The notes beneath the pieces were generated by a model, which saw only the letters and a program-made list of their open reading frames with translations, had not been told where the DNA came from and did not search any database. Below, one piece after another: positions 1 through 64,000 of a DNA stretch of 64,000 bases. Numbering within the stretch: position 1 is the first letter of the stretch; each line of letters starts with the position of its first letter. The stretch comes from Fistulifera solaris (lineage: Eukaryota), in the NCBI GenBank assembly GCA_030295235.1, contig AP026128.1, positions 496,001 through 560,000 of the forward strand. Reading direction: 5' to 3'. The translations under genes were made by a program, and so were the position numbers.

Positions 1-653
1 CCCGTCAAAATAAGCTGATTGTACACAATTTGACCTTCCTTGAAGCAACCCGAAGAAAGAAACACCGACGTTCTTGAAACCGAATACATCGGTGGTAATC
101 TTGTCATAAACAAACGTAATAACCCCTCGTGCGTCCCCGGTCCACTTGCTTTGAGCCGTTATCGCATCCAAACCGAACGTTTTTTCGCTGAAACGAAGTG
201 AATAGTTCATATCGGATTCGTCCACAAAGTGCAAATACACAGTCGCATCGTTCGGAAGAGCCCCCAGCGTGACGGCTTCCGTGCTGAACACGAGTCGCCA
301 CGAAGATCCCGGTAGTTGCGCCGCTACACTCGACAGTGCTATCGGTGAGGGTCGCTTGGCAACAATCTGGCGAGCGTAATTAACAAAGGCGGCTCGGGTG
401 ATAGGATCCAACTCTTTGGAACTAATTCCCTTGGCTTTCATAGCATTCAATTGAGCACGCAATTCTTGCAACTCGAATTCGCAACTATCCTTAGATGACT
501 CTTTTGAGCTGCCAGATTTGTAGGATACGGGGATTGATGAAACCATCTTGTTGAGGATGGCGCCATGGGAAAACCAGAATTAGCGTAAAGGAAGCCCGAG
601 GCCGCCATGTTCATAGAAAAGATCGCAAGGAGTCGGATGAAGCTAGTTCTCAT
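1..653 (-). CDS. Plastid-targeted PAP/fibrillin-like (lipocalin-fold) protein, 3' end outside window; one frameshift near 503
   Basis: ATG 653 gives the signal peptide MRTSFIRLLAIFSMNMAASG-F (ASAFAP-like). After a shift in the A4 run (~502-505) a stop-free frame runs to base 1: KESSKDSCEFELQELRAQL...LPGSSWRLVFSTE...VQSAYFDG. The WRLxFST and AYFD motifs resemble PAP_fibrillin proteins. Confidence 0.6.
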
Positions 654-1338
654 GTTGCTCCGTCAATTCGTAGTAAATGTATGTTTTATGACGCAGGCAG
701 CAGCCGCACTTTGCGATTGGCGTCTCTGAGGTGGGTAATACGGTGGCACAGAAACAGCGTGTGCAACATTTGCTGCTCATGTCGACGCCGTAATTGAATG
801 AAAATGAAACATTTGCGATGAGTGTATCTTGCGTCTTGCGTCGTAAAAACGTGGTCTTATAATCGTGACCTGTTCATGACTAAAATCAGTCAAGCGTCAA
901 AAAAAGTAATCTACATTTTGAGACTATAGTCCACTTCGAACTACACGCTTATGAATACATTTCGACATCGATAATCAAGTTGTGCATTGCAAAATGATGT
1001 AAATCAGAGGTAAATCTTGCAGCCTCCTCGAGAAAACAAGGCGAAATGATTACCATCGTGTACCAGGTATGTGAGAAGAACTTCTCCCTGATGAGGACTC
1101 ATGACTAAGATAGATCCAGTCTTGAAGAAGTGTCTTTTTGAACAAAAAACTAGGAAGGGTCGGAAGGGTACGATTCAGTGCGCCTTTCGACGATAAACAC
1201 CGATTTGTGTTTTGCCAGTTGACCTAGCGGAGTTGACACTCCATCAAGACGAGTATTAGATAATAACTTCCGACCAACATCCCGTATTGTTTATATCTCT
1301 ATTTATATCATGTATGTTTCGTGCGAGTGAGGATTGTT

Positions 1339-2845
1339 TCATTTCATGTGAACCATCATTTCAAAGGGATTGCTGAGTAATTCCTGCACTCGTACGTGAA
1401 ATCGCGCAAGCTGGGCCCCATCCACATATCGGTGATCAGCAGTCCACGTTATCGGTAAGATACTCGATGCAATTACTTCATCGTTCCTTCCGAATCGCGG
1501 GAGCCGTTGCAAGCGTCCTATAGCTCCCATGGCTAGTTGTGGCGGGACCAGTACGGGCTGCAAGGACAGACCGGCTCCTAGGGCACCAATATTTGACAAT
1601 GTAAACGTAGGACGTGTCGAGTCAAGTGCAATCTCATTACGGTTTTCTTTTAGCGAATCCAGTTTTTCTTGAATCTCGGCAATGGACATCGTGGCACAGT
1701 CTCCTAACACGGGAACGACAAGTCCTCTTGCCGTATCCATTGCAACTCCGATTTGATGTTGCGATTGCATGCGAATGGAACTTTCCGTATTCTTAGCAGC
1801 GTTCAAAACCGGAAAGTCCTTCAACGCTATACTGCACGCCTTGACAATAAAGGCCAGCAAACTAAGGTTCTTCGACATTGCTGAGTTAATTTCTTTCCGC
1901 ATCGCTAGCAGCTGTGTAACATCGATTTCGTCTCCCAGGCACATGTGAGGAATTTCCAGTGATTGCGTCATGGCTTTTGCCATTGCCCGTGTATAGCCCC
2001 GTAGTTCCACGATCTCACCAGCCATATTGTGCGACGCAACTTCGTCTCCCAAAGCAAGCTTTTTTCTCGCTCATGAGTGATCGATTGCCGTCGACAAATG
2101 CCAGAACATCCGCTTTCAGCAGTCTTCCTTGCGGTCCTGTCGCCGGAATAACGGATGGATCGATCGCTTTTTCTTTGCAAAGTTTTCGTACAGCGGGGCT
2201 GGTCTGTATCTTGACCGTGGATCCCTGAGTGACGGAATCGTTTGGAGATTCGCTGATTGTCGTTGTTTCTTCGTCAATCATCATCGTAGTATGCGGTGAA
2301 TTTGCACTTGTTTCCAACGTCTCAGCAGCATCAACAAGGCTACCTGTAGAAGTCTCCAGAAAAACAAGAGGCTTCCCTACTTGAATCATATCGCCAACTT
2401 TCCCCGCAAGCTCCAAAATGGTTCCGTCAAAGCGGCTAGTGATGTCCACCGTTGCTTTGTCACTTTGAACCTGACAAATCAAATCAAATTGTTCGACAGT
2501 ATCGCCTGCTTGCACATTCCATTTGATCAGCTCGACTTCGTGAATGCCTTCCCCAATATCGGCGAGGAGAAAGGGAATGACAGCTTTGTCATTTTGAAGA
2601 GCCGGAGCAGTTGAGAAATGACTTTTCGTCCATTGATGGTGATAGATCTGCATTGAAGAGGATCGAAACGATCCCGCAATGCGACAAGTCACTGTCGCGT
2701 ATGACACAGAAGAATAATCTGAAATGACAGAACTGACGTTACACAAAGACGAACGTTGCACGAACACGGAACCTAATTTCTGTCGAGAAAATCTGGCCGC
2801 GAATGACCGTAGCTTCGACGACGCGCTAGTCATTCGTTGCGGCAT
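1339..2845 (-). CDS. DBT: Dihydrolipoamide branched-chain acyltransferase (E2 of BCKDH), mitochondrial; frameshift ~2060
   Basis: Mitochondrial-type N-terminus, lipoyl domain (LADIGEGIHEVELIKW...VQSDKATVDITSRFDG), E3-binding domain (SPAVRKL...TGPQGRLLKADV) and catalytic domain ending WTADHRYVDGAQLARF. Two overlapping ORFs join at a T6 run. Confidence 0.9.
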
Positions 2846-4166
2846 TTTGCTTCCAAGTTAATCAAGCGACACGATCAAAGACTTATTAGCGTTGTTCGCT
2901 AAATGCTCATTGCTGGTTTTACCATCGATCGAATGAAATTCTCTATGGTGAGAACGAACAAGCGCAGAATTCTTTTTGATGTCTTTCTTGTCGATGTCAT
3001 TGTTGCGTGTCACGTCAAACGCATTGATTATTGATTAGCGTTAAAGTTTATTACTTGTGAACTGATGCGATGCGCCACATCATCTCCAAGGCATTCTATT
3101 CTAAAGAAAATGGCAAAAGGAAAAGTGTCAATTTTATTCGATTTTTAATCTTTTAAAACGTATAATTTCCCATACTCTAGCTAGAGTATACATAATTTGA
3201 TTGAATTTCTCGTATAAATCCAAAACAAGTTCAGACGTCCCAACCAATTCGAATATATTAAGCACGGGAAAGGCCCAAGAGTTCAGGCACTAATCGAGCT
3301 ACTTATTGCTTCAATAAGTGACAGATGCACACACACCGAAGGTCTTTTATCTACTCGTGGATCAATTTTCACTTGATCTTTTTGAAAGTATACAAAGCAA
3401 GACCCCAGGGACTCACGCACAGGCCTAGTATAGGATAAAGAGTAGTATTTCGATTATGGTTCACCAATTCAAACCTGGAACCTTAGCTTTGTTGAGAAAC
3501 TTATTATTTGGTAGGATTGTGTTGGGCCTTTGTCCTTTTGTTCCTTGGATGTTCTTCTTCACAAGCTCTAGTAGACAGTAGACAGTAGCTTCCAGCGTCC
3601 AGCGTCCAGCGTCCAACGGTTTAGCGTTCGCTACTGCGCCACAGCTATTTCTGAATTTGAAATTTGAAATAGAATAGGTTAAGGGTTAAGTTAACCGCAC
3701 TAGTTATCACTGATTAGATTTCACATAAATATGATGCGATTTCAAACAAGTACCGCAAGACCAAGGGCTCTTCTCACTTCCGTTGAAGTTGAGATTGTGT
3801 GTGTTTGGAGTTTGGAGTTGCACTTCGCGACATTTCATTTATCGAGTGAAAAGTTGGAACAAGCGACAGAACGACGTCAAGAAGTATAGGGAGTGGGGCT
3901 TAGGTCCTTGGATACAGCTAATCGTAAGCTAAATCGCTTGGGCCTTCTATCTTAGAACTCCCGGGTTCACTTTGGAACGCCTCAAAAACGCACGGAGAAG
4001 GATCAACGCGCCAACCGCCAACAACTACCGCACACAAACTTGAGAATTATCATCACAATTCGCATCGCCGCCTTTGCGAACCAAGATAATCAACAACAAC
4101 AGCAGCGCTTTTCATCAAGTACCATTTAAAACATCGATTCCATTACAATACCCCACAGAAGAAACA

Positions 4167-4580
4167 ATGACTCTCAACAAACCCATCACAAGCAAGATAG
4201 AATCACCCAAGAAAGCTACACCCAGCAGCTATTTCAATCGTCCCAAATGCTATTTTGAAAAAGACCACAAAGAGACGAATTCTGACAAAGAACTGCAGTC
4301 ACTGAAGAGAAGAAGGTACATGCGAAGAGGTTCAAAGACAGCGGAAATGCTCATACAATCCTTGCCGTATATGAATCTGGCGAAACTAGACTCTCCTCGG
4401 AAACGAAGCGTTTCCCCGGTGCAACGGCGACTCTCCATTGTTTCCGCATTGAGACTCAATTTAGAAGCGTCTCATATAAATGACACACAACCTAATACAT
4501 CTTGTTGTGAAAAACTACCTTTACGAACAGACGAAAGGAGGAGTACGACCATTGACATTCTGTCTTGCATCAAACCCTGA
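4167..4580 (+). CDS. Small hypothetical basic/disordered protein with RRRYMRRGSKT motif
   Basis: ORF with ATG in ACA-ATG context after a CA-rich leader; basic RRRYxRRGSK motif of a kind seen in diatom hypothetical proteins; no domain recognised. Confidence 0.5.
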   Translation: MTLNKPITSKIESPKKATPSSYFNRPKCYFEKDHKETNSDKELQSLKRRRYMRRGSKTAEMLIQSLPYMNLAKLDSPRKRSVSPVQRRLSIVSALRLNLEASHINDTQPNTSCCEKLPLRTDERRSTTIDILSCIKP

Positions 4581-5169
4581 ACACGCTATGTCGCTAATGT
4601 GCGCAATAAGCTTTACGACACTGTGGTGACTGTCGATCACCATTTACAAGCCCTAAAAAATTGAAACCCATTTTTGACTGACTTTTATGAACTCCTATTT
4701 TCATAATATAGCAATCGAGGTGCCGGCCGTCGGTTGCTCGTAATCTCATGCCCGTTTACTTCCTTAGCCTTTCGATACCTATCGAGCAGGTCTAAATCCT
4801 TAGACATAAGAAGTAGGTGGAAGTCGCAGCTGCCGTTTGCAGTAACTAGCATCGACTAGATGATGCGAGATGAGCAACTGTATTTCGGGCTAAAAGAACC
4901 TTAAAATTCAAATAGCCACATTCACGCTTCTTTGCAAGTGACGGTTCAATTTTGCAAACGGAATGAAAGGTTACGGCAATAGCACATACCAAACTTCTCT
5001 GAAACGAATACCAGCTATGAATAATCTAGGAATGGTGTATAGAAATCCGCCCGTTCTGGGCAGCTATACAACGATCAACGAAAAGGAAAGAACAGAAACG
5101 CCATAAATCATGCTTTCAAAACACCCTCATTCCTATTGACTCAAAGTTTTGTCTAGTAAGTCATTATAT

Positions 5170-5671
5170 TTAATGAGCCGCCGCACGGGCACGTTGCTGT
5201 GAGTTGACGTTCTTGATATCTTCCCGTTTGGCCAGTGCTCGTTTGTGCGAACCCAATCGACGCTTGGCAAACTTGTAAATTCGCTTATCGGCCGAAGAAC
5301 CGCCCGTCTTGATCATATCCAAAATACGACGTTCATAGGGAGCCAAACCGACGACTTCACGGGCAATTTGACGGCACATGGTGACGCGCTTGCCGGCTTT
5401 CTGCGAAAACGAAAAGAAGGAGTGAGTCGACAGAGACGAAATTGTGGCTTTTTTCGGATACACGAAGATAATTGGTGGGAAGCGGGGTAGAGAGACTCTG
5501 CTGTTTCGATAGCTGACTTTGACTCCGCTCCGTGCACACCAACTCGTTCGGCATTCGACACGATGACAGAAGCAAACTTACACCCTTGGAATGACTGGGC
5601 TTGGCTTTCAGTTCACGTTGTTGCGTGATGTGTCCGGAGTTGGCACCTTTGGCGTAACCGTTTCGTGTCAT
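5170..5671 (-). CDS. RPL36: 60S ribosomal protein L36 (eL36), 2 exons (5671-5582, 5400-5170)
   Basis: MTRNGYAKGANSGHIT...KPSHSKG / KAGKRV...REVVGLAPYERRILDMIK...KFAKRRLGSHKRA; in-frame GTAAGT...CAG intron 5581-5401. Confidence 0.95.
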
Positions 5672-6154
5672 GGTATATTCTATTTCAATAATATTAGAAG
5701 AATAATCAAATAATTGATCCTCAGCGTTGATGTTGTTGTTGCGTGGATGGTGTCGACGAGACGGACGGAAGGAGTTTTTTTCTACGTAGGTGTACGTAGA
5801 AAATGTACTGTGATTACCCTTTACCGCTCTACTACAAAAATTGTGCGCTCGTCCGGCAACAACGAAAAAAGTTTCCTAGAGAGCTATTTTTATCGTCACA
5901 GCTTGGTAAGGTGAGACCATGTGATGTTTCTTTCTTTGATCAATTCAATAAAATGAGTCGTTGATTCAAGTGTGTGTAGAAGAGAGATGGAGTCCTATCC
6001 ACGTCGGAATGATGAAGCCGTTTTCGTTTCGTTCACTTTGAATGATGTTTTCAAAATTGATTCTAGCTCGCTTTTACTCACGTGACCTTGTTTTGATTCC
6101 TCTGTTTTAAAGCTTGACTGTTTTTACTTCATTTATCTATAACACACACACAAC

Positions 6155-6497
6155 ATGCCGGACAATCGCTGGACGCAAAACACACGCCACTCGTACAATA
6201 CGGCTTCCGCCAAACTGCGGGCCATTCGCATGCCCGGTGGTGCCCTCAAAAGTCAACGTGTGACCAAAACCACCAAAGGACCCCGTTGCTCCGATTGCAA
6301 GAAAGTTCTTCCCGGAATCAAGCACATGAAATCGTCCGAATATGCGCGAACCTCCAAACGAGAACGTACCGTCAGTCGTTGTTACGGGGGGATCGACGTG
6401 CCATGCCTGTGTGCGCCAGCGAATTATGCGGGCGTTCTTGTTGGAAGAACAAAAGGCCGTCAAGAAGGTATTGGCGGAACGAGCGGCCAAGAAGTAA
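6155..6497 (+). CDS. RPL34: 60S ribosomal protein L34 (eL34); extra G in G6 run at ~6386-6391
   Basis: RHSYNTAS...RMPGG...KGPRCSDC...LPGI...RTVSRCYGG; removing one G gives [34 protein letters not shown] (TAA 6495-6497). Confidence 0.95.
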
Positions 6498-7460
6498 ATA
6501 ATAGAGAAATCTAATCCATCAAAATGATGTTACGGTTTTTGCTATTGTGTGTTTTTGTTGTCGATTGTATGTAAACGGCAGGGAGGTTGGTAGAAAAAGC
6601 ACATCGTTCCTTACTGGATGCGATCTTCCTGCCTGCTGTTTGGTTATCAAAAGATTAACGAAGTTAGACTCCATTTACGTTCCGCGATCCTGCTTTAGCT
6701 TGAGGGTTAGCAAGGAAATCAACGTCGTCGTAGCCACAACCTGCATCGCTTCTAGGCCACAACGATGTCATTATTGAGTGCACTAAAAGTGTTTTGAGGA
6801 AATAATTACGGAGTATTCTATTGCGGAGTTCTTTCAGTACGAAATACCATCAACATTATTATTTTTAAACGCAATGTATTGTTTCATGGCTCCGAAAATC
6901 GTTCGGATCGGTGACGGGCAATTTTACTATAGTATCAAAGTGTCAGTTTACGCTCTCCAGGAATGAATTTCAGTCACGATGGAACTACGAAAATAATTTT
7001 TTATTAATAAATGAAACGGCAACAATGAAGTCGACAAATGCTAGCACTAAGTGCACGGTCAAGTGATATTGCATTTACATCACGCAGTCTGAAATGACAC
7101 GGCAACAAGAGAAAAGTTTGCTTGTTTATCTTGAAAAGTTATAAATGTGTTGTGCAATACAGTATATCTAATCTCCATTTAAACTTGTTTTAATAAAAAA
7201 GAAGCTCATCGTCGCTTTACATACCCTTTCGATTTTTCACCCCGAAAAGATCCGGCCTTTCTATTATACCAGTATAGACTCAAAGTGTAGTTCAACTTTA
7301 CCAAGACCGGATTATCATCTCGAGTCGCGAGTGTCAGAGTTACGGACGACATCATTCAACTTTCTTCGCACTCTGAGTGCGTGCGATGATCGACATGGCG
7401 ATCCACTTGGAACGAACGCCTTATTGTGTAAATAAGGCAGCCCCGTCAAGTAGGTTCTGA

Positions 7461-10055
7461 ATGATTGACATGATGCTGTTACTAAGTTTGCTTCTTATCG
7501 TGGCGGTTCGAGTGCAATCCTTCCTCTCCGTTGCCACCCAACAACCTCTTTCCTTTCAACTCTACAGCAGCTCTACCGGAATCCTTTCGGAAACCGTCTC
7601 CGTAGAAAGAATAGGAGATTGTTTGGGGTCAGGAAGGTGAGTTGAAAGGAGTAGGCTTCATAGTTCCGTATGTCTCTCTTTCTCATTACTGCTTCAGTTA
7701 CGGCACGGTTCATCTTCTTCAAACAGTACAAGCGGATCGGCGCAAAACATGGTTGGTAGGAAAGCGTGCCTGGACGTTGGAAGAATTAAGCGAACAAGAA
7801 CCACAAAGTAAATTGGAGGAACGAGCTGAACGATGCCGTTATTATTTGGATGTAGAAGCGTATTGTCTTTCCAAATTTCAGAATCAGGAGAATATAGTCC
7901 CCTTTCGGGGTCGCGCCAAAGATGAGCAGGGGCGTGAATGGATGTTAATGGATTTAATGAAAGCCAATAATTTGGAAGACGATGGAATGCCACACGCCAG
8001 CAGTGTTGCCCCTAGTTTGCAGGACATTATCGAACAAGATCGCACGGATCCACACAACGATCATCATTTGTTTTACTTGTCGGCGGCGTTGGGAGTTCAT
8101 GGAGATTTAGCTCAAACATTGGATGTCGTCATCTCCAACCTTTTGCATGCCTTGAAAGCAACACACGAATTGAGCATCGTCCATCGGGATGTCAAACCAG
8201 GCAATCTTCTCGTGGTTCCCTCGGGCCTGCTGGTGTTATTGGATTTCGGGAGTGCCGCGGATTTGTCACCCAAGGGCTGGTTTGCGAAGCGAATGGGATG
8301 GGAACAAGACCGCGTGGCAGTTTCGCCCATTTACGCGGCTCCGGAAGTATTTATCAATCCGGCAAATGTACAAGAGTCACTGACGTTCGATTGTTTCAGT
8401 GCGGGGCTGTTAATATGTCAATTGCTTTTTCAATATCTGGATGAACGAACCGAATCCGGATTTCATCAGCAACTTGACTCGGTAGATTGTGATTTGGACG
8501 AATGGCTCCGCACCGCCTTAGCGTGTAAAGTGAGTCCGGCCGGTATGGACGATGCCATGGAAGTGTTGCAGAAAAGACCCGGACTCTGGCGTTTGCTGAA
8601 AGGCTTGCTGCAAAAGGACCCTAGAAATCGTATCTCTAGTGCCAAGGCTTTGGAGTTGTGGAATTTAATTCTACAAAATGCGTCCACGGAAGTTCAGAAA
8701 CGCGTCTTTGACGCCCGGCTGGATGATGGGGCTTACTTGAAGGATTGCTTGGAGCTTTACAGTTCGTGTCCAGTGACCCCCACGGTATGGCCTCTACACT
8801 TTGTCGCGACATTTGATCGAACAAAGCCGCTCGGTTTATATCTCTCGGAAGTTGAATTGGACGAGGAAACGAAAGCTGAGTTTAGTGCTGAAGATCGCAA
8901 GAAATGGGACGCTGCGACGAGTAACATGCCTCCCGGAGAAGTATTTGTTCAGGGACTTGTTCCTGATAGTCAAGCAGATACCTTGGGTATTTTTCAGGTC
9001 GGAGATCGATTGGAAGGTGTAGGCGAACTACCTGTTTCGGGTGCAGGCTTCGAAAAGGTCTTGGAACTTTTAAAGGATCAACCCAAGCAAAGTAAGTTTG
9101 TTACGCTCCACTTTGCAAGAAAATCAGCGATCCAAATAACAAAAATGAATGAAAGCGGAATCATGGATGGACCTGTAAAGGTCGTGGATCAAGGAGCCTG
9201 GACAACTAAAGGTCGTCGTCCTTCTCAAGAGGATGCGTACATACTTAATGAAGTTCTTGGTTTAAAGGAAAGGTCCTTGTTAGTGGCAGGTGTGGCTGAT
9301 GGCCATTTAGGGAGAGCAGCATCCAGCTTTGTCAAGTCAGAGCTTCCGCTCTCTGTTTCTGAAATACTGTGGAAGCAACCAAAGAGCGATACGAGCTTGG
9401 GGCAAATGCTGTTTGACGCATGGGATCAAGTATGCGAAAATTATCGAAGCGGATGCATATCCGGAGAAGAATGCGCCGCAGATTACAATCCTCGGGAAGG
9501 ATTTCTGATGGCCAACACCGGGTCCGTTGACGCAATTGCAGGAACAACCACGTGTCTCATGGCTGTTGACACACAAACAAGTCAAATGTCCTTCTTAAAT
9601 TGCGGCGATTCCAGGGGCCTTGTTGTGGATAAAGAGGGCGATCTGGTCTATGTCACTAATGATCACACACCCGAATATGATCAGCAAAGGCTTATTGAGG
9701 GTCGTAGTCAAGGAAAAGACTATGAGCCACCAATGTGCCGAGCAGGTCGATGGTCCGTTGCAGTAGGAGACTTTTGCTATGCCTTAGCACGGTCCTTGGA
9801 GGGTCCGTTTGCGACGTCCAAGGGTATCGTTTCGGACCCGGATATTGATCAGTTTCATGCGCCTCCCGGTGCCACCGTGGTGGTAGCCACGGATGGTTTG
9901 TGGGAAGTGATGGACTCGGAACAAGTGGCTCAAATAATAGCAAAATGAGAAAGCACTCGGAAAGTGCTGCCGAGGTTGCGAAAGTGCTGTGCGGACTCGC
10001 TGTTCAAAATGGTTCAAGTGACAACGTGAGCGCGGTTGTTGTGTACATGGAATAG
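7461..10055 (+). CDS. Plastid-targeted STN7/STN8-like Ser/Thr kinase - PDZ - PP2C phosphatase fusion; intron 7637-7697, frameshift ~9943
   Basis: Signal peptide ...LLLIVAVRVQS-F. Splicing creates the GSGSYGTV loop. Kinase motifs HRDVKPGN, DFGSAADL, PIYAAPE. PDZ (KPLGL...VFVQGL...QVGDRL). PP2C motifs GRRPSQED, ADGHLG, NCGDSR, ATDGLWE and, after +1 A, GSSDNVSAVVV*. Confidence 0.85.
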
Positions 10056-10676
10056 CTATTGGTGTTGGCAGCACTACTAGCAATACTGATGGTGACCCGA
10101 GACACAATGTTGCGTATACAGCAGCGATTTATTACACCAGGGTTCACTTTCTGGAGGCTCAACGTGTGGATGCGGGGATGATTGGGAACCTTTTATCATC
10201 GAGACCAGAATGAAAACGTTTTTCATTTGGTAAAGTGTGCGTGCCGACAAAAACCGACCCCACGATAAGCCTCAAGAACATCAGCTACACAACGTCTCTC
10301 ATGTCCCTTTTCACATTTCTTCGGGTAGGGTCTGTTCTACCAAAAAAAACCGTTGTCATGGTAATAGTTGGATGTTTTATTACCTTGTCAAGTGTCAATA
10401 ATTGCATCGCACCAGTTTTGACGGTGACGTAGGGTGTTACTTCGTGTGACTGAATCGAGATCCAGTCCCGGAAATAACACGCACAGCGTTTATTATATTA
10501 TTGACACCACAATTCTTTTCTTCACATTAACATCCTTTATTCCGCTGTATCATGTGTCATTTTTATGCTTATTCGACGTACAAACGAAATTAATTGCGAT
10601 TTCATTTCGCGCGGGCTCGAAAAGTGAATTTTGAAGCCCGTAAGCGCACTCAAACTAGAAGGAGAAAGGCATCATC

Positions 10677-13317
10677 ATGGAATATCAATCGCATTTGAGT
10701 TTTTCATCGTTTCAAGATGAAGTGCATTCTCGGAAAGCGAAGCATCATCGATATTCGGTTGATTTATCCGCCGATCGTCGACGCGCATCTCTATTTGGAG
10801 AGTCAACTGCATTGCATGACGCAGAAGATCTCTCTCCGCTTTCACCGTCAGAGAACTATCCTCGTGTCAACAATCATCATTGGCTACGAGATGCGTTGCA
10901 CCAAATTCCTGCAGTTCTTTTAATCGGTATTTTTCATTTGATGGTAGGGATCCCTTTTGGTGTTTCTTATTTTCCCATTGGTTGGGCCACGGATGACGAC
11001 TCCTCGGGTGACAACACAAAATCTTTTCCCGTTGAAGGGAAGGAAGCTTTAGGGATTCGCATGTTTCTCTTCTCCACGATGATCGGGCAAATTGTCTTTA
11101 CGTATGCATCCGGCTTTGCGAGTCCGATTGGCTTACAAATGATTGAGAACGTGCCGTTTTGTCACGAACTGGCTACCATCGTCATTCGGCATCAAGGATA
11201 CGGTGTAGAAGCCTTGTCAACGCTCATGTTTCTCTTTGGCTTGGCATCACTGGCAGTGGGCTTCGTATTTGGAGCTCTGGGTTACTTTCGACTGGGTCGG
11301 ATCGTCTATTATTTCCCCACGCATGTTCTGGTCGGCTGTATTGGTGGCATTGGAGTCTATGTTGCGAAGACGGCAGTGGAGGTGGCGTTGAACGCACCGT
11401 TTGGAGATAATACCATACGGCGCAACTTTCATCTGTTGAGAGTGGTTCTTTACTTTGAAGTGAGTCTACGGATTCTTCAAAAGCTCACCTGGGATCATGT
11501 GGCAAAGAAGCCACGATATGCATTACTATCACCCATCTTTTTTTGCTGCATCACACCAGTTTTCTACGCTGCCTTGTTTTTATTGCAGGTCCCCATTCAA
11601 GACGCCCGGGACCGAGGCTATTTCTTTCCGGCGCTGAATGGTGACTGCAGGGACTGTTCCATTGTCAACGAACATCTTTGTGACATGTGGCGTGTTCTCG
11701 ATGTAACGACGTTTTCCTGGCCAGCCTTGTGGGAATCCCTGCCCACATTACTGGCGCTGATTCTTTTTCGTTAATTCATGTGCCCATCAATATACCCGCT
11801 TTTGCAATCTCCACCAACACAGAAGTAGACATGAACAAAGAATTGTTAGCGCATGGCTATGCAAATCTTTTGCAGGATTGTCAGGTGGCTTGCAAAATTA
11901 CATGGCTTACACCCAGTCCGTATTGTATCACAAATCAGGCGGTTTTGGAAGAATGTCAGGATACGGGGTTGCTGCGTTGACTGCTGTTCTATTTGTTGTC
12001 GGACCAACCATGGCTTCGTATACTCCGCGTTGCATGGCTGGTGCTCTTTTGCTTCATGTTGGATTGGATCTCTTTCTTGAGGGCGTCTATGATTCCTATG
12101 GAAAGTTTGATATGCTTGAATATGCGGGTATATGGTTCATTACGGTGGTAATGACAGTGAAAGGTATGGAAGCCGCTATGATAGCTGGCTTCCTAGCTGC
12201 TATTTCTACTTATGTGATGCAAAATATGGCTTATGTAAACCCGATTCGAGGGTCAATGACGGCAGCAACGCTTCGAAGTAGTCGTTTGAACCGCGACAAT
12301 AAGAGTCGGAGTATTTTACAAGACCCCACAACAGGCCGACAGCGAATTTTGGTAATCCAATTACAGGGTCATCTCTTCTTCGGGAACGTGGCACAGCTTT
12401 CGGAAACGGTACAGCAACTGTTGACCATGAAGATCGAAGATGAACAGAACAGAGTGCTCATTTTAATATTGGACTTCTCTTTAGTTCTCAGTATTGACTC
12501 TTCAGCCGCACAATCCATTGTGAAACTGAAAAATGCAATACAAGCGAAGTTCGACGTACATTTGGCAATATTCGTCTCCGGATCAGAGGACGGATTTCAA
12601 TGTGAGTACAACCTGACAGAGGAATTGGCGGAAGTTGGCAAACGTGGCCACCAGGTAGAAGGGATTGTCGACGAGACAACCGGGCTGATACGGTCTTCAC
12701 TTAATGAACGGCACAATTTCAAAGGCAGTCACGTCTGTAGTTCGCTTGACAAGGCCTTGATCTACGCCGAAGATGCCCTTGTACATTCTGTTGACCCGAG
12801 CTTGCTCTTTAACAACATTCACATGAGTCACCCTCCCATTCGGCAAGACTCTTCATTAGATGAAGAAAAAGATGTTGCGCTGAGATATTTGCAAAACTTA
12901 TGCCCCTCAGGAGATCCAAGAACTGTGCAGATTCTCTTTTCAAAATTCAAACGAGAGACTTATGTGAAGGACCAGTATCTATGGAAACAAGATTCCCCGG
13001 GAGATTGTGCAAAGCTTCTTGTTTGGGGTGAATTGATAGCCTACATTGAGAACGAAGCCAATACTTTTGAGATAGTTGAAACTGGCAATACAGTCGGTGA
13101 ACTTTGCCTAGTGGACGACGTACCACGAATGAGTTCTGTTTGCTGTTTGTCAGAGACCGCTGTTCTTTATAGCTTGAGTCGGGATGATTTCACCTTTCTT
13201 GTTGAGATGCACCCGCATGCAGCACGGCTCGTTGATATACTTTGCATTCGCTATCTTTCCTCGCGAGTGCAGCTCGCGAGCAATCGTATATTCGAGACAC
13301 GCTGTCTACCTGTTTGA
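10677..13317 (+). CDS. SulP/SLC26 anion transporter with STAS and cyclic-nucleotide-binding domain (yeast Vsb1/YGR125W-like); frameshifts ~11768 and ~11870
   Basis: Multi-TM region (QMIENVPF, YFPTHVLVGCIGGIG, FSLIHVPINIPA, GGLQNY), STAS (QLQGHLFFGN...ILDFSLVLSIDSSAA) and CNB domain (GNTVGELCL...PRMSS). Both breaks are missing T in T-runs. Confidence 0.88.
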
Positions 13318-13489
13318 ATCCATTGACATGGGCCATCCGAAATCCACAATTTTGTTCTTATAATCCAAGCTTTTATTTAGCCGTCCTCGACTACCTAATT
13401 CCTTTTGAGCGAGCAGGTAGGCTTTTCAGACGAATAGCGGCAAATAAGAAAATTAGTATTTATAACGGTCCTATCTTTATTAATATGTT

Positions 13490-16400
13490 TTATACTTCAT
13501 CTTCTTGATCGGGAGAGGGCCGCGCTGGAGGTTTCTTCTTGTCGGCCTCTTTTAGCTGTGTTAAACTTCTTTGAATAGCCCACTCCGCAGCATCTACAGC
13601 CCCAGAATCAGTCGCCCCTTCTGCCTTTTTTCTGCTCTGCGATTTGCATCCACAGTTCCGCTTGTTGTAGTGCTTCTTCCTCTTCGTCCGTTATTTTACT
13701 TGTTGCCTCTCTCTTCGCGGGAGACCCCGAAAACACGAGGGCTTTAGACACAACACCAGACCAATCGCCAACATTTATCATCTCATCCAGCTCTTCAGCG
13801 CGCGCCCTATCTTCACCAGATAGTTTGTCCCTATCTTTTGGTATATCGGAATCTATTGACCTGTTCAAAGCTGTGAAGTCTTCGCTGTTAGGACTCCCGA
13901 CAGATTGGTCACCAATCATAGCTGCAGCCCGACCAACTGCGTCCCAATCTCCGCGCTCGATTGCTAATTCAAGAGCTGATCGCTGTTCTTTCAAAGAATC
14001 TGGCGAAACAAATGTGGATATGTCTGAATCACCAGGAGTGCTTGGCATGGACTGAGGACTTGCTATCGTTTGTGCTGCGGGCTTTACTCCGGGAACTACA
14101 CCACGTTGAACAGTTTGCTTTGCTTTAACTTTTGCTGCTTTCTGGCTAGCAGCTCGGGCCTTCTGAGCGGCTGCTCGCTCTTGCATTGTTCTTAACGTTT
14201 CTATTAACTCTTCCTCGCGTCCCTTGAATTGATTCATCATTTCGTCTACATTGTCAATCTCTTCCGGAACAACCCGGCGGACTAGCGCTTCCACTTCAGC
14301 GCGAATTTCCGCCCGCTTAGCTATCTTGCTGGGACTATCAGATAAAGTCGACATGGAACGTGTTGCCCCAGTGTCGGTACCTGTTCCGGTCATCGAATCA
14401 CCACTCGACTCAACTGAAGCACCGGCTGTGCCCTCCACGTTTCGCGATGCCTCCGTCTGATACTTGGCCGCTGCTAAAACTACACCTTCCCAATCCCCAG
14501 CATCCACCAACTGGTCTAGCTCAGCTGCGCGAGCAGCATCGATACTTCCACTCCCTGCGGAGCTGCGATCCGTTGTTCTGCTTCTAGCCGAGCTCAGCGA
14601 CTGAGAATCGGATGCAGCTGCTAATAATGCTGCAGTTGCGCCGACAGCGGCCCAGTCACCAGCTTCGATCAGCCTGTCCAACTCTTCGCGAGATGCAGGA
14701 GGAATTTCTCCCCCGGTATCAGGAATTTGTGACAGTCTGTTATGACAGAATACAAGTCACAGTGAGTTTCATTGTTAATAAGCATGCTGTGCGAAAAAAC
14801 CTTGATACGTACGTTGAGCTGTCTTTCTTCCTTCCTCTACGGGCCAAACCACTGGCAACTCCCAAAGCGGCTAAAGCAGCACCTGCTGCGGCAGCTGCAT
14901 CCATTGAATCGTCCATGCTTCCCGTGTTAAGACTGGAAAGACCAGCACTACTTGACCAGCCCGAGCTTCCTGCATTTGACGAGCCCTCGTCATACTGATC
15001 GGCCCCCTGGCTCGGCTAGGTGATCTTCTCCCGCCTCCATCGCTTCCATGGATTTTCGTGAGCGTTTGCCGTAATCAGCCTCCGCGGCCCCAAGAGTAAC
15101 AGCTGCTCCCGTGTCTGCAGTAATTTGTACCGCATCATCAGTAAACAAGCTGTCATTAACGGATCCCTCGGGCTTCGCTGATGGCAACGCGTCAACACTG
15201 CCTTCTTCACCATGGTAAGCAGAATAGTCAATCTTACGGCTTTGATTGTTTTGAGGTTTCCTACGACTAACCAAAAGCCCGATGCCGATCAAAGCAACAA
15301 CAAATGCAATCGAAACCGCGATTCCAGCACGCGCACCAGTGGAGAGCGATTCAGAGTCTGAGGTCTCACCGCCTTCGGGTTGAATGCCAGTCAAAATTCG
15401 TACCGGCGTGTCGACTCTTCTCTTCAGCAATTCAGTCTGCAAGTCACCGTTTATAATAGCGTCCAGCAAATTCGATTCGTATCGAGACACGGCATCGCTC
15501 ACTTCCTCGGGGCTACCACGTAAATCGGAAGGCATCGACAAATTAACAAGAGCAACGATGTCTTGGCACAAATCACCCTCCGCAGTTAAATCCTCGGGGC
15601 AATCTGCGATCGAAAACGGTGAGTAAGATGTTTACAAGCGAATAATACATCAGCTTCGACAAATTTTCTTACCGATTTCCTCTTGACTTTCAATTTCCGT
15701 CGGTAGGAGTACCGACATTTCCAACTGCAAAGCGCGCAACCGGCGATTTAAAGTTTCGTCCCCAACTTGCACCGCAAGTTCGTCCATCGCTGCCGTCAAA
15801 TCCCCCAGGTATTGTTCTTCGAAACCTTCATTCTCAATGAGAATTTTCCCACTGGACACGGCTATAGTGTACATGACAGAAGCCACTGAAGTAATTGTTT
15901 CAGGCGGCGTGGTTGGTTTTGGAGTTGGCGCAATAACCGCTGTTGGTATCTCTGTTGGAGCTGGGCTCACTGTGGGCACCGGTGGTAGTGTGGGCTCCGC
16001 TACAGGAGACGAAGAAGGAACAGCATCTATTTCTGTTGGAGACACAGTTGGTGTGTCAACAGATTCCGGAGTGGGAGGGGATGTAGGCAAAGAAGTGGGT
16101 GGGGGCGTTCCGGCTGGAGAGGTTGTTGGTCTCGCTGTCGGAAAAGGCGAAGTCATAATAGAATCTGCCGCTTCGGATATTAAAGAACACACTGAATAGA
16201 GATACGCCACATCTTCCGGGGAGCCTCCTTCGCTAGTCGGAGGATCGGGTACCCGAATATGAGCGTTCGAACCGACACAACATTCCGTGTCGGTAGGATC
16301 ACCACCAGCGATGCAATCTGACACAAACAGGCCAGACTGCGAAAGGTATTAGTGAAGGCGAGTGGCAAGTCGTTGAAGGCGACATCCTCTGCTATTAAGC

Positions 16401-16659
16401 CCGGGGGTGACAGATCTCGAGCTAACGAGACGTATTCTTCTCTCGTGACACGTCCATCCCCATTTTCGTCCGAAGCAACCACGGCGTCGTAACAACTCTC
16501 CGAATCGACAAATTTCCCGACTTGATACACCTTGAGGAAGTGGTCCTCGTTGATTGAATAAATATCTACAATTGCCGCCGATATTGTTGTGAGGTAACAA
16601 CCTGCGACAACCAGAATCGCTCTGTTGGTTAATAATTTGATCATCGTGTTTGTGGGCAT
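13490..16659 (-). CDS. Type-I membrane protein: signal peptide, EF-hand-like motif, Pro/Thr stalk, single TM, cytosolic GDW repeats; introns 15672-15604 and 14812-14737; several frameshifts
   Basis: Signal peptide (AILVVAGCYLTTISA), DENGDGRVTREEY EF-hand, PT/SP-rich stalk, TM (GIAVSIAFVVALIGIGLLVSRRK), repeated (L/I)xxGDWxxV helices. The last frame ends AAEWAIQRSL...QEDEV* at 13490. Both introns are canonical GT-AG. Confidence 0.7.
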
Positions 16660-17828
16660 AAAATGATTGTGATGCGCTTCGCTTTCCGTCCTGCCTGCTC
16701 ACTGAGAAAGGCAGTCGACTAAAATCGTTTTCTCGCTCAAACGTCGTTTACACAGGTAGGCAACCGAAATGAAGTAAACGACGACTGGCTGCAAGAGAAG
16801 TTACAGTCACGTTTGACTATCGTAAATACCCCGGAATGAATGATGGTTCGACTTGACAAAAAATGAAGCGATGGTTCGTTTGCGGCGCCCCGAGTGAGAG
16901 ACTAACGCAACACTTCAATACGGTAGACGACTATCTCAATTAATAAAAAAAGCTAACAACACGTTTGATATCTCCGAAAGCCTGTCACGTCTTAATGAAT
17001 CTGAATTGGTTTTAGACTTCACGGTATCGTTTATTTGAAGGAGCAAAACGATGCAAAACTCCATCCCAGCGCGCGCAGGGACTTCAGGTTATAGTGTTTC
17101 GCAGTACTCATTGTAAAATATTTAAGGCACTGCCGGCGTGGATGGACTGTGTTTAGTATAAGCTCATTACAAAACTATAGCATGAGAAGTAGGAGAGTCT
17201 CAAGAGACATTTTAGTGGACTTGCCAAAAATTCCGCCAAGTCAAAACCTGAACGGGCAAGGCTGACCGGTACTGGGACATTTACTATATCATTAGGTGTA
17301 CCAAATTATTTAGCTTTCACCGGAGTGCGTCCTCTCCGACATTTTTGGCGGGAATGCAAATCGGACTGCCAAAAGACTCCTCCATGCTTTGATCATCAAG
17401 AACAACATCTAACTTCTTAAGCTCGGCCCTCTAGAGCTCAAGAGCCGTTAACTGTGCTGCTATGAGCAACTCTAGAGGGTGAATTTGAATCAACAGCTTG
17501 TGAATTGTGCACGCCATCAGGTTACCCTCAATCCGATCCAAACTAACCACATCACAAGCGCTTTTCGGAAGGGAGAAAAAGAGCCAAATGATGAGAAAAG
17601 TCAGGAACACCTTGTTTTGATTTGATGGATCTAGAGTGCATTAGATTTTTGTTTTCATTCTTTCTGTTTCCCAAAAAAGTAAGATTACGGAGCCAGGCCT
17701 CTTCACTGGTGTTCCTCCTAAGTAGCCCGTCATCAAGCCATTCTCGTTACAGAACACAAACTCAATTTTGAGCACATTCCTAAGTTGCGTTCAAGCCTTG
17801 TTAACTTGCAAATGTTTGCCTCTAGTTT

Positions 17829-18119
17829 TTACTATAGACCCAAAGTGTTGGTTTAAGGAACCACGACCACGACTGCATTTCAGTCATGAATCACAGCTTC
17901 GCCTCGCCAAACCGCTATATCAACTATCAACTTCCGTATTTTTTTGCAAAAAGTGTTATGTTCCTTTTGTTGCCATCACGATACAACATATATCTTCTCA
18001 TTGGCAAAGCCTGTGCTGCTTTTCTTGTCGAAATTCCTTGTACAACGCCATGCGTCCGGGATTACTGTAGGCCAAAGTGTTGGTTCAAGGGTTACCACGA
18101 CTGCACCCAGTCCTGAATC
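17829..18119 (+). repeat. Direct pair of ~60-bp conserved core element (17829-17892 and 18062-18119)
   Basis: ttactatagacccaaagtgttggtttaagg...ccacgactgcatttcagtcatgaatc versus ttactgtaggccaaagtgttggttcaagg...ccacgactgcacccagtcctgaatc. Confidence 0.85.
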
Positions 18120-18283
18120 GTGAGCGGTCGCTGCAAAACAGAAAATAATTGCTCTTCGCAGCTCATCGGCTTTTCAAAGAATAGGGTCGAAGTCGAAGGT
18201 CGAAGCGAGTTGAAGGCAGTTGTTTATGCGACAAACTAACCATTTGTGTACGAACAAACTCGTCGAAGGAAGTAAAGCCGACA

Positions 18284-18952
18284 ATGATCAAGCTATCAAT
18301 AATACTTACGTTAATTACCGGATCCTTATCATGGCAACAAGATTCTCGTTGCCTCCATCGCCGCGACGTCATGGGCAATATACTATCACTTCCATTTATT
18401 GTGCCGTCGAAAGCACATGGTGAAGACTTTCCCACTTCTGCTGGTCGTAAGGGATGTAAGACGGTCAGCGATCCCAGTCGGACCGCTGTCACGTGCACCG
18501 GAGACGTACTGCTGGCCATACCCAACAACACTCGACTTTCCGGAATTTCCGCCACGGAGAACGGTGTGTCAACTTCTGCCGTGAAAAATCCCAGTCGTTT
18601 CGCCGCTCCGTGGAATTACTCTACGGAAACGGACCAAGCGAGCAAAGCATTCAGCAGTTTACAAGCCGCCTTATTAAAAGTGGAACCAACGGTTGAGATT
18701 GATACGGTCGACACAAACTTTCGGTCTTCTGGGTACTATTATTTGCATGCTACATTGAGTTCGCCAGCTACGGGAACGGATGATATCGAATTCATAATCA
18801 GGCCTGAGGATAGACTTGCCCTCTTTCGGTCGGCTAGCCGCACTTCTGTTTTTGTTTACCCATTGACACAGCCAGTGACAGATGGCTTGCGAAATAGAAA
18901 GCGGATGGAAAAGATTCGAGACGAGCTGGGTTGGCAAGACTTGAGCTATTAA
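18284..18952 (+). CDS. DUF1499-family protein, probably thylakoid-lumen targeted
   Basis: Signal peptide ...TGSLS-W, then twin-arginine RRDVMGNILSLPFIVPSKAHG; DUF1499-like motifs ENGVSTSA..NP..APW, YLHA, DDIEF, FRSASR, D.LRNRKRMEKIR. Confidence 0.75.
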   Translation: MIKLSIILTLITGSLSWQQDSRCLHRRDVMGNILSLPFIVPSKAHGEDFPTSAGRKGCKTVSDPSRTAVTCTGDVLLAIPNNTRLSGISATENGVSTSAVKNPSRFAAPWNYSTETDQASKAFSSLQAALLKVEPTVEIDTVDTNFRSSGYYYLHATLSSPATGTDDIEFIIRPEDRLALFRSASRTSVFVYPLTQPVTDGLRNRKRMEKIRDELGWQDLSY

Positions 18953-19455
18953 GTTTTGATCAGCTTTGGCAAAATGGAAGCAACAAAGAGCGGATTTCCA
19001 TTTTTGTTATCGGCATGCAGAAGAATTCTTAGTTGCAGTATTCTTTTGTCGATTCCATGGTCCGCTTTGGACTGGAGATAGTTAGGATCGATAACAATAC
19101 TCCCTAAAACATCTTAGAAACCTTAAATATCTATCCACACTAAGGTTAAGTATAATTATTCATCTCACTTGGCAAGAAAGACAACAGAAATTTGTACAGT
19201 AAAACAATAATTATGGACGTGAGAACCAGTTACTCGCTGATCTGCTAAGCGCAAAATATGCCTCAAATCACCCTTTAAGTAGAGTACGTGTTATCTAACC
19301 CATTCGTGCATGTATCCATGTTTTTCGCGCGGTTGCACTTTCAAAGAAAGATACGCCGAAACGATCTGAATGGATCGCTCATTATTCTCCTTGTTCTGTC
19401 TCTCCCCTCAACAAAACGCACAAGTTCTTTGAGTTTTGAGTCCCCTTTGTCAACA

Positions 19456-20394
19456 ATGAAGACGTATTATAGTTTGTTGGCGCTGCTTTTGAGTTTCGTT
19501 GTGACGGCTGCGCAACAGATAGGATACTTGGAAATCACCGAGGAAGATTGGAGTATTGTTCAGAATGCGGCGGATATAGTATCGGAACGATTCGGGCGTT
19601 TTGGTTCATTCGACAATGTTTTCCGATATCGTACCAGCAGAGCCGCTCTGGTTCAGTCCGATGGTCGATGCTACGTTGCTTTCCGAGGACGGCGACTGGC
19701 TGCATTGAAGCTCTTTGTCCCTCGGCGAACAAAGGATTACTGTGTGGATAACGAATGCTGCCTTGTTCAAACAAAATACGAAAGGGACCTTGGTGATCTT
19801 GTGTCGAAAATAAGACCCGAATTGGAAGCTTGTGTAAACGATTACTGCACCGAAATGGATTGTGTCGTAATCACTGGCCATGGCATCGGTGGTAGTCTCG
19901 CTGCTTTGGCGGCAATGTCGTTCAAATCATACAACCCTTTCGGAATTACCTTTGGAGAGGTGCAAAATGTGGAGACGCCGTGTCCCTTAATTGATTCCGA
20001 GCGTTGGTGGCGATTTATCAACACAGAGGAAGAGGAGGGAGCTTTGGTTTACGACCGGCTTTCGGCTCGACGATACTCTCGGTTCCCCAAGGCTCTTGGT
20101 CACATTTTGCTGCTTTCTTCTGTTGACAGTACGGCAGTAGCGCACATGGGCATTGATCGCAAGTGGGAATATGAATATGACACACGTCGAGTGCGTATTC
20201 TTCCGGGTCGACGAACGAATAGCATGGATAAATATCAAGATCGTATTTCGGCTCTGACGGCAGAGTACGCAACAACACTAACATACCCAATCGCGGTTGA
20301 GGGTTTTGACGAGGGTTCGGTGTGCAATTTTGGAGGTGAATGTGAATCACGACTTTGCGGGGAAAGCGAAGGGAAACGAGCGTGCCTTGCATAG
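19456..20394 (+). CDS. Secreted class-3 lipase-like protein with Gly in place of catalytic Ser
   Basis: Signal peptide MKTYYSLLALLLSFVVTAA; CYVAFRG, VVITGHGIGGSLA (canonical GHSxGG), ITFGE, RFIN; Cys-rich C-terminus. Confidence 0.75.
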   Translation: MKTYYSLLALLLSFVVTAAQQIGYLEITEEDWSIVQNAADIVSERFGRFGSFDNVFRYRTSRAALVQSDGRCYVAFRGRRLAALKLFVPRRTKDYCVDNECCLVQTKYERDLGDLVSKIRPELEACVNDYCTEMDCVVITGHGIGGSLAALAAMSFKSYNPFGITFGEVQNVETPCPLIDSERWWRFINTEEEEGALVYDRLSARRYSRFPKALGHILLLSSVDSTAVAHMGIDRKWEYEYDTRRVRILPGRRTNSMDKYQDRISALTAEYATTLTYPIAVEGFDEGSVCNFGGECESRLCGESEGKRACLA

Positions 20395-20449
20395 TGTTTT
20401 TCAAAGCTGTTACGTTAATGAATCATTAAATGCAACATATTTGTCCAAA

Positions 20450-21409
20450 TTAAAGTAGCGCATTTATTATTAAATCATAGGTGAAGAACGTAACGGAATG
20501 GTTAACAGCCGCACGTAGCATTTTGGGAGTTATTCCGTTCCAGAAACCGTTTATTCCTTCTCGTTTGTACAGATCTTCCGTCGTCTCCCACACATTGACA
20601 GTTCGATCACCCTCATTTGCCTGGACGATAGACTTAACAACGTCAATAGGATAAACAGGAACCCATGAAGCACAACCGGAAAAGGCACCGTAAAGAAGTG
20701 GTGCTAAGGCAAATTCAAAGGGACTGAATTCTTTCAACAAACCGTACACGGCAAAATAAATGCCGTAGGACGGAACTTCTCTCGCCAGTGTAAGACCTAG
20801 ACCTCTTACCATGAGACCTTTCAGACCATCTGTCTTCAGAACGGCTTTTATACATAGAATCTCATTGTTTCGATACAAATCTCTACCTTGAGCTTGCATC
20901 ATCACTTTTATTCGTTCAATGGGCGCTACGAGAAACGACGTCACAAATCCGGCAAAACAAGCAGCCGCAATCAAACTTGTTGTACTTCCACCAGGAAGTG
21001 CCTCCAAGGCCATTGCGTTGACACCAAACGCAACGCTTTTAATGATTGCTTGTCCCATCATTGTGGTCTTCACTCCCGAAAAGAAGCCAGCAACTCCCTC
21101 GTTCTTTAACACATGAACCACCACATCATAAGTCGTTGGAGCCCGACGACTGTACACCGCAGCACCGTCCGTGCCTAGATTGTTGTCTTCCATGGGAATC
21201 ATTAACTGCGCTTTTACCTTGAGTGTATCAAGAGGGTACGATACCCCGACGCCAATGGCACCTGCTACCGAACCAGCCACCAGTGATGCCACTCCGGTCG
21301 GAAGAGCCGAGACGCGTACATTCTGTTTTCGTGGAGGAGGTCGAACATTAGGGACCCATGCATGGCTTTGAAGGAACAATAAGCATATAAATAGCAATTG
21401 GCACTGCAT
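20450..21409 (-). CDS. Mitochondrial carrier family (SLC25) transporter, carnitine/basic amino acid-like, with bipartite plastid presequence
   Basis: Three PX(D/E)XXK signatures (PLDTLK, PIERIK, PIDVVK), LAREVPSYGIYF; N-terminus MQCQLLFICLLFLQSHA-WVP. Confidence 0.88.
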   Translation of the reverse strand: MQCQLLFICLLFLQSHAWVPNVRPPPRKQNVRVSALPTGVASLVAGSVAGAIGVGVSYPLDTLKVKAQLMIPMEDNNLGTDGAAVYSRRAPTTYDVVVHVLKNEGVAGFFSGVKTTMMGQAIIKSVAFGVNAMALEALPGGSTTSLIAAACFAGFVTSFLVAPIERIKVMMQAQGRDLYRNNEILCIKAVLKTDGLKGLMVRGLGLTLAREVPSYGIYFAVYGLLKEFSPFEFALAPLLYGAFSGCASWVPVYPIDVVKSIVQANEGDRTVNVWETTEDLYKREGINGFWNGITPKMLRAAVNHSVTFFTYDLIINALL

Positions 21410-21790
21410 TTTGTTCGAATTCTTCTCTTTGTGATGTGAATTCTGGAAGGTGAGTTTTGACTTTTGACTCACCTCTGTAATTCTGACGCTGTCGTCAGTC
21501 CTCGAGAAAATTGTGGAGCAGTTATGGTTTATGGTGAAGAGAAGGCGAAAGGAGGAAGTTTGCATTATAATAAAAATCATTACCGGTTTCTTTACTTTTC
21601 ACTATGCGTATGCCGAATAGCTTAAATTGGAAATAGATACATATTTCAAAATGAGTACCGCGCGCGAGACGCGATTAGGCATTTGAAATTTAGACTGATC
21701 CAAAGTGTAACGGTGCTTTTTGCCTTCGGAGGAAAGCCGAACAACAACAAAAGTTTATGTTTTCGAAAATGAAAAATTTTGACCTAATAC

Positions 21791-22668
21791 ATGATAGACG
21801 AGGAGTGGAGACGACCCGGATACTATTTTTTACGCGAAAAGTATGCCGCAGAAGATACGCTCAACATTGAGCTGAACTCCTTTTGTTCGGCAGAAGACTA
21901 CCTTCAAGGTGCTAATGAGGTAATCCCGTCAATAACGAAAGTGCCGCTAATATCCATCAGGAGCGAAGTTGACCGAGACTTGTTGTCGTACACGCAGGTC
22001 TTGGAGCAGCTTATCGAATCTCCCAAACAAACACTTTCAGATTTAATCCGATCTTATATGCTAGGACGCAGACTCAGGATCTTGTTAGAGAAATTTTGCC
22101 GAAACATCCCCATTTTCAAACAATCCACAGAAATATAGCAACTGATCATTTGCATATTATTAATCGCTACATTGACCAGATAACGCCCTTAATTGAGCAA
22201 CAGGCCTATGAGAAAGCTCGTCAATGCAGAAATACAACGTTCAATGGTGACTCGGGAGATTCGGGAATCATAGACATACAACAGCATTTGTTCCCTACGA
22301 TCCAACCGTCGCCAGCATTCAACACAATCGCCTCAACAGTAACATCTTTTGACGATGCATCAGATATTCTCCTATTCAACATGTGCAAGAAGATAATTTC
22401 TCGGTGCAACAGTTTCGACCAGTCGATGCACCCGGCGTCAAGTCGTTCGAATCACCAACGAAGCAGCACGACCATTAGCAAAGGGCGTTACAAACGCACC
22501 ATCGCTATGTCCCGAGAGGAAAGCAAGCGTGTTCAACTACAAAGCAAAGTGCCGCATGAGAATGAAGCGAGGTTGATCAGACTGCCCCCAGAACTGTCGC
22601 AAGGCTATAGTAACGTAAAACAGTCGTCGCAGCCAGACTTCCCGGTCGTCATCGCTGACGCCGTGTGA
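21791..22668 (+). CDS. Hypothetical protein (two overlapping ORFs, probable frameshift ~22110-22135)
   Basis: 115 aa and 190 aa ORFs overlapping in the same orientation; no recognisable domain. Confidence 0.35.
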
Positions 22669-22971
22669 CGAGCTCTACCCTTCTTTAAAGACCCACAGAA
22701 GCGATTCGAAGACACATGAAACGTCACTGAGAAGCGTGGCAACCATTTCGTTGAAAATCACAAGCCAAAGTCTGTTTATCATCCGTCACCGCGTCAAACT
22801 CGCTACTTCAAACAATCGCAAGGGCAATCGGGGCAAGGCGCCGTGGCAACCTTCAAAAACGTCTTCAGTTTTTGTTCGATGCATCGGTAGCTCTCGAATA
22901 AGAAAAGCGCAACCCGGCCTGTAAATTGCGACGAAGTCTTTCCTGTCGTCCTGGAAACAACAAGTGGGTGT

Positions 22972-24439
22972 TCACTTTAGCACCGCCACAAACCGCAGCG
23001 GGCAATAAGCATCATAATGAGTAGATCGAACCACTTTGTCGGAACTGCGGTACTCAATAGGTGCCACATCAACACCCCATTCCATTATCTGGAATCCAAC
23101 TTCTTCGATAATGTTGTATAGTTCATCCGCGCTGAAACGTATTTGGCTTTTCTGATGCCATTGTAGGGGTCCTACATTAACCCACATTCCTCCTTTCGGC
23201 CTCAACAACTTGGTTATCATGGTGATATATTCCAAAACGTTTGATGCCGTATCCAAAAAAGAAGCAAGTGACCACCACATCGAATTTCGATTGATTGTTG
23301 ACTACGCCGTTGAGCGACAAGAAATCAGCGACGGTGTACGACAAATGTCCTTGCTTTGTGCTCAAGTCATCAACATCGGGATATTGAACTCTTAAATAGC
23401 GTTGACTTGAGTTGACTTCATTGGAGAGTTGATCGGAACTGTATGGATGTATCATCCCCGATTGCTTTCGTTGCAAAATGGAAGCTGCCGCGGCTGCCAT
23501 TCCCACGGATGACTCTAGCGCTTCTACCCACGCGTGTTTGTTTCGAGCCAACTCCCACGCCAAACGTCCCATTCCTGCCCCTGGTACCATAATCCGTAAA
23601 CCCGATTTGTCGATTTTACTCAAACACCAGTCGTAGAGTTGTCGTCGAATCTGTTTTCCCTCAGCTGTCCAATCTCGAACGATGTGCGCCACGACTTGAT
23701 GTGGGTCATCGTACGAATGATCGGCCGTACGCGATGAGAACGTGTTTGTGGAATTTGCTGGCTCACCATCCGGTAAAACGTATGTAGTCTCGAACGGAAC
23801 AAATACTTGCGTCTGAAGAAGATCTTGATCTTGATCAAATATCTCCGAAAGTCGATCGATTCGGTTCTGCAAGCGACCTGTAATATTATCCAAGTTAGTC
23901 AGCTCTTTATTAAAAAGAAGAATGTCCAATCCTTGACTGAGCGTTTGCAATAAGCGAAGATTGTGGGTCCTATATTGCTCGGCAGATTTGTGGAGTAGGG
24001 TCCAATCCGGTTCTTGAAAGACAATAAAGGGCACGGCATTCGATGATCTTTCGCTACTAGATTGATTCAAAGCTGTCTTTTTGTTATAGAGTAATGTGCA
24101 AAAGATATCAAAGAGATAATTGCGAAGGAGAGAGGCAAGGCGGCGATGTTTGCTAGCAACGACCAAGCATGAGGCTGCGAAGATATATTGTGCTCCGACA
24201 GCTTGGAAGAAGACGCTGCAGATACCATATTTTTCCAAAATTTCAACCTGTCGATGCAGTACGTTTATCGGGTAAGCATGTTGTGTTGTGCTGATTATTT
24301 GCAAAAGTAAATACGTTAGTTGTGCTTTGTTTTGTTGCATGATGCGCTGCATTATTTTTGCATCCGATGATAAAATAAAGCGACGAGCGGAAGCATCCTC
24401 GTCATCCAATCTTAACTCCATCCTTCGTATACCATGCAT
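22972..24439 (-). CDS. CARNMT1: Carnosine N-methyltransferase / N2227-like SAM methyltransferase; frameshift ~23256
   Basis: HIVRDWTAEG, MVPGAGMGRLAWE, FDVVVTCFF then (after T-run shift) LDTASNVLEY...LLRPKGGMWVNVGPLQWH. Start codon uncertain. Confidence 0.8.
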
Positions 24440-24678
24440 AACTGCTCTGTCGACGTCAGCCACGCATGACCACGCAAGATCAATCGTTCATCCACAAAAC
24501 CTGACGGCGAACGGCAATCGGTACTGAGTTTCGTCTACACAATAATGTATAGTACAAACAAGAATTCTGCGCCATGGAAAACTTGGCGCATTATTTTGCA
24601 ACACTTTTTCATTTCAACCAAATTCAAGAAAAGATTTCCACCATTTTATCATTGACTGGGACAGTCTGAGTTCACAAA

Positions 24679-25809
24679 ATGAATGAGCCCGGCGATGCCG
24701 CTGAAGCTCAGCGACGAGAGGAACGTCGCCGCGCTCAAAGGAATGAAGTACTCGCCGCCATTCGTCCTGCACGAAGAAGTTGGCAACGGCTTCTGGATCT
24801 ACAGGATAACACATCGACGGAAAGTACTCGTGATGGAACGACAAGTTCTAATACTGAGGTAGCAGACGGCGAAGAGGACGAGGAGGATCAGTCCCGAACC
24901 TGGACGCAAAGCATGCGATGGTTATTGCACCGAGGCGACCATGAAGCAGATGATCATCCTATGCACCAACGAATCATGGATTTGCGCGCCCTTGCGATCC
25001 AAAATCGTATGATTCGACTCGACAGCGGGCATCACGCTCGAGGAAATGAATCGCACGCTGCTAATGCAACAACCGCTTCTAGCTCTAATGAAACAAACGG
25101 GGAGCTATCTCCTCTCATGACTGCCTCCGCGATCGGCGATATTGATCAATTAACTGATCTACTTCAAACACACACTTGGTCACGCGTCAAGGGAGATCAT
25201 GGACAAACACCGCTCCATGAGGCTTCAAGAAATGGTCACGTTGAAGCGGCGCGCTTGCTAATTGAGTTCTGCAATGGTATCGAGATGGTTCGCGACAGCG
25301 ACAAACTGTCCCCACTTCATTATGCAGCAGAAAGCGGTCATTTGGATGTCGTCTCACTTCTCCTCTCGTGTGGTGTTGACGTGAATACAAAAGTCGCTTC
25401 CAAACCACAGCCTTGCACGTCGCTAGTAGAAACGGCCATTTATGCGTTGTCGAGGTCTTAATAGAGCACGGTGCCGACGTAAACCAGATCGACAATAAAA
25501 GCGCACCGCGCTTCACAAAGCATGTCTGAAAGGGCATCGCGATGTCGCTGCCTACTTGATAGAGCACGGGGCGGAAGTAGACGCTAAGACAAGCAGCGGT
25601 CAAACAGCTTTATGTAAAGCTCTAAAAGGTCGGCATGCTGCCACCGTTCAGCTGCTATTGGAAAAGGCGCAAAAATTCAAGAAAGAGACAAAGAGCATGG
25701 GTCTCTATTGATTCGTGCATTGGAGACAGACTTTTTAGATGCTTTGTTCTTGATTATCCGTTTGAACCCACAATATTGGTTTTCGATTCAAGATCGCTAT
25801 GTACCATAA
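24679..25809 (+). CDS. Ankyrin-repeat protein; three frameshifts in A-runs
   Basis: GQTPLHEASRNGH, SPLHYAAESGH, then in shifted frames TALHVASRNGH, TALHKACLKGH, GQTALCKA; ends ...QDRYVP* at 25809. Confidence 0.8.
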
Positions 25810-26924
25810 TAAAGTAGATATACCTTAGAACAACTAACACTGTACCTTTGTAGATATTAGGGTATAAAATGTTTACAATTATGATAGACATCGGCGAGGT
25901 GAGTTGACTCATCGTCACAAATTTATGACTTCACCCTTGTGTTTTTCGCTAAAACACAAAGCACAAGCGACAGGCCGCGCTCAGCGACTTTCCCGATAGT
26001 CGGACCACAACTGTTGTATTTGTTGCTCACAGCTTGCTTTGATCATAAAATGTTTCAAACTATGGCTTTGTGTTAAAAAGGTTGGGTTCGGTTGTGGGAA
26101 GTTTTGGTGAGAAATGATTTGTGAGGAGAATCAAAACGAAACGCCACGCAGCCATGAAAAAGCCGATCAGGTATCCAATCGTCATAGCACATACTATCTT
26201 CCTGTCGCAGGCTATTGTGGATACTGTTTTACTATAGTGCCATAGAGCAGCCTACGGCGCAGAATTGTACTGAGCTGCGCGGAGTTGGCGCGAGAAGGGA
26301 GGGAATTTTGGAATGCGGTATTGGGCTCGAGTAAGTCCTCTACGACGACAATCGGTACAAACAGCATCATCGTCAATCATCGCAGAACAGCTCGTCGTGA
26401 ACATTGGCTGAAGACGACTGCAAAGTTGTCGGTGGTGAGTCGGAACTTTGCCTCTTTTTCTTTTGTATCGTTTTGTATGTGTTGATGAGAATATGATTAG
26501 TGGTTTTTTATTGAGAAGATTGAGTCAAATGAAGCGAGAAAAAGAAGGATCGAACGCCATGGTTGTCGTTGCATTTTTCGGTAGGATGACTGCGTGAGAT
26601 GTACAGGGCCTTCGGGTCATGTATGTTCGTCACTCCAAAAATGTTTCTTGTAGATGTGAAACTAGCAAATGTCGCAAAGGACGTTGGTTACTTAATGCGT
26701 TTGTTAAGTGGATAACGTGATTACCGCGCTGCGACAAGTAGTCCGTACTTACTAAACAATTTCGCCGATGGGGAGGATGTCCTCGAACTGTTGCTACCGT
26801 TGTATGCGAATGAGTTGGGTTATCTCCGCTATTCTTTCTAACACTGTTCTTTTCAGTCTGTTAATTGGAACTCAGGTAATCAAAGATCATAGAAGTAACC
26901 TTCCTTACTGCGTTTGATCCAAAG

Positions 26925-29900
26925 ATGATGATTCCTTTTGACCAAAACGGAGGTCCGCAGCAAGGTCAACCCCAATCAATGCGACCTCCTATGCCACCGG
27001 GTCACATGCAACCTTCTCCTGCGGGTGTAATGCAGCATGGTCATCCCCAGCAGCCGATGAATCCGCCGCCGTACTCACATCGACCTTCCGGGGGTATGCC
27101 GGTGCAACCTCCTCATTACATGCCTCCTTCTCCTGCGCAACACCAAGGAAATTTTAACGGAGGAATTCCAGGAAATGCTGGCCAGTATTCTTCTCATCCG
27201 CCGCTACATCAATCTCAACCCCCGATGCATCCGATGGGACATCCAGGGCAGATGCATCACTCTCAAATGAATCGACAGCACCCGAGCAACATGGGAATGC
27301 CTCCTATGCAGCAGCATGATCCAATGATGAATTCAAGTCAAGGGCATGGTCGACCGCCGCCTCCTCAGCAGTATATGAACACACAACAGCCACCGCCACC
27401 GCCCGCGCAACCGCAGGGAATGGGTGGGGAAGTTGGCAAAGTGATAGAGATATACCGCACCGAAGGGAAATGATACAACACATGTAAGTATTTTGCCGAA
27501 AGAGTGTCTCAATGATGCTTTCCTTCTTCAGCATCACTCACAATTCGTTGCAGTATCAAATTGCTTAAGAAAGATAGAAGCGGATCACCTGAATCACTGA
27601 ATAGACTCCCGCAAATGGCGAAGCATTTGGAAGTATCACTTTATCGCAACGCGCCTTCGTTTGAGGCTTTCGTCGATATGTCAACGCTCAAGCAACGTTT
27701 GCATCAAATAGCTGCTGAGGTCTCGCGGAGGTCTCGCTCGCAAAATGATTCTAGACGTGATGATTCGATGCGGACTCAAGGTGTTGATCACTCTATGTCA
27801 TCGTTCAGTCAAAATGGTATGCGAGGAGGATCTTCATCGCCTTATATGGGGAGCATGAGCACTGGTAACGGCAGCATGAACAATGGGCACATGAATAGCG
27901 GAGGAATGAACAACAACAGCATGAACAGCGGAAGCATGAACAGCGGGAGAATGGTCAACATGGAGGACATCAATCCGATGTCGAGTGGAGGAGGGTCGCA
28001 GGTCTACCACCAGCAGCCTCAACGGAATGACAGGATGAGCCAGCATCAACCACCACCGCAGCAACAGCCGCCGCCGCAGCAGCACCGTCCGAACATGCAA
28101 GCTTCGGCGATGCAATCACAAGGTCAGAACCGCAACGACCCGGAGTGGAAACTCAGGATACGGCACAAGCAGCAACGTTTGTTACTTCTCCATCATTCAG
28201 CGAAGTGCAACCATAAAGGTCAATGTCCAGTAACGCCCCACTGTGCCGACATGAAGCGACTTTGGAGACACATGGAGGGTTGTAAAGACAATCAATGCCG
28301 TGTACCACATTGCTTCTCTTCTCGAGCTATTTTGAGTCACTATAGGAAGTGCAAAGATCCTGCTTGTCCAGCGTGTGGACCAGTACGTGAAACAGTTCGA
28401 AAAGGACAGCGAAGCGGCTCCAACCCGAACGCTATGAGTATGATGAGGACATCTTCGCCAGCTATTCCCAATCAACAACCGCAGCAACCAATGATGCAGG
28501 CTCCTGAAATGGTACAAATGGGTAGCTCGTCATTCGGCGGAGTTTCTGTTCGGTCGAGCGGAGGGCATTCTGTAATGCCACCCCGGCTTCGAACGTTCCA
28601 GCCGGAAGCAATGAAATGCAATATCCCCCACAGTATCGATCAAGTAATCCGGTTCTATCAAACGATCCGGGGTTCTTCGGTAATGACCAGCAGGCTCCAG
28701 ACGCCCATGGTGCATCAAGTTCTGCAACTAACCAGTCATCGCTCAAGGATCCATCATCGACTACCATCCCAGGAGGAAGTCGTCCACCAGGAAGTAGTGA
28801 ATCAGAGTGGCAGAAAATTCGCCATAAGCAACAACGGCTTCTATTGTTACGACACGCTTCACGATGCCAGCACGAATTGGGTACATGTCCAGTAACGCCT
28901 CACTGCGCCAGTATGAAAAAGCTTTGGGACCATATTGCCCACTGCAAAGATCAGCAATGCAAGGTTCAACACTGTCTAACAAGTCGTTATGTGCTCAGTC
29001 ATTATCGTCGATGCAAGAATGCGCGATGTCCCTCCTGCGGGCCGGTTCGTGATTCCATTCGGCGGTCGGCGTTGAAAGAGAAACAACAACAAGGGGGTCA
29101 AATTCAACAACATAGTGGTGCCATGAGCTCTAATATGCTGGATGACGACGTTTTTAAGACTCCTATGTCCTCACCGCCTCAGCTTGAGCCCTCACCGACG
29201 GATTCGTCTTTGCGGCCGGAACTGAAAAGAAGAAAGAAGGAAGACGACGCATCTGAAGCAACAGGCTCGACGATGGTTACCAGCAACGAGACTTTGAAAG
29301 TGCCATCTGCACCCGCTTCGTCTTTGACCGTAAAGAGTGAGACGAATTTACAGGCAGTCCAACCAGCGGAAGCGGATTCGAAATCGAAGGATCCTAGAAA
29401 TGCTGATAGGTCCTTGTTGAATAGCTTCAGTTTGAAGGAACTTGAAACGCATTTGCAATCTCTTGACCGGAAAACTCAATTACCCGCTGCCAAGCTTAAA
29501 GCCAAATGCCAAGAAGTTCTGAAGGGATTACAGACACACCAGCATGGATGGGTTTTCAATTGTCCTGTCGACCCTGTTGAGCTTGGTCTTCCAGATTACT
29601 TTGAGATTATTAAAAAGCCTATGGACCTTGGGACTATTCAGAAAAAGATCGAAAGCGGAAGCATCCATTCAATCGAGGAGTTCATATCCCTTGTGCATCT
29701 AACCTTTGATAACGCCATGGCATACAACGAGTCCGAGTCCGTGGTGTACGGCATGGCGAAGGAACTCAAAACGAAGTTTGAGGGAGACGTGAAGAAGCTA
29801 ATGAAGACTTTAGAAGAGGAAGACTTGCAGCGGCGTCAGAATGATCGTGCCTGTCACCTATGTGGATGCGAGAAGCTGTTGTTTGAACCACCGGTATACT

Positions 29901-32170
29901 TCTGTAACGGAATGAATTGTCCAAGTCAGCGCATCCGGAGAAACAACAATTTTTACATCGGGGGCAACAATCAGTATTTCTGGTGTAGTTCATGCTATAA
30001 TGAACTGGACGACAAGATTCCCATAGAGTTGATCGACATGACAATTATGAAGAGTGATCTGACCAAGAAGCGAAACGACGAAGTGCACGAGGAAAGCTGG
30101 GTGCAGTGCGATACATGCGAAAACTGGGTTCATCAGATTTGCGGACTTTTCAACACTCGTCAAAACAAGGAGCATCACAGCGAATATAATTGCCCAAGGT
30201 GCATTCGGGATAAGCGATTAGCGAATGGTGACATCCCCATGCCTAGACCACCAGGCGCGTCGGATTTGCCACGAACAACCTTATCGGAGTGTCTGGAACA
30301 GCATATTGCAAAGAGAATTGAGAAGAAAAAGCGACAACTCGCAGAAGAGAAAACCAAAAATGAGGTACGTCAATGAATTTTCGTTCTACTATTTTATGAA
30401 TTACATCTCACCGTTATCGTGCTTAGGGAATATCTATGGAGGAAGCGTTGAAACACGTCGAGTCCGGAGGACCGATCATTATCCGCCAGGTCACAGCCAT
30501 GGATCGTAAACTCGAAGTACGAGATTTGATGCGAGAACGCTACGCGCATAAGAACTACCCCGAGGAGTTTCCCTTCCGTTGCAAGTGCATCGTAGTATTC
30601 CAGAAGCTCGATGGAGTTGATACGATTTTGTTTGCCCTCTATGTGTACGAACACGGAGAGAATAATCCACCTCCCAATCAGCGGTGTGTTTACATCTCCT
30701 ATTTGGATAGTGTGCATTTTATGCGACCGCGAAACTTGAGAACGTTTGTCTACCACGAGATTTTAATAGCATATTTGGATTATGCGCGTCAACGAGGTTT
30801 CGCCACTGCGCACATCTGGGCATGTCCACCGCTTCGAGGCGACGACTACATCTTTTCGCGAAGCCAGAAGATCAGAAGACACCACGTGACAACAGGCTTC
30901 GTCAATGGTATCAAGAAATGTTGGTCGAAGCTCAAAAACGAGGCATTATTGGAAGACTCACGAATATGTACGATCTATACTTTGCAAATGAATCGCTTGA
31001 TGCGACTGCAGTTCCTTATCTAGAAGGCGACTACTTTCCCGGCGAAGCCGAAAATATTATTAAAATGCTGCAAGAAGGCAAAGGCAAGAAAGCGGGCAAC
31101 GGCGGTAAAAAGAAAAAGAGCAAGACTAGTACGAGCACAACTGGTACACGGTCGACTGGTGTCGACGAGGAGGCCCTTTGGCTAGCGGCTTTATGGACGA
31201 CGCCAAATCGTTGAAAGACCTAGATCGTGATCAGGTGATGGTAAAGCTTGGAGAGACAATCCAGCCGATGAAGGAAAGCTTCATTGTCGCATTCTTGAAC
31301 TGGTCGGGGGCGAAAGAGGAGGACAAGGTTGTTCCGGAGGCGATAGCCAAGGCTCGAGCCGAATACAAAGACGAGAATTTAGAAAGTGACCTCGCCGGAA
31401 GTAAGCGCGACGCTCTCGGTCATGCTGGAAGAAGCTCATCTGATTCTGTGAAGGTCATCGACGACGACGAAGAGGATCTTGATTGCGAATTTCTCAATAA
31501 CCGGCAGGCATTCTTGAATCTTTGTCGTGGTAACCATTATCAGTTCGATGAGCTCAGACGTTCCAAGCACACCTCCATGATGGTTCTTTGGCATTTGCAC
31601 AACAGAGATGCACCGAAATTTGTTCAACAATGCGTCGCTTGTAATCGGGAAATTCTCAGTGGTAAACGATACCATTGTGGCACGTGTCCCGACTATGATC
31701 TTTGCCAAGAGTGTTACAAAGACCCGAAGGTCAACCGAGGAAACTGCACGCATCCCCTGACTCCCATTGCTGTCGACCCTGACGCCAACCAGGAACGAAA
31801 TGGAATGGACGACGCTGAGCGACAGGCTCGTCAACGTAATCTCATGATGCACATCCAGCTGATCGAACATGCATCGGGTTGTGTGTCGAAGACTTGCACG
31901 TCGTCGAACTGCGCTAAGATGAAGAATTATCTTCACCACGCGAGTATTTGCCGTGTGAAAGTGCAAGGCGGATGCAAGATCTGCAAGAAAATCTGGACGC
32001 TTCTGAGAATCCATGCTCAGAAATGCAGGCAAGTGCGCTGTCCGATTCCTCAATGTAATGCTATTCGAGAGAAGATGCGGCAATTGCAGAAGCAACAACA
32101 AGCTATGGACGACCGACGCCGCTTGGAAATGAATCGTCATATGCGTTTCGGTGGAGCAGCTCCGTCGTAA
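26925..32170 (+). CDS. CBP: CBP/p300-type histone acetyltransferase (KIX-like, 2x TAZ, bromodomain, RING/PHD, KAT11 HAT, ZZ, TAZ); introns 27484-27553 and 30365-30427; frameshifts ~27428, ~28582, ~30853, ~31177
   Basis: [14 protein letters not shown] and [17 protein letters not shown] fingers; bromodomain ([24 protein letters not shown]); [60 protein letters not shown] ([13 protein letters not shown]); C-terminal TAZ. Probable 5'-UTR intron 26434-26856. Confidence 0.93.
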
Positions 32171-32283
32171 CGTTGGCTAAGTTTACACATGAAGTATGCA
32201 TAAAACGTATAGACCTTTGGTTAATGCTTGAGTGTAGTAATAAAGACTTGCACTTTTCGACAACTATAGGCCTACAAGAGTTC

Positions 32284-32565
32284 GATTCGTGACTGCAGGG
32301 CAGCCGTGGCGAAAAACAGACACTGTATTATTGTCCTCTGGTAATTCAGGAAGACAACTATTCCCCACGCTTCATGACGTAAACAATCCTGATTCGTGTT
32401 CCAAATAAAGTGGTATATGTATGATGTACGCGACAAATAATGTAGTCTAGTGAGCCAAGTTAGCAAGACGAACAGACGTTTCAATAAAAGTCTGGATCGC
32501 GACGATTACGCTTCGTGACTGCCATGCAGTCGTGGATAAGTTGATATACACTTTGTCCTATAGTA
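32284..32565 (-). repeat. Pair of conserved core elements (32284-32309 and 32510-32565)
   Basis: gattcgtgactgcagggcagccgtgg and gcttcgtgactgccatgcagtcgtgg...tacactttgtcctatagta, 226 bp apart; reverse complements match the 17867 core. Confidence 0.8.
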
Positions 32566-32730
32566 CCTTCATTTTATTTGGACCCTTTAATGCAGACCAA
32601 ATTCTGCAGAAAGGGCGCCATCTGTCGTCCGAAAGTCCGAATGCATTCTCGTTGCACCGAAATAATCAGCATCATCGCAAGTATCACTATTAATCATTTC
32701 ATTTACCACAAGAGTCCTACTGTAAAAGAG

Positions 32731-34355
32731 ATGGTTTGGTAGCTATAGAGCGCTCTAACACCACCAGTGAAAAATTTGTTCAAAGCTTTTCGAAAGATTG
32801 AATCACCGTCAACTTGTTGCATCATGCTAGCGAATCTTTTGGGCAAGGAACTCCTGAAAACCGATGCGAACATCCGTAACATTAAAGCCAACGGAATGGT
32901 TTCCTCGAGACACGCTACAACTCCCATTTCGATCCAATTAATGAGATCGGTGTCGGGATTGTGCTGCGAAGAATGCAACCTTCCGGAAAGCGAGGAAGAA
33001 CGCATGCACCGCTACGATTTAGATGCCCTCCGACGTCAGAATTCGTCCACTTCACCGCTCGTATTAGCTCCCATGAGTGCACCCAACAATGTGAAACGTG
33101 TCGAGCAAATTATTACGGACTACATTGCGGCGTGTCGCTTTTACGGATGCGGCGATCGCATCAATGCCGGAGTCTTGACCACGATCCGATTCTCTTTGCC
33201 CAGCCTGCGACTCAGTGGCGGCTTTCACGATGCCGACATGTTGGCCTTATCGGAAATTATGTTTCGACACGCCAACAGTGCGTTGAGCTTTATTCATAGA
33301 TTGGACTTTTCCTTGTCCTCCAAAGAAGGACAGTTGCACGGACGAGCCGGCTTTCGTTCGCACGGTGCACTGGCGTTGGCGAAAATTCTGCAGTGTTCGG
33401 AGTATATTAAAGAAGTCAATGTCAAACGCAACCGCATTGGATCGTTCGGGGCGTCGGCGTTGTTTTTAGCCTGTTCGAGCAACCCTACTCTTGAAACGTT
33501 GGGCCTCGAGGCTTGTCGGATTGGTGAAAGGGGCGCTTTGGCGTTTGCGGAAATCATGTCGTCGAATTCCGAGTCAGGTTTGCGTCAAGTCGATCTAAGT
33601 GGAAATTACATCGGTTTCAAAGGGGCGTTCGCGATCGAGGAATGTTTGCAAATACGCCGACAAAAGGGTCTCCCCGAAATTCATGTTGATGTGGAGAGTA
33701 ACTTGGTGTTTGCCGAAGTAATGAACGGAGTGACGCACGGCGTCGGCATGATTCTAGCTTTAGTGGCGAGTGTGCTGCTGTCCAAACAAGTGGAGAACAA
33801 GTCGCATCGACACGTGATTAGTTGCGGTGTGTACTCGGCGTCACTCATGGTCTTGTATCTCAGTTCGACCTTATTCCATTCACTGTTCGCCCTACGAAGT
33901 ATCCGGTGGGTTTTACGGTCGCTGGACAAGAGTGCTATTTACATTCTGATTGCTGGTACATACACTCCTTTCTTACAGATCGTTCTGGCCAAGGATCCTT
34001 TGTTTTCGACCTATCTGCTGGCGTTCCTTTGGATTTGCTGTGTATTGGGTATTTGGGTGGAAGCCTTCCAGACGGAATGGAAGTATCGAGGTCATTTCTC
34101 GCTACTCATGTATTTGAGCATGGGATGGTCGGCCTTGACGTTCCTTCCTACCGTCATTACGCGTCTCCCTCCTCGCCCACTGATCTATCTCGTGTTGGGT
34201 GGTGTTTCCTACACGACCGGCGTTCCCTTTTTGTGCGCAACAATAACTTGGATCACGCGATATGGCACGTATTTGTCTTGGCGGGAAGTATCTTTCACTG
34301 GTGGGTTATTTACCGATATGTGGCACCTGCGGAGCTCGGTTATGCCACTGGCTAA
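32731..34355 (+). CDS. RNI-like leucine-rich-repeat domain fused to haemolysin-III/PAQR 7-TM domain; start uncertain, frameshift ~34230
   Basis: LRRs ([33 protein letters not shown]). HlyIII motifs [44 protein letters not shown] and, after a T-run shift, [15 protein letters not shown]. Confidence 0.85.
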
Positions 34356-34468
34356 ATAGGTAACGGAATGGAATGAATCAAGTGAGAGCAATAAGATTAA
34401 TAGTTACGGAGTAAAAAACTACACTATAGCTATTTTAAAACTTATTCGACTGTTTCTACTACGCTACT

Positions 34469-35066
34469 TCATGGATAAGAAGGAAACCCTGGAGGTTGTG
34501 GCGGAGGGGGAAGATGACTTGGCGGTGGTACCATTGCATTACCCGGCGGAGGCAGCATTACACTTCCCGGCGGAGGCACCATAGTATTTCCGGGAGGGAG
34601 CATGGGCGGCGGAGGAGGAGGAACATAGCGCGGCGGCGGTGCTTGTCCCGGAGGCGGAGGAATGAAACCAGGGCGTACCCATGTTCGTTTCCCACTGACG
34701 GTATCAATAAAGAAACTAATTCCCGTCACTTCATCGAGTTCTTCCTTCCACCCATCCGGCAACGGAGGGACCGCCGGATCATCGACGCCTCTGGCCCGAA
34801 TATAAGCTTGTTGCGCCGCAGCCAGTCCCATGGGACCGCGTTGCCATTCTTGAACGTGTTTTTCGTAATGCTGTCGCTCAACAAATAAACGAGTGAATGA
34901 GAAAGACAAAGAAACAAGAAAGAAATGAATCATCTTACGACACGAAGAGCACACGTACCAATTTGAAGTTCTCTCGAAATTTCCATCCTCGTCTCTGCTG
35001 CTTGCGACCCGCCGCACTGTCGTGTGTCAAATACGTATTGGAGTAATCATCAAAGAATCGTGGCAT
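34469..35066 (-). CDS. SNRPC: U1 snRNP protein C homologue lacking Zn ligands, with WW domain and Pro-rich tail; intron 34958-34871
   Basis: [40 protein letters not shown] aligns without gaps to U1-C (MPKFYCDYCDTYLTHDS...RKTHCSGRKHKENVK); WW domain PLPDGWKE...[19 protein letters not shown] tail. Confidence 0.85.
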
Positions 35067-35721
35067 GTTGGAAGAAGAAATATAAAGCAATGAAAGAGAA
35101 ATGATAGTCAGTGGTTTCATGCGCAGCAATAATAACAGAGCGTTTTTTTTGCGCTGTAATTCCCGGACTGAATTCGATTGAGTCGTCATCCGAAGTCACT
35201 CAAACCTTACTTCTTCATTACTACGTACCAGGTACGGAGTAAAAGCTAGGGCGTCGTATTCGTATCGAATGCGATGTCATTTCAACAATCGAAAACACTA
35301 ACACTTACAAGACTATAGCTTGCCACTGACCTGACGACTGATCTTGCTAACGATTGGAAACACCTATCGACAACAGCCGCTTGGATGATTTGGGATCGAG
35401 AGAATGTGTGATGAGTATGATTGACAACGAGAACACAGATGAGTGCTTCATGTCTTATGGAGTACAATGACATCATTTGAGACTCGTGATAGAACTTTTA
35501 TAGTAAAACAAAGAAGAGGAAAAGTAAAGCGTGAAGCACTGCTCGAGAAAACATAGGTGCGAAATTTTTAACGAATCAGCATATCGGTATAGCAAAAAGA
35601 GTGTCACATTTTGTTTTCTCTTTTCGTTGGATCCCCAATCTCAACCAATGTCAAAAATGTGAAGGAGCTCATAAAACGATTTCGCCTCTGTTGACAACGC
35701 AAAGTCTCTCGTATCATCACC

Positions 35722-36935
35722 ATGAAGCTCGCTCTCCCTCTTTCCATCTTGGCGGGTCTCGTCTCCATGACACAGGCTCGTCTCAACATGGCTACTACCG
35801 TGCAACAACAGGAAGCCGAAATGGTGACGGAACTCGGCCGCAAGAAGAAGAAGAGTCAAGCAACCGGCTGGCACAACCTCATCCACGTAACGTTCAAGAT
35901 GGACCACTTCAAGTCGTTCGACGAGCCGGGCGAGTTCAACAAGAAGGTGGCCGTCGGAGCTTTCAATCGTGCGTTCGAACAAGCCTTTGAGGGCATTGCC
36001 ATGGATTGGGATTTCATTGACAGTCTCATCCAAATCCCGGAACCGGAGTACCTCAGCAGCGGAGATCTCTCGTACCCCCGCCCTCGCCCGGGACGCCAAG
36101 TTCCAAAGCCGAAGAAAGATCCGCGACACACCAACACCTGGACCATTTACTACGGAAGCATTCATGGAGATGCAACTTGTCGACTTTGCCCGAACGATTT
36201 TCTGGGAAGCGGAGCGAGCGGTGAGAGCTTCTCGAACTTTCTCAAAGACCAAGCCAAATGGGATGATGTTGGCAAGTTGTTTTGCGCGGAACTCAAAGGG
36301 ACGGGCATTGATAATTTCGAAGATGTCAAGAACTGTGCCTTCACAGTCGGGTATGTTGGTGAGAACGAGATTGAGTTGATGGAGTCCGCCACCACTGCGG
36401 CTCTCGCGTCGGACGTTTTGACGGAGGTATCGGGACACACCAACGCCATCGTCACCACGTATAGCATTCAACCATCCGCCGTCCTGGACATGGAGGCTCT
36501 CGAAAAGGCATTCACTGTCGCCTACAACAATGTCTTTGAGGATACCGACTTTGTGGTGGAGGGAGTTCAGCTTTGCGTCAGGTTGTCGCGGACGAAATGG
36601 CGGTGGGTCAGAGTAGTGTGCGTGCTCATGGCAATGAGATCGCGGTCTTTAATGAAGCGGACGAAGCAGGTGACGACGGGGACGCTGATACCGAAGACGC
36701 CGACGAAGATGTCGATTTCCTCACCACCATGTATTGGTTGCAAGTTAACTGGACCTGCAAGGGATCGACATGCAGCGCGGACGACATGTTGCCTGGAGCT
36801 TTTTTGCAGAATACGCCCGGTATCAGCCGTCACACCATCTTGGAATCGTACTTCTGCCATAACTTGCGCGAATTTGGTGATGCCTCTTTGACGGACGTCG
36901 ACGGATGTGACATTATGTTTCTTGCCGGCATGTAA
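35722..36935 (+). CDS. Secreted protein with two Cys-containing repeats (CRLCPND / CSTCSADD type); frameshift ~36572
   Basis: Signal peptide MKLALPLSILAGLVSMTQA; two modules each with AFxxA(F/Y), CxxCxxD and FCxxLxxxGxxxxxDVxxC. Confidence 0.7.
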
Positions 36936-37155
36936 GTCGGCTTTGATTCTAAAGGGTGGTCTCGTAGACCTCAGTCGTTGAACGCTGAGCTCTTGTACGG
37001 CGAGATCTCAATATATATTACATGATGGAAAGGAGATACGTAGTTTATAGCTGTATCTTGTTATAATAAAACAATTATCTCTCCAAACGTTTGTTGCAGC
37101 GCAGCAGTCTGGCTCTATCGCATCGCGGTCGCAGACGAGGTCGCAGAAGAAAAAT

Positions 37156-37405
37156 GATTCATGACTCAGTTGCAGTCGTCTTGAGATACGGACAACACTT
37201 TAGACAGACACACGCTTCACAAGTTTCATCTACGTTACTAGAGATGAATTGAAAAAGCTGCCTACATAATTAGATCGACATAAATACCAAGAAAGTAGGA
37301 AGCTCGACAAGCTTGCAGAACGAATGAGGGTTAGGTAGCCGTCGGACTCGGAAGAATATTAGTTCATGACTCAATTGCAGTCGTGGCAAAAGTCGAATAC
37401 ACTTT
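37156..37405 (-). repeat. Pair of conserved core elements (37156-37201 and 37361-37405)
   Basis: gattcatgactcagttgcagtcgtc...caacacttt and agttcatgactcaattgcagtcgtgg...tacactttt, 205 bp apart. Confidence 0.8.
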
Positions 37406-37620
37406 TAAATGTTGTACTCCGTAGTTATTATTGATGGCCAAAACCTCGTCGCGATCGGGAGACTTCCGTTCCGTTAGGTCTCCGATCAGGGTGAAGGGTG
37501 AACCTCTTCCGATAGCTCTCCCGTTAAGGGAGACGTTACCTGACTACATTAAACATTAGAGTAGAGCACTCGCAATTGGATGTGGTACTAACTACTTAGA
37601 GGCCTTCCATCCTTCATTAG

Positions 37621-38773
37621 CAGGCCACTTTATACTACTACATTGTAGTACTGCAGTACCGTAACTTAAAATACTACACTTTTGAGACCTTAAAATACTC
37701 AAAGTATTACAAAGATCAACGGACACGGCATGTACATAAAATCCCATACTAGAGCGCCGGCCAGCTTTATCCTCTCGCCAATTCTTGCGCAACAAAAAAT
37801 TATTATCGTTCTTATCCCTTTTGTATTTCTTTGCAAATTTTTGATCAACAACAAGAGATAGCACGGTTTCAAGCCGCGTTCCCATTATTATTTGACGTGA
37901 AGAAACTGCTTGATACGAAATGGAGTGGAAGGATTGATGGCTTTGCCGTCGGATCGTCGATTTGACCGGCGCCAAAATGCCGTCGGGGAGCTGTCGTTGC
38001 TCGTTTTTTGGATATAGAACTGCTGAAAGAATTGGTTCAGGCCGCGTTTCGATTCATAGTTGACATGAAGATGTTGCTGGAAGCGGAATGAAGTCGAAGA
38101 ATTGATGGCTTTGCCGTCGGATCGTCGATTTGACCGGCGCCAAAATGCCGTCGGGGAGCTGTCGTTGCTCGTTTTTTGGATATAGAACTACCGAAAGAAT
38201 TGATTCAGGCCGCTTTTCCAATTATAGTTGACATGTAGATGTTGTTTGAAGCAAAACGAAGTCGAAAGATTGATGGCGTTGCTGTCGGAGAGTCGATTTG
38301 ACCGCCGCCAAAATGTAAGTGCGCTTGGGCTTCTTGGGAGACGGGCTTCCTGCAGGCTCGTTTTCGGCACTTCGCTTTGCTGGTCGAGGCATTGCACCAG
38401 GAACTGGATGTTAGATGGTGCAAGAGAAAAGAAGTAGAGCAATAAGGAAACAAGGAAACCCTGGACTTGCAAGAGTAAAGCGAGAAATGAAACATTTTCG
38501 TCGGCGTTTTCCCCAGGCTCCAGGGCATTCACCTTCCTGCAGCTTCCCACCACTGCATCAAACAAGACTTTTAATGAAAAAATGTCAAATAAGCCGTTAC
38601 TAGGGCGCAAAATGATTAATTTAGGGCAAAATGAGTGAGCTAGAAACGTGACGTTGCCCTTTCACATTGAATTATCCCTAACCATACTACATACTTAAAA
38701 TACTACAACTTTGGCTGACAAAGTACTACTTCTACTACAAAATGCTACTGACGTAGTAGTATAAAGTGGCCTG
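37621..38773. mobile_element. Non-autonomous hAT-superfamily DNA transposon (MITE-like), 1153 bp
   Basis: Perfect 21-bp TIRs CAGGCCACTTTATACTACTAC (37621-37641 / 38753-38773); exact 8-bp TSD TTCATTAG (37613-37620, 38774-38781); subterminal TACTAC repeats; no transposase ORF. Confidence 0.92.
37934..38315. repeat. 168-bp tandem repeat (~2.3 copies) inside the hAT element
   Basis: ttgatggc...gtcgatttgaccg.cgccaaaatg starts at 37934, 38102 and 38270. Confidence 0.9.
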
Positions 38774-39124
38774 TTCATTAGTTCTACTTAGGTCACGCAC
38801 AATAACCGCACAATCATTCGCGTTGTGCGTTTGTTCGTTTGTTCCGTTCCGTTCCGACTGCCGACAAGATGATCAGAACGCTGCATTCCTTATTATCATA
38901 CTTGCCCTTCCGTCTTTTACAACATTAACATGTCGATAATTGAAACGAAGGAGCGACGATCATTCGTCACGATTATGCAAAAATATGGGGCTAAAACGGC
39001 TGTACGGAGTATTTTTTCTAGGATATGGAACAAACGATAATAACAGCAAATTGTTATAGACTAATAATCGACGAGAAAAGCAGTGGTGATAAAAAGAAGA
39101 GATACACTGATATTCCCCTTTATT

Positions 39125-39990
39125 CAACTAGACATCCAAATCGGAACAACGCGACTCGATTATTTACAGTCCCGAGAAGAAACTTTTGCAATTTATTTTC
39201 AACCAACCAGGACGTCCTCTAGGAACCGTTTACGACAGGAACTTCTGCACAAAAGTGAAAATACATATAAGTATAAAGGTAGCGGTGTTGATGTTTCTGG
39301 TGATTTATCATGAAATGAGTCTCGTGAAATGTTTTTCTTCGAAGATTTCAAAATTTACTATGACATGGACTGTTGGTTTACGACAAACGCGACTCCATTA
39401 TTTACAGTCCCGAGACGAAACTCTTGCAATGATTTCCAACAACGTCCTAGGGACCGTTTACGACAAAAACTTCTTCACAAAAGTGAAAATATAAGTATAA
39501 AGGTAGCGATGTTGATGTTTCTGGTGATTTATCATGAAATGAGTCTCGTGAAATGTCTTTCGTCGAAGATTTCAAAATCTACTATGACATGGACTGTTGG
39601 TTTACGACAAACGCGACTCCATTATTTACAGTCCCGAGACGAAACGGTTGCAATTATTTCCAACCAACCAGGACGTCCTAGGCGTTATTGCTCTTTGGTC
39701 CTAGGGACCGTTTACGACAGAAACTTCTGCACAAAAGTGAAAATATTAGTATAAAGGGAGCGGTGTTGATGTTTCTGGTGATTTATCATGAAATGAGTCT
39801 CGTGAAATGTCTTTCTTCGAAGATATCAAAATTTACTATGACATGGACTGTTGGTTTACGACAAACGCGACTCCATTATTTACAGTCCCGAGACGAAACG
39901 GTTGCAATTATTTCCAACCACCAGGACATCAGAGGCAGCGTTTATTACGCTTTCGACCGAACATTCTGCACGAAAGTCAACATATAAGCA
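39125..39990. repeat. Tandem repeat, ~224-254 bp unit, ~3.5 copies
   Basis: acgcgactc(c/g)attatttacagtcccgaga at 39149, 39387, 39611 and 39865, with near-identical flanking blocks. Confidence 0.95.
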
Positions 39991-40249
39991 GAAAGGTATT
40001 GGTTGTGCCCATTTTTCATTTGTACTAATGACTAATGACCAAGCTAACTAAAAAAGTAGCGTAGGGGGGATGGGGGATGCGTCTTGCATTCTGTACGACG
40101 AAAGCTCAAATTTCCGCCGAATAAAATGCGCTCGATTTTATTTCGCACCTTTCTTTCCCATGCACATCTGCTTTTCGCAAGCCGACTATGATCTCATTCA
40201 ACTGCTGCTGTCTGTTGAATTAACATAACAAGTAGAACAACAAGCGACC

Positions 40250-41320
40250 ATGGCATCCTCTACGACAACGATGATTACTACCGAAGATTTGCCGGCGCTG
40301 TTTCACGATGTAACACCGATTCCGCAAGACGAAGGACCGCACATTGTGTGTCGCATTGATTATCCGCCGGAGTTTACGATCGCGTACGATTATTTCCGTG
40401 CCCTGTCCGCCAAGGACGAATGGTCCGAACGTGCCCTCCAATTAACGACTTTGTGTTTGCAATTCAATCCGGCGAATTATACGGTGTGGCATTTTCGAAG
40501 AAAATGTATGTGGGCGTTGTTGATGAAGGAGGACAAGAGCATAGATCTCGAGGCGTTTCTGGTGAACGATTTGACGCTGGCGGCCGCTCTGGGAGGCGAA
40601 AATCCCAAAAACTATCAAATTTGGTATCATCGGCGAGCCATTTTGGAATATGTTGAACAACAGACGAACAAAGAATTATTTTACACATTCTGTCGCCGCG
40701 AACTCGATTATACAGCAGAAGTCTTTCAGGAGGATTCCAAGAACTATCATGCCTGGTGCTTTCGGCAATGGATATTGCAAACGATGAAAGCTCCTGCAAT
40801 TTGGCAAGAAGAGATGGACTTTTCGCACCAAATGATTATGGACGGGGATGTCCGCAACAATTCGGCTTGGAATCAAAGATGGCTGGCCGCACATCGAGGT
40901 CAACTGACCACCCCTCTGGCACTCGAGACGGCACAAAGTGAAGCCGACTATGCGTTGCAAGGTGCTCGAATCGATCCGTACAATGAATGTCCTTGGCGTT
41001 ACTTGATTGCCATTCTTAAGGAACAGTGTCGTAGTAGTACAATGGAGGAAGATAAAAGAACATGGTTGCTGCAACACTACTTGGACCATGCCGAGCTGGT
41101 CAAAGAGGTGCTAAAAGAAGCGGATAAGGATCCGGAGGCGTGTCCCAATCTATCTGCTGCTTTGGTAGATATTTTGGAAATGAAAGGGGATACTGAAGCG
41201 TTGACACATGCGAAGCAATTAATGCACTATCTTGAACATGATATTGACCCGATTCGTGCGAGGTACTGGGCGTTTCGATCCAAGACTATTGAACAAGCGC
41301 TCTCTTTGAAATCCGATTGA
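40250..41320 (+). CDS. FNTA: Protein farnesyltransferase/geranylgeranyltransferase-I alpha subunit
   Basis: DVTPIPQDEGP, NPANYTVWHFRR, NPKNYQIWYHRR, DSKNYHAW, DVRNNSAWNQR, DPIRARYW prenyltransferase repeats. Confidence 0.95.
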   Translation: MASSTTTMITTEDLPALFHDVTPIPQDEGPHIVCRIDYPPEFTIAYDYFRALSAKDEWSERALQLTTLCLQFNPANYTVWHFRRKCMWALLMKEDKSIDLEAFLVNDLTLAAALGGENPKNYQIWYHRRAILEYVEQQTNKELFYTFCRRELDYTAEVFQEDSKNYHAWCFRQWILQTMKAPAIWQEEMDFSHQMIMDGDVRNNSAWNQRWLAAHRGQLTTPLALETAQSEADYALQGARIDPYNECPWRYLIAILKEQCRSSTMEEDKRTWLLQHYLDHAELVKEVLKEADKDPEACPNLSAALVDILEMKGDTEALTHAKQLMHYLEHDIDPIRARYWAFRSKTIEQALSLKSD

Positions 41321-41356
41321 AAGGAAATTAATGAACATCTTAGAAAAATACAGCGT

Positions 41357-42216
41357 CTAGTCCTTGTTTTCAGTTTCTGACTGCTGCTGCAGCAAATGAT
41401 CGCGGAGAAATCGATGCATCGTCCGACAGCCGTCTCGACACAAGTCAATGGCTTGATTCGTTTGCGCGGGCGATAGTCTGCCGGACTGTTCTAACAAGCT
41501 GACTTCCTTCCAATTTGGTAATAAGGCCAAAGTCACGACGGCATCTGCCGATTCTTCCTCGTCCAAATCCGGATCCGCCAACAAGACACCATTTTGAAGC
41601 GCAACTTGACACGAAGTCACTAGATCATACAATTCAACACAAGCGCGCGTCAAAGCGACCGAAGCGGCAGCAATGCAAGCCGGCAAAACACTCCCATCAT
41701 CTTGCAATACCGTGACTTGTACCCGAATACAGCACTTGGGGTACTGCTGCAACGGCACCGCCGCTTGTAATGCGGACAAGAGCCGCGCGGACAAATCGCT
41801 CTCCGACTCAATCGCCATGTGTTGATCCGAGAAGAAGAAAATTGTTGGTGTGATTGATCGAGTGGAGTCGCCGATGCATTCAATATACGTGCTATGGGGT
41901 AGCTGGCGTGGGGCAAGAAATTGACTTGACAGTACAATGTTCCTTCGTCCATACTCAATTGTACCGAGGAAGGCAAAAGTGAGGATGATGCGTAAACAGG
42001 ACTAGTCACTTGGCAAATGACTTTGGTGTGACCCATTTCCACCAAAGCCGAACCTGACTGCGATAGCTGCGAATCGATGTGAATCCGACGGAGCGAGTGA
42101 CTCGCACGAGTTGTTTTGCCATCGCCACTTTGTCTCTCTTTCGTCCCGCCTTCCTGTGACGATGGTAGATTGAGAGGAAAGTAGCAATTTGATAATTTAA
42201 AAGCTGGTTTCGTCAT
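41357..42216 (-). CDS. RNA exosome RNase PH-like subunit (MTR3/RRP41 group); frameshift ~41820
   Basis: GSALVEMGHTKVICQV; YPKCCIRVQVTVLQDDGS; VELYDLVTSC; LADPDLDEE. Confidence 0.85.
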
Positions 42217-42705
42217 CTTTGTCTATTAAAGATGTCGCCGACTGCGAAAAAATAGCAAAGCATCTTAATAACGAAGACTTTTTCGTGGTGCGTCTCGTCG
42301 CGGTGGAAGATCAGACGCTCGAATTCGTGATCGGACTGAGTTCTTGAAGGGTAAAAATTCGAAGAAAGAAACGTCCGTTGAAAGGACGTTGAGGCACGCG
42401 GACGAGTTTTATTCTGATAGTAGAAATATACTATAATGATACTTAGACTGTTTTGTCACAAAACTAAAGGTACATAGTAATGTCACCTCTATAGTGTGTC
42501 ACAAGTCCGCTAAGTAGTTTCGCCAACGGCCGACTGGCTTTCGCTGGAACGGAAAACGGATTGCAAAAAACCAACGAATGGAAAACCATCACTTATTGAA
42601 ATATTGGAGTTCGAAAAATGCCGAACGTATCGAGAGCATTCTCGTGAACCTTCTGTTTATAACTTTATTTGTTTGTGATTGTCTTGTTGCTGGAGTTGGT
42701 AAAAG

Positions 42706-43320
42706 ATGAACTTGTTCCGGGGGCGTCCACGATTGGAGTACGGAGAAGTTGATCGTACCCATGTTGTGGCCGATGATAGTTCGATCGGAAGTAACCTTGA
42801 AACGAAAGACCAGTTTTTCATCCGAATTCGACCCAAGCGCTATTTCCGCAGTGATGCCAGCACCGTTTCATCGATAACATATCATGACGGTTCGGGTTAT
42901 GCAGAGTCGGCATGGTGTTGTCACACCAGTAGGTGTATACCAGAACCGAGAACTAAGTCGACCAAAATAATCGCACGGAAAGATCACAAGAAAGAATGCA
43001 ACGAATGCTACAACTGCAATACATGTCGAACGGCTAATAAGATAACTACAGATGGCGATAATCTAGTTGCGAATGGGTCGACGGAGAGAAGGAAGACAAA
43101 AGAGAATGACTCCGACACAGTTCCGACCCGAGAGACTGCTTCGCTGTTCGACAATTTGTCCTCGACGAGTGAGGATGACGACGATGAGGTACAGCGTATT
43201 CGGGGTGCACCCAGTCGCAGGCGTAAATGGCGACTGATTAGCAATATTTCTGGCAAGAAAAAGAATCGCAGGAAATCAGAAGTGGCGCATAATGGAATTC
43301 AGACAGAGATTCTTTCCTAG
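42706..43320 (+). CDS. Hypothetical low-complexity protein
   Basis: 204-aa ATG ORF with DASTVSSITY motif and acidic/basic tracts; no domain recognised. Confidence 0.5.
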   Translation: MNLFRGRPRLEYGEVDRTHVVADDSSIGSNLETKDQFFIRIRPKRYFRSDASTVSSITYHDGSGYAESAWCCHTSRCIPEPRTKSTKIIARKDHKKECNECYNCNTCRTANKITTDGDNLVANGSTERRKTKENDSDTVPTRETASLFDNLSSTSEDDDDEVQRIRGAPSRRRKWRLISNISGKKKNRRKSEVAHNGIQTEILS

Positions 43321-44201
43321 AACCTCAACATGTCGCGCTATCGCGCTGTAGGTTTATGGAATTGCTACAAAAATAACTTTAGTTCACTTTTTTATCAATC
43401 TGCTATAGCTAAAATAGCTCGACTTGCTCAGTGCCATCTGCCTCAATTTAAGTCGGTTAACATAATGGGCACTGTACAAACCAGAAGTGTCAGCTATTGA
43501 ATGATGCTAAAAAGCATGGTACTAGAGACCACATAGGTTATTTGATGACGGAGTCTTGGATGTGATAAACATGTGGTTTTTTGTGTATTCGTGATGAGAT
43601 AATGCATGCGGTTCGGACACATCCCAACATTCCGAGAGTTCATCTCTCTGCCAAAGCTTCAATTTTTCTGTAAACAGAGAAGCTGTAAAGTGTTTACATT
43701 TCATAGGTCTAAAGAACTCCGATGTTAAAACTTGACTGCCTAGTTCCACTGATGTTATCGAGTACAGGAGATTGTAGGATGACTTACTCTCTTGACACCC
43801 ACAGATGTCCTCCGTTTGAGCAAAATGAAAATTTACACTAACTCAAGCAATGTTTAAAGGGAACTATAGTCGGAAGGAAGGACTTAGGAATCGGCCGAGA
43901 CCCTCCTTAGGACTCGTGACTGTTCAGTAATGATTAAAAACTACCGTGATTCAAAAAGCCTGGTTTTTGGCCTTTTGTAGGCCATATTTTTTTAGCATTG
44001 CAATCAACGCAAAAAAAGCACGTGACGAACACAAGCAAACAAGTAAATACAGGTTAAGATAAATAATCAAAGAGTCATGGCAACAGAGCAGAGTTACCCT
44101 GGAGATGAAAACAAATATTCAGTTTCTTGCTCCGTATCTGGATCGTATGATAGGGGAGCAGCGTTCATTTCAGTCGGGCCTGGTAAGGTGACAAGAACAT
44201 A

Positions 44202-45758
44202 ATGACAACACTTGTGGAAGGTGATGATGATGGGGTCGAAATGAAAGCACTCGTCACATCATCTGACGATCCTCTCCATAAAAATGAGCCATTTGCGACG
44301 TTAAACAACAATATACTATCACAGGCTCGCAACTTACTATATGTATCACATTTCTTCGCACAATTTTCCGAAGTATCTTGGCAGTTTTCGGTCTCCATTT
44401 TTCTGTCTGCCTGCACCCATTATCAGTCACTCATTTTGGTGTCTTCCTACGGCATTGCCCTCAACTTGAGTGTCTGTGTAACTGCTGCTTCTCTCGGAGA
44501 CTGGATCGATCGAACCGACCGGTTGCAGGTGGCTCGACGTCTGATTGTTTTTGAGAATCTCGCCGTCTTTGTGGGCACGCTCTCATGCTGGTTCCTTCTC
44601 TCGTCGATATCATCAGAAAATGAATCTTCTGCTTCTCCAAATATGGATGAAAGCTCCATGGTATCATCACAACAACGTTTTTCCGAAGTACCTCGCAGCC
44701 TACAGGCTATAGTTTCATTGCTAGGTATTCACGTATTTGGATCTTTGGCGCAACTATTGGATCGGGCATTTCTCGTGGCGATCGAGCGCGATTGGGTGGT
44801 GGTGCTCAGTCAAGCCGCAGGGGAAGAGCATTTTCAGCGATTTCTTTCGGATACGAACGTGACAATGAAACAAATCGATCTCAGCTGCAAGGTAGTGGCC
44901 CCAGGGATAGCTGGCCTGTTAATTTCCATGATCGGGAACTTGAAGTGGGCTTGCCTTGTCGTGGGCGGCATCAACTTGGCGGCCTTGTTCGTCGAGTACA
45001 GTTGTACTACAAAAGTCTACGCCTTGATTCCAGCTCTCTCGTTTCCAAAACACGACTTGGAACCGCAACATGAAACGGATGAATCGTGCGTCGTCGAGGA
45101 GAATACAGGAAGCCCTTCGCTGACAAACATCACGTGTCCTCTATGGCTGCCTTACAACCTTCGCATCTATCTCGAACAACCAAGCTCACCGGGAGGAATA
45201 GGGCTAGCATTTTTATATGCGAACGCATTGACCTTCGGAAACGGTATTATGACCTCTTATCTGCTCTATCGTGGCATGCCCATGGATGTGGTTGGTATTC
45301 TTCGCGGTATCGCATCGGCAATTGGTTTGCTGGGTACAGTGGTTTACTCTTATTCGGTTGTTTTCTTGAGTTTGGAGGCGACTGCGTGTTGGAGTGTTAC
45401 TTTTCAATGCGCTTGTTTAGCTGTGGCATTGGTGTCCGTGTCTCTTGTATCGAGTGATAAGAGTGCAGAAGCCATGCTTGTCAGTAGCGTCAGCTTGAGC
45501 CGTATCGGCTTATGGGTGTTTGATATCGCAGTAACGCAAATGCAGCAACAGGAAATACCGGAGCATATCCGCGGGTTGGTGGGCGGAGTACAACATGCAA
45601 TGAATGCGTTCTTTACCATTCTTTCCTTTGCTTTGGGCTTTGTCTTTCCAGACCCTCGCCAATTTCAGTATTTCGTCTTATGTGGATTTACTAGCGTCTT
45701 CTTCGCCGCGGTGCTGTTCACGTTTGGAATGTATATCCCTCGACGAGGTTTGCACTAG
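44202..45758 (+). CDS. FPN1: Ferroportin (SLC40/IREG) iron/metal exporter
   Basis: LYVSHF...WQF, GDWID, AIERDWVVVL, MKQIDLSCKVVAP, SRIGLWVFDIAVTQMQQ, GGVQ. True start may be the ATG at 44077 via a frameshift. Confidence 0.92.
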   Translation: MTTLVEGDDDGVEMKALVTSSDDPLHKNEPFATLNNNILSQARNLLYVSHFFAQFSEVSWQFSVSIFLSACTHYQSLILVSSYGIALNLSVCVTAASLGDWIDRTDRLQVARRLIVFENLAVFVGTLSCWFLLSSISSENESSASPNMDESSMVSSQQRFSEVPRSLQAIVSLLGIHVFGSLAQLLDRAFLVAIERDWVVVLSQAAGEEHFQRFLSDTNVTMKQIDLSCKVVAPGIAGLLISMIGNLKWACLVVGGINLAALFVEYSCTTKVYALIPALSFPKHDLEPQHETDESCVVEENTGSPSLTNITCPLWLPYNLRIYLEQPSSPGGIGLAFLYANALTFGNGIMTSYLLYRGMPMDVVGILRGIASAIGLLGTVVYSYSVVFLSLEATACWSVTFQCACLAVALVSVSLVSSDKSAEAMLVSSVSLSRIGLWVFDIAVTQMQQQEIPEHIRGLVGGVQHAMNAFFTILSFALGFVFPDPRQFQYFVLCGFTSVFFAAVLFTFGMYIPRRGLH

Positions 45759-45885
45759 AGGGTGAAATAGAACACCATTGTGATTTTAAAAATGCTACTA
45801 TTACTTATACTTTTAAATTGCTATTGATAACCGAACCGAGGTGCCTTTTCCGAATACTTGTACAAATGCCAAACTGTATGTCTAT

Positions 45886-47491
45886 TTACTTTGTCATGTC
45901 CGGCCATACCATAGGTTGACGCAACTCATCCATGGCGGCAAAGTGACGGTGCGGGTTTTCCAAATAATCACCCACTTCGTACCACCACGGCCGGTCCACC
46001 TTGGGTTTGCTCGGATTCAAGACCTTGGCGGTTTGGTCACTCGGTCGAACCGTATCACGGGCCGCGACCGGCTCCACACCGAGCAGTTGCGAGATTTTGG
46101 TACTGGCGAGAATGCCACGGAAGGAGTTGGCCGGTGGTTGTTGTACAGATTCATTTTCGGCAAAGCAGCCACGATTTTGGATGCGACAGAATTGATCTGG
46201 GTTCATTCCAGCATTTTTGGCAATTTCGTATACTTTCTTCATGCTTTCCTCGGAAAGTTCGGGCGTCCGACTGTAAATGAATGCGCCCTCGTAGGTGTTT
46301 TGACGGGTCTTTCCATTGTAATAGATGAATTTGAATTCTTCATCTTGACCTAGCTCATTCTCACCAATCACATACCAGTTTTCCCAGAATTCTGTATCAA
46401 ACAAGAATAGCGTCAGAAGGATGCGACACATCGTAATCAATTCCCCTCGTTGAAAAACACTTACTGAGACCAAACATCTCTCCCTCTGAATGCGCCGTAC
46501 GTGCATAACTTTGTTCTTGATCCGTACCGGCGTTGACCACATACCGTTGAGCCGACGAAGGAACATCAAAGACCATAGTCTCATGCGTATTGTACGCATT
46601 CAATCCAATGGACTGACTGGTCGATACACCTTTGAACACGACTGATTCGCGGGTATTCGTCGGTGGCGGCGGCGCTCCGTCGGGGAGTAAATGCGGCATA
46701 CTGAATTCCACATCCATGTGCAACTGACTCACGACCGAAGACGGCCGCTGGAACCACACGTCATTGTCGTTGCTGGGACGACGAAAGGAATTGCGTTGAC
46801 AGGCGTAGCAGTCGTAATTGGGATTGTAACCAATGACTTTGTACCAGGAACCTTCCAGTGTCCGCGGATCGAAATTGAGAACGGTAGGAGCCGGTGCGGG
46901 CGGTTCGTTGCCGTACGCATCGCCTCCACCGGGCAATATCGCCACTTTGATGCATTCGTGATCTTCAATGGTACATTTCAAAAGATTGTCGAGGTTTTGG
47001 TTTCCGTAGCGTGCCATGCATCCAGTAATACAAGCATTGTCTCCGAGACATTTAGCGGTACAAGTCAATCCCTTTCGGCAATCGGCATCATCTACTAAAC
47101 AAGCGGTAGTTTGTGCACTGCACTGATTGACGAGACACGTTTGATCGACTAAACTGGTATCGAGTCCACTGCCGTATTTCGCAGACAATTCATTTTCTGC
47201 CAGTGATCCTTGTGGCGATCCCAGTAATAGTGATAACGAAAGAAAGCCAGCAGCCGCTAGACTCGCCCAATGGTGGGTGGGGTGTTCATTCTGTTGTTGT
47301 TGTTGTGGGCGATGTAGTTGTAATGCACTCGCGGATGATTGAGTGAATGCTAAGGATTGCTGCGGCAGCGACGGTGTAAAAGCATGACAGGAACATGCTA
47401 CTAGTAGAAGGATTGAAGAGACTCGGCGTTTTCGCGATGCATTATTGTGTGTTCTGGGGGATAAAGAGGACGATTTGCTGATTGCGACCAT
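45886..47491 (-). CDS. VDL2: Violaxanthin de-epoxidase-like protein 2; intron 46464-46392
   Basis: Tripartite presequence (…SCHA-F, hydrophobic lumen signal …SLA-ENEL); Cys-rich domain (CTAKCLGDNACITGCMARYG); lipocalin domain (GSWYKVIGYNPNYDCYACQ, MFGL/KFWENWYVIG, YEGAFIYSR); adjacent to ZEP1. Confidence 0.88.
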
Positions 47492-48074
47492 TTTACGCTT
47501 GCTAGGAGTCAATGCAGATGTCAACTTCAATCAAACAGCAACTAAACTTGTGAACAGGCTTCCTTTATAACAAATGATTGCTGTTCAATGTCGACAACCT
47601 CTGGATTTCGCAATCAATCACAAAAAAGCTCACGCCAGCACAAAAAGATCGAGCCAAATGGACCCCTTTTGCTTCAAGAAAAGGTGGTCGGCGTGTGTGC
47701 GCGCAATGTTGAAGAGGACAAAGATCGGCAGAGGGATTGGGGTAGGTCACTGATTGAGTGCCGTGAAACACAGGTTTGGGTATCACCGTGAATCAAAGTG
47801 TATTTGACGTCATATAGATATACAGTTTCCTGATATACTGCAAGTGACGTGGTGTTTCTCGCTAGCGTTGCGTGAGATGACGACACCGCTCGGACGCGCC
47901 AAAAACAGTAGGTCACCTGATTTAAGAGCGGATGACGCTCAGACGCTGAAGTTGAAGTGCCGAACCGGACGAGCCGTTCGCGTTTCTGCACAACACAAAA
48001 CATGTCAGTTTTTTCTCTACAACAAGTGCTCTTCCTTTCATTCCATTCATTTCTATACATATTATCCCTTTTCA

Positions 48075-49733
48075 ATGAATTTCATTGCGTGGAGCTGTCT
48101 GTTGGCCACAACGGCGAACGCCTTTGTGGTTACCCCGTCATCCTTCCGGACAACTTCGTCTTCTCTGTCGGCCGCGACCCTCGAAGCACCCGTTCGGACT
48201 CCCGAAACACCCGATCGCGTCGCTACAGTCCGGGAACGTTTTCGAAGAGCCTCGGAAGATGCCAAGCAAGCCGTTGGGTGCTCGACCGAAGATACCGGCA
48301 ACGAGTTTTGGAGAACACCCGTCTCCAAACGCGACGTCACCAGCGATCAACCACTCCGGGTCGTCGTGGCCGGTGGAGGCGTCGCCGGATTGGTGACAGC
48401 CGCAGCGTGTCACGCCAAAGGCATGCAGGTTGCTATTTTCGAACAAGCCAGTCAATATGCCCCGTACGGTGGTCCGATTCAAATTCAATCCAATGCATTG
48501 CGAGCACTCGAACGCATCAATCCGAAAGTCTATCAGGAAATCGTCGCGGCCGGGACGGTGACCGCCGATCGCGTCAGTGGATTGAAAATTGGATACAAGA
48601 AGGGTGTTTTCTTGGGACTCGGAGAACAATACAACAAAGGAGACTGGTTGGTACGCTTTGACACGTTGCAACCGGCTTTGCAGGCGGGTTTGCCGGCGAC
48701 CGTCGTCGTCGATCGGCCCGTCATTCAACAAATTTTGTTGCAACATGGAGTACCTCCAGGGACAGTGCGCATCAAAAGTCGTATTGCCTCTTACAAAGAA
48801 CTTGGACCAGGAGAAGGATTGGAAATTAAACTAGAAGACGGTACTGTGGCGTATGCGGATGTTTTAGTAGGAGCCGATGGGATTTGGAGCAGTGTCCGAC
48901 GTCAAATGCATGATTTGGAACGTGGTGCGGATGGTTTCGCTGCCTCGGGAGCGGCAGGTGGCGCCTTGAATGAAGCCGAAGCAAGGCGTATGGCCAAAGA
49001 CAGTGTTCTCATGGCGTCCAATGCGAATCGACGTTATTCTGGATTTACGTGTTATGCAGCCTTGACGGAACACAAGGCATCGAACATTGAGGAAGTGTCG
49101 TACCAAATTCTTCTCGGCAAGGATAAGTACTTTGTTAGCACAGACGGTGGTGGTGAGCGACAGCAATGGTTTGCTTTAATCCGAGAAGAAGCCGGTGGTG
49201 TCGATCCAGAGCCCACAGCCGACAATCCGACACCAAAATTGAATAGGCTATTGAAAGAATTCAATCATGAAGAGCCGGGGGATCAGAATGGAGATGTGTG
49301 GGATGATTTTGCTTACGAGCTATTCAAGTCGACCCCCGAAGAAGCTATTAAACGACGTGATTTGTACGATGGAGCGCCCTTACTAACAAAAGGATGGACG
49401 CGTGGCCAAGTTGCGATCTGTGGTGATGCTGCACATCCGATGATGCCCAACTTGGGGCAAGGTGGTTGCCAGGCGACGGAAGATGGATATCGTCTTGCCG
49501 AAGAACTGGCCACCGTCAAGCACACGACCGAAATCGAAGGTGCCTTGAAAAGCTACTATTTCAAGCGCATTCCCCGTACCACCATCATTCAAATCTTAGC
49601 ACAATTAGGTAGTGATCTGCTTGTCGACTTCGACAAAATGATGACGATTCCTTTGGTCGGACCATTCTTTCTCTACATGACTCAATTCAGCATGCCTTTC
49701 ATCTTGCGCTTCTTATATACTGCGGAATTCTAA
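48075..49733 (+). CDS. ZEP1: Zeaxanthin epoxidase-family FAD monooxygenase (diatom ZEP1 type)
   Basis: Signal peptide ...[61 protein letters not shown]. Confidence 0.9.
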
Positions 49734-51730
49734 TAAAACACAAACTTTATGCACATTTTTATTGGAAACATAAAAATGTCAGTATTGTGTAAAATCTCAT
49801 TTTTGGTCGCAACGACTTAATGGATCGGGATAAGTAATTAAAAGAATCATTTCGGCAATGTAAACACCGGCATGAGTAAACCGTAGACAACTGATAGAAA
49901 GAAAATTAAGGACTGTATGCGCCGATAAAAATCCCCCAAACACCAATTGCGTGTCTTCATCAAATAATGTCGCCCTCTAGCATACGATCGGTACCCCTTC
50001 ACAAATTTCTTCTTGCTATATCCCATGTAATTTTCTTTTGCATGTGAATTGCAGTCATTCCTTTGTCGAATGAGCATTTTGCTCGGTGCTGTCTAAAGGC
50101 AACTTTGAGGATTGGTAGAGCGGCTGCCATTGGAATGTAAGAAAATACGTTGTGACGGAACTTGTAAAAGCGCAAACACTGATTGTGTGTTCGTACTAGC
50201 GTTTCATGTACACAATCAACTGGGAGCTTGGCTGAATCTATACAGTACTTCAATGCGAGGCGTGCAAAGGCAATACATCAAGCTAATCGATGCTATGGCA
50301 GGCACCTTGTTTGTTGCAGGTAAACGAGCTTGCATCATGCATCTGCGTCATTTGAGGCTGTCATTGCCGTATGAGTCCGTTCATCTAAACCAGATCAGCC
50401 ACAGGTCTTGTCCCGATTGATTAATCTTTTAAACCTGCAGAAATCGAACGTAACATCAATTATCAGAATAATAATATTAATAATGCATTAGTCTACTCGC
50501 ATTCAACGAAACAACAGTGGCCGACGCCATCGACCACGTGTGCAAAACCGCGCACAAATGTTAACTAAAATGTTTACGTTGACGTGGTACTAAGCTCTAC
50601 GTGAGTCCCGAAAATAAATGATCCTCATTTAGTCACGAGTCCTTTAAGTGGTGCAGTCTGTCCGTGCTTCCTATACGACATTTTCCAAACGCACTGCGAC
50701 TTTCAAAGAAAATGGAGTACCGGTCCAAAACAACATCCACTATTTTACCTTACACTTATGCTTAGCCTACTTTGTAGGATTATAGTGGTCGCCCCCTCGA
50801 TTTTTGCTCCAAAATGCAAGGCACTTGCCCATGAAATTTGGCCCATTTTTTCGCTACATCGATTGTTGAACAAATGGGCCCGTTGTGGAAGGATAAACTT
50901 CCACTGCAACGCAGATTTTCAATAAAAACTATCACTCAAGCAATGTTAGATAGATAGGCCTTGGAAAATAAGTCTGAAAACGTGCATTGCCGTAATTTCA
51001 ACTACTTTTCATGACACTTTTCGACATACCTCGAAGCTCGTCGACGGTGCGACCAATGACACGCATTTGCGGTCATCGTTAGCCTCAAACGAGCTTTGAG
51101 TTCTATTTAAGCAACAGCGGCTTGCTCGATTTACCTCTTACCCGTTGAATTGTTCGTATCGCAAATTTCCATTTTAAGGCTAATATACGACTTGTCGACC
51201 CGACCTACCAGATTCTATTTCGCCCGAATAAACCCTTTTATTGTGCATTGCAAGCAAGAGACGGTCATCTCTCTAAATAACGTTGACGGTGTGATGTTTG
51301 GATATCAGTTTAGATTGCGTGCCTGTCATTACTTTTGTCATGCGGTCTCGCCGAACGCAAGCGTCGAATCTATCGCGATTTGATTTATGCCGTTGAAACG
51401 ATCTGCTCCGCAGTCATCGTGCAAGTGACTCCTAGCGAGAAGGCCTTATTATATTAGCGGCTTAACGACCAAGGAAAATGTACTGCTCTTGTTGATCTTG
51501 CGATGTTGAGTAGAGCAAGGCGCGAGTGTATCATCTAGAGACCCAGCGGTTGTATCAATTCTGTCATGGCAACGCCGAGTCTTGACAACACAGCTATGCC
51601 ACTTGTCTTTATAAATTTGAAGCAATGCGAAATGACTCGATTGATGCCGTTCCTTCAGAAAAAATTCCAATCCAGTGCAGTCAAAAGAAGTCGATTAATC
51701 AACAACTTGCGAACGTATTCAAATCGTAAA

Positions 51731-53315
51731 CTACTCCACTTTCGGTTGCAGCACGGCAACGCACGGGTGTTCCTTGATAAATGCGTCGTGTGCAGGGTGC
51801 TGTTCAGGAAATATGTACAGAGTGACGAGGAAATTTGGAACCACCATGCGCTCATCACGCAAAATATCTCCCAGGGTTAAGGCGGGATGTACACGGACGA
51901 CGGGGTTAGGAGGAGGTACAGCCCACAAACTACCATGCTTCTTTTCCAAGCCTGACGCTGTTCGTGCAGTTGTTTTCGTGCCACTGCCGTGACAACCGCC
52001 GCTATGTCATCTCCTTCGTCGCCTTTCAGAGCACGACTAGCTTCGTAAAAGCGCATGGTGTCTCCTTGTGTCTTCAAGAGCTGAACATGCTCCGGATGAA
52101 TAACGTCGTCACGAGCCGTTTGGTGTACTTCGAAGTAGATTGCTAATTGACTGCAAGTAAATTCGTTGTTGTGATCCCACGGCATGGCCGTTTCAGTTTC
52201 ATCATCCTCGAGTTCTGGAAAAACTTCTGCCAATCGCATCGCTAACATTTCGCCCTCTCCGAATTGGGCAATAAAATCCGAATGCTGATGTGACGGATAC
52301 AAGAACAAACAAGGCCAAACCCACTCATCCACGCCGGCTTGCAATTGTTTCGGCAAATGTCCCGAATGCGGCATGTGCTGATGCCATCGTGATTCTTCTT
52401 CCTCATCTTCTTCGACCGACGAAACCAGCGGTACTTTTCCGAGAGCAATCTTGTTCGTGGAAGCATGCTTCCAAACAGCTTTCACTTTGAAACGCGTTCC
52501 GCGCGAGCTCGTTCCCGTTGTTGTCGTTGCTTTCGTGCCTTTCGTATCCGTTCCGCTAATAGCTGTTGCAATTTCAGAAGATCAGGGTTTTCCGGCTCTA
52601 CCGCTAAGCCTTGTTCGAGAGCATCTCCTGCCGCTTCCCATTCTTGCAATTGTTGATACGCTTTGGCCAATCGGTACCAGGCTTTGACATTTTGGTCATC
52701 GTATTGCAACGCTTTCTTGGACTCATCACGAACAAATCCCCAATTTTTCAATTGCATATGCGTTAAGGCAATATTTCCGCAAATTTTGGATCGTTCTTGA
52801 TTCAATTCTTGTTCATTGTAGGTCGGATCATCCGTATCCGCTACAGCATAATCTCCTTCTTGGAGTGGTTCGATTTTCAGTGCCCAAGCAAAGGCTTCAT
52901 AATAATGATTTAAGGCCGTCCGGAAATACGACATGTTTTTGACTTGATTTCTCTTGCCATTTTGAAAAGCATCATTTCCTTTTCTGCGGAAACTCAACAT
53001 GAGCCGCGTCGGCGTTTCTCCGTCGTAAATTAGCGAAGTAAAAGCTTCTTGCAAACCACTCTTTTCGACTTCTTCTACGCTCGTCGCAAAAAGCGGTGGT
53101 ATGAAATCATCGTCCAGGATCTTTTCCAAATACGCTTCTTTTTCACCCGGCCCCCAACCTCGTCCCTGCTGAATCGCCAAATCAATCGCATTGGCCAATA
53201 GTTCATCCGTCTTGTCGCGTGGTCCTTCGGCATCGATGGTGTCCTTCATGGCGGACATGTTCGAAAGTAGATCATTGTATTGATCGACTTTTTCGTCAAT
53301 GTGATAATCTGGCAT
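51731..53315 (-). CDS. TTC4: TPR co-chaperone CNS1/TTC4 homologue; frameshifts ~52487 and ~51945
   Basis: PPLFAT, KGNDAF, TPR helices (NIALTHMQLKNWG, NVKAWYRLAKA), wheel-domain WPCLFLYP...SDFI, PWD. Confidence 0.82.
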
Positions 53316-53619
53316 TCTTTATTCTTAGTTGTTGTGTTGATTGATGAAGTGGGTGATGTGAATTGTAAATGATCGTTAATTACAAAGATACTACGTAACA
53401 ACTTGGATCTCGTCCTCGTTGTCTCATTCTTTCGTTCATTTTTTCGTGATCGGTTTTTCTTGGAGGAAATGTCAATAGGTCATGAGCTCAAAAAAAGTAA
53501 TCTACACGTTGCGCTATAGTTATTCGAGCGTATTATTTTTTAATAAAATAAAAAAAAACTCCAACAATCGTTACGGACGTAGTTCATTTCACGCAGCATT
53601 TCGTTCGAATCGAAACAAC

Positions 53620-54420
53620 TGTGACCAGGAATAAAGTTTCTATTTATGGAATGTGCGCTTGCCTTCGTTATGATCAAATCACAATTTTCAGATTTTTGGA
53701 ACGCATTCCGTTCGCACTGAACAAACTGGTCCAGAATTTCTGGACCAACGCAGAATTTCTGTATGAACAGAAATAAGTCTACCAGAATTTCTGGAATGTG
53801 CACTTTCCTTCGTTATGATTTATGATCCATGACACAGTTTCCAGAATTTTTGAAACTCGCACTTTCTCTCGTTGTGTTCCAAAACATATTGTCTAGAATT
53901 TCTGGAACGTGCGCAGCATTTCGGTAGGATCGAAAAAACTGGTCCAGAATTTCTGGACCACCACAAAATTCCTGAACGACCACAAATAACTTGTTTAGAA
54001 TTTCTGGAACGTGCACTGGCTTCGATCAAAGCACATTTTCCAGAATCTCGGATTGCGCCCTTTTCTTTGCTATGACCTAAAGCACAATTTCCAGAATTTC
54101 TGGAACCTGCGCAGCTTTTCGGTAGGATCGAAAAAAACTGGTCCAGAATTTCTGGACCACCACAGATTATCTGTATGACCAGGATTAAATCTACCAGAAT
54201 TTCTGGAATGTGCACTTTCCTTCGTTATGATCCATGACACAGTTTCCAGAATTTCTGGAACGCGCCGTTTCCTCCGTTATGATCCAAAGTACAATATTTC
54301 CAGAATTTCTGGAAGTTTCGCATTATCTCGTACGCATCGAAGAGCTCGTCCAGAATTTCTGGAGAGCCACAGAATTTCTGTATGATTAGATACACATTTT
54401 CCAGAATTTCTGGAATCTGC
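53620..54420. repeat. Array of ~15 near-palindromes TCCAGAATTTCTGGA spaced ~44-58 bp, with ~205-bp higher-order unit
   Basis: Copies near 53730, 53781, 53839, 53892, 53943, 53994, 54038, 54089, 54142, 54193, 54244, 54298, 54349 and 54399. Confidence 0.92.
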
Positions 54421-54503
54421 ACCTGCTTTCGTTGTTGCAACGCAAAAATATATCCAAACAACAACTCGCAGTCTTTTCTTTCTCAAACAAAATAAACTAT
54501 CAC

Positions 54504-55697
54504 ATGGCAACCGACAACGATAGCAGCGATGTTACAACCTATTTCAATTGCCGCGCGGGTACGCTGGTGCAAGAACCCGGCGAGCAGGATGTTTTACTGA
54601 AAAGACCAGCGGGGCATCACAAGGGCAATCAACGTCTCTTGGAAGATACCGAAGAATTTCGAGAGCGTTACAAGCTCGCGAGTACTTTGTCCGAAAAGAA
54701 AGAATTGGCGCTTCAGATATTATTGCGGGTAAAAGAACGAGGCGGTTTGTTTCTCATGTATACTCCCCCGCAAACAAGTAATAGTGCCACCGACGAGTCA
54801 TGTTGGTGTATTCAAAATTACGAAGAATCCAGTCTTCGTGTGCGGCAAATCTTAAGAGAAGCGACGGGCGGGAAAACGAAAGGGGTTACGGCTAGTTATC
54901 CTTCAAACCATGTTTCGGGTGCCGCCAAACACAGCGCAACACTTCCTGGAAGTATGTTAACACCACGAATACCGCGAGGCAATCATCTTTCGCAACAGCA
55001 TTCACTTTATAGCTCGGAATATTTGGAAGCTTGTAAAGTATTGAGCGATGATACAATGAATCACGCGTGTGAGCTATTATTGAATACGAGCCACAATCCA
55101 CAAGACGCCAAAGAACAACTCTTGCAGATCTATCAAAAGTGCGTCCAAGCGGCTAGCGTCATCGAGACGGAACTCCAAAACAATCCTACCACGGCGACCT
55201 TTCCGTTGCCTCCCGTACTACGGGGACGGACCGGATCCCTAGGGGTTGCTTCTTCCGCAATTAGTAGCACTGTATCCAAAATCAAGACGGTCATTCCCCC
55301 CGTCAATCGCACGCAGCGGATGACGCATCCTTCGGACTATCCTCATCGCGGATCGATGGGTTCAACGAGCAGCAATGGAGTCAAAGGCTTGCCGCCCTCG
55401 AAAAAGATGCGTCGTGCGCCTTCGCCGCCGCCGCCGGCAGCAGCTTCGACCTCCGTCGTGCCAGAAAGTGCCTTGCAATTTTTAGCGAAGCTGAACAAAG
55501 AGCAAAATGCCAGTCACAACACTGATTCGGGGGACAAGAAGAAAAAGTTAAAGAAGAAGAATAGCAGCGAGGAAAGCGACAGCCAATCGACGAAAAACAG
55601 TGAGGACATGGAACAGGAGAAGTCTTTAGAAGCAAAGCAAGAAACAAGTTCACCAGCCGTCCGTGTACAGCCAAAGCGTGGTAGCAAGGCTAACTAA
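54504..55697 (+). CDS. DUF6824-domain protein (diatom-expanded)
   Basis: DVLL...HKGNQRL...RYKLA...EKKELALQIL..VKERGGLFL...W...RVRQILRE, followed by a disordered tail. Confidence 0.75.
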   Translation: MATDNDSSDVTTYFNCRAGTLVQEPGEQDVLLKRPAGHHKGNQRLLEDTEEFRERYKLASTLSEKKELALQILLRVKERGGLFLMYTPPQTSNSATDESCWCIQNYEESSLRVRQILREATGGKTKGVTASYPSNHVSGAAKHSATLPGSMLTPRIPRGNHLSQQHSLYSSEYLEACKVLSDDTMNHACELLLNTSHNPQDAKEQLLQIYQKCVQAASVIETELQNNPTTATFPLPPVLRGRTGSLGVASSAISSTVSKIKTVIPPVNRTQRMTHPSDYPHRGSMGSTSSNGVKGLPPSKKMRRAPSPPPPAAASTSVVPESALQFLAKLNKEQNASHNTDSGDKKKKLKKKNSSEESDSQSTKNSEDMEQEKSLEAKQETSSPAVRVQPKRGSKAN

Positions 55698-55727
55698 CTA
55701 TTAACGCAAGCAAATGCACAATTTTTA

Positions 55728-57368
55728 TCAGTATTGTCGCTGCTCCTCTCCTTCTTCCAGTCGCCGGAGCTTTTTACGCTTCTTTGTGAAACCACGCTTT
55801 CGGCTGAACGCTTGTTGGACTTTGGCAAGATCGCTCGGAGACGGTTGCGAAGCATTCTCATCTGCATCGAAATCATCCGTCAGTTCTTCCATGACATCTT
55901 GCTGCAAGGTCATTTTCTCTTGTTGTTCTTCTGCTTGTCGTACAACATTGACCAGGGGCTCTTCCTGTTCCGAAAAGAAGATAATGCCCCGTCCCTTCTT
56001 GGAGTGATTTCTACGACCACACCGTCCCATGCGATGCAAATGCGTCACAACATTCGTAGCAAACTGCAATTGAATGACCAGCGTCACATCCGGTACATCC
56101 AGACCGCGGCTGGCCAGATCCGTGCAAACCAGAATAGACGATTGACCATTGGCTGTCGATTGACGAAAAGCTTCGAGTGTTTCAGTTCGTTCTTGCAAGT
56201 TCAATTTGGCGTGATACCTTAACACAGAAACACCTGCTCGTTGCAAGGCCGCACTCGCATTCTCAACATCCTGTACACTGTTCAAGAAAATCATTATCTT
56301 TTCACCTTCAGAACCTTGTTGCTGTTGATGCTGTGACAACATTTCCACTACAGCTTTCATCCGCTCTTGTTTCGACTCCAGTGCAATCCACTGTGTTTCC
56401 AGCAACCCCTCGTGTTTGGCATTGTGCAAGTTCGCCGTCGTAATATACTCCGCCGAAGGGAACTTCTTCTTCAAATACGCATCGACACTCCGCAATCCGG
56501 AATCGGGTAACGTGGCTGCAACAAAAACGTATTGCGTCGGACGTTGTTCAGTAGAATGAATGGTGCGATCGGCCCTTCGAAAGCCCATCAATACCTGCTC
56601 CAGCGCACGCACATAACCTCCATCCAACAACATATCCGCTTCATCCACAATGAGGGATTGAATATCAGCGAAAATTGCGACATGTTTCGGATTCAGTGCC
56701 CACGGCCCCAGTGCCGCGGGTGTCGAAACAATCAAGTCTAAGGGCTTCGTACAACGTCGGAAGGGTGCGAAATCATTCGGTTCGTCCATACCTCCCGGCA
56801 ATACAGCTAGTCGAATCAACGAATCGTCATCATTGTCATTTTCCTGCAACACTTTTCCATCGTACACGAGTGCCGAAGGTCCACCCGCCAACGGCAGTGC
56901 CATGCGCACGACTTGTTGCACCAATTCCTTGTTTGGCACCAAGACGACAGCTTTCGCAAACGCTTGCACTGCATCCCATTGGTTGGAATCCTTTGTAAGC
57001 CGTTCTTCCAACACCGCATTCATCCACGGCAACAAATACGCCAGTGTTTTGCCGGTACCCGTCTCGGCACCTAGTATCACATTCCGACCTTCTTGCACGG
57101 AAGAAAAGGCCAACGATTGAATTTCACTCGGACCGCTCCGGTAAATGGTCGGTAATTCGCTTTGTAAGCGTTGTAACAAAACAGGAGATGTAATGAGTGA
57201 CTCCCAATCATTCTGAGATAAGCGCAGTGATAACGAGGAGGATGCGAAAGTTCGTTTTGCCACCGAAAAGGCACGACAGGATGACAGAAATCGGAGCGAC
57301 GATGATGAAGATAAGAGCATTAACATTGGTAGAAATTTCAGGCTTGTACAAGGTCGAAACCGCTTCAT
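55728..57368 (-). CDS. DEAD-box RNA helicase, probably organellar
   Basis: Q motif PSEIQ, AETGTGKT, PNKELV, TP, DEAD, AAT, TDLASRGLD, HRMGRCGR; N-terminal signal-like ...SCRA-F. Confidence 0.92.
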   Translation of the reverse strand: MKRFRPCTSLKFLPMLMLLSSSSSLRFLSSCRAFSVAKRTFASSSLSLRLSQNDWESLITSPVLLQRLQSELPTIYRSGPSEIQSLAFSSVQEGRNVILGAETGTGKTLAYLLPWMNAVLEERLTKDSNQWDAVQAFAKAVVLVPNKELVQQVVRMALPLAGGPSALVYDGKVLQENDNDDDSLIRLAVLPGGMDEPNDFAPFRRCTKPLDLIVSTPAALGPWALNPKHVAIFADIQSLIVDEADMLLDGGYVRALEQVLMGFRRADRTIHSTEQRPTQYVFVAATLPDSGLRSVDAYLKKKFPSAEYITTANLHNAKHEGLLETQWIALESKQERMKAVVEMLSQHQQQQGSEGEKIMIFLNSVQDVENASAALQRAGVSVLRYHAKLNLQERTETLEAFRQSTANGQSSILVCTDLASRGLDVPDVTLVIQLQFATNVVTHLHRMGRCGRRNHSKKGRGIIFFSEQEEPLVNVVRQAEEQQEKMTLQQDVMEELTDDFDADENASQPSPSDLAKVQQAFSRKRGFTKKRKKLRRLEEGEEQRQY

Positions 57369-57594
57369 TGTATGCTTATCAATAAAGTCTCGTTTCTTCT
57401 ATTTTGACGAAAGAGACCTTGTCCATTGGCAAGGAAGAGAATGAATGAGGAATACCTGGTAACCTTACAATTTTTTTCGATGATGTTTTGCTTGGCTCAA
57501 TGGCTCGTGGCTAAAATGGAGAACTTCCAAAAGGAGTACACATAAACTTACTGTAATCTTCAGGCCTTGTCTGACCACGACCCAATCTAAAACG

Positions 57595-59080
57595 CCATAC
57601 CGAAGCAATGAGAGCCCCACGGTTGTCCACAAACAAAAGCGCGAAGTGTATAATCATGATCAAATGCCATGGAAAACCAATATATAAGCTAAATATTATC
57701 TTCATTCGAAACGCAATTATTGCGTCGAAAGGTATCCGTATCGTCGAATGCCATTTTCACTATGATAGTAAAGTGTTGGTTCTACGCGATCGCGACTAAA
57801 TTTCACTCACTTGAAACTCCACCGAAGCAATGAGAGCACCGTCCTCAACAAAAATGCGAAGTGTACCAGTATAATCGTATGCCATGGAAAACCAATATAT
57901 AAGCTAAATATTATCTTCATTCGAAACGCAACTATTTGCGTCGAAAAGCATCCGTATCGTCGACTGCCATTTTCACTATGATGGTAAAGTGTTGGTTCTA
58001 CGCGATGCGACTAAAATTCAGTCACGATTAACACATAAGGTTACGATATTGGTGGTCTTCAAACACAAGCGCGAAGCGTATAATCAATAATCAAATGCCA
58101 TGAAAAACCAATATATAAGCTAAACATTTTTTTTATTCGAAACGCAACTATTTGCGTCGAAAAGCATCCGTATCGTCAAATGCCATTTTCACTATGATGG
58201 TAAAGTGTAGGTTCTACGCGATGCGACTAAAATTCAGTCACGATTAACACATAAGGTTACGATATTGGTGGTCTTCAAACACAAGCGCGAAGCGTATAAT
58301 CAATAATCACATGCCATGAAAAAGCCAATATATAAGCTAAACATTTTTTTTTATTCGAAACGCAACTATTCGCGTCGAAAGGCATCCGTATTGTCGACTG
58401 CCATTTTCAATATGATGATGGTAAAGTGTTTGTTCTACGCGATCGCGACTGAAATTCAGTCACGATTAACACATAAGGTTGCGATATTGGTGGTCTTCAA
58501 ACAAAAGTGCGAAGTGTATTATAAATAATCAAATGCTATGAAAATCAGTATATAAGCTAAACATTATTTTTATTCGAAACGCAACTATTTGCGTCGAAAA
58601 GCATCCGTATCGTCGACTGCCATTTTCACTATGATGTTGAAGTGTTGGTTCTACGCGATCGCGACTAGATTTCAGTTACGATCCACCAAAGTGGTCTTCA
58701 AACAAAAGTGCGAAGTGTATAATAAATAATCAAATGCCATGAAAACCAGTATATAAGCTAAACATTATCTTTATTCGAAACGCAACTATTTGCGTCGAAA
58801 AGCATCCGTATCGTCGACTGCCATTTTCACTATGATGTTGAAGTGTTGGTTGTACGCGATCGCGACTAGATTTCAGTCACGATCAACATATGGTTACGAT
58901 ATTGAAAATGCCACCAAAGTGGTCTTCACACAAAAGTACGAAGTGTATAATCAATAATCAAATGTTATGGAAAAACCAATATATAAGCTAAATATTATCT
59001 TCATTCGAAACGCAATTATTTGCGTCGAAAGGCATCCGTATCGTCAAATGCCATTTTTATTATTATGGTAAAGTGTTGGT
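57595..59080. repeat. AT-rich tandem repeat, ~200-230 bp unit, ~7 copies
   Basis: tg(c/t)(c/t)atg..aaa.ca.tatataagctaaa...attcgaaacgcaa at ~57665, 57880, 58095, 58312, 58534, 58735 and 58963. Confidence 0.95.
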
Positions 59081-59293
59081 TCGGCTAGGAAACTCTAGGA
59101 ATACGCTGTTGGCGTCTGCAAAGCGGAAAATAAGATCAATAAAAGTGTGACCGATCAGGTTGACAATCGTTCCGTCGGGGGCATTGCGAGACGGGGACGA
59201 GCTAAGCCATTCAATCGACCCAAAATTTCCGCTGATAATTGATTTCATACTCCTACTTTAGCTCTAATATAACTAGCGTGAATCCTTACAAAT

Positions 59294-60505
59294 CTAAATT
59301 TTCAAGACTTCCATGGCGGGTATTGTCACGGGAGAGGTTAGTGCTCTCTGGTTTTTCTCATTAAATGATGAGAAAATAGCTGATGCGACAGAAATTGGTT
59401 CTGTCGTTCGAAGTTCTTCTTCTTCACATTTGCTTTCTTCTTTGCTTTCTTCTCGTTTTTCCACAAGCACCGCTGTACGTGGTGTTTGCGGAAGTAGCCG
59501 GGGCGATCGACCGCATTTGAGAGGCCCAAAACATTTACTGGACAATCCTCGCCCAAGATTTTCAACGATTTCGCAGCATTTGGAAGTGCGGTACGGTAAC
59601 CCTTGATCGAACATGATCAATTCGCCCTTCCCGAATTCCCTCCAACCTTCTTCTTGCGTCAATGGTTTGGTCGTGATGACCGCCACCCGGTCTTGTTCGG
59701 TGGCTACGGTGGAAAAATCAATGGTGTAATCGACATCGAGTAACTTGGCCGTTGAGAAGGGAGGTTCTCGCACTATGTAATGCAGTCCATTCCAAACATC
59801 CGATCCCGGCCGTCGTCCCGGCCACGAGTACGCAAACAGCGTATGCGGCCCGCATCCCAATAGAAAATTGAAAATCGTATCTTGCGCTCCCCGCACAATT
59901 TCTTGACAAACATCACTCAAAAATTCGTGCAAGACGGGCAAACTCGGCAATCCATCGGGGAATTCCGCATGCAACGCATTTAATATGGCACAAAAGACCG
60001 CCTCCGAGTCGGTATCGCCTACTGGATGGTACAAACGATCCCGTGTCATACCCAAGGCAGGAAAATGGTCCGTATGGACGTTCGCAAAGGACGGACAATC
60101 GCCATTGTGACAAAAGGACATGGTGATGCCCTTCCAGACGCGGACAAAGGGATGCACGTTCTCTAAACTGACGGCACCTTGTGTGGCGTAGCGTATGTGT
60201 GCCATCATGTCTGTGGCAAAGAGAGAGAAAGCACATGAGAGACAAGACACAAGAATTTGTCTCGGGGTGACACGTCGGCACTACGTACTGTACGTTTTGA
60301 TGGGATACTTCTGCACGAGATCGGCAATGGGTGATTGACAAGCCGGTAATGTATCGTGAAAACAACGTACACCACGGCCTTCATAGATGGCCAAGCCAAA
60401 TCCGTGTGAGTGTTTGTCGGTCTTGCCTCCACGTTGACAGAATCCTTTCAGAGAAAACGAAAAGTCGGTCGGTGCCGCGCAGTTCATTCCCAGTAATTGG
60501 CACAT
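59294..60505 (-). CDS. Class II glutamine amidotransferase / Ntn hydrolase (YafJ/EgtC-like, GATase_4); intron 60288-60211
   Basis: MCQLLGMNC (Cys2 nucleophile), RGG.TD.H..GFG, AHIRYATQG...LENVHPF, FCHNG, PVGDTDSEAVFC, TKPLT..EGW. Confidence 0.88.
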
Positions 60506-61173
60506 TTCCTTCAGTTCTGACAGTTCAAGTTCACTGCAATGAAGGGAACTTAATAAATGCCGACGAGCCAGAAGTGTTCTCGATAGACGTCTGAATTTTT
60601 TTTGTGTGTTGACGTTCTTTTGCCGCGCAACGGAACGATGACACGCGGTCGCGGTTGGCATAATTTCGCCCGCGTGTCACAAAGTGCCGCACGACTGCCC
60701 ATTTACTTTTCTGTCTACAGTGTATCCAGATACTTCAAGCGCCGAATGCCACTCGCGCCGACGACGTCAGCTCGCCGAAACCCGATCCTTGATGCATTCA
60801 TGCTGGATGGGATGAACATTGAGCATTGGTAAACGAAGCAGCTGGGAAAAAAGTGGTTCTGGGTTCCGACACCATCAAAAGCAACAAAACACAAGTGCGA
60901 TCATGCCTAATTCGTTTGCTCCTTAGGAAGGTCGGTCCTGTATGTGTCGTATTGCACGAAACGAAATAGGAAATGAATAATCCGGGACTGGACATTGGTC
61001 GAGTCGGAGAAAAAGTCGTCTACTGTTTATGGCATAGTAAAAATAGATGGTATCTATTGTGAGGTCGCGGGCCACCATTTCGCGTCGAAAAACAAAGGAC
61101 TAGTGCTAGAAAACAATCTCCAAACGATTCCGACTCTATAAGGTGCATGTAAATCCGTCCTTTAACTAGAGCT

Positions 61174-62295
61174 TCAACTCGAACGACTCTCGCAGCGGAC
61201 TGGACAATCCAGTGACCATCCCGATGGCAAAACTTGGGTTGCACAGTCCGTTCAAACAAATATCGCCATTCTTTCACAAACTCCATGATCACATTGTCCA
61301 TGCCCCGTTCTTTGGCACTTTGAAACAGATCTTTCTCTACCAAATCCGGTCCCGATATAAAATGGGGATTCGGACAACGCGGTTCTAATCGACTGGCCAA
61401 CTGCAGCTGCTCCTCTGTCACTTGCATGGAATTATCGTCGTCTGAGATACTGAAATAAGCCCGCACGACTTGTATGTATTCTAGCACTTTCTCGGGAGGC
61501 AACTGCGCTTTTCGTTTTAACAAGGCACTGGCCGCACTCCGCGTGGTTTGAACTGTCGGATCCAGAAACGTCGCATGACGACTGTCGACCTTCGGGTTAG
61601 TCCATTTCGTGCGCAGCTGGTCTTCCAGTGCATGCATTCGTGTTTGTGCGGCCGTCTGGGCACGCACATGACACGTCGGGCACAAAATCACGACATCGTG
61701 CGGCAGGTGTGTCTTGAATTCCGGCGGAAATCGGGCGCGGTACGCGTACGGAACAATGTAGTGACGACGGTAGTCTTTATCACAACCACATGCGACGCAG
61801 CAATTTTGTTTGATGGATTGGTTGTATTTGACCAGGCGTATTTGTTCGGTGTCGATCGATCGATTCGTGTTGGGCTGAAAAAGCAGTCGAATGGATGTTT
61901 CATCCGATGTCTCCCACTCGGCTAGATTCTTTCGAATGTACCAATGCGCTTTCTTGAGGCTAATCGTGCTGAGTACATCACCGCGAGGACATTTCATGAG
62001 AATATTGTCGTACATGGGTTTCTTCATTGCCATAAAAGGTATCAACCGTTTGCGCCGTTGTTCTTTCCAGCAAGTCTCTATCTATTTGTGAGCCTATCGC
62101 GTTTTTCTCCGAGGAACTAGGTTGCCGCTTTTGGTCGGTGCGAAAGAGAGCTTTTCGAAGTACACTTTGTCGTATCCTTTTCCTTGATTTCTTGTCAGTT
62201 GTGTTGATGATTCGATCATAGAAATAAATCATGAGGGAAACGCCCATCACCAAGCAGGATGACAGAATCAACGTCCTCGTTGGTTGCGACGCCAT
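61174..62295 (-). CDS. EXD2 C-terminal (HNH-like) domain protein with N-terminal TM, no exonuclease domain; frameshifts ~62050 and ~61228
   Basis: TM TLILSSCLVMGVSLMIYFY; KPMYDNILM...LSTISLKKAHWY, CVACG...RHYIVPYAYR..FP..FKTHLPHDVVILCPTCH, WRYLF...QPKFLPSGWS. Confidence 0.75.
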
Positions 62296-63114
62296 TCTCT
62301 TCAACAACTTATGCAATTTGTTTTATTTTGTGATAGCCTGGCATTTCCAAGGATTTTCTTTACCAGTACTAAAAAAAAGCAGTAAGGGCATGAATCTAAA
62401 TGGTAAACCCGGTAAGGGCATCAAAACAAAGCAAGGCCCGTATTGTCGTGCTGCATTTTTGTTTTCATTCTTTATTTTTGTGGTGGGAGGTTGAAAGTAT
62501 TTGCTCTCTGACGTCCTACCGGTACCAATGATTAAACTTAAAACGCACTTGGTACTGACACAAGTTAGTTGGAGACAAAAACTGTATGACTGTTTGACGG
62601 GGGCTATAGATAACAAATCGGCTGAAATGCTAAATAATTCTGAACGGAAACACGAGAAACATTTTGCCTCTAAATGAGACGTCCATGGGTTAACGTCTCC
62701 GTTAAAAGAGAACAGGATCTTGTTCCACCTGGTTGGAGTTCCCACATCACCGTAGACCGTAGATTGGTCTACGTAGGTGAAACGCAAAGGACACTAAAGC
62801 CTATAAGATGGATCCATAAATCTGATGGATGAACTGATACTACGTAGCTGTAGTACAAAAGGAAATGCTGTCATAATTGCCCCATTACATAGCGAGACAT
62901 TGCACGGTTTTCCTGAATCAGGTTTCTACTTTACAAATGAGTCTTAGCCATCATCATTCGTGGTTGCAGTGAAGGAGTAGGGAGTAGCGTTGTAAACTTT
63001 AGACTCCGCCTCGATGGAAAGGACGGATCCAAACGGGCGCATCTCATTTTTATTGGACTTCGACTTTCGACGAAAGAACATGTTGTCATTCATCATCATC
63101 TTTCATCTTTGACC

Positions 63115-63666
63115 ATGACGACCGATGAAAACGCTTCATTTTCCATTCTGGAGTGCATTACTCCAAACACAAAGAAGCGGACCGTGGAGCACTTCGATTC
63201 TAGCGTTGACTTGCATTCCAGCAGTGAGCTTCGTTGGCTCGATTCCTCATCCTTCTCGGCAACTCTGTCGAGACGAAATTCCATCGCCACCGATGAACCG
63301 CCTCGTCTGCCAACGCGAGGAACGGATACCTACGAGCCTTTAACACCAGGAAAGACTTTCACAAGAGTACCTCTACCAAGCCCCTCTGAAGTACCCGTTC
63401 GGTTCGTGTCGGTGTTACCCCAACACCAGCGAAACGTATCGCAATTGTCAGTGCCCTCGCTGAACACCATTGATGCTGATATGGCAGTATCTGAGAATGA
63501 GTCGGTCACTGCTCTACACACAAGATTATGCTCGAATTCTTCTCTTCCATTTTTGGGCAATCTCATTTTGGACACCGATGAGCTGACTTACTCCGACGTT
63601 GACGAAAAATCATTCGTCTCCGGCTCTTTGTTATGTCAGCTTGAATTGGAAAACGGACTCAGCTGA
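63115..63666 (+). CDS. Hypothetical Ser-rich protein
   Basis: ~183-aa ORF from ATG 63115, with RRNS and PPRLPTR motifs; no domain recognised. Confidence 0.45.
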   Translation: MTTDENASFSILECITPNTKKRTVEHFDSSVDLHSSSELRWLDSSSFSATLSRRNSIATDEPPRLPTRGTDTYEPLTPGKTFTRVPLPSPSEVPVRFVSVLPQHQRNVSQLSVPSLNTIDADMAVSENESVTALHTRLCSNSSLPFLGNLILDTDELTYSDVDEKSFVSGSLLCQLELENGLS

Positions 63667-64000
63667 ACACTGCCTCTTTTTAATAAACTATTATTTAACT
63701 TGTTCTGTTATTGTCTATTCACCACAAGAGTACGCATACGCATGTATTTTCCATAACCGTACCAAAGCGAACAGCGTCCTCTACCACAAATATCGACAAT
63801 TACGTTTTACACAGTCTCGCCACCAACTATCTTGTGCTCGTAGCGAGCTGTGCCATCCAGATCCCCTTCGAACTCTTTCATCAAGGATTCCATGTTCATA
63901 CCTTCCTTTTGAACGCGAACGCTGAAGTAAAGCGCTGGTAACATGCTAATGAATCAAAAGAAGAGATATTGTGAGACAACTGCCAGGCAATAAACATCAC

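What the first reader, a model, noticed from the sequence alone, without database searches (positions are those of the whole stretch)
871..59080. Conserved ~55-60 bp hairpin core recurring intergenically at ~205-250 bp spacing, shared by dispersed pairs and two unrelated satellites
Seen: the core TTTACTAT(A)G-N3-5-(C)AAAGTGTTGGTT-N8-14-C(A/G)CGACT-loop-CAGTCA(C/T)GA occurs only between genes, on either strand. Pairs lie at 874/1099 (225 bp apart; the 1099 copy is hairpin only), 17867/18095 (228), 32284/32510 (226) and 37156/37361 (205). A single strong copy is at 6922-6980, with weaker ones at 7271, 10445 and 53478. The same core appears once per unit in the 39.1-40.0 kb array (tttactatgacatggactgttggttt...cgcgactccattatttacagtcccga) and in the 57.6-59.1 kb array (cactatgatggtaaagtgttggtt...cgcgactgaaattcagtcacga). 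DNA between cores looks unrelated from locus to locus. Inference: a fixed core with variable ~160-190 bp spacers suggests either (a) a rolling-circle Helitron/Helentron-type terminus (hairpin followed by CTATAG|T) that captures flanks and seeds tandem arrays, or (b) a protein-bound, nucleosome-phased element such as an origin, boundary or small-RNA promoter. I do not recognise it as a described diatom element.
Basis: partly seen in the sequence, partly recalled or inferred. Interest (0 to 1): 0.85.

Follow-up and report, generated by a model that had tools for sequence, protein, structure and literature searches.

The report
Conserved intergenic DNA module in diatom
A short DNA module of four conserved boxes recurs every few genes between the genes of a diatom, alone, in pairs or in small arrays with room for about one nucleosome between copies; it is real and I found no description of it, most likely a protein-binding site, though a tiny rolling-circle jumping element is not excluded.

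Summary
The core is real. A four-box profile finds 20 strong copies at 9 loci, outside coding DNA. Left out in turn, 9 of 13 training copies beat the best hit in 20 shuffled windows. Copies 1099 and 10445 are hairpin-only; a copy at 60978-61042 was missed. Contigs from other loci match only the ~66-bp core, with unrelated flanks on both sides, so it is not the end of a longer repeat family. Neighbouring cores always face the same way, with 147-196 bp between them in 13 of 14 cases. Pair mates resemble each other more than random mates (2 of 945 matchings). Array edges lie in decayed cores, which fits local duplication. Tests for a Helitron found no partner inverted repeat, no CTRR end, no transposase in the window and no covariation. 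The second haplotype seems to keep the cores at 2 of 3 loci (indirect). Best reading (0.45): a host-bound DNA module duplicated in nucleosome-sized steps. Main rival (0.30): an ultra-short Helitron2/HUH element. The scan noted what is probably this family on other DNA of this genome (e1-7505401, e1-7529945).

The parts
871..933 (-). Full core (box 1 ACTATAG, box 2, GAC..AGTC arms); extra box GTCGAAA about 46 nt upstream of box 2; second of a pair
   Evidence: (26.2 bits left out)
1096..1130 (-). Hairpin-only copy (boxes 3-4), with the extra upstream box; first of a pair
   Evidence: (8.6 bits, not a training copy of that model)
6923..6983 (+). Core with boxes 1, 2, 4 and the extra box; left arm decayed
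   Evidence: 40.1 bits left out
7268..7330 (+). Weaker core, 345 bp after the 6923 copy
   Evidence: 18.4 bits left out
10444..10472 (+). Hairpin-only copy with a long loop; not significant as a full core
   Evidence: 8.9 bits
17828..17893 (+). Best full core; contigs from other loci stop matching at its two edges; carries a private duplication of about 5 bp
   Evidence: 55.3 bits left out
18060..18120 (+). Full core with the extra upstream box; pair mate of 17828
   Evidence: (49.2)
32283..32342 (-). Core lacking box 1; lies just past the poly(A) end (32231) of the CBP/p300 gene
   Evidence: 31.3
32509..32568 (-). Full core; pair mate of 32283
   Evidence: 48.7
37155..37215 (-). Core lacking box 1; a second-haplotype contig appears to match it up to 37201, the edge of box 2
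   Evidence: 31.2
37360..37419 (-). Core lacking box 1; pair mate of 37155, sharing the TGAGTCATGAA variant
   Evidence: (30.1)
39120..40150 (+). Array A: units of 224-254 bp, three full long-loop cores (box 2 at 39367, 39591, 39845); outer cores near 39130 and 40125 decayed (the latter judged by eye)
53470..53523 (-). Left-half copy (boxes 1-2), same subtype as the 871 copy
   Evidence: (16.2)
57548..59082 (+). Array B: units of 201-230 bp, six full cores (box 2 at 57770-58840); homology ends inside a seventh core at 59082; a decayed core-like stretch at about 57548-57595 (judged by eye)
60978..61042 (-).
   Evidence: (21.5 bits left out)

Best explanation
A host-maintained DNA module of about 55-66 bp, bound by a sequence-specific protein complex on double-stranded DNA. 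SHOWN: it has four boxes (ACTATAG; AAAGTGT; CGACT; AGTCAYGA) with near-fixed distances among boxes 1-3, sometimes a fifth box upstream. It sits between genes on either strand regardless of gene direction. It is the whole repeat unit, with unrelated flanks. Neighbouring copies face the same way about 150-195 bp apart. INFERRED: the module is copied locally by tandem duplication of a ~200-250 bp segment. The spacer then decays while the boxes are kept. Unequal exchange inside paired cores expands a pair into a short satellite. INFERRED, weakest step: the complex acts on chromatin and not on one gene, as a nucleosome-positioning or boundary site or a replication-licensing site, with one nucleosome between two bound cores.
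For: Core-only repeat: in run X1, contigs leave the window at 17828 (7 contigs), 17867 (8), 17889 (7) and 17893 (12). Their loose parts agree only 0.46-0.55, and X2 shows the same. Boxes stand out against saturated positions: mean column identity is 54%, with 6 invariant and 9 near-invariant columns in 13 copies. Box 1 to box 2 is 9-10 nt in 11 of 11 rows with box 1; box 2 to the first GAC is 21-25 nt in 15 of 15 rows (rows include several copies per array). The extra box occurs in 5 of 15 copies against a 2.7% background (P 4e-5 for that one test, found post hoc). Gaps between cores are 147-196 bp in 13 of 14 cases, 6 of 7 loci; diatom mononucleosome DNA is about 150 bp (PMC4504042, passage). 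Pair mates are more alike than random mates (2 of 945 matchings), but their flanks are not (92 and 550 of 945). Array homology stops inside cores. A second haplotype about 88% alike in genes drops below 80% in most non-coding stretches, yet joints 37201-37309 and 17721-17866 resume or stop at box edges. There is no covariation in the stem (298 of 500 shuffles as high), no target-site duplication, no Rfam match and no transposase among 50 frames.
Against: No binding, chromatin or replication data were seen. The loop between the arms is 6-7 nt in most copies but 10-13 nt in others, which suits a single-stranded hairpin better than a rigid dimer site. Many copies lack box 1 or an arm, as decaying mobile relics would. 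Retention in the second haplotype is indirect: the 17.8-kb joints have sides of 21-29 letters, which the tool flags as unreliable, and 39 joints were not shown. At 32.3 kb the second haplotype skips 32236-32814 with both cores, contents unknown. The published Fistulifera ARS motifs do not match.
Confidence: 0.45

Rival explanations
1. An ultra-short non-autonomous rolling-circle (Helitron2/HUH-type) element. Read on the other strand it starts T|TC(A/G)TGAC with a hairpin and ends about 35 nt later in CTATAG|T. One palindrome would serve as both left terminus and right subterminal repeat. It would hop locally, and end-bypass would copy core plus spacer. It may be partly domesticated.
For: On that strand 10 of 15 rows begin with TC and 2 with CC; every copy with an intact box 1 is followed by T; no target-site duplication. 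Loop length varies. Both edges are fairly sharp. FoHeli1/2 start with a TCAG hairpin, carry their 3' hairpin repeat 38-51 bp from the end, and leave partial copies of the first 31-85 bp (PMC5148889, passages). HLE2 elements were found in 2 of 2 Bacillariophyceae genomes (PMC11417382 Table S10).
Against: No separate inverted partner within 2 kb for 13 of 13 copies (best 9-10 of 12, same as null). No compensatory changes. No RepHel in the window and none among the earlier notes returned for this genome (AI notes, partial coverage). Spacers show no sign of a multi-copy family at the three pairs laid. Array edges are not at the TC or CTATAG ends. The shortest non-autonomous Helitron2 elements in the passages I read are 657-830 bp. 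The T|T context may simply be part of the boxes.
Confidence: 0.3
2. An snRNA-type external promoter (upstream element plus TATA-like box at a fixed distance) that drives thousands of unrelated short RNAs from the flank, each ~220-bp unit being one transcription unit.
For: Fixed box spacing and unrelated downstream DNA. Precedent: Cuscuta microRNA loci share a U6-like element (bioRxiv 2022.07.06.498962, abstract).
Against: No Rfam family at E up to 5 and no tRNA in the window. Distances to the first T4 or T5 run scatter from 1 to over 370 nt in both directions, like background. CTATAG is a poor TATA box (own knowledge).
Confidence: 0.12
3. An old dispersed satellite or retrozyme-like repeat with no host function, whose boxes persist because they promote their own duplication or recombination.
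For: A continuum from young arrays (85-86% matches) to pairs with only faint flank likeness to solo cores. Precedent: conserved boxes at monomer junctions of unrelated Meloidogyne satellites (PMC3694981, abstract).
Against: Solo cores and non-recombining pairs keep their boxes while the flanks are at noise level. No ribozyme family matches, and no hammerhead core motif is visible (motif recalled). No spacer families are seen.
Confidence: 0.13

Closest known systems
Satellite DNAs with a shared conserved box: Meloidogyne Box 1/CENP-B-box-like motifs (PMC3694981) and the 19-bp box of alphaCenH3-bound repeats (PMC8097292); abstracts only
   Same: Unrelated monomers share one conserved motif; junctions lie in the motif; the motif marks protein-bound chromatin in the second case.
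   Different: Here the shared part is a 55-66 bp four-box module, mostly solo or paired between genes every 6-7 kb, not in large or centromeric arrays; no sequence likeness was tested.
Helitron2/Helentron termini (FoHeli1/2, PMC5148889; CRe-1 and Helitron-1N1_CRe, PMC3627910; passages)
   Same: Hairpin some 35 nt from a conserved end, TC or T start, T-rich context, no target-site duplication, link to tandem repeats.
   Different: No ATIR pair, no shared interior, no compensatory changes, no RepHel seen, about ten times shorter.
Canonical Helitron1
   Same: Hairpin and a TAG-ending motif, TC at the other end.
   Different: The end is CTATAG, not CTRR; the hairpin is about 35 nt from the end, not 10-12; the context is T|T, not A|T.
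Fistulifera solaris centromere/ARS motifs (bioRxiv 2021.11.10.468027, sections 6-7)
   Same: Short motifs spread at intervals along chromosomes, often stacked; by eye motif 1 holds AAAGT and CGACTG at about the same distance.
   Different: The motifs give no score with the core models and do not pick out cores in the window; they lack box 1 and the right arm.
snRNA-type (USE/PSE + TATA) promoters, including Cuscuta microRNA loci
   Same: Short boxes at fixed distances ahead of unrelated sequence.
   Different: No snRNA, no fixed terminator distance, thousands of sites if the window is typical.
Non-LTR retrozymes (PMC7229834, search listing only; unit size recalled)
   Same: Dispersed dimers and short arrays of units of a few hundred bases with a conserved core.
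   Different: No ribozyme match, no covariation, spacers not shared between loci.

Membership tests
Helitron1 | 3' end CTRR | tested here: not met
   End motif is CTATAG; definition from PMC5148889
Helitron1 | Hairpin 10-12 nt before the 3' end | tested here: not met
   About 35 nt
Helitron1 | 5' TC and insertion between A and T | tested here: inconclusive
   TC in 10 of 15 rows; the base before is mostly T, not A; no empty site available
Helitron2/Helentron | Asymmetric terminal inverted repeats of 8-15 bp at both ends | tested here: not met
   No inverted partner above null within 2 kb for 13 of 13 copies; only the side beyond the hairpin was searched
Helitron2/Helentron | Terminal hairpins kept by compensatory changes | tested here: not met
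   Covariation 0.123 against shuffled 0.130; 0 of 4 pairs compensatory; 13 copies only
Helitron2/Helentron | Insertion at T|T or after TTTT without duplication | tested here: inconclusive
   Context is compatible and no duplication is seen, but no empty site was read
Helitron2/Helentron | Autonomous RepHel partner with the same termini | not testable with these tools
   No genome held; none in the window
Helitron2/Helentron | Family interior shared between copies | tested here: not met
   Loose ends unrelated on both sides; flanks unrelated in the window
Replitron | Short direct terminal repeats around a shared interior; HUH Rep gene | tested here: not met
   No shared interior; the paper found none in diatoms (PMC10288648, passage)
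MITE / TIR element | Terminal inverted repeats and target-site duplication | tested here: not met
   No duplication above background; the neighbouring element 37621-38773 shows both, as a positive control
F. solaris centromere/ARS motifs | Match to the published consensus motifs 1 and 3 | tested here: not met
   motif 2 not tested; supplements not readable
Replication origin (ARS) | ORC binding and episome maintenance | not testable with these tools
   Needs an experiment
snRNA-type promoter | Downstream snRNA-like gene and terminator at a fixed distance | tested here: not met
snRNA-type promoter | Transcription start at a fixed offset; SNAPc binding | not testable with these tools
   Only contigs were available
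Retrozyme | Self-cleaving ribozyme fold in each unit | tested here: not met
   No Rfam match at E up to 5; consensus structure is 4 pairs, -1.3 kcal/mol
Satellite DNA with conserved box | Unrelated monomers sharing one motif, with array junctions in the motif | tested here: met
   Two unrelated arrays share the core; homology ends inside cores
Satellite DNA with conserved box | Box bound by a protein or by CenH3 chromatin | not testable with these tools
   Needs ChIP or pull-down

The most novel reading that the evidence does not exclude
Thousands of sequence-defined modules set chromatin or replication domains every few genes in a diatom and are renewed by copying themselves one nucleosome away, possibly as a domesticated ~60-bp single-hairpin HUH element, a eukaryotic counterpart of bacterial REP/REPIN sequences (analogy recalled, not tested).
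Probability: 0.25. Interest if true: 0.85.

Novelty: new variant of a known kind. Interest (0 to 1): 0.55.

Why it matters
Diatom origins and boundaries have no established consensus sequence; ORC ChIP in Phaeodactylum found none. A defined 60-bp module at about one locus per 7 kb (some thousands genome-wide if this window is typical) gives a direct target for footprinting, episome and deletion tests in a transformable, two-subgenome alga. There the subgenomes also give a built-in test of constraint. If it is mobile, it would be far shorter than the Helitron2 derivatives in the papers I read. It also shows how unrelated satellites can arise from one shared seed.

Tried and rejected
No whole genome is held, so no genome-wide scan was possible. 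Pattern scans of viral contigs (3 stretches) and metagenome contigs (84 stretches) gave single matches without box 1 or pairing, and no BLAST match to the window. I treat them as chance. They say nothing on other diatoms, since even the wetland relative did not appear. No RNA holder listed on record; run X3 is RNA by guess only, and its lack of cover over the cores is not used. Run X6 is a low-coverage holder and is not counted as independent. Published ARS motifs: 0 window matches at 3 mismatches; 3 of the top 20 hits in cores for each motif, with top scores no higher than shuffled motifs; no HMM score. The by-eye likeness was rejected as unproven. Directional promoter: 5 of 8 informative loci face a gene start; 2 divergent loci are uninformative. 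Rfam, tRNA, terminator distance, target-site duplication, ATIR partner and covariation tests were negative. Likeness to IS608 guide sites, hairpin-ribozyme loops, AP-1 sites and the yeast ACS was considered from memory and dropped as untested. Earlier-finding look-ups by sequence, by words and nearby returned nothing.
Full report
Setting. The window is from a pennate diatom (best named hit of the farnesyltransferase alpha protein: Seminavis robusta, 50%). Two haplotypes about 88% alike in genes occur at similar depth, and a 91% identical protein exists. The name is inferred, not shown here.

Observation. Leave-one-out nhmmer recovered 8 of 10 seeds, 7 of them at 19-34 bits, against a best null of 11.1. 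A four-box model scored all 13 left-out copies at 16-55 bits, 9 of them above the best null of 24.5. Twenty hits of 21.5 bits or more lie in 9 loci, none in the gene intervals that cover 66% of the window. The 61-kb copy overlaps the tail of an open frame that I read as run-on behind an assembly error. Copies 1099 and 10445 are hairpin-only. 6922 pairs with 7271 at 345 bp.

Anatomy. Box 1 ACTATAG lies 9-10 nt before box 2 AAAGTGT. The left arm GAC(T) starts 21-25 nt into the module from box 2, and the right arm is AGTCAYGA after a loop of 6-7 or 10-13 nt (the script picks the first GAC-like word, so two or three loop values are too long). A fifth box, CGAAA, stands 44-48 nt before box 2 in 5 of 15 copies (background 2.7%; found post hoc). 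The stem is weak: 3 of 14 strands fold with z below -2, and pair counts do not exceed shuffles. One outer pair shows A-T in 4 and G-C in 3 copies but is broken in 5.

What repeats. Laying public contigs on 17650-37590 shows summed depth 776-837 at 17860-17864 in X1, against 12-21 for single contigs. The tool warns that this is no copy number, but it means some tens of other contigs. These contigs leave the window at the core's edges (17828, 17867, 17889, 17893), with long loose parts that agree only 0.46-0.55 among themselves. X2, from another study, shows the same. So the closest relatives of this core share no flank with it or with each other. Several contigs hold two core matches in the same direction (joints 17887/17891-18062, 17893-37391), consistent with pairs elsewhere; sides are short. 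X1 may be the source of the assembly and X2 is near-identical, so neither is independent evidence of conservation.

Second haplotype. It falls below 80% in many non-coding stretches. Joint 37201-37309 (X1 and X2, sides 45 and 30) stops exactly at the edge of box 2 of the 37155 core. Joint 17893-37342 puts a core next to that spacer. Joint 17721-17866 (side 29) resumes at the left arm. I read this as cores kept at 2 of the 3 pairs laid. At the third, 32236-32814 is skipped whole, contents unknown; it could be an empty site. The evidence is indirect and the tables were cut.

Pairs and arrays. All 5 pairs and both arrays are direct. The gap from one core to the next is 147-196 bp in 13 of 14 cases. 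Pair mates are more alike than random mates (2 of 945 matchings reach the observed score), while 40- and 100-bp flanks are not (92-747 of 945). Array B loses homology inside a core at 59082 and begins just after a decayed core-like stretch. Array A begins at the left arm of a decayed core and ends near another (outer cores judged by eye). This fits expansion in place by exchange inside paired cores, and not insertion of rolling-circle concatemers cut at element ends. Orientation is independent of neighbouring genes: 5 of 8 informative loci face a gene start.

Mechanism. I favour a host-maintained protein-binding module (0.45). Boxes are kept while the positions between them and the flanks are saturated, spacing among boxes 1-3 is rigid, no interior or transposase is seen, and spacing leaves room for one nucleosome (about 150 bp in Phaeodactylum). 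Which process it serves is not shown; boundary or nucleosome positioning and replication licensing are the candidates. The main rival (0.30) is an ultra-short Helitron2/HUH element. The TC start with a hairpin, the end about 35 nt on, the T|T context and the variable loop fit it, and HLE2 occurs in diatoms. It fails the ATIR, covariation and interior tests. A small-RNA promoter (0.12) and a functionless box-bearing satellite (0.13) remain.

Comparison with print. The F. solaris centromere/ARS motifs share AAAGT and CGACTG by eye but fail formal tests. Meloidogyne satellites with shared boxes are the closest precedent for the architecture (abstracts). I found no description of this module in searches of an open-access library, which lacks most subscription papers. 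Seen: passages of PMC10288648, PMC11417382 (plus one supplement search), PMC5148889, PMC3627910, PMC12628747, PMC4504042 and bioRxiv 2024.07.07.602421; passages and sections 6-7 of bioRxiv 2021.11.10.468027 (supplements closed); abstracts of PMC3694981, PMC8097292 and bioRxiv 2022.07.06.498962; listing only for PMC7229834.

Earlier notes. Two notes on other pieces of this genome describe a 53-55 bp four-box module every 7-15 kb (e1-7505401) and a ~65-bp core in arrays whose remainder decays (e1-7529945). They are probably this family; their sequences are not shown, so identity could not be checked.

Verdict. Real, abundant, undescribed as far as searched, mechanism open. The Helitron-terminus reading as stated is not supported; the protein-bound reading is the more likely. 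Interest 0.55.

Noticed in passing
window 37621-38773: Non-autonomous hAT-like element: 21-bp terminal inverted repeats starting CAGGCC, 8-bp target-site duplication TTCATTAG, internal 168-bp tandem repeat; no Pfam match in its frames. Superfamily assigned from recalled features.
   Followed up: partly
window about 37440-37590: A second, higher-copy repeat rich in hairpins, next to the 37360 core (summed depth up to 1340 in X1; sequence). Edges and class not worked out.
   Followed up: no
window 53640-54445: Third satellite: ~52-bp subunits with CCAGAATTTCTGG palindromes in ~205-bp higher-order units, resembling heat-shock elements (recalled). It lacks the core; probably the family of e1-7528217.
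   Followed up: no
window 35695-36935: Gene without a Pfam match and with raised depth (61-128 in X1), so probably a multi-copy family.
   Followed up: no
window 26925-32231: CBP/p300 gene split over several frames; one-base insertions in all runs at 30852 and 31176 point to assembly errors; intron 27484-27553 and a poly(A) end at 32231 in X3.
   Followed up: partly
window 45886-49733: A VDE-domain gene and a FAD monooxygenase (ZEP-like by my reading) stand head to head, as in xanthophyll-cycle gene pairs (pairing recalled).
   Followed up: no
window 5170-6514: RPL36 and RPL34 are a divergent pair with no core between them.
   Followed up: no
window 3421-3449, 24514-24562, 47779-47811, 26228, 43866-43933: Weak box 1-2 or partial matches in non-coding DNA, within null range; possibly decayed cores.
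   Followed up: partly
window 61023-62081 (-): Frame without a Pfam match, rich in Cys/His (HNH-like by eye), with a probable one-base error near 61235 that lengthens its tail.
   Followed up: no

What the first reader, a model, noticed from the sequence alone, without database searches (positions are those of the whole stretch)
7461..10055. Plastid kinase-PDZ-PP2C: an STN7-like kinase and a PP2C phosphatase in one polypeptide
Seen: a bipartite plastid presequence (VQS-F), an intact kinase with STN7/Stt7-like segments (DFGSAADL; PIYAAPE; FDCFSAGLLICQLLF...FHQQLDSVDCDLDEW), a PDZ domain and a PP2C domain retaining the main metal-binding Asp motifs. Kinase to PP2C is one continuous ORF (7698-9945), so the fusion is not a frameshift artefact. 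Established: in plants STN7/STN8 are opposed by separate PP2C phosphatases (PPH1/TAP38, PBCP), and diatoms lack classical state transitions. Inference: a self-contained writer/eraser switch for thylakoid or stromal phosphorylation.
Basis: partly seen in the sequence, partly recalled or inferred. Interest (0 to 1): 0.75.

Follow-up and report, generated by a model that had tools for sequence, protein, structure and literature searches.

The report
Algal plastid kinase-PDZ-phosphatase fusion gene
This diatom gene encodes one probably chloroplast-imported protein that joins an enzyme adding phosphate groups (a distant cousin of the plant light-balancing kinases STN7/STN8), a docking domain and an enzyme removing phosphate groups, which gives a concrete, uncharacterised candidate for switching chloroplast proteins on and off in diatoms and related algae.

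Summary
Real gene, not an artefact. Two exons (7461-7636, 7698-10055) encode about 844 aa: signal peptide ending VQS-F, kinase, PDZ, PP2C. The window's frame stops at 9946-8 only because the assembly lacks one A; contigs from two studies carry it and the second genomic copy is open. Kinase and PP2C catalytic motifs are present in 98 of 100 full-length homologues. PDZ is confirmed by fold. The family spans diatoms, Parmales, Dictyochophyceae and Chrysoparadoxa. The kinase is STN-related: Micromonas Stt7 is the best match among 48,161 chains (Z 30.1, next kinase 22.8), and trees join it with STN7/STN8 (100/100) but outside the canonical STN7/STN8 clade (100/99). It lacks the thylakoid helix and lumenal cysteines, so it is a sister family, not STN7. 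The PP2C is not especially like TAP38 or PBCP. Best reading: a soluble plastid writer/eraser docked by its PDZ; substrates unknown. Plant VTC3 is a known kinase::PP2C fusion without PDZ. No paper on this family was found in ten searches; the scan noted it before in another genome (e1-7549030).

The parts
7461..7636 (+). Exon 1 (coding): signal peptide, short transit-peptide-like stretch, first kinase strand and start of the Gly-rich loop
   Evidence: equivalent to the N-terminus of P0004
7461..7520 (+). ER-type signal peptide ending VQS; in-frame ATGs also at 7470 and 7473
   Evidence: hydropathy 3.4 over 9 residues; heuristic, no SignalP available
7521..7595 (+). Transit-peptide-like region starting with Phe; Ser/Thr rich, but no Arg/Lys in positions +2 to +20
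   Evidence: boundaries inferred
7637..7697 (+). 61-nt GT..AG intron inside the Gly-rich loop
   Evidence: one contig of run X7 skips it; also in the C14 copy; removal restores the family Gly loop
7698..10055 (+). Exon 2 (coding) to the true stop TAG 10053-10055
7596..8682 (+). STN7/STN8-related Ser/Thr kinase domain (spans the intron); beta3 Lys 7762, HRD 8182, DFG 8242, APE 8338
   Evidence: Pfam PF00069; fold and profile matches to MsStt7d 4IX3; trees
8779..9129 (+). PDZ domain with an acidic helical insert; binding loop R-x3-L-G-L
   Evidence: model pLDDT 92.9; all 50 listed matches are chains aligned through a PDZ-type fold, best Z 11.3; Foldseek
9172..10052 (+). PP2C (PPM) phosphatase domain with all metal-binding Asp motifs
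   Evidence: Pfam PF00481; motifs conserved in 68-69 of 69
9941..9945 (+). Assembly error: A-run one base short, giving a false stop at 9946-9948
   Evidence: runs X1 and X2 carry the extra A; C14 copy in frame

Best explanation
A nuclear gene for a soluble plastid-stroma protein of ochrophyte algae that carries an active STN7/STN8-related kinase and an active PP2C. Shown: the architecture, its conservation, intact catalytic motifs and the STN relationship. Inferred: after import the protein has no membrane anchor, so the central PDZ docks it on a partner, most likely at the stromal face of the thylakoid. There kinase and phosphatase act on the same small set of photosynthetic-membrane proteins, and a light-linked stromal cue sets which activity dominates (thiol redox on conserved cysteines, Mg2+ or pH). 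It would tune phosphorylation during light acclimation without being a cytochrome b6f-gated state-transition kinase.
For: Order kinase<PDZ<PP2C in 99 of 100 and all catalytic motifs in 98 of 100 full-length homologues (the first 100 of 120 listed). Purifying selection on all three domains. Signal peptide plus small residue|F/W in 47 of 75 usable diatom-group and 5 of 11 usable non-diatom members, against 4 of 88 mostly green STN proteins and 0 of 85 generic kinases. MsStt7d is top by fold (Z 30.1, rmsd 2.7, 300 aligned; next kinase 22.8) and by kinase-only profile (130.7 bits, next 96.7). A reciprocal STN profile scores the window protein 89.9 and the C14 copy 104.4, against at most 72.7 for 92 generic kinases. 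Tree support 100/100. It is the only STN-like kinase found in this genome with three queries. Known relatives act on thylakoid proteins (PMC12661317, passages). Cys105, 115, 414, 643, 649, 692, 737 (P0004 numbering) are held in 63-69 of 69 diatom-group sequences.
Against: No substrate, activity or localisation data. This copy's transit peptide has no Arg/Lys in +2..+20, although a net positive charge is described as necessary (PMC4329603, passages); 42 of 47 diatom-group members with the motif do have one. The window protein alone and the diatom-only profile did not list MsStt7d among the top 60, nor did the C-lobe at E<=10; the link appears only with broader profiles or by fold. Profile scores overlap at the low end (family minimum 61.5, generic maximum 72.7). 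Most of the cysteines are not kept outside diatoms. A diatom paralogue has kinase+PDZ without PP2C, so the phosphatase is separable. Diatoms show no evidence of state transitions (PMC9237682, passages).
Confidence: 0.45

Rival explanations
1. Same protein and location, but it regulates stromal metabolism or plastid signalling, like plant VTC3 (kinase::PP2C), not thylakoid complexes.
For: Soluble, no membrane helix. VTC3 is a kinase-PP2C fusion needed for light-induced ascorbate accumulation, reported in green plants and red algae. The PP2C is closest to PPM1/clade-A types, not TAP38 or PBCP.
Against: The kinase belongs with STN kinases. The VTC3 descriptions read mention no PDZ. No named VTC3 appeared in the lists, but these lists were cut at 120, and one search gives no names.
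Confidence: 0.25
2. The PP2C mainly resets the protein's own kinase (or a PDZ-bound partner), acting as a built-in timer, while the kinase phosphorylates other targets.
For: RD-type kinase with an invariant Ser before P-x-Y-x-A-P-E in 69 of 69; tethering favours cis action (inference); domains look loosely linked in the model (pTM 0.59, low-confidence linker 538-546).
Against: That Ser sits where many kinases keep a structural Ser/Thr (recalled); no phosphosite data; the model does not define interdomain contacts.
Confidence: 0.15
3. It is the true ochrophyte orthologue of STN7 and drives a cryptic state-transition-like antenna movement.
For: An AU test holding the family with STN7-type sequences was not formally rejected (lnL 41.9 lower, p=0.0508). 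The best A3-profile scores among STN proteins (up to 171 bits) are from STN7-type sequences.
Against: Canonical STN7+STN8 clade excludes it at 99-100 in three trees. Only 35 residues lie between cleavage site and Gly loop, with no helix and no lumenal Cys pair, which Stt7 needs (PMC2650728 abstract). Asp-Pro in 119 of 119 printed STN segments against Ser-Pro here.
Confidence: 0.07
4. The protein goes to the periplastid compartment or ER rather than the stroma.
For: Signal peptide; no positive charge in the first 20 transit residues of both genomic copies.
Against: Phe/Trp at +1 across the family and Arg/Lys in 42 of 47 diatom-group members; +1 Phe is the plastid marker (PMC4329603, passages).
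Confidence: 0.07
5. Pseudogene or mis-assembly: the frameshift removes the last metal ligand, or two genes were joined.
For: In the window the frame stops at 9946-8, before the DN motif.
Against: Contigs from two studies carry the missing base; open second copy; dN/dS 0.088; five records labelled complete MMETSP transcripts hold both domains (P0035, P0044, P0053, P0094, P0101).
Confidence: 0.01

Closest known systems
STN7/Stt7 and STN8/Stl1 thylakoid kinases (solved relative MsStt7d, PDB 4IX3)
   Same: Whole-domain similarity including the C-lobe helices (hhalign of A3 with named Chenopodium STN8: probability 99.95, 279 columns); best fold match; one clade against 24 or 12 other kinases; plastid targeting.
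   Different: Outside the canonical clade; no transmembrane helix, no lumenal Cys; Ser-Pro in place of Asp-Pro before the APE segment; shorter insert after APE; fused PDZ and PP2C.
Plant VTC3 (At2g40860) kinase::PP2C
   Same: N-terminal Ser/Thr kinase and C-terminal PP2C in one chain; light-related phenotype; function unresolved (passages).
   Different: No PDZ mentioned for VTC3; reported from green plants and red algae; its kinase is recalled as a different (TKL-like) group, not tested here.
TAP38/PPH1 and PBCP thylakoid phosphatases
   Same: PP2C fold and metal motifs; they oppose STN7/STN8 (PMC12661317, passages).
   Different: Separate proteins; no special likeness: TAP38 101 bits against 157 for PPM1B; Z 26.8 (TAP38) and 22.1 (PBCP) against 28.9 for PPM1K.
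Diatom kinase-PDZ paralogue (e.g. Cyclotella cryptica HJC23_002647)
   Same: Same kinase family, plastid-type presequence, C-terminal PDZ-like region.
   Different: Ends after the PDZ, no PP2C; not found in this genome with one query.

Membership tests
STN kinase superfamily (broad) | Kinase closer to Stt7/STN7/STN8 than to other kinases by fold and profile | tested here: met
   single-sequence and diatom-only searches did not show it
STN kinase superfamily (broad) | One clade with STN7/STN8 against other kinases | tested here: met
   100/100 on 44 rows, SH-aLRT 100 on 102 rows under two models; outgroup small (24, mostly bacterial-type plus a few eukaryotic kinases)
Canonical STN7/STN8 | Nested inside the STN7+STN8 clade | tested here: not met
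   canonical clade 100/99 excludes the family; but AU test of family+STN7 p=0.0508, so orthology is disfavoured, not strictly rejected. Group labels S7/S8 are mine, from recalled motifs; only P0438 and P0508 carry an STN8 name
STN7/Stt7 | Transmembrane helix before the kinase | tested here: not met
   35 residues between cleavage site and Gly loop, beta strand from residue 44 in the model; STN post-helix motif in 71 of 73 STN proteins against 5 of 40 family members
STN7/Stt7 | Two lumenal N-terminal cysteines | tested here: not met
   one unconserved Cys before the Gly loop, inside the kinase N-lobe; feature from PMC2650728 abstract
STN7/Stt7 | Activation through plastoquinol/cytochrome b6f and LHC phosphorylation | not testable with these tools
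   needs biochemistry
Active Hanks-type Ser/Thr kinase | Gly loop, beta3 Lys, alphaC Glu, HRDxKxxN, DFG, APE | tested here: met
   activity itself not assayed
PP2C/PPM phosphatase | RxxxED, DGH, GDSR, DG and DN metal motifs | tested here: met
   68-69 of 69; DN is in frame once the assembly error is allowed for
TAP38/PPH1 or PBCP orthologue | Closest to these among PP2Cs | tested here: inconclusive
   both rank below PPM1A/B/K and clade-A PP2Cs; no PP2C tree was built
PDZ domain | PDZ fold and hydrophobic-Gly-hydrophobic binding loop | tested here: met
   Gly436 invariant in 69 of 69 and 31 of 31; Pfam PDZ 17 of 31, not in this protein
VTC3 | Orthology of kinase and PP2C domains with At2g40860 | not tested
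   no VTC3 sequence was at hand; the STN affinity and the PDZ argue for an independent fusion (inference)
Diatom stromal proteins (ASAFAP type) | Signal peptide followed by F/W/Y/L at +1 | tested here: met
   heuristic only; SignalP/ASAFind not available
Diatom stromal proteins (ASAFAP type) | Net positive transit peptide | tested here: inconclusive
   0 Arg/Lys in +2..+20 here; present in 42 of 47 diatom-group members

The most novel reading that the evidence does not exclude
An ancient sister lineage of the STN7/STN8 kinases persists across ochrophytes (and perhaps other red-plastid algae), fused to its own eraser, and is the main enzyme that sets reversible phosphorylation of antenna or photosystem proteins in diatoms. 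It would replace the plant four-protein STN7/STN8/TAP38/PBCP system by one PDZ-docked, stroma-sensing switch.
Probability: 0.25. Interest if true: 0.85.

Novelty: new variant of a known kind. Interest (0 to 1): 0.62.

Why it matters
Published statements hold that diatoms have no STT7/STN7 homologues (PMC10089185, citing Grouneva 2013) and that STN7/STN8 are confined to green-plastid lineages plus cryptophytes (PMC10735309). That stays true for orthologues, but a clear sister family exists from diatoms to Chrysoparadoxa, with a plastid-type presequence and a fused phosphatase. It names a specific, conserved gene to knock out when asking who phosphorylates plastid proteins in algae without state transitions, and it bears on where the STN kinases came from.

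Tried and rejected
Pseudogene and frameshift artefact: rejected. The short 'kinase+PDZ' hits mostly end at one of two shared positions followed by unrelated letters, as for gene calls running into introns (18 viewed); they were not counted as a family. One of them (P0121, labelled a complete MMETSP transcript) could be a retained-intron form; this genome has no intron there. Single-sequence and diatom-only searches of solved structures did not list Stt7; Foldseek on the whole model listed only phosphatases. ESM Atlas gave generic kinase clusters and PDZ leads at 0.85-0.90. NCBIfam gave only sub-threshold generic hits. The hydropathy count before the Gly loop did not separate groups (28 of 73 against 14 of 40) because signal peptides fall in that window. 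No RNA holder was listed for the stretch; X3 covers little and was not used. Careful trees on 102 rows did not finish; quick trees and a 44-row careful tree were used. Canonical STN-type and kinase-PDZ queries found no separate gene in this genome: not found with these queries, not shown absent. No complex was predicted, as no partner is known. Ten paper searches found no description of this family. Grouneva 2013 was not read; supplements of PMC5462543 could not be read and those of PMC10735309 and PMC4329603 were not opened, so the protein may sit unnamed in their tables or trees.

Full report
Gene structure. The finding lies on the + strand of contig C13 of a 51.7 Mb, 62-contig genome that holds a second copy on C14, 87% identical over 3,093 bases. 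The second exon of the C14 copy translates letter for letter to the last 786 residues of a protein named FisN_22Lh148 of Fistulifera solaris, so the organism is most likely that diatom or a very close relative. Coding starts at 7461. A 61-nt GT..AG intron (7637-7697) interrupts the Gly-rich loop; one contig of run X7 skips exactly this stretch (RNA status is a guess, one contig, depth 2.6). Exon 2 runs open through kinase, PDZ and most of the PP2C. In the window it stops at 9946-8 and the last 36 residues, with the final DN metal ligand, lie in another frame. One contig each of runs X1 and X2, from two studies, match the window with no other difference and carry an extra A behind 9941; the C14 copy is open. 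The break is an assembly error and the protein has about 844 residues. dN/dS between the copies is 0.07-0.10 in all three domains.

Domains. Pfam finds kinase and PP2C. In 69 aligned homologues the catalytic-loop, DFG Asp/Gly and APE residues are invariant, beta3 Lys and alphaC Glu are present wherever the row has letters, and the PP2C motifs are held in 68-69 of 69. Pfam misses the PDZ here but finds it in 17 of 31 members of a broader set. A model of window 8779-9129 (pLDDT 92.9) matches PDZ-containing chains throughout both lists (best Z 11.3, rmsd 2.1, 85 aligned; Foldseek E 1e-5).

Distribution. One search gave 209 hits among 8,000 candidates and listed 120. Of the first 100 (20 partial ones left out), 99 have the order kinase, PDZ, PP2C and 98 all catalytic motifs. 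Named ones are pennate and centric diatoms, and five are labelled complete MMETSP transcripts. The profile search of 1.84 billion representatives (best 150 listed) added members 25-32% identical with the same order. Of the 23 of these looked up (among 30 proteins), four clusters carry organism names: Triparma laevis, Parmales sp. scaly parma, Rhizochromulina marina and Chrysoparadoxa australica. The fusion therefore predates diatoms within ochrophytes; the hosts of the unnamed members are unknown. A separate diatom paralogue has kinase and a PDZ-like end but no PP2C.

Targeting. No SignalP was available. A heuristic (hydrophobic 9-mer, then small residue followed by F/W) scores 47 of 75 usable diatom-group proteins (of 100) and 5 of 11 usable non-diatom ones (of 17), against 4 of 88 mostly green STN proteins and 0 of 85 generic kinases. 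Phe at +1 is the diatom plastid marker and a positive transit peptide is described as needed (PMC4329603, passages). Both genomic copies lack Arg/Lys in +2..+20, while 42 of 47 relatives have it. Plastid location is likely (about 0.85) but unproven.

What kinase is it? The window sequence and the diatom-only profile did not list Micromonas Stt7 (4IX3). Broader evidence did. The template-free model of the C14 protein (pLDDT 84) has 4IX3 as best match of 48,161 chains, Z 30.1, rmsd 2.7, 300 residues, next kinase 22.8. A kinase-only profile of 15 members gives 130.7 bits against 96.7 for the next; the distant member P0163 alone gives 65.5 against 52.1. The same profile pulled plant and algal STN-type proteins at 135-148 bits; bacterial-type proteins with two kinase-like stretches reached 97-122 bits and single-domain generic kinases 93 or less. 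One search then supplied 118 further STN-type proteins, one named STN8 of Chenopodium. A profile from half of them scores the window protein 89.9 and the C14 copy 104.4, against median 51.5 and maximum 72.7 for 92 generic kinases; the weakest family members (61.5) overlap that range. Trees of 102 kinase domains (quick search, LG+G4 and C20 mixture) and of 44 (careful) put family and STN proteins together against the outgroup (100; 100/100) and keep the canonical STN7+STN8 clade apart (99-100; 100/99); the family's own monophyly is weaker. Forcing the family with STN7-type rows costs 41.9 log units, p-AU 0.0508, which is borderline. The outgroup is small, and my STN7/STN8 labels rest on recalled motifs. 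The protein lacks the membrane helix and lumenal cysteines that Stt7 needs (PMC2650728, abstract) and has Ser-Pro where 119 of 119 printed STN segments have Asp-Pro. Verdict: an STN-superfamily sister kinase, not STN7.

The phosphatase. It is closest to PPM1A/B/K and clade-A plant PP2Cs; TAP38 and PBCP rank lower. No PP2C tree was built, so its origin is open.

How it probably works. Shown: three intact domains under purifying selection, widely conserved, with a plastid-type presequence and no anchor. Inferred: the PDZ replaces the membrane helix as the means of placement, and kinase and phosphatase then set the phosphorylation of the same local targets, with the balance tipped by stromal light signals. 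Seven cysteines held in 63-69 of 69 diatom-group sequences could sense thiol redox, but only two to three of them are common outside diatoms. Thylakoid targets are favoured because all characterised relatives act there, and because no other STN-like kinase was found in this genome. Confidence 0.45. Rivals: a VTC3-like stromal regulator (0.25), a self-resetting kinase (0.15), a true STN7 orthologue (0.07), non-stromal location (0.07), artefact (0.01).

What is known. [quoted passage not shown] Ten searches found no account of this family; the library lacks most subscription papers and unread supplements may list it. Kinase::PP2C fusion as such is known (VTC3), and so are STN kinases; the STN-sister kinase with PDZ and PP2C is a new variant. 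An earlier scan note (e1-7549030) reached a similar reading in another genome; it is not independent evidence, and I saw it only.

Verdict. Observation confirmed, interpretation partly supported; new variant of a known kind; interest 0.62.

Noticed in passing
window 10659-13317 (+): SulP-type sulfate/anion transporter with STAS and cNMP-binding domains, split over two overlapping frames at about 11761-11774: a short intron or another one-base assembly error.
   Followed up: no
window 5170-5577 (-) and 6143-6514 (+): Divergent pair of ribosomal protein genes L36e and L34e upstream of the finding.
   Followed up: no
proteins P0284-P0301: Diatom paralogue family: STN-related kinase plus PDZ-like end, no PP2C, plastid-type presequence; named in Cyclotella, Thalassiosira and Extubocellulus; not found in this genome with one query.
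   Followed up: partly
protein P0302: 365-aa stand-alone STN-like kinase without helix, PDZ or PP2C, from an unnamed record; falls between the fusion family and canonical STN with weak support.
   Followed up: partly
protein P0216: Family member that appears to join kinase and PP2C with no PDZ between them.
   Followed up: no
proteins P0477, P0487, P0506, P0508, P0523, P0524, P0527: A further clade of long STN-type kinases in green algae and Klebsormidium (SH-aLRT 98-99), several without the N-terminal helix.
   Followed up: no
L003 (G000 C14:488000-494500): Second, intact copy of the gene (dS about 0.38), consistent with a hybrid two-subgenome genome.
   Followed up: yes
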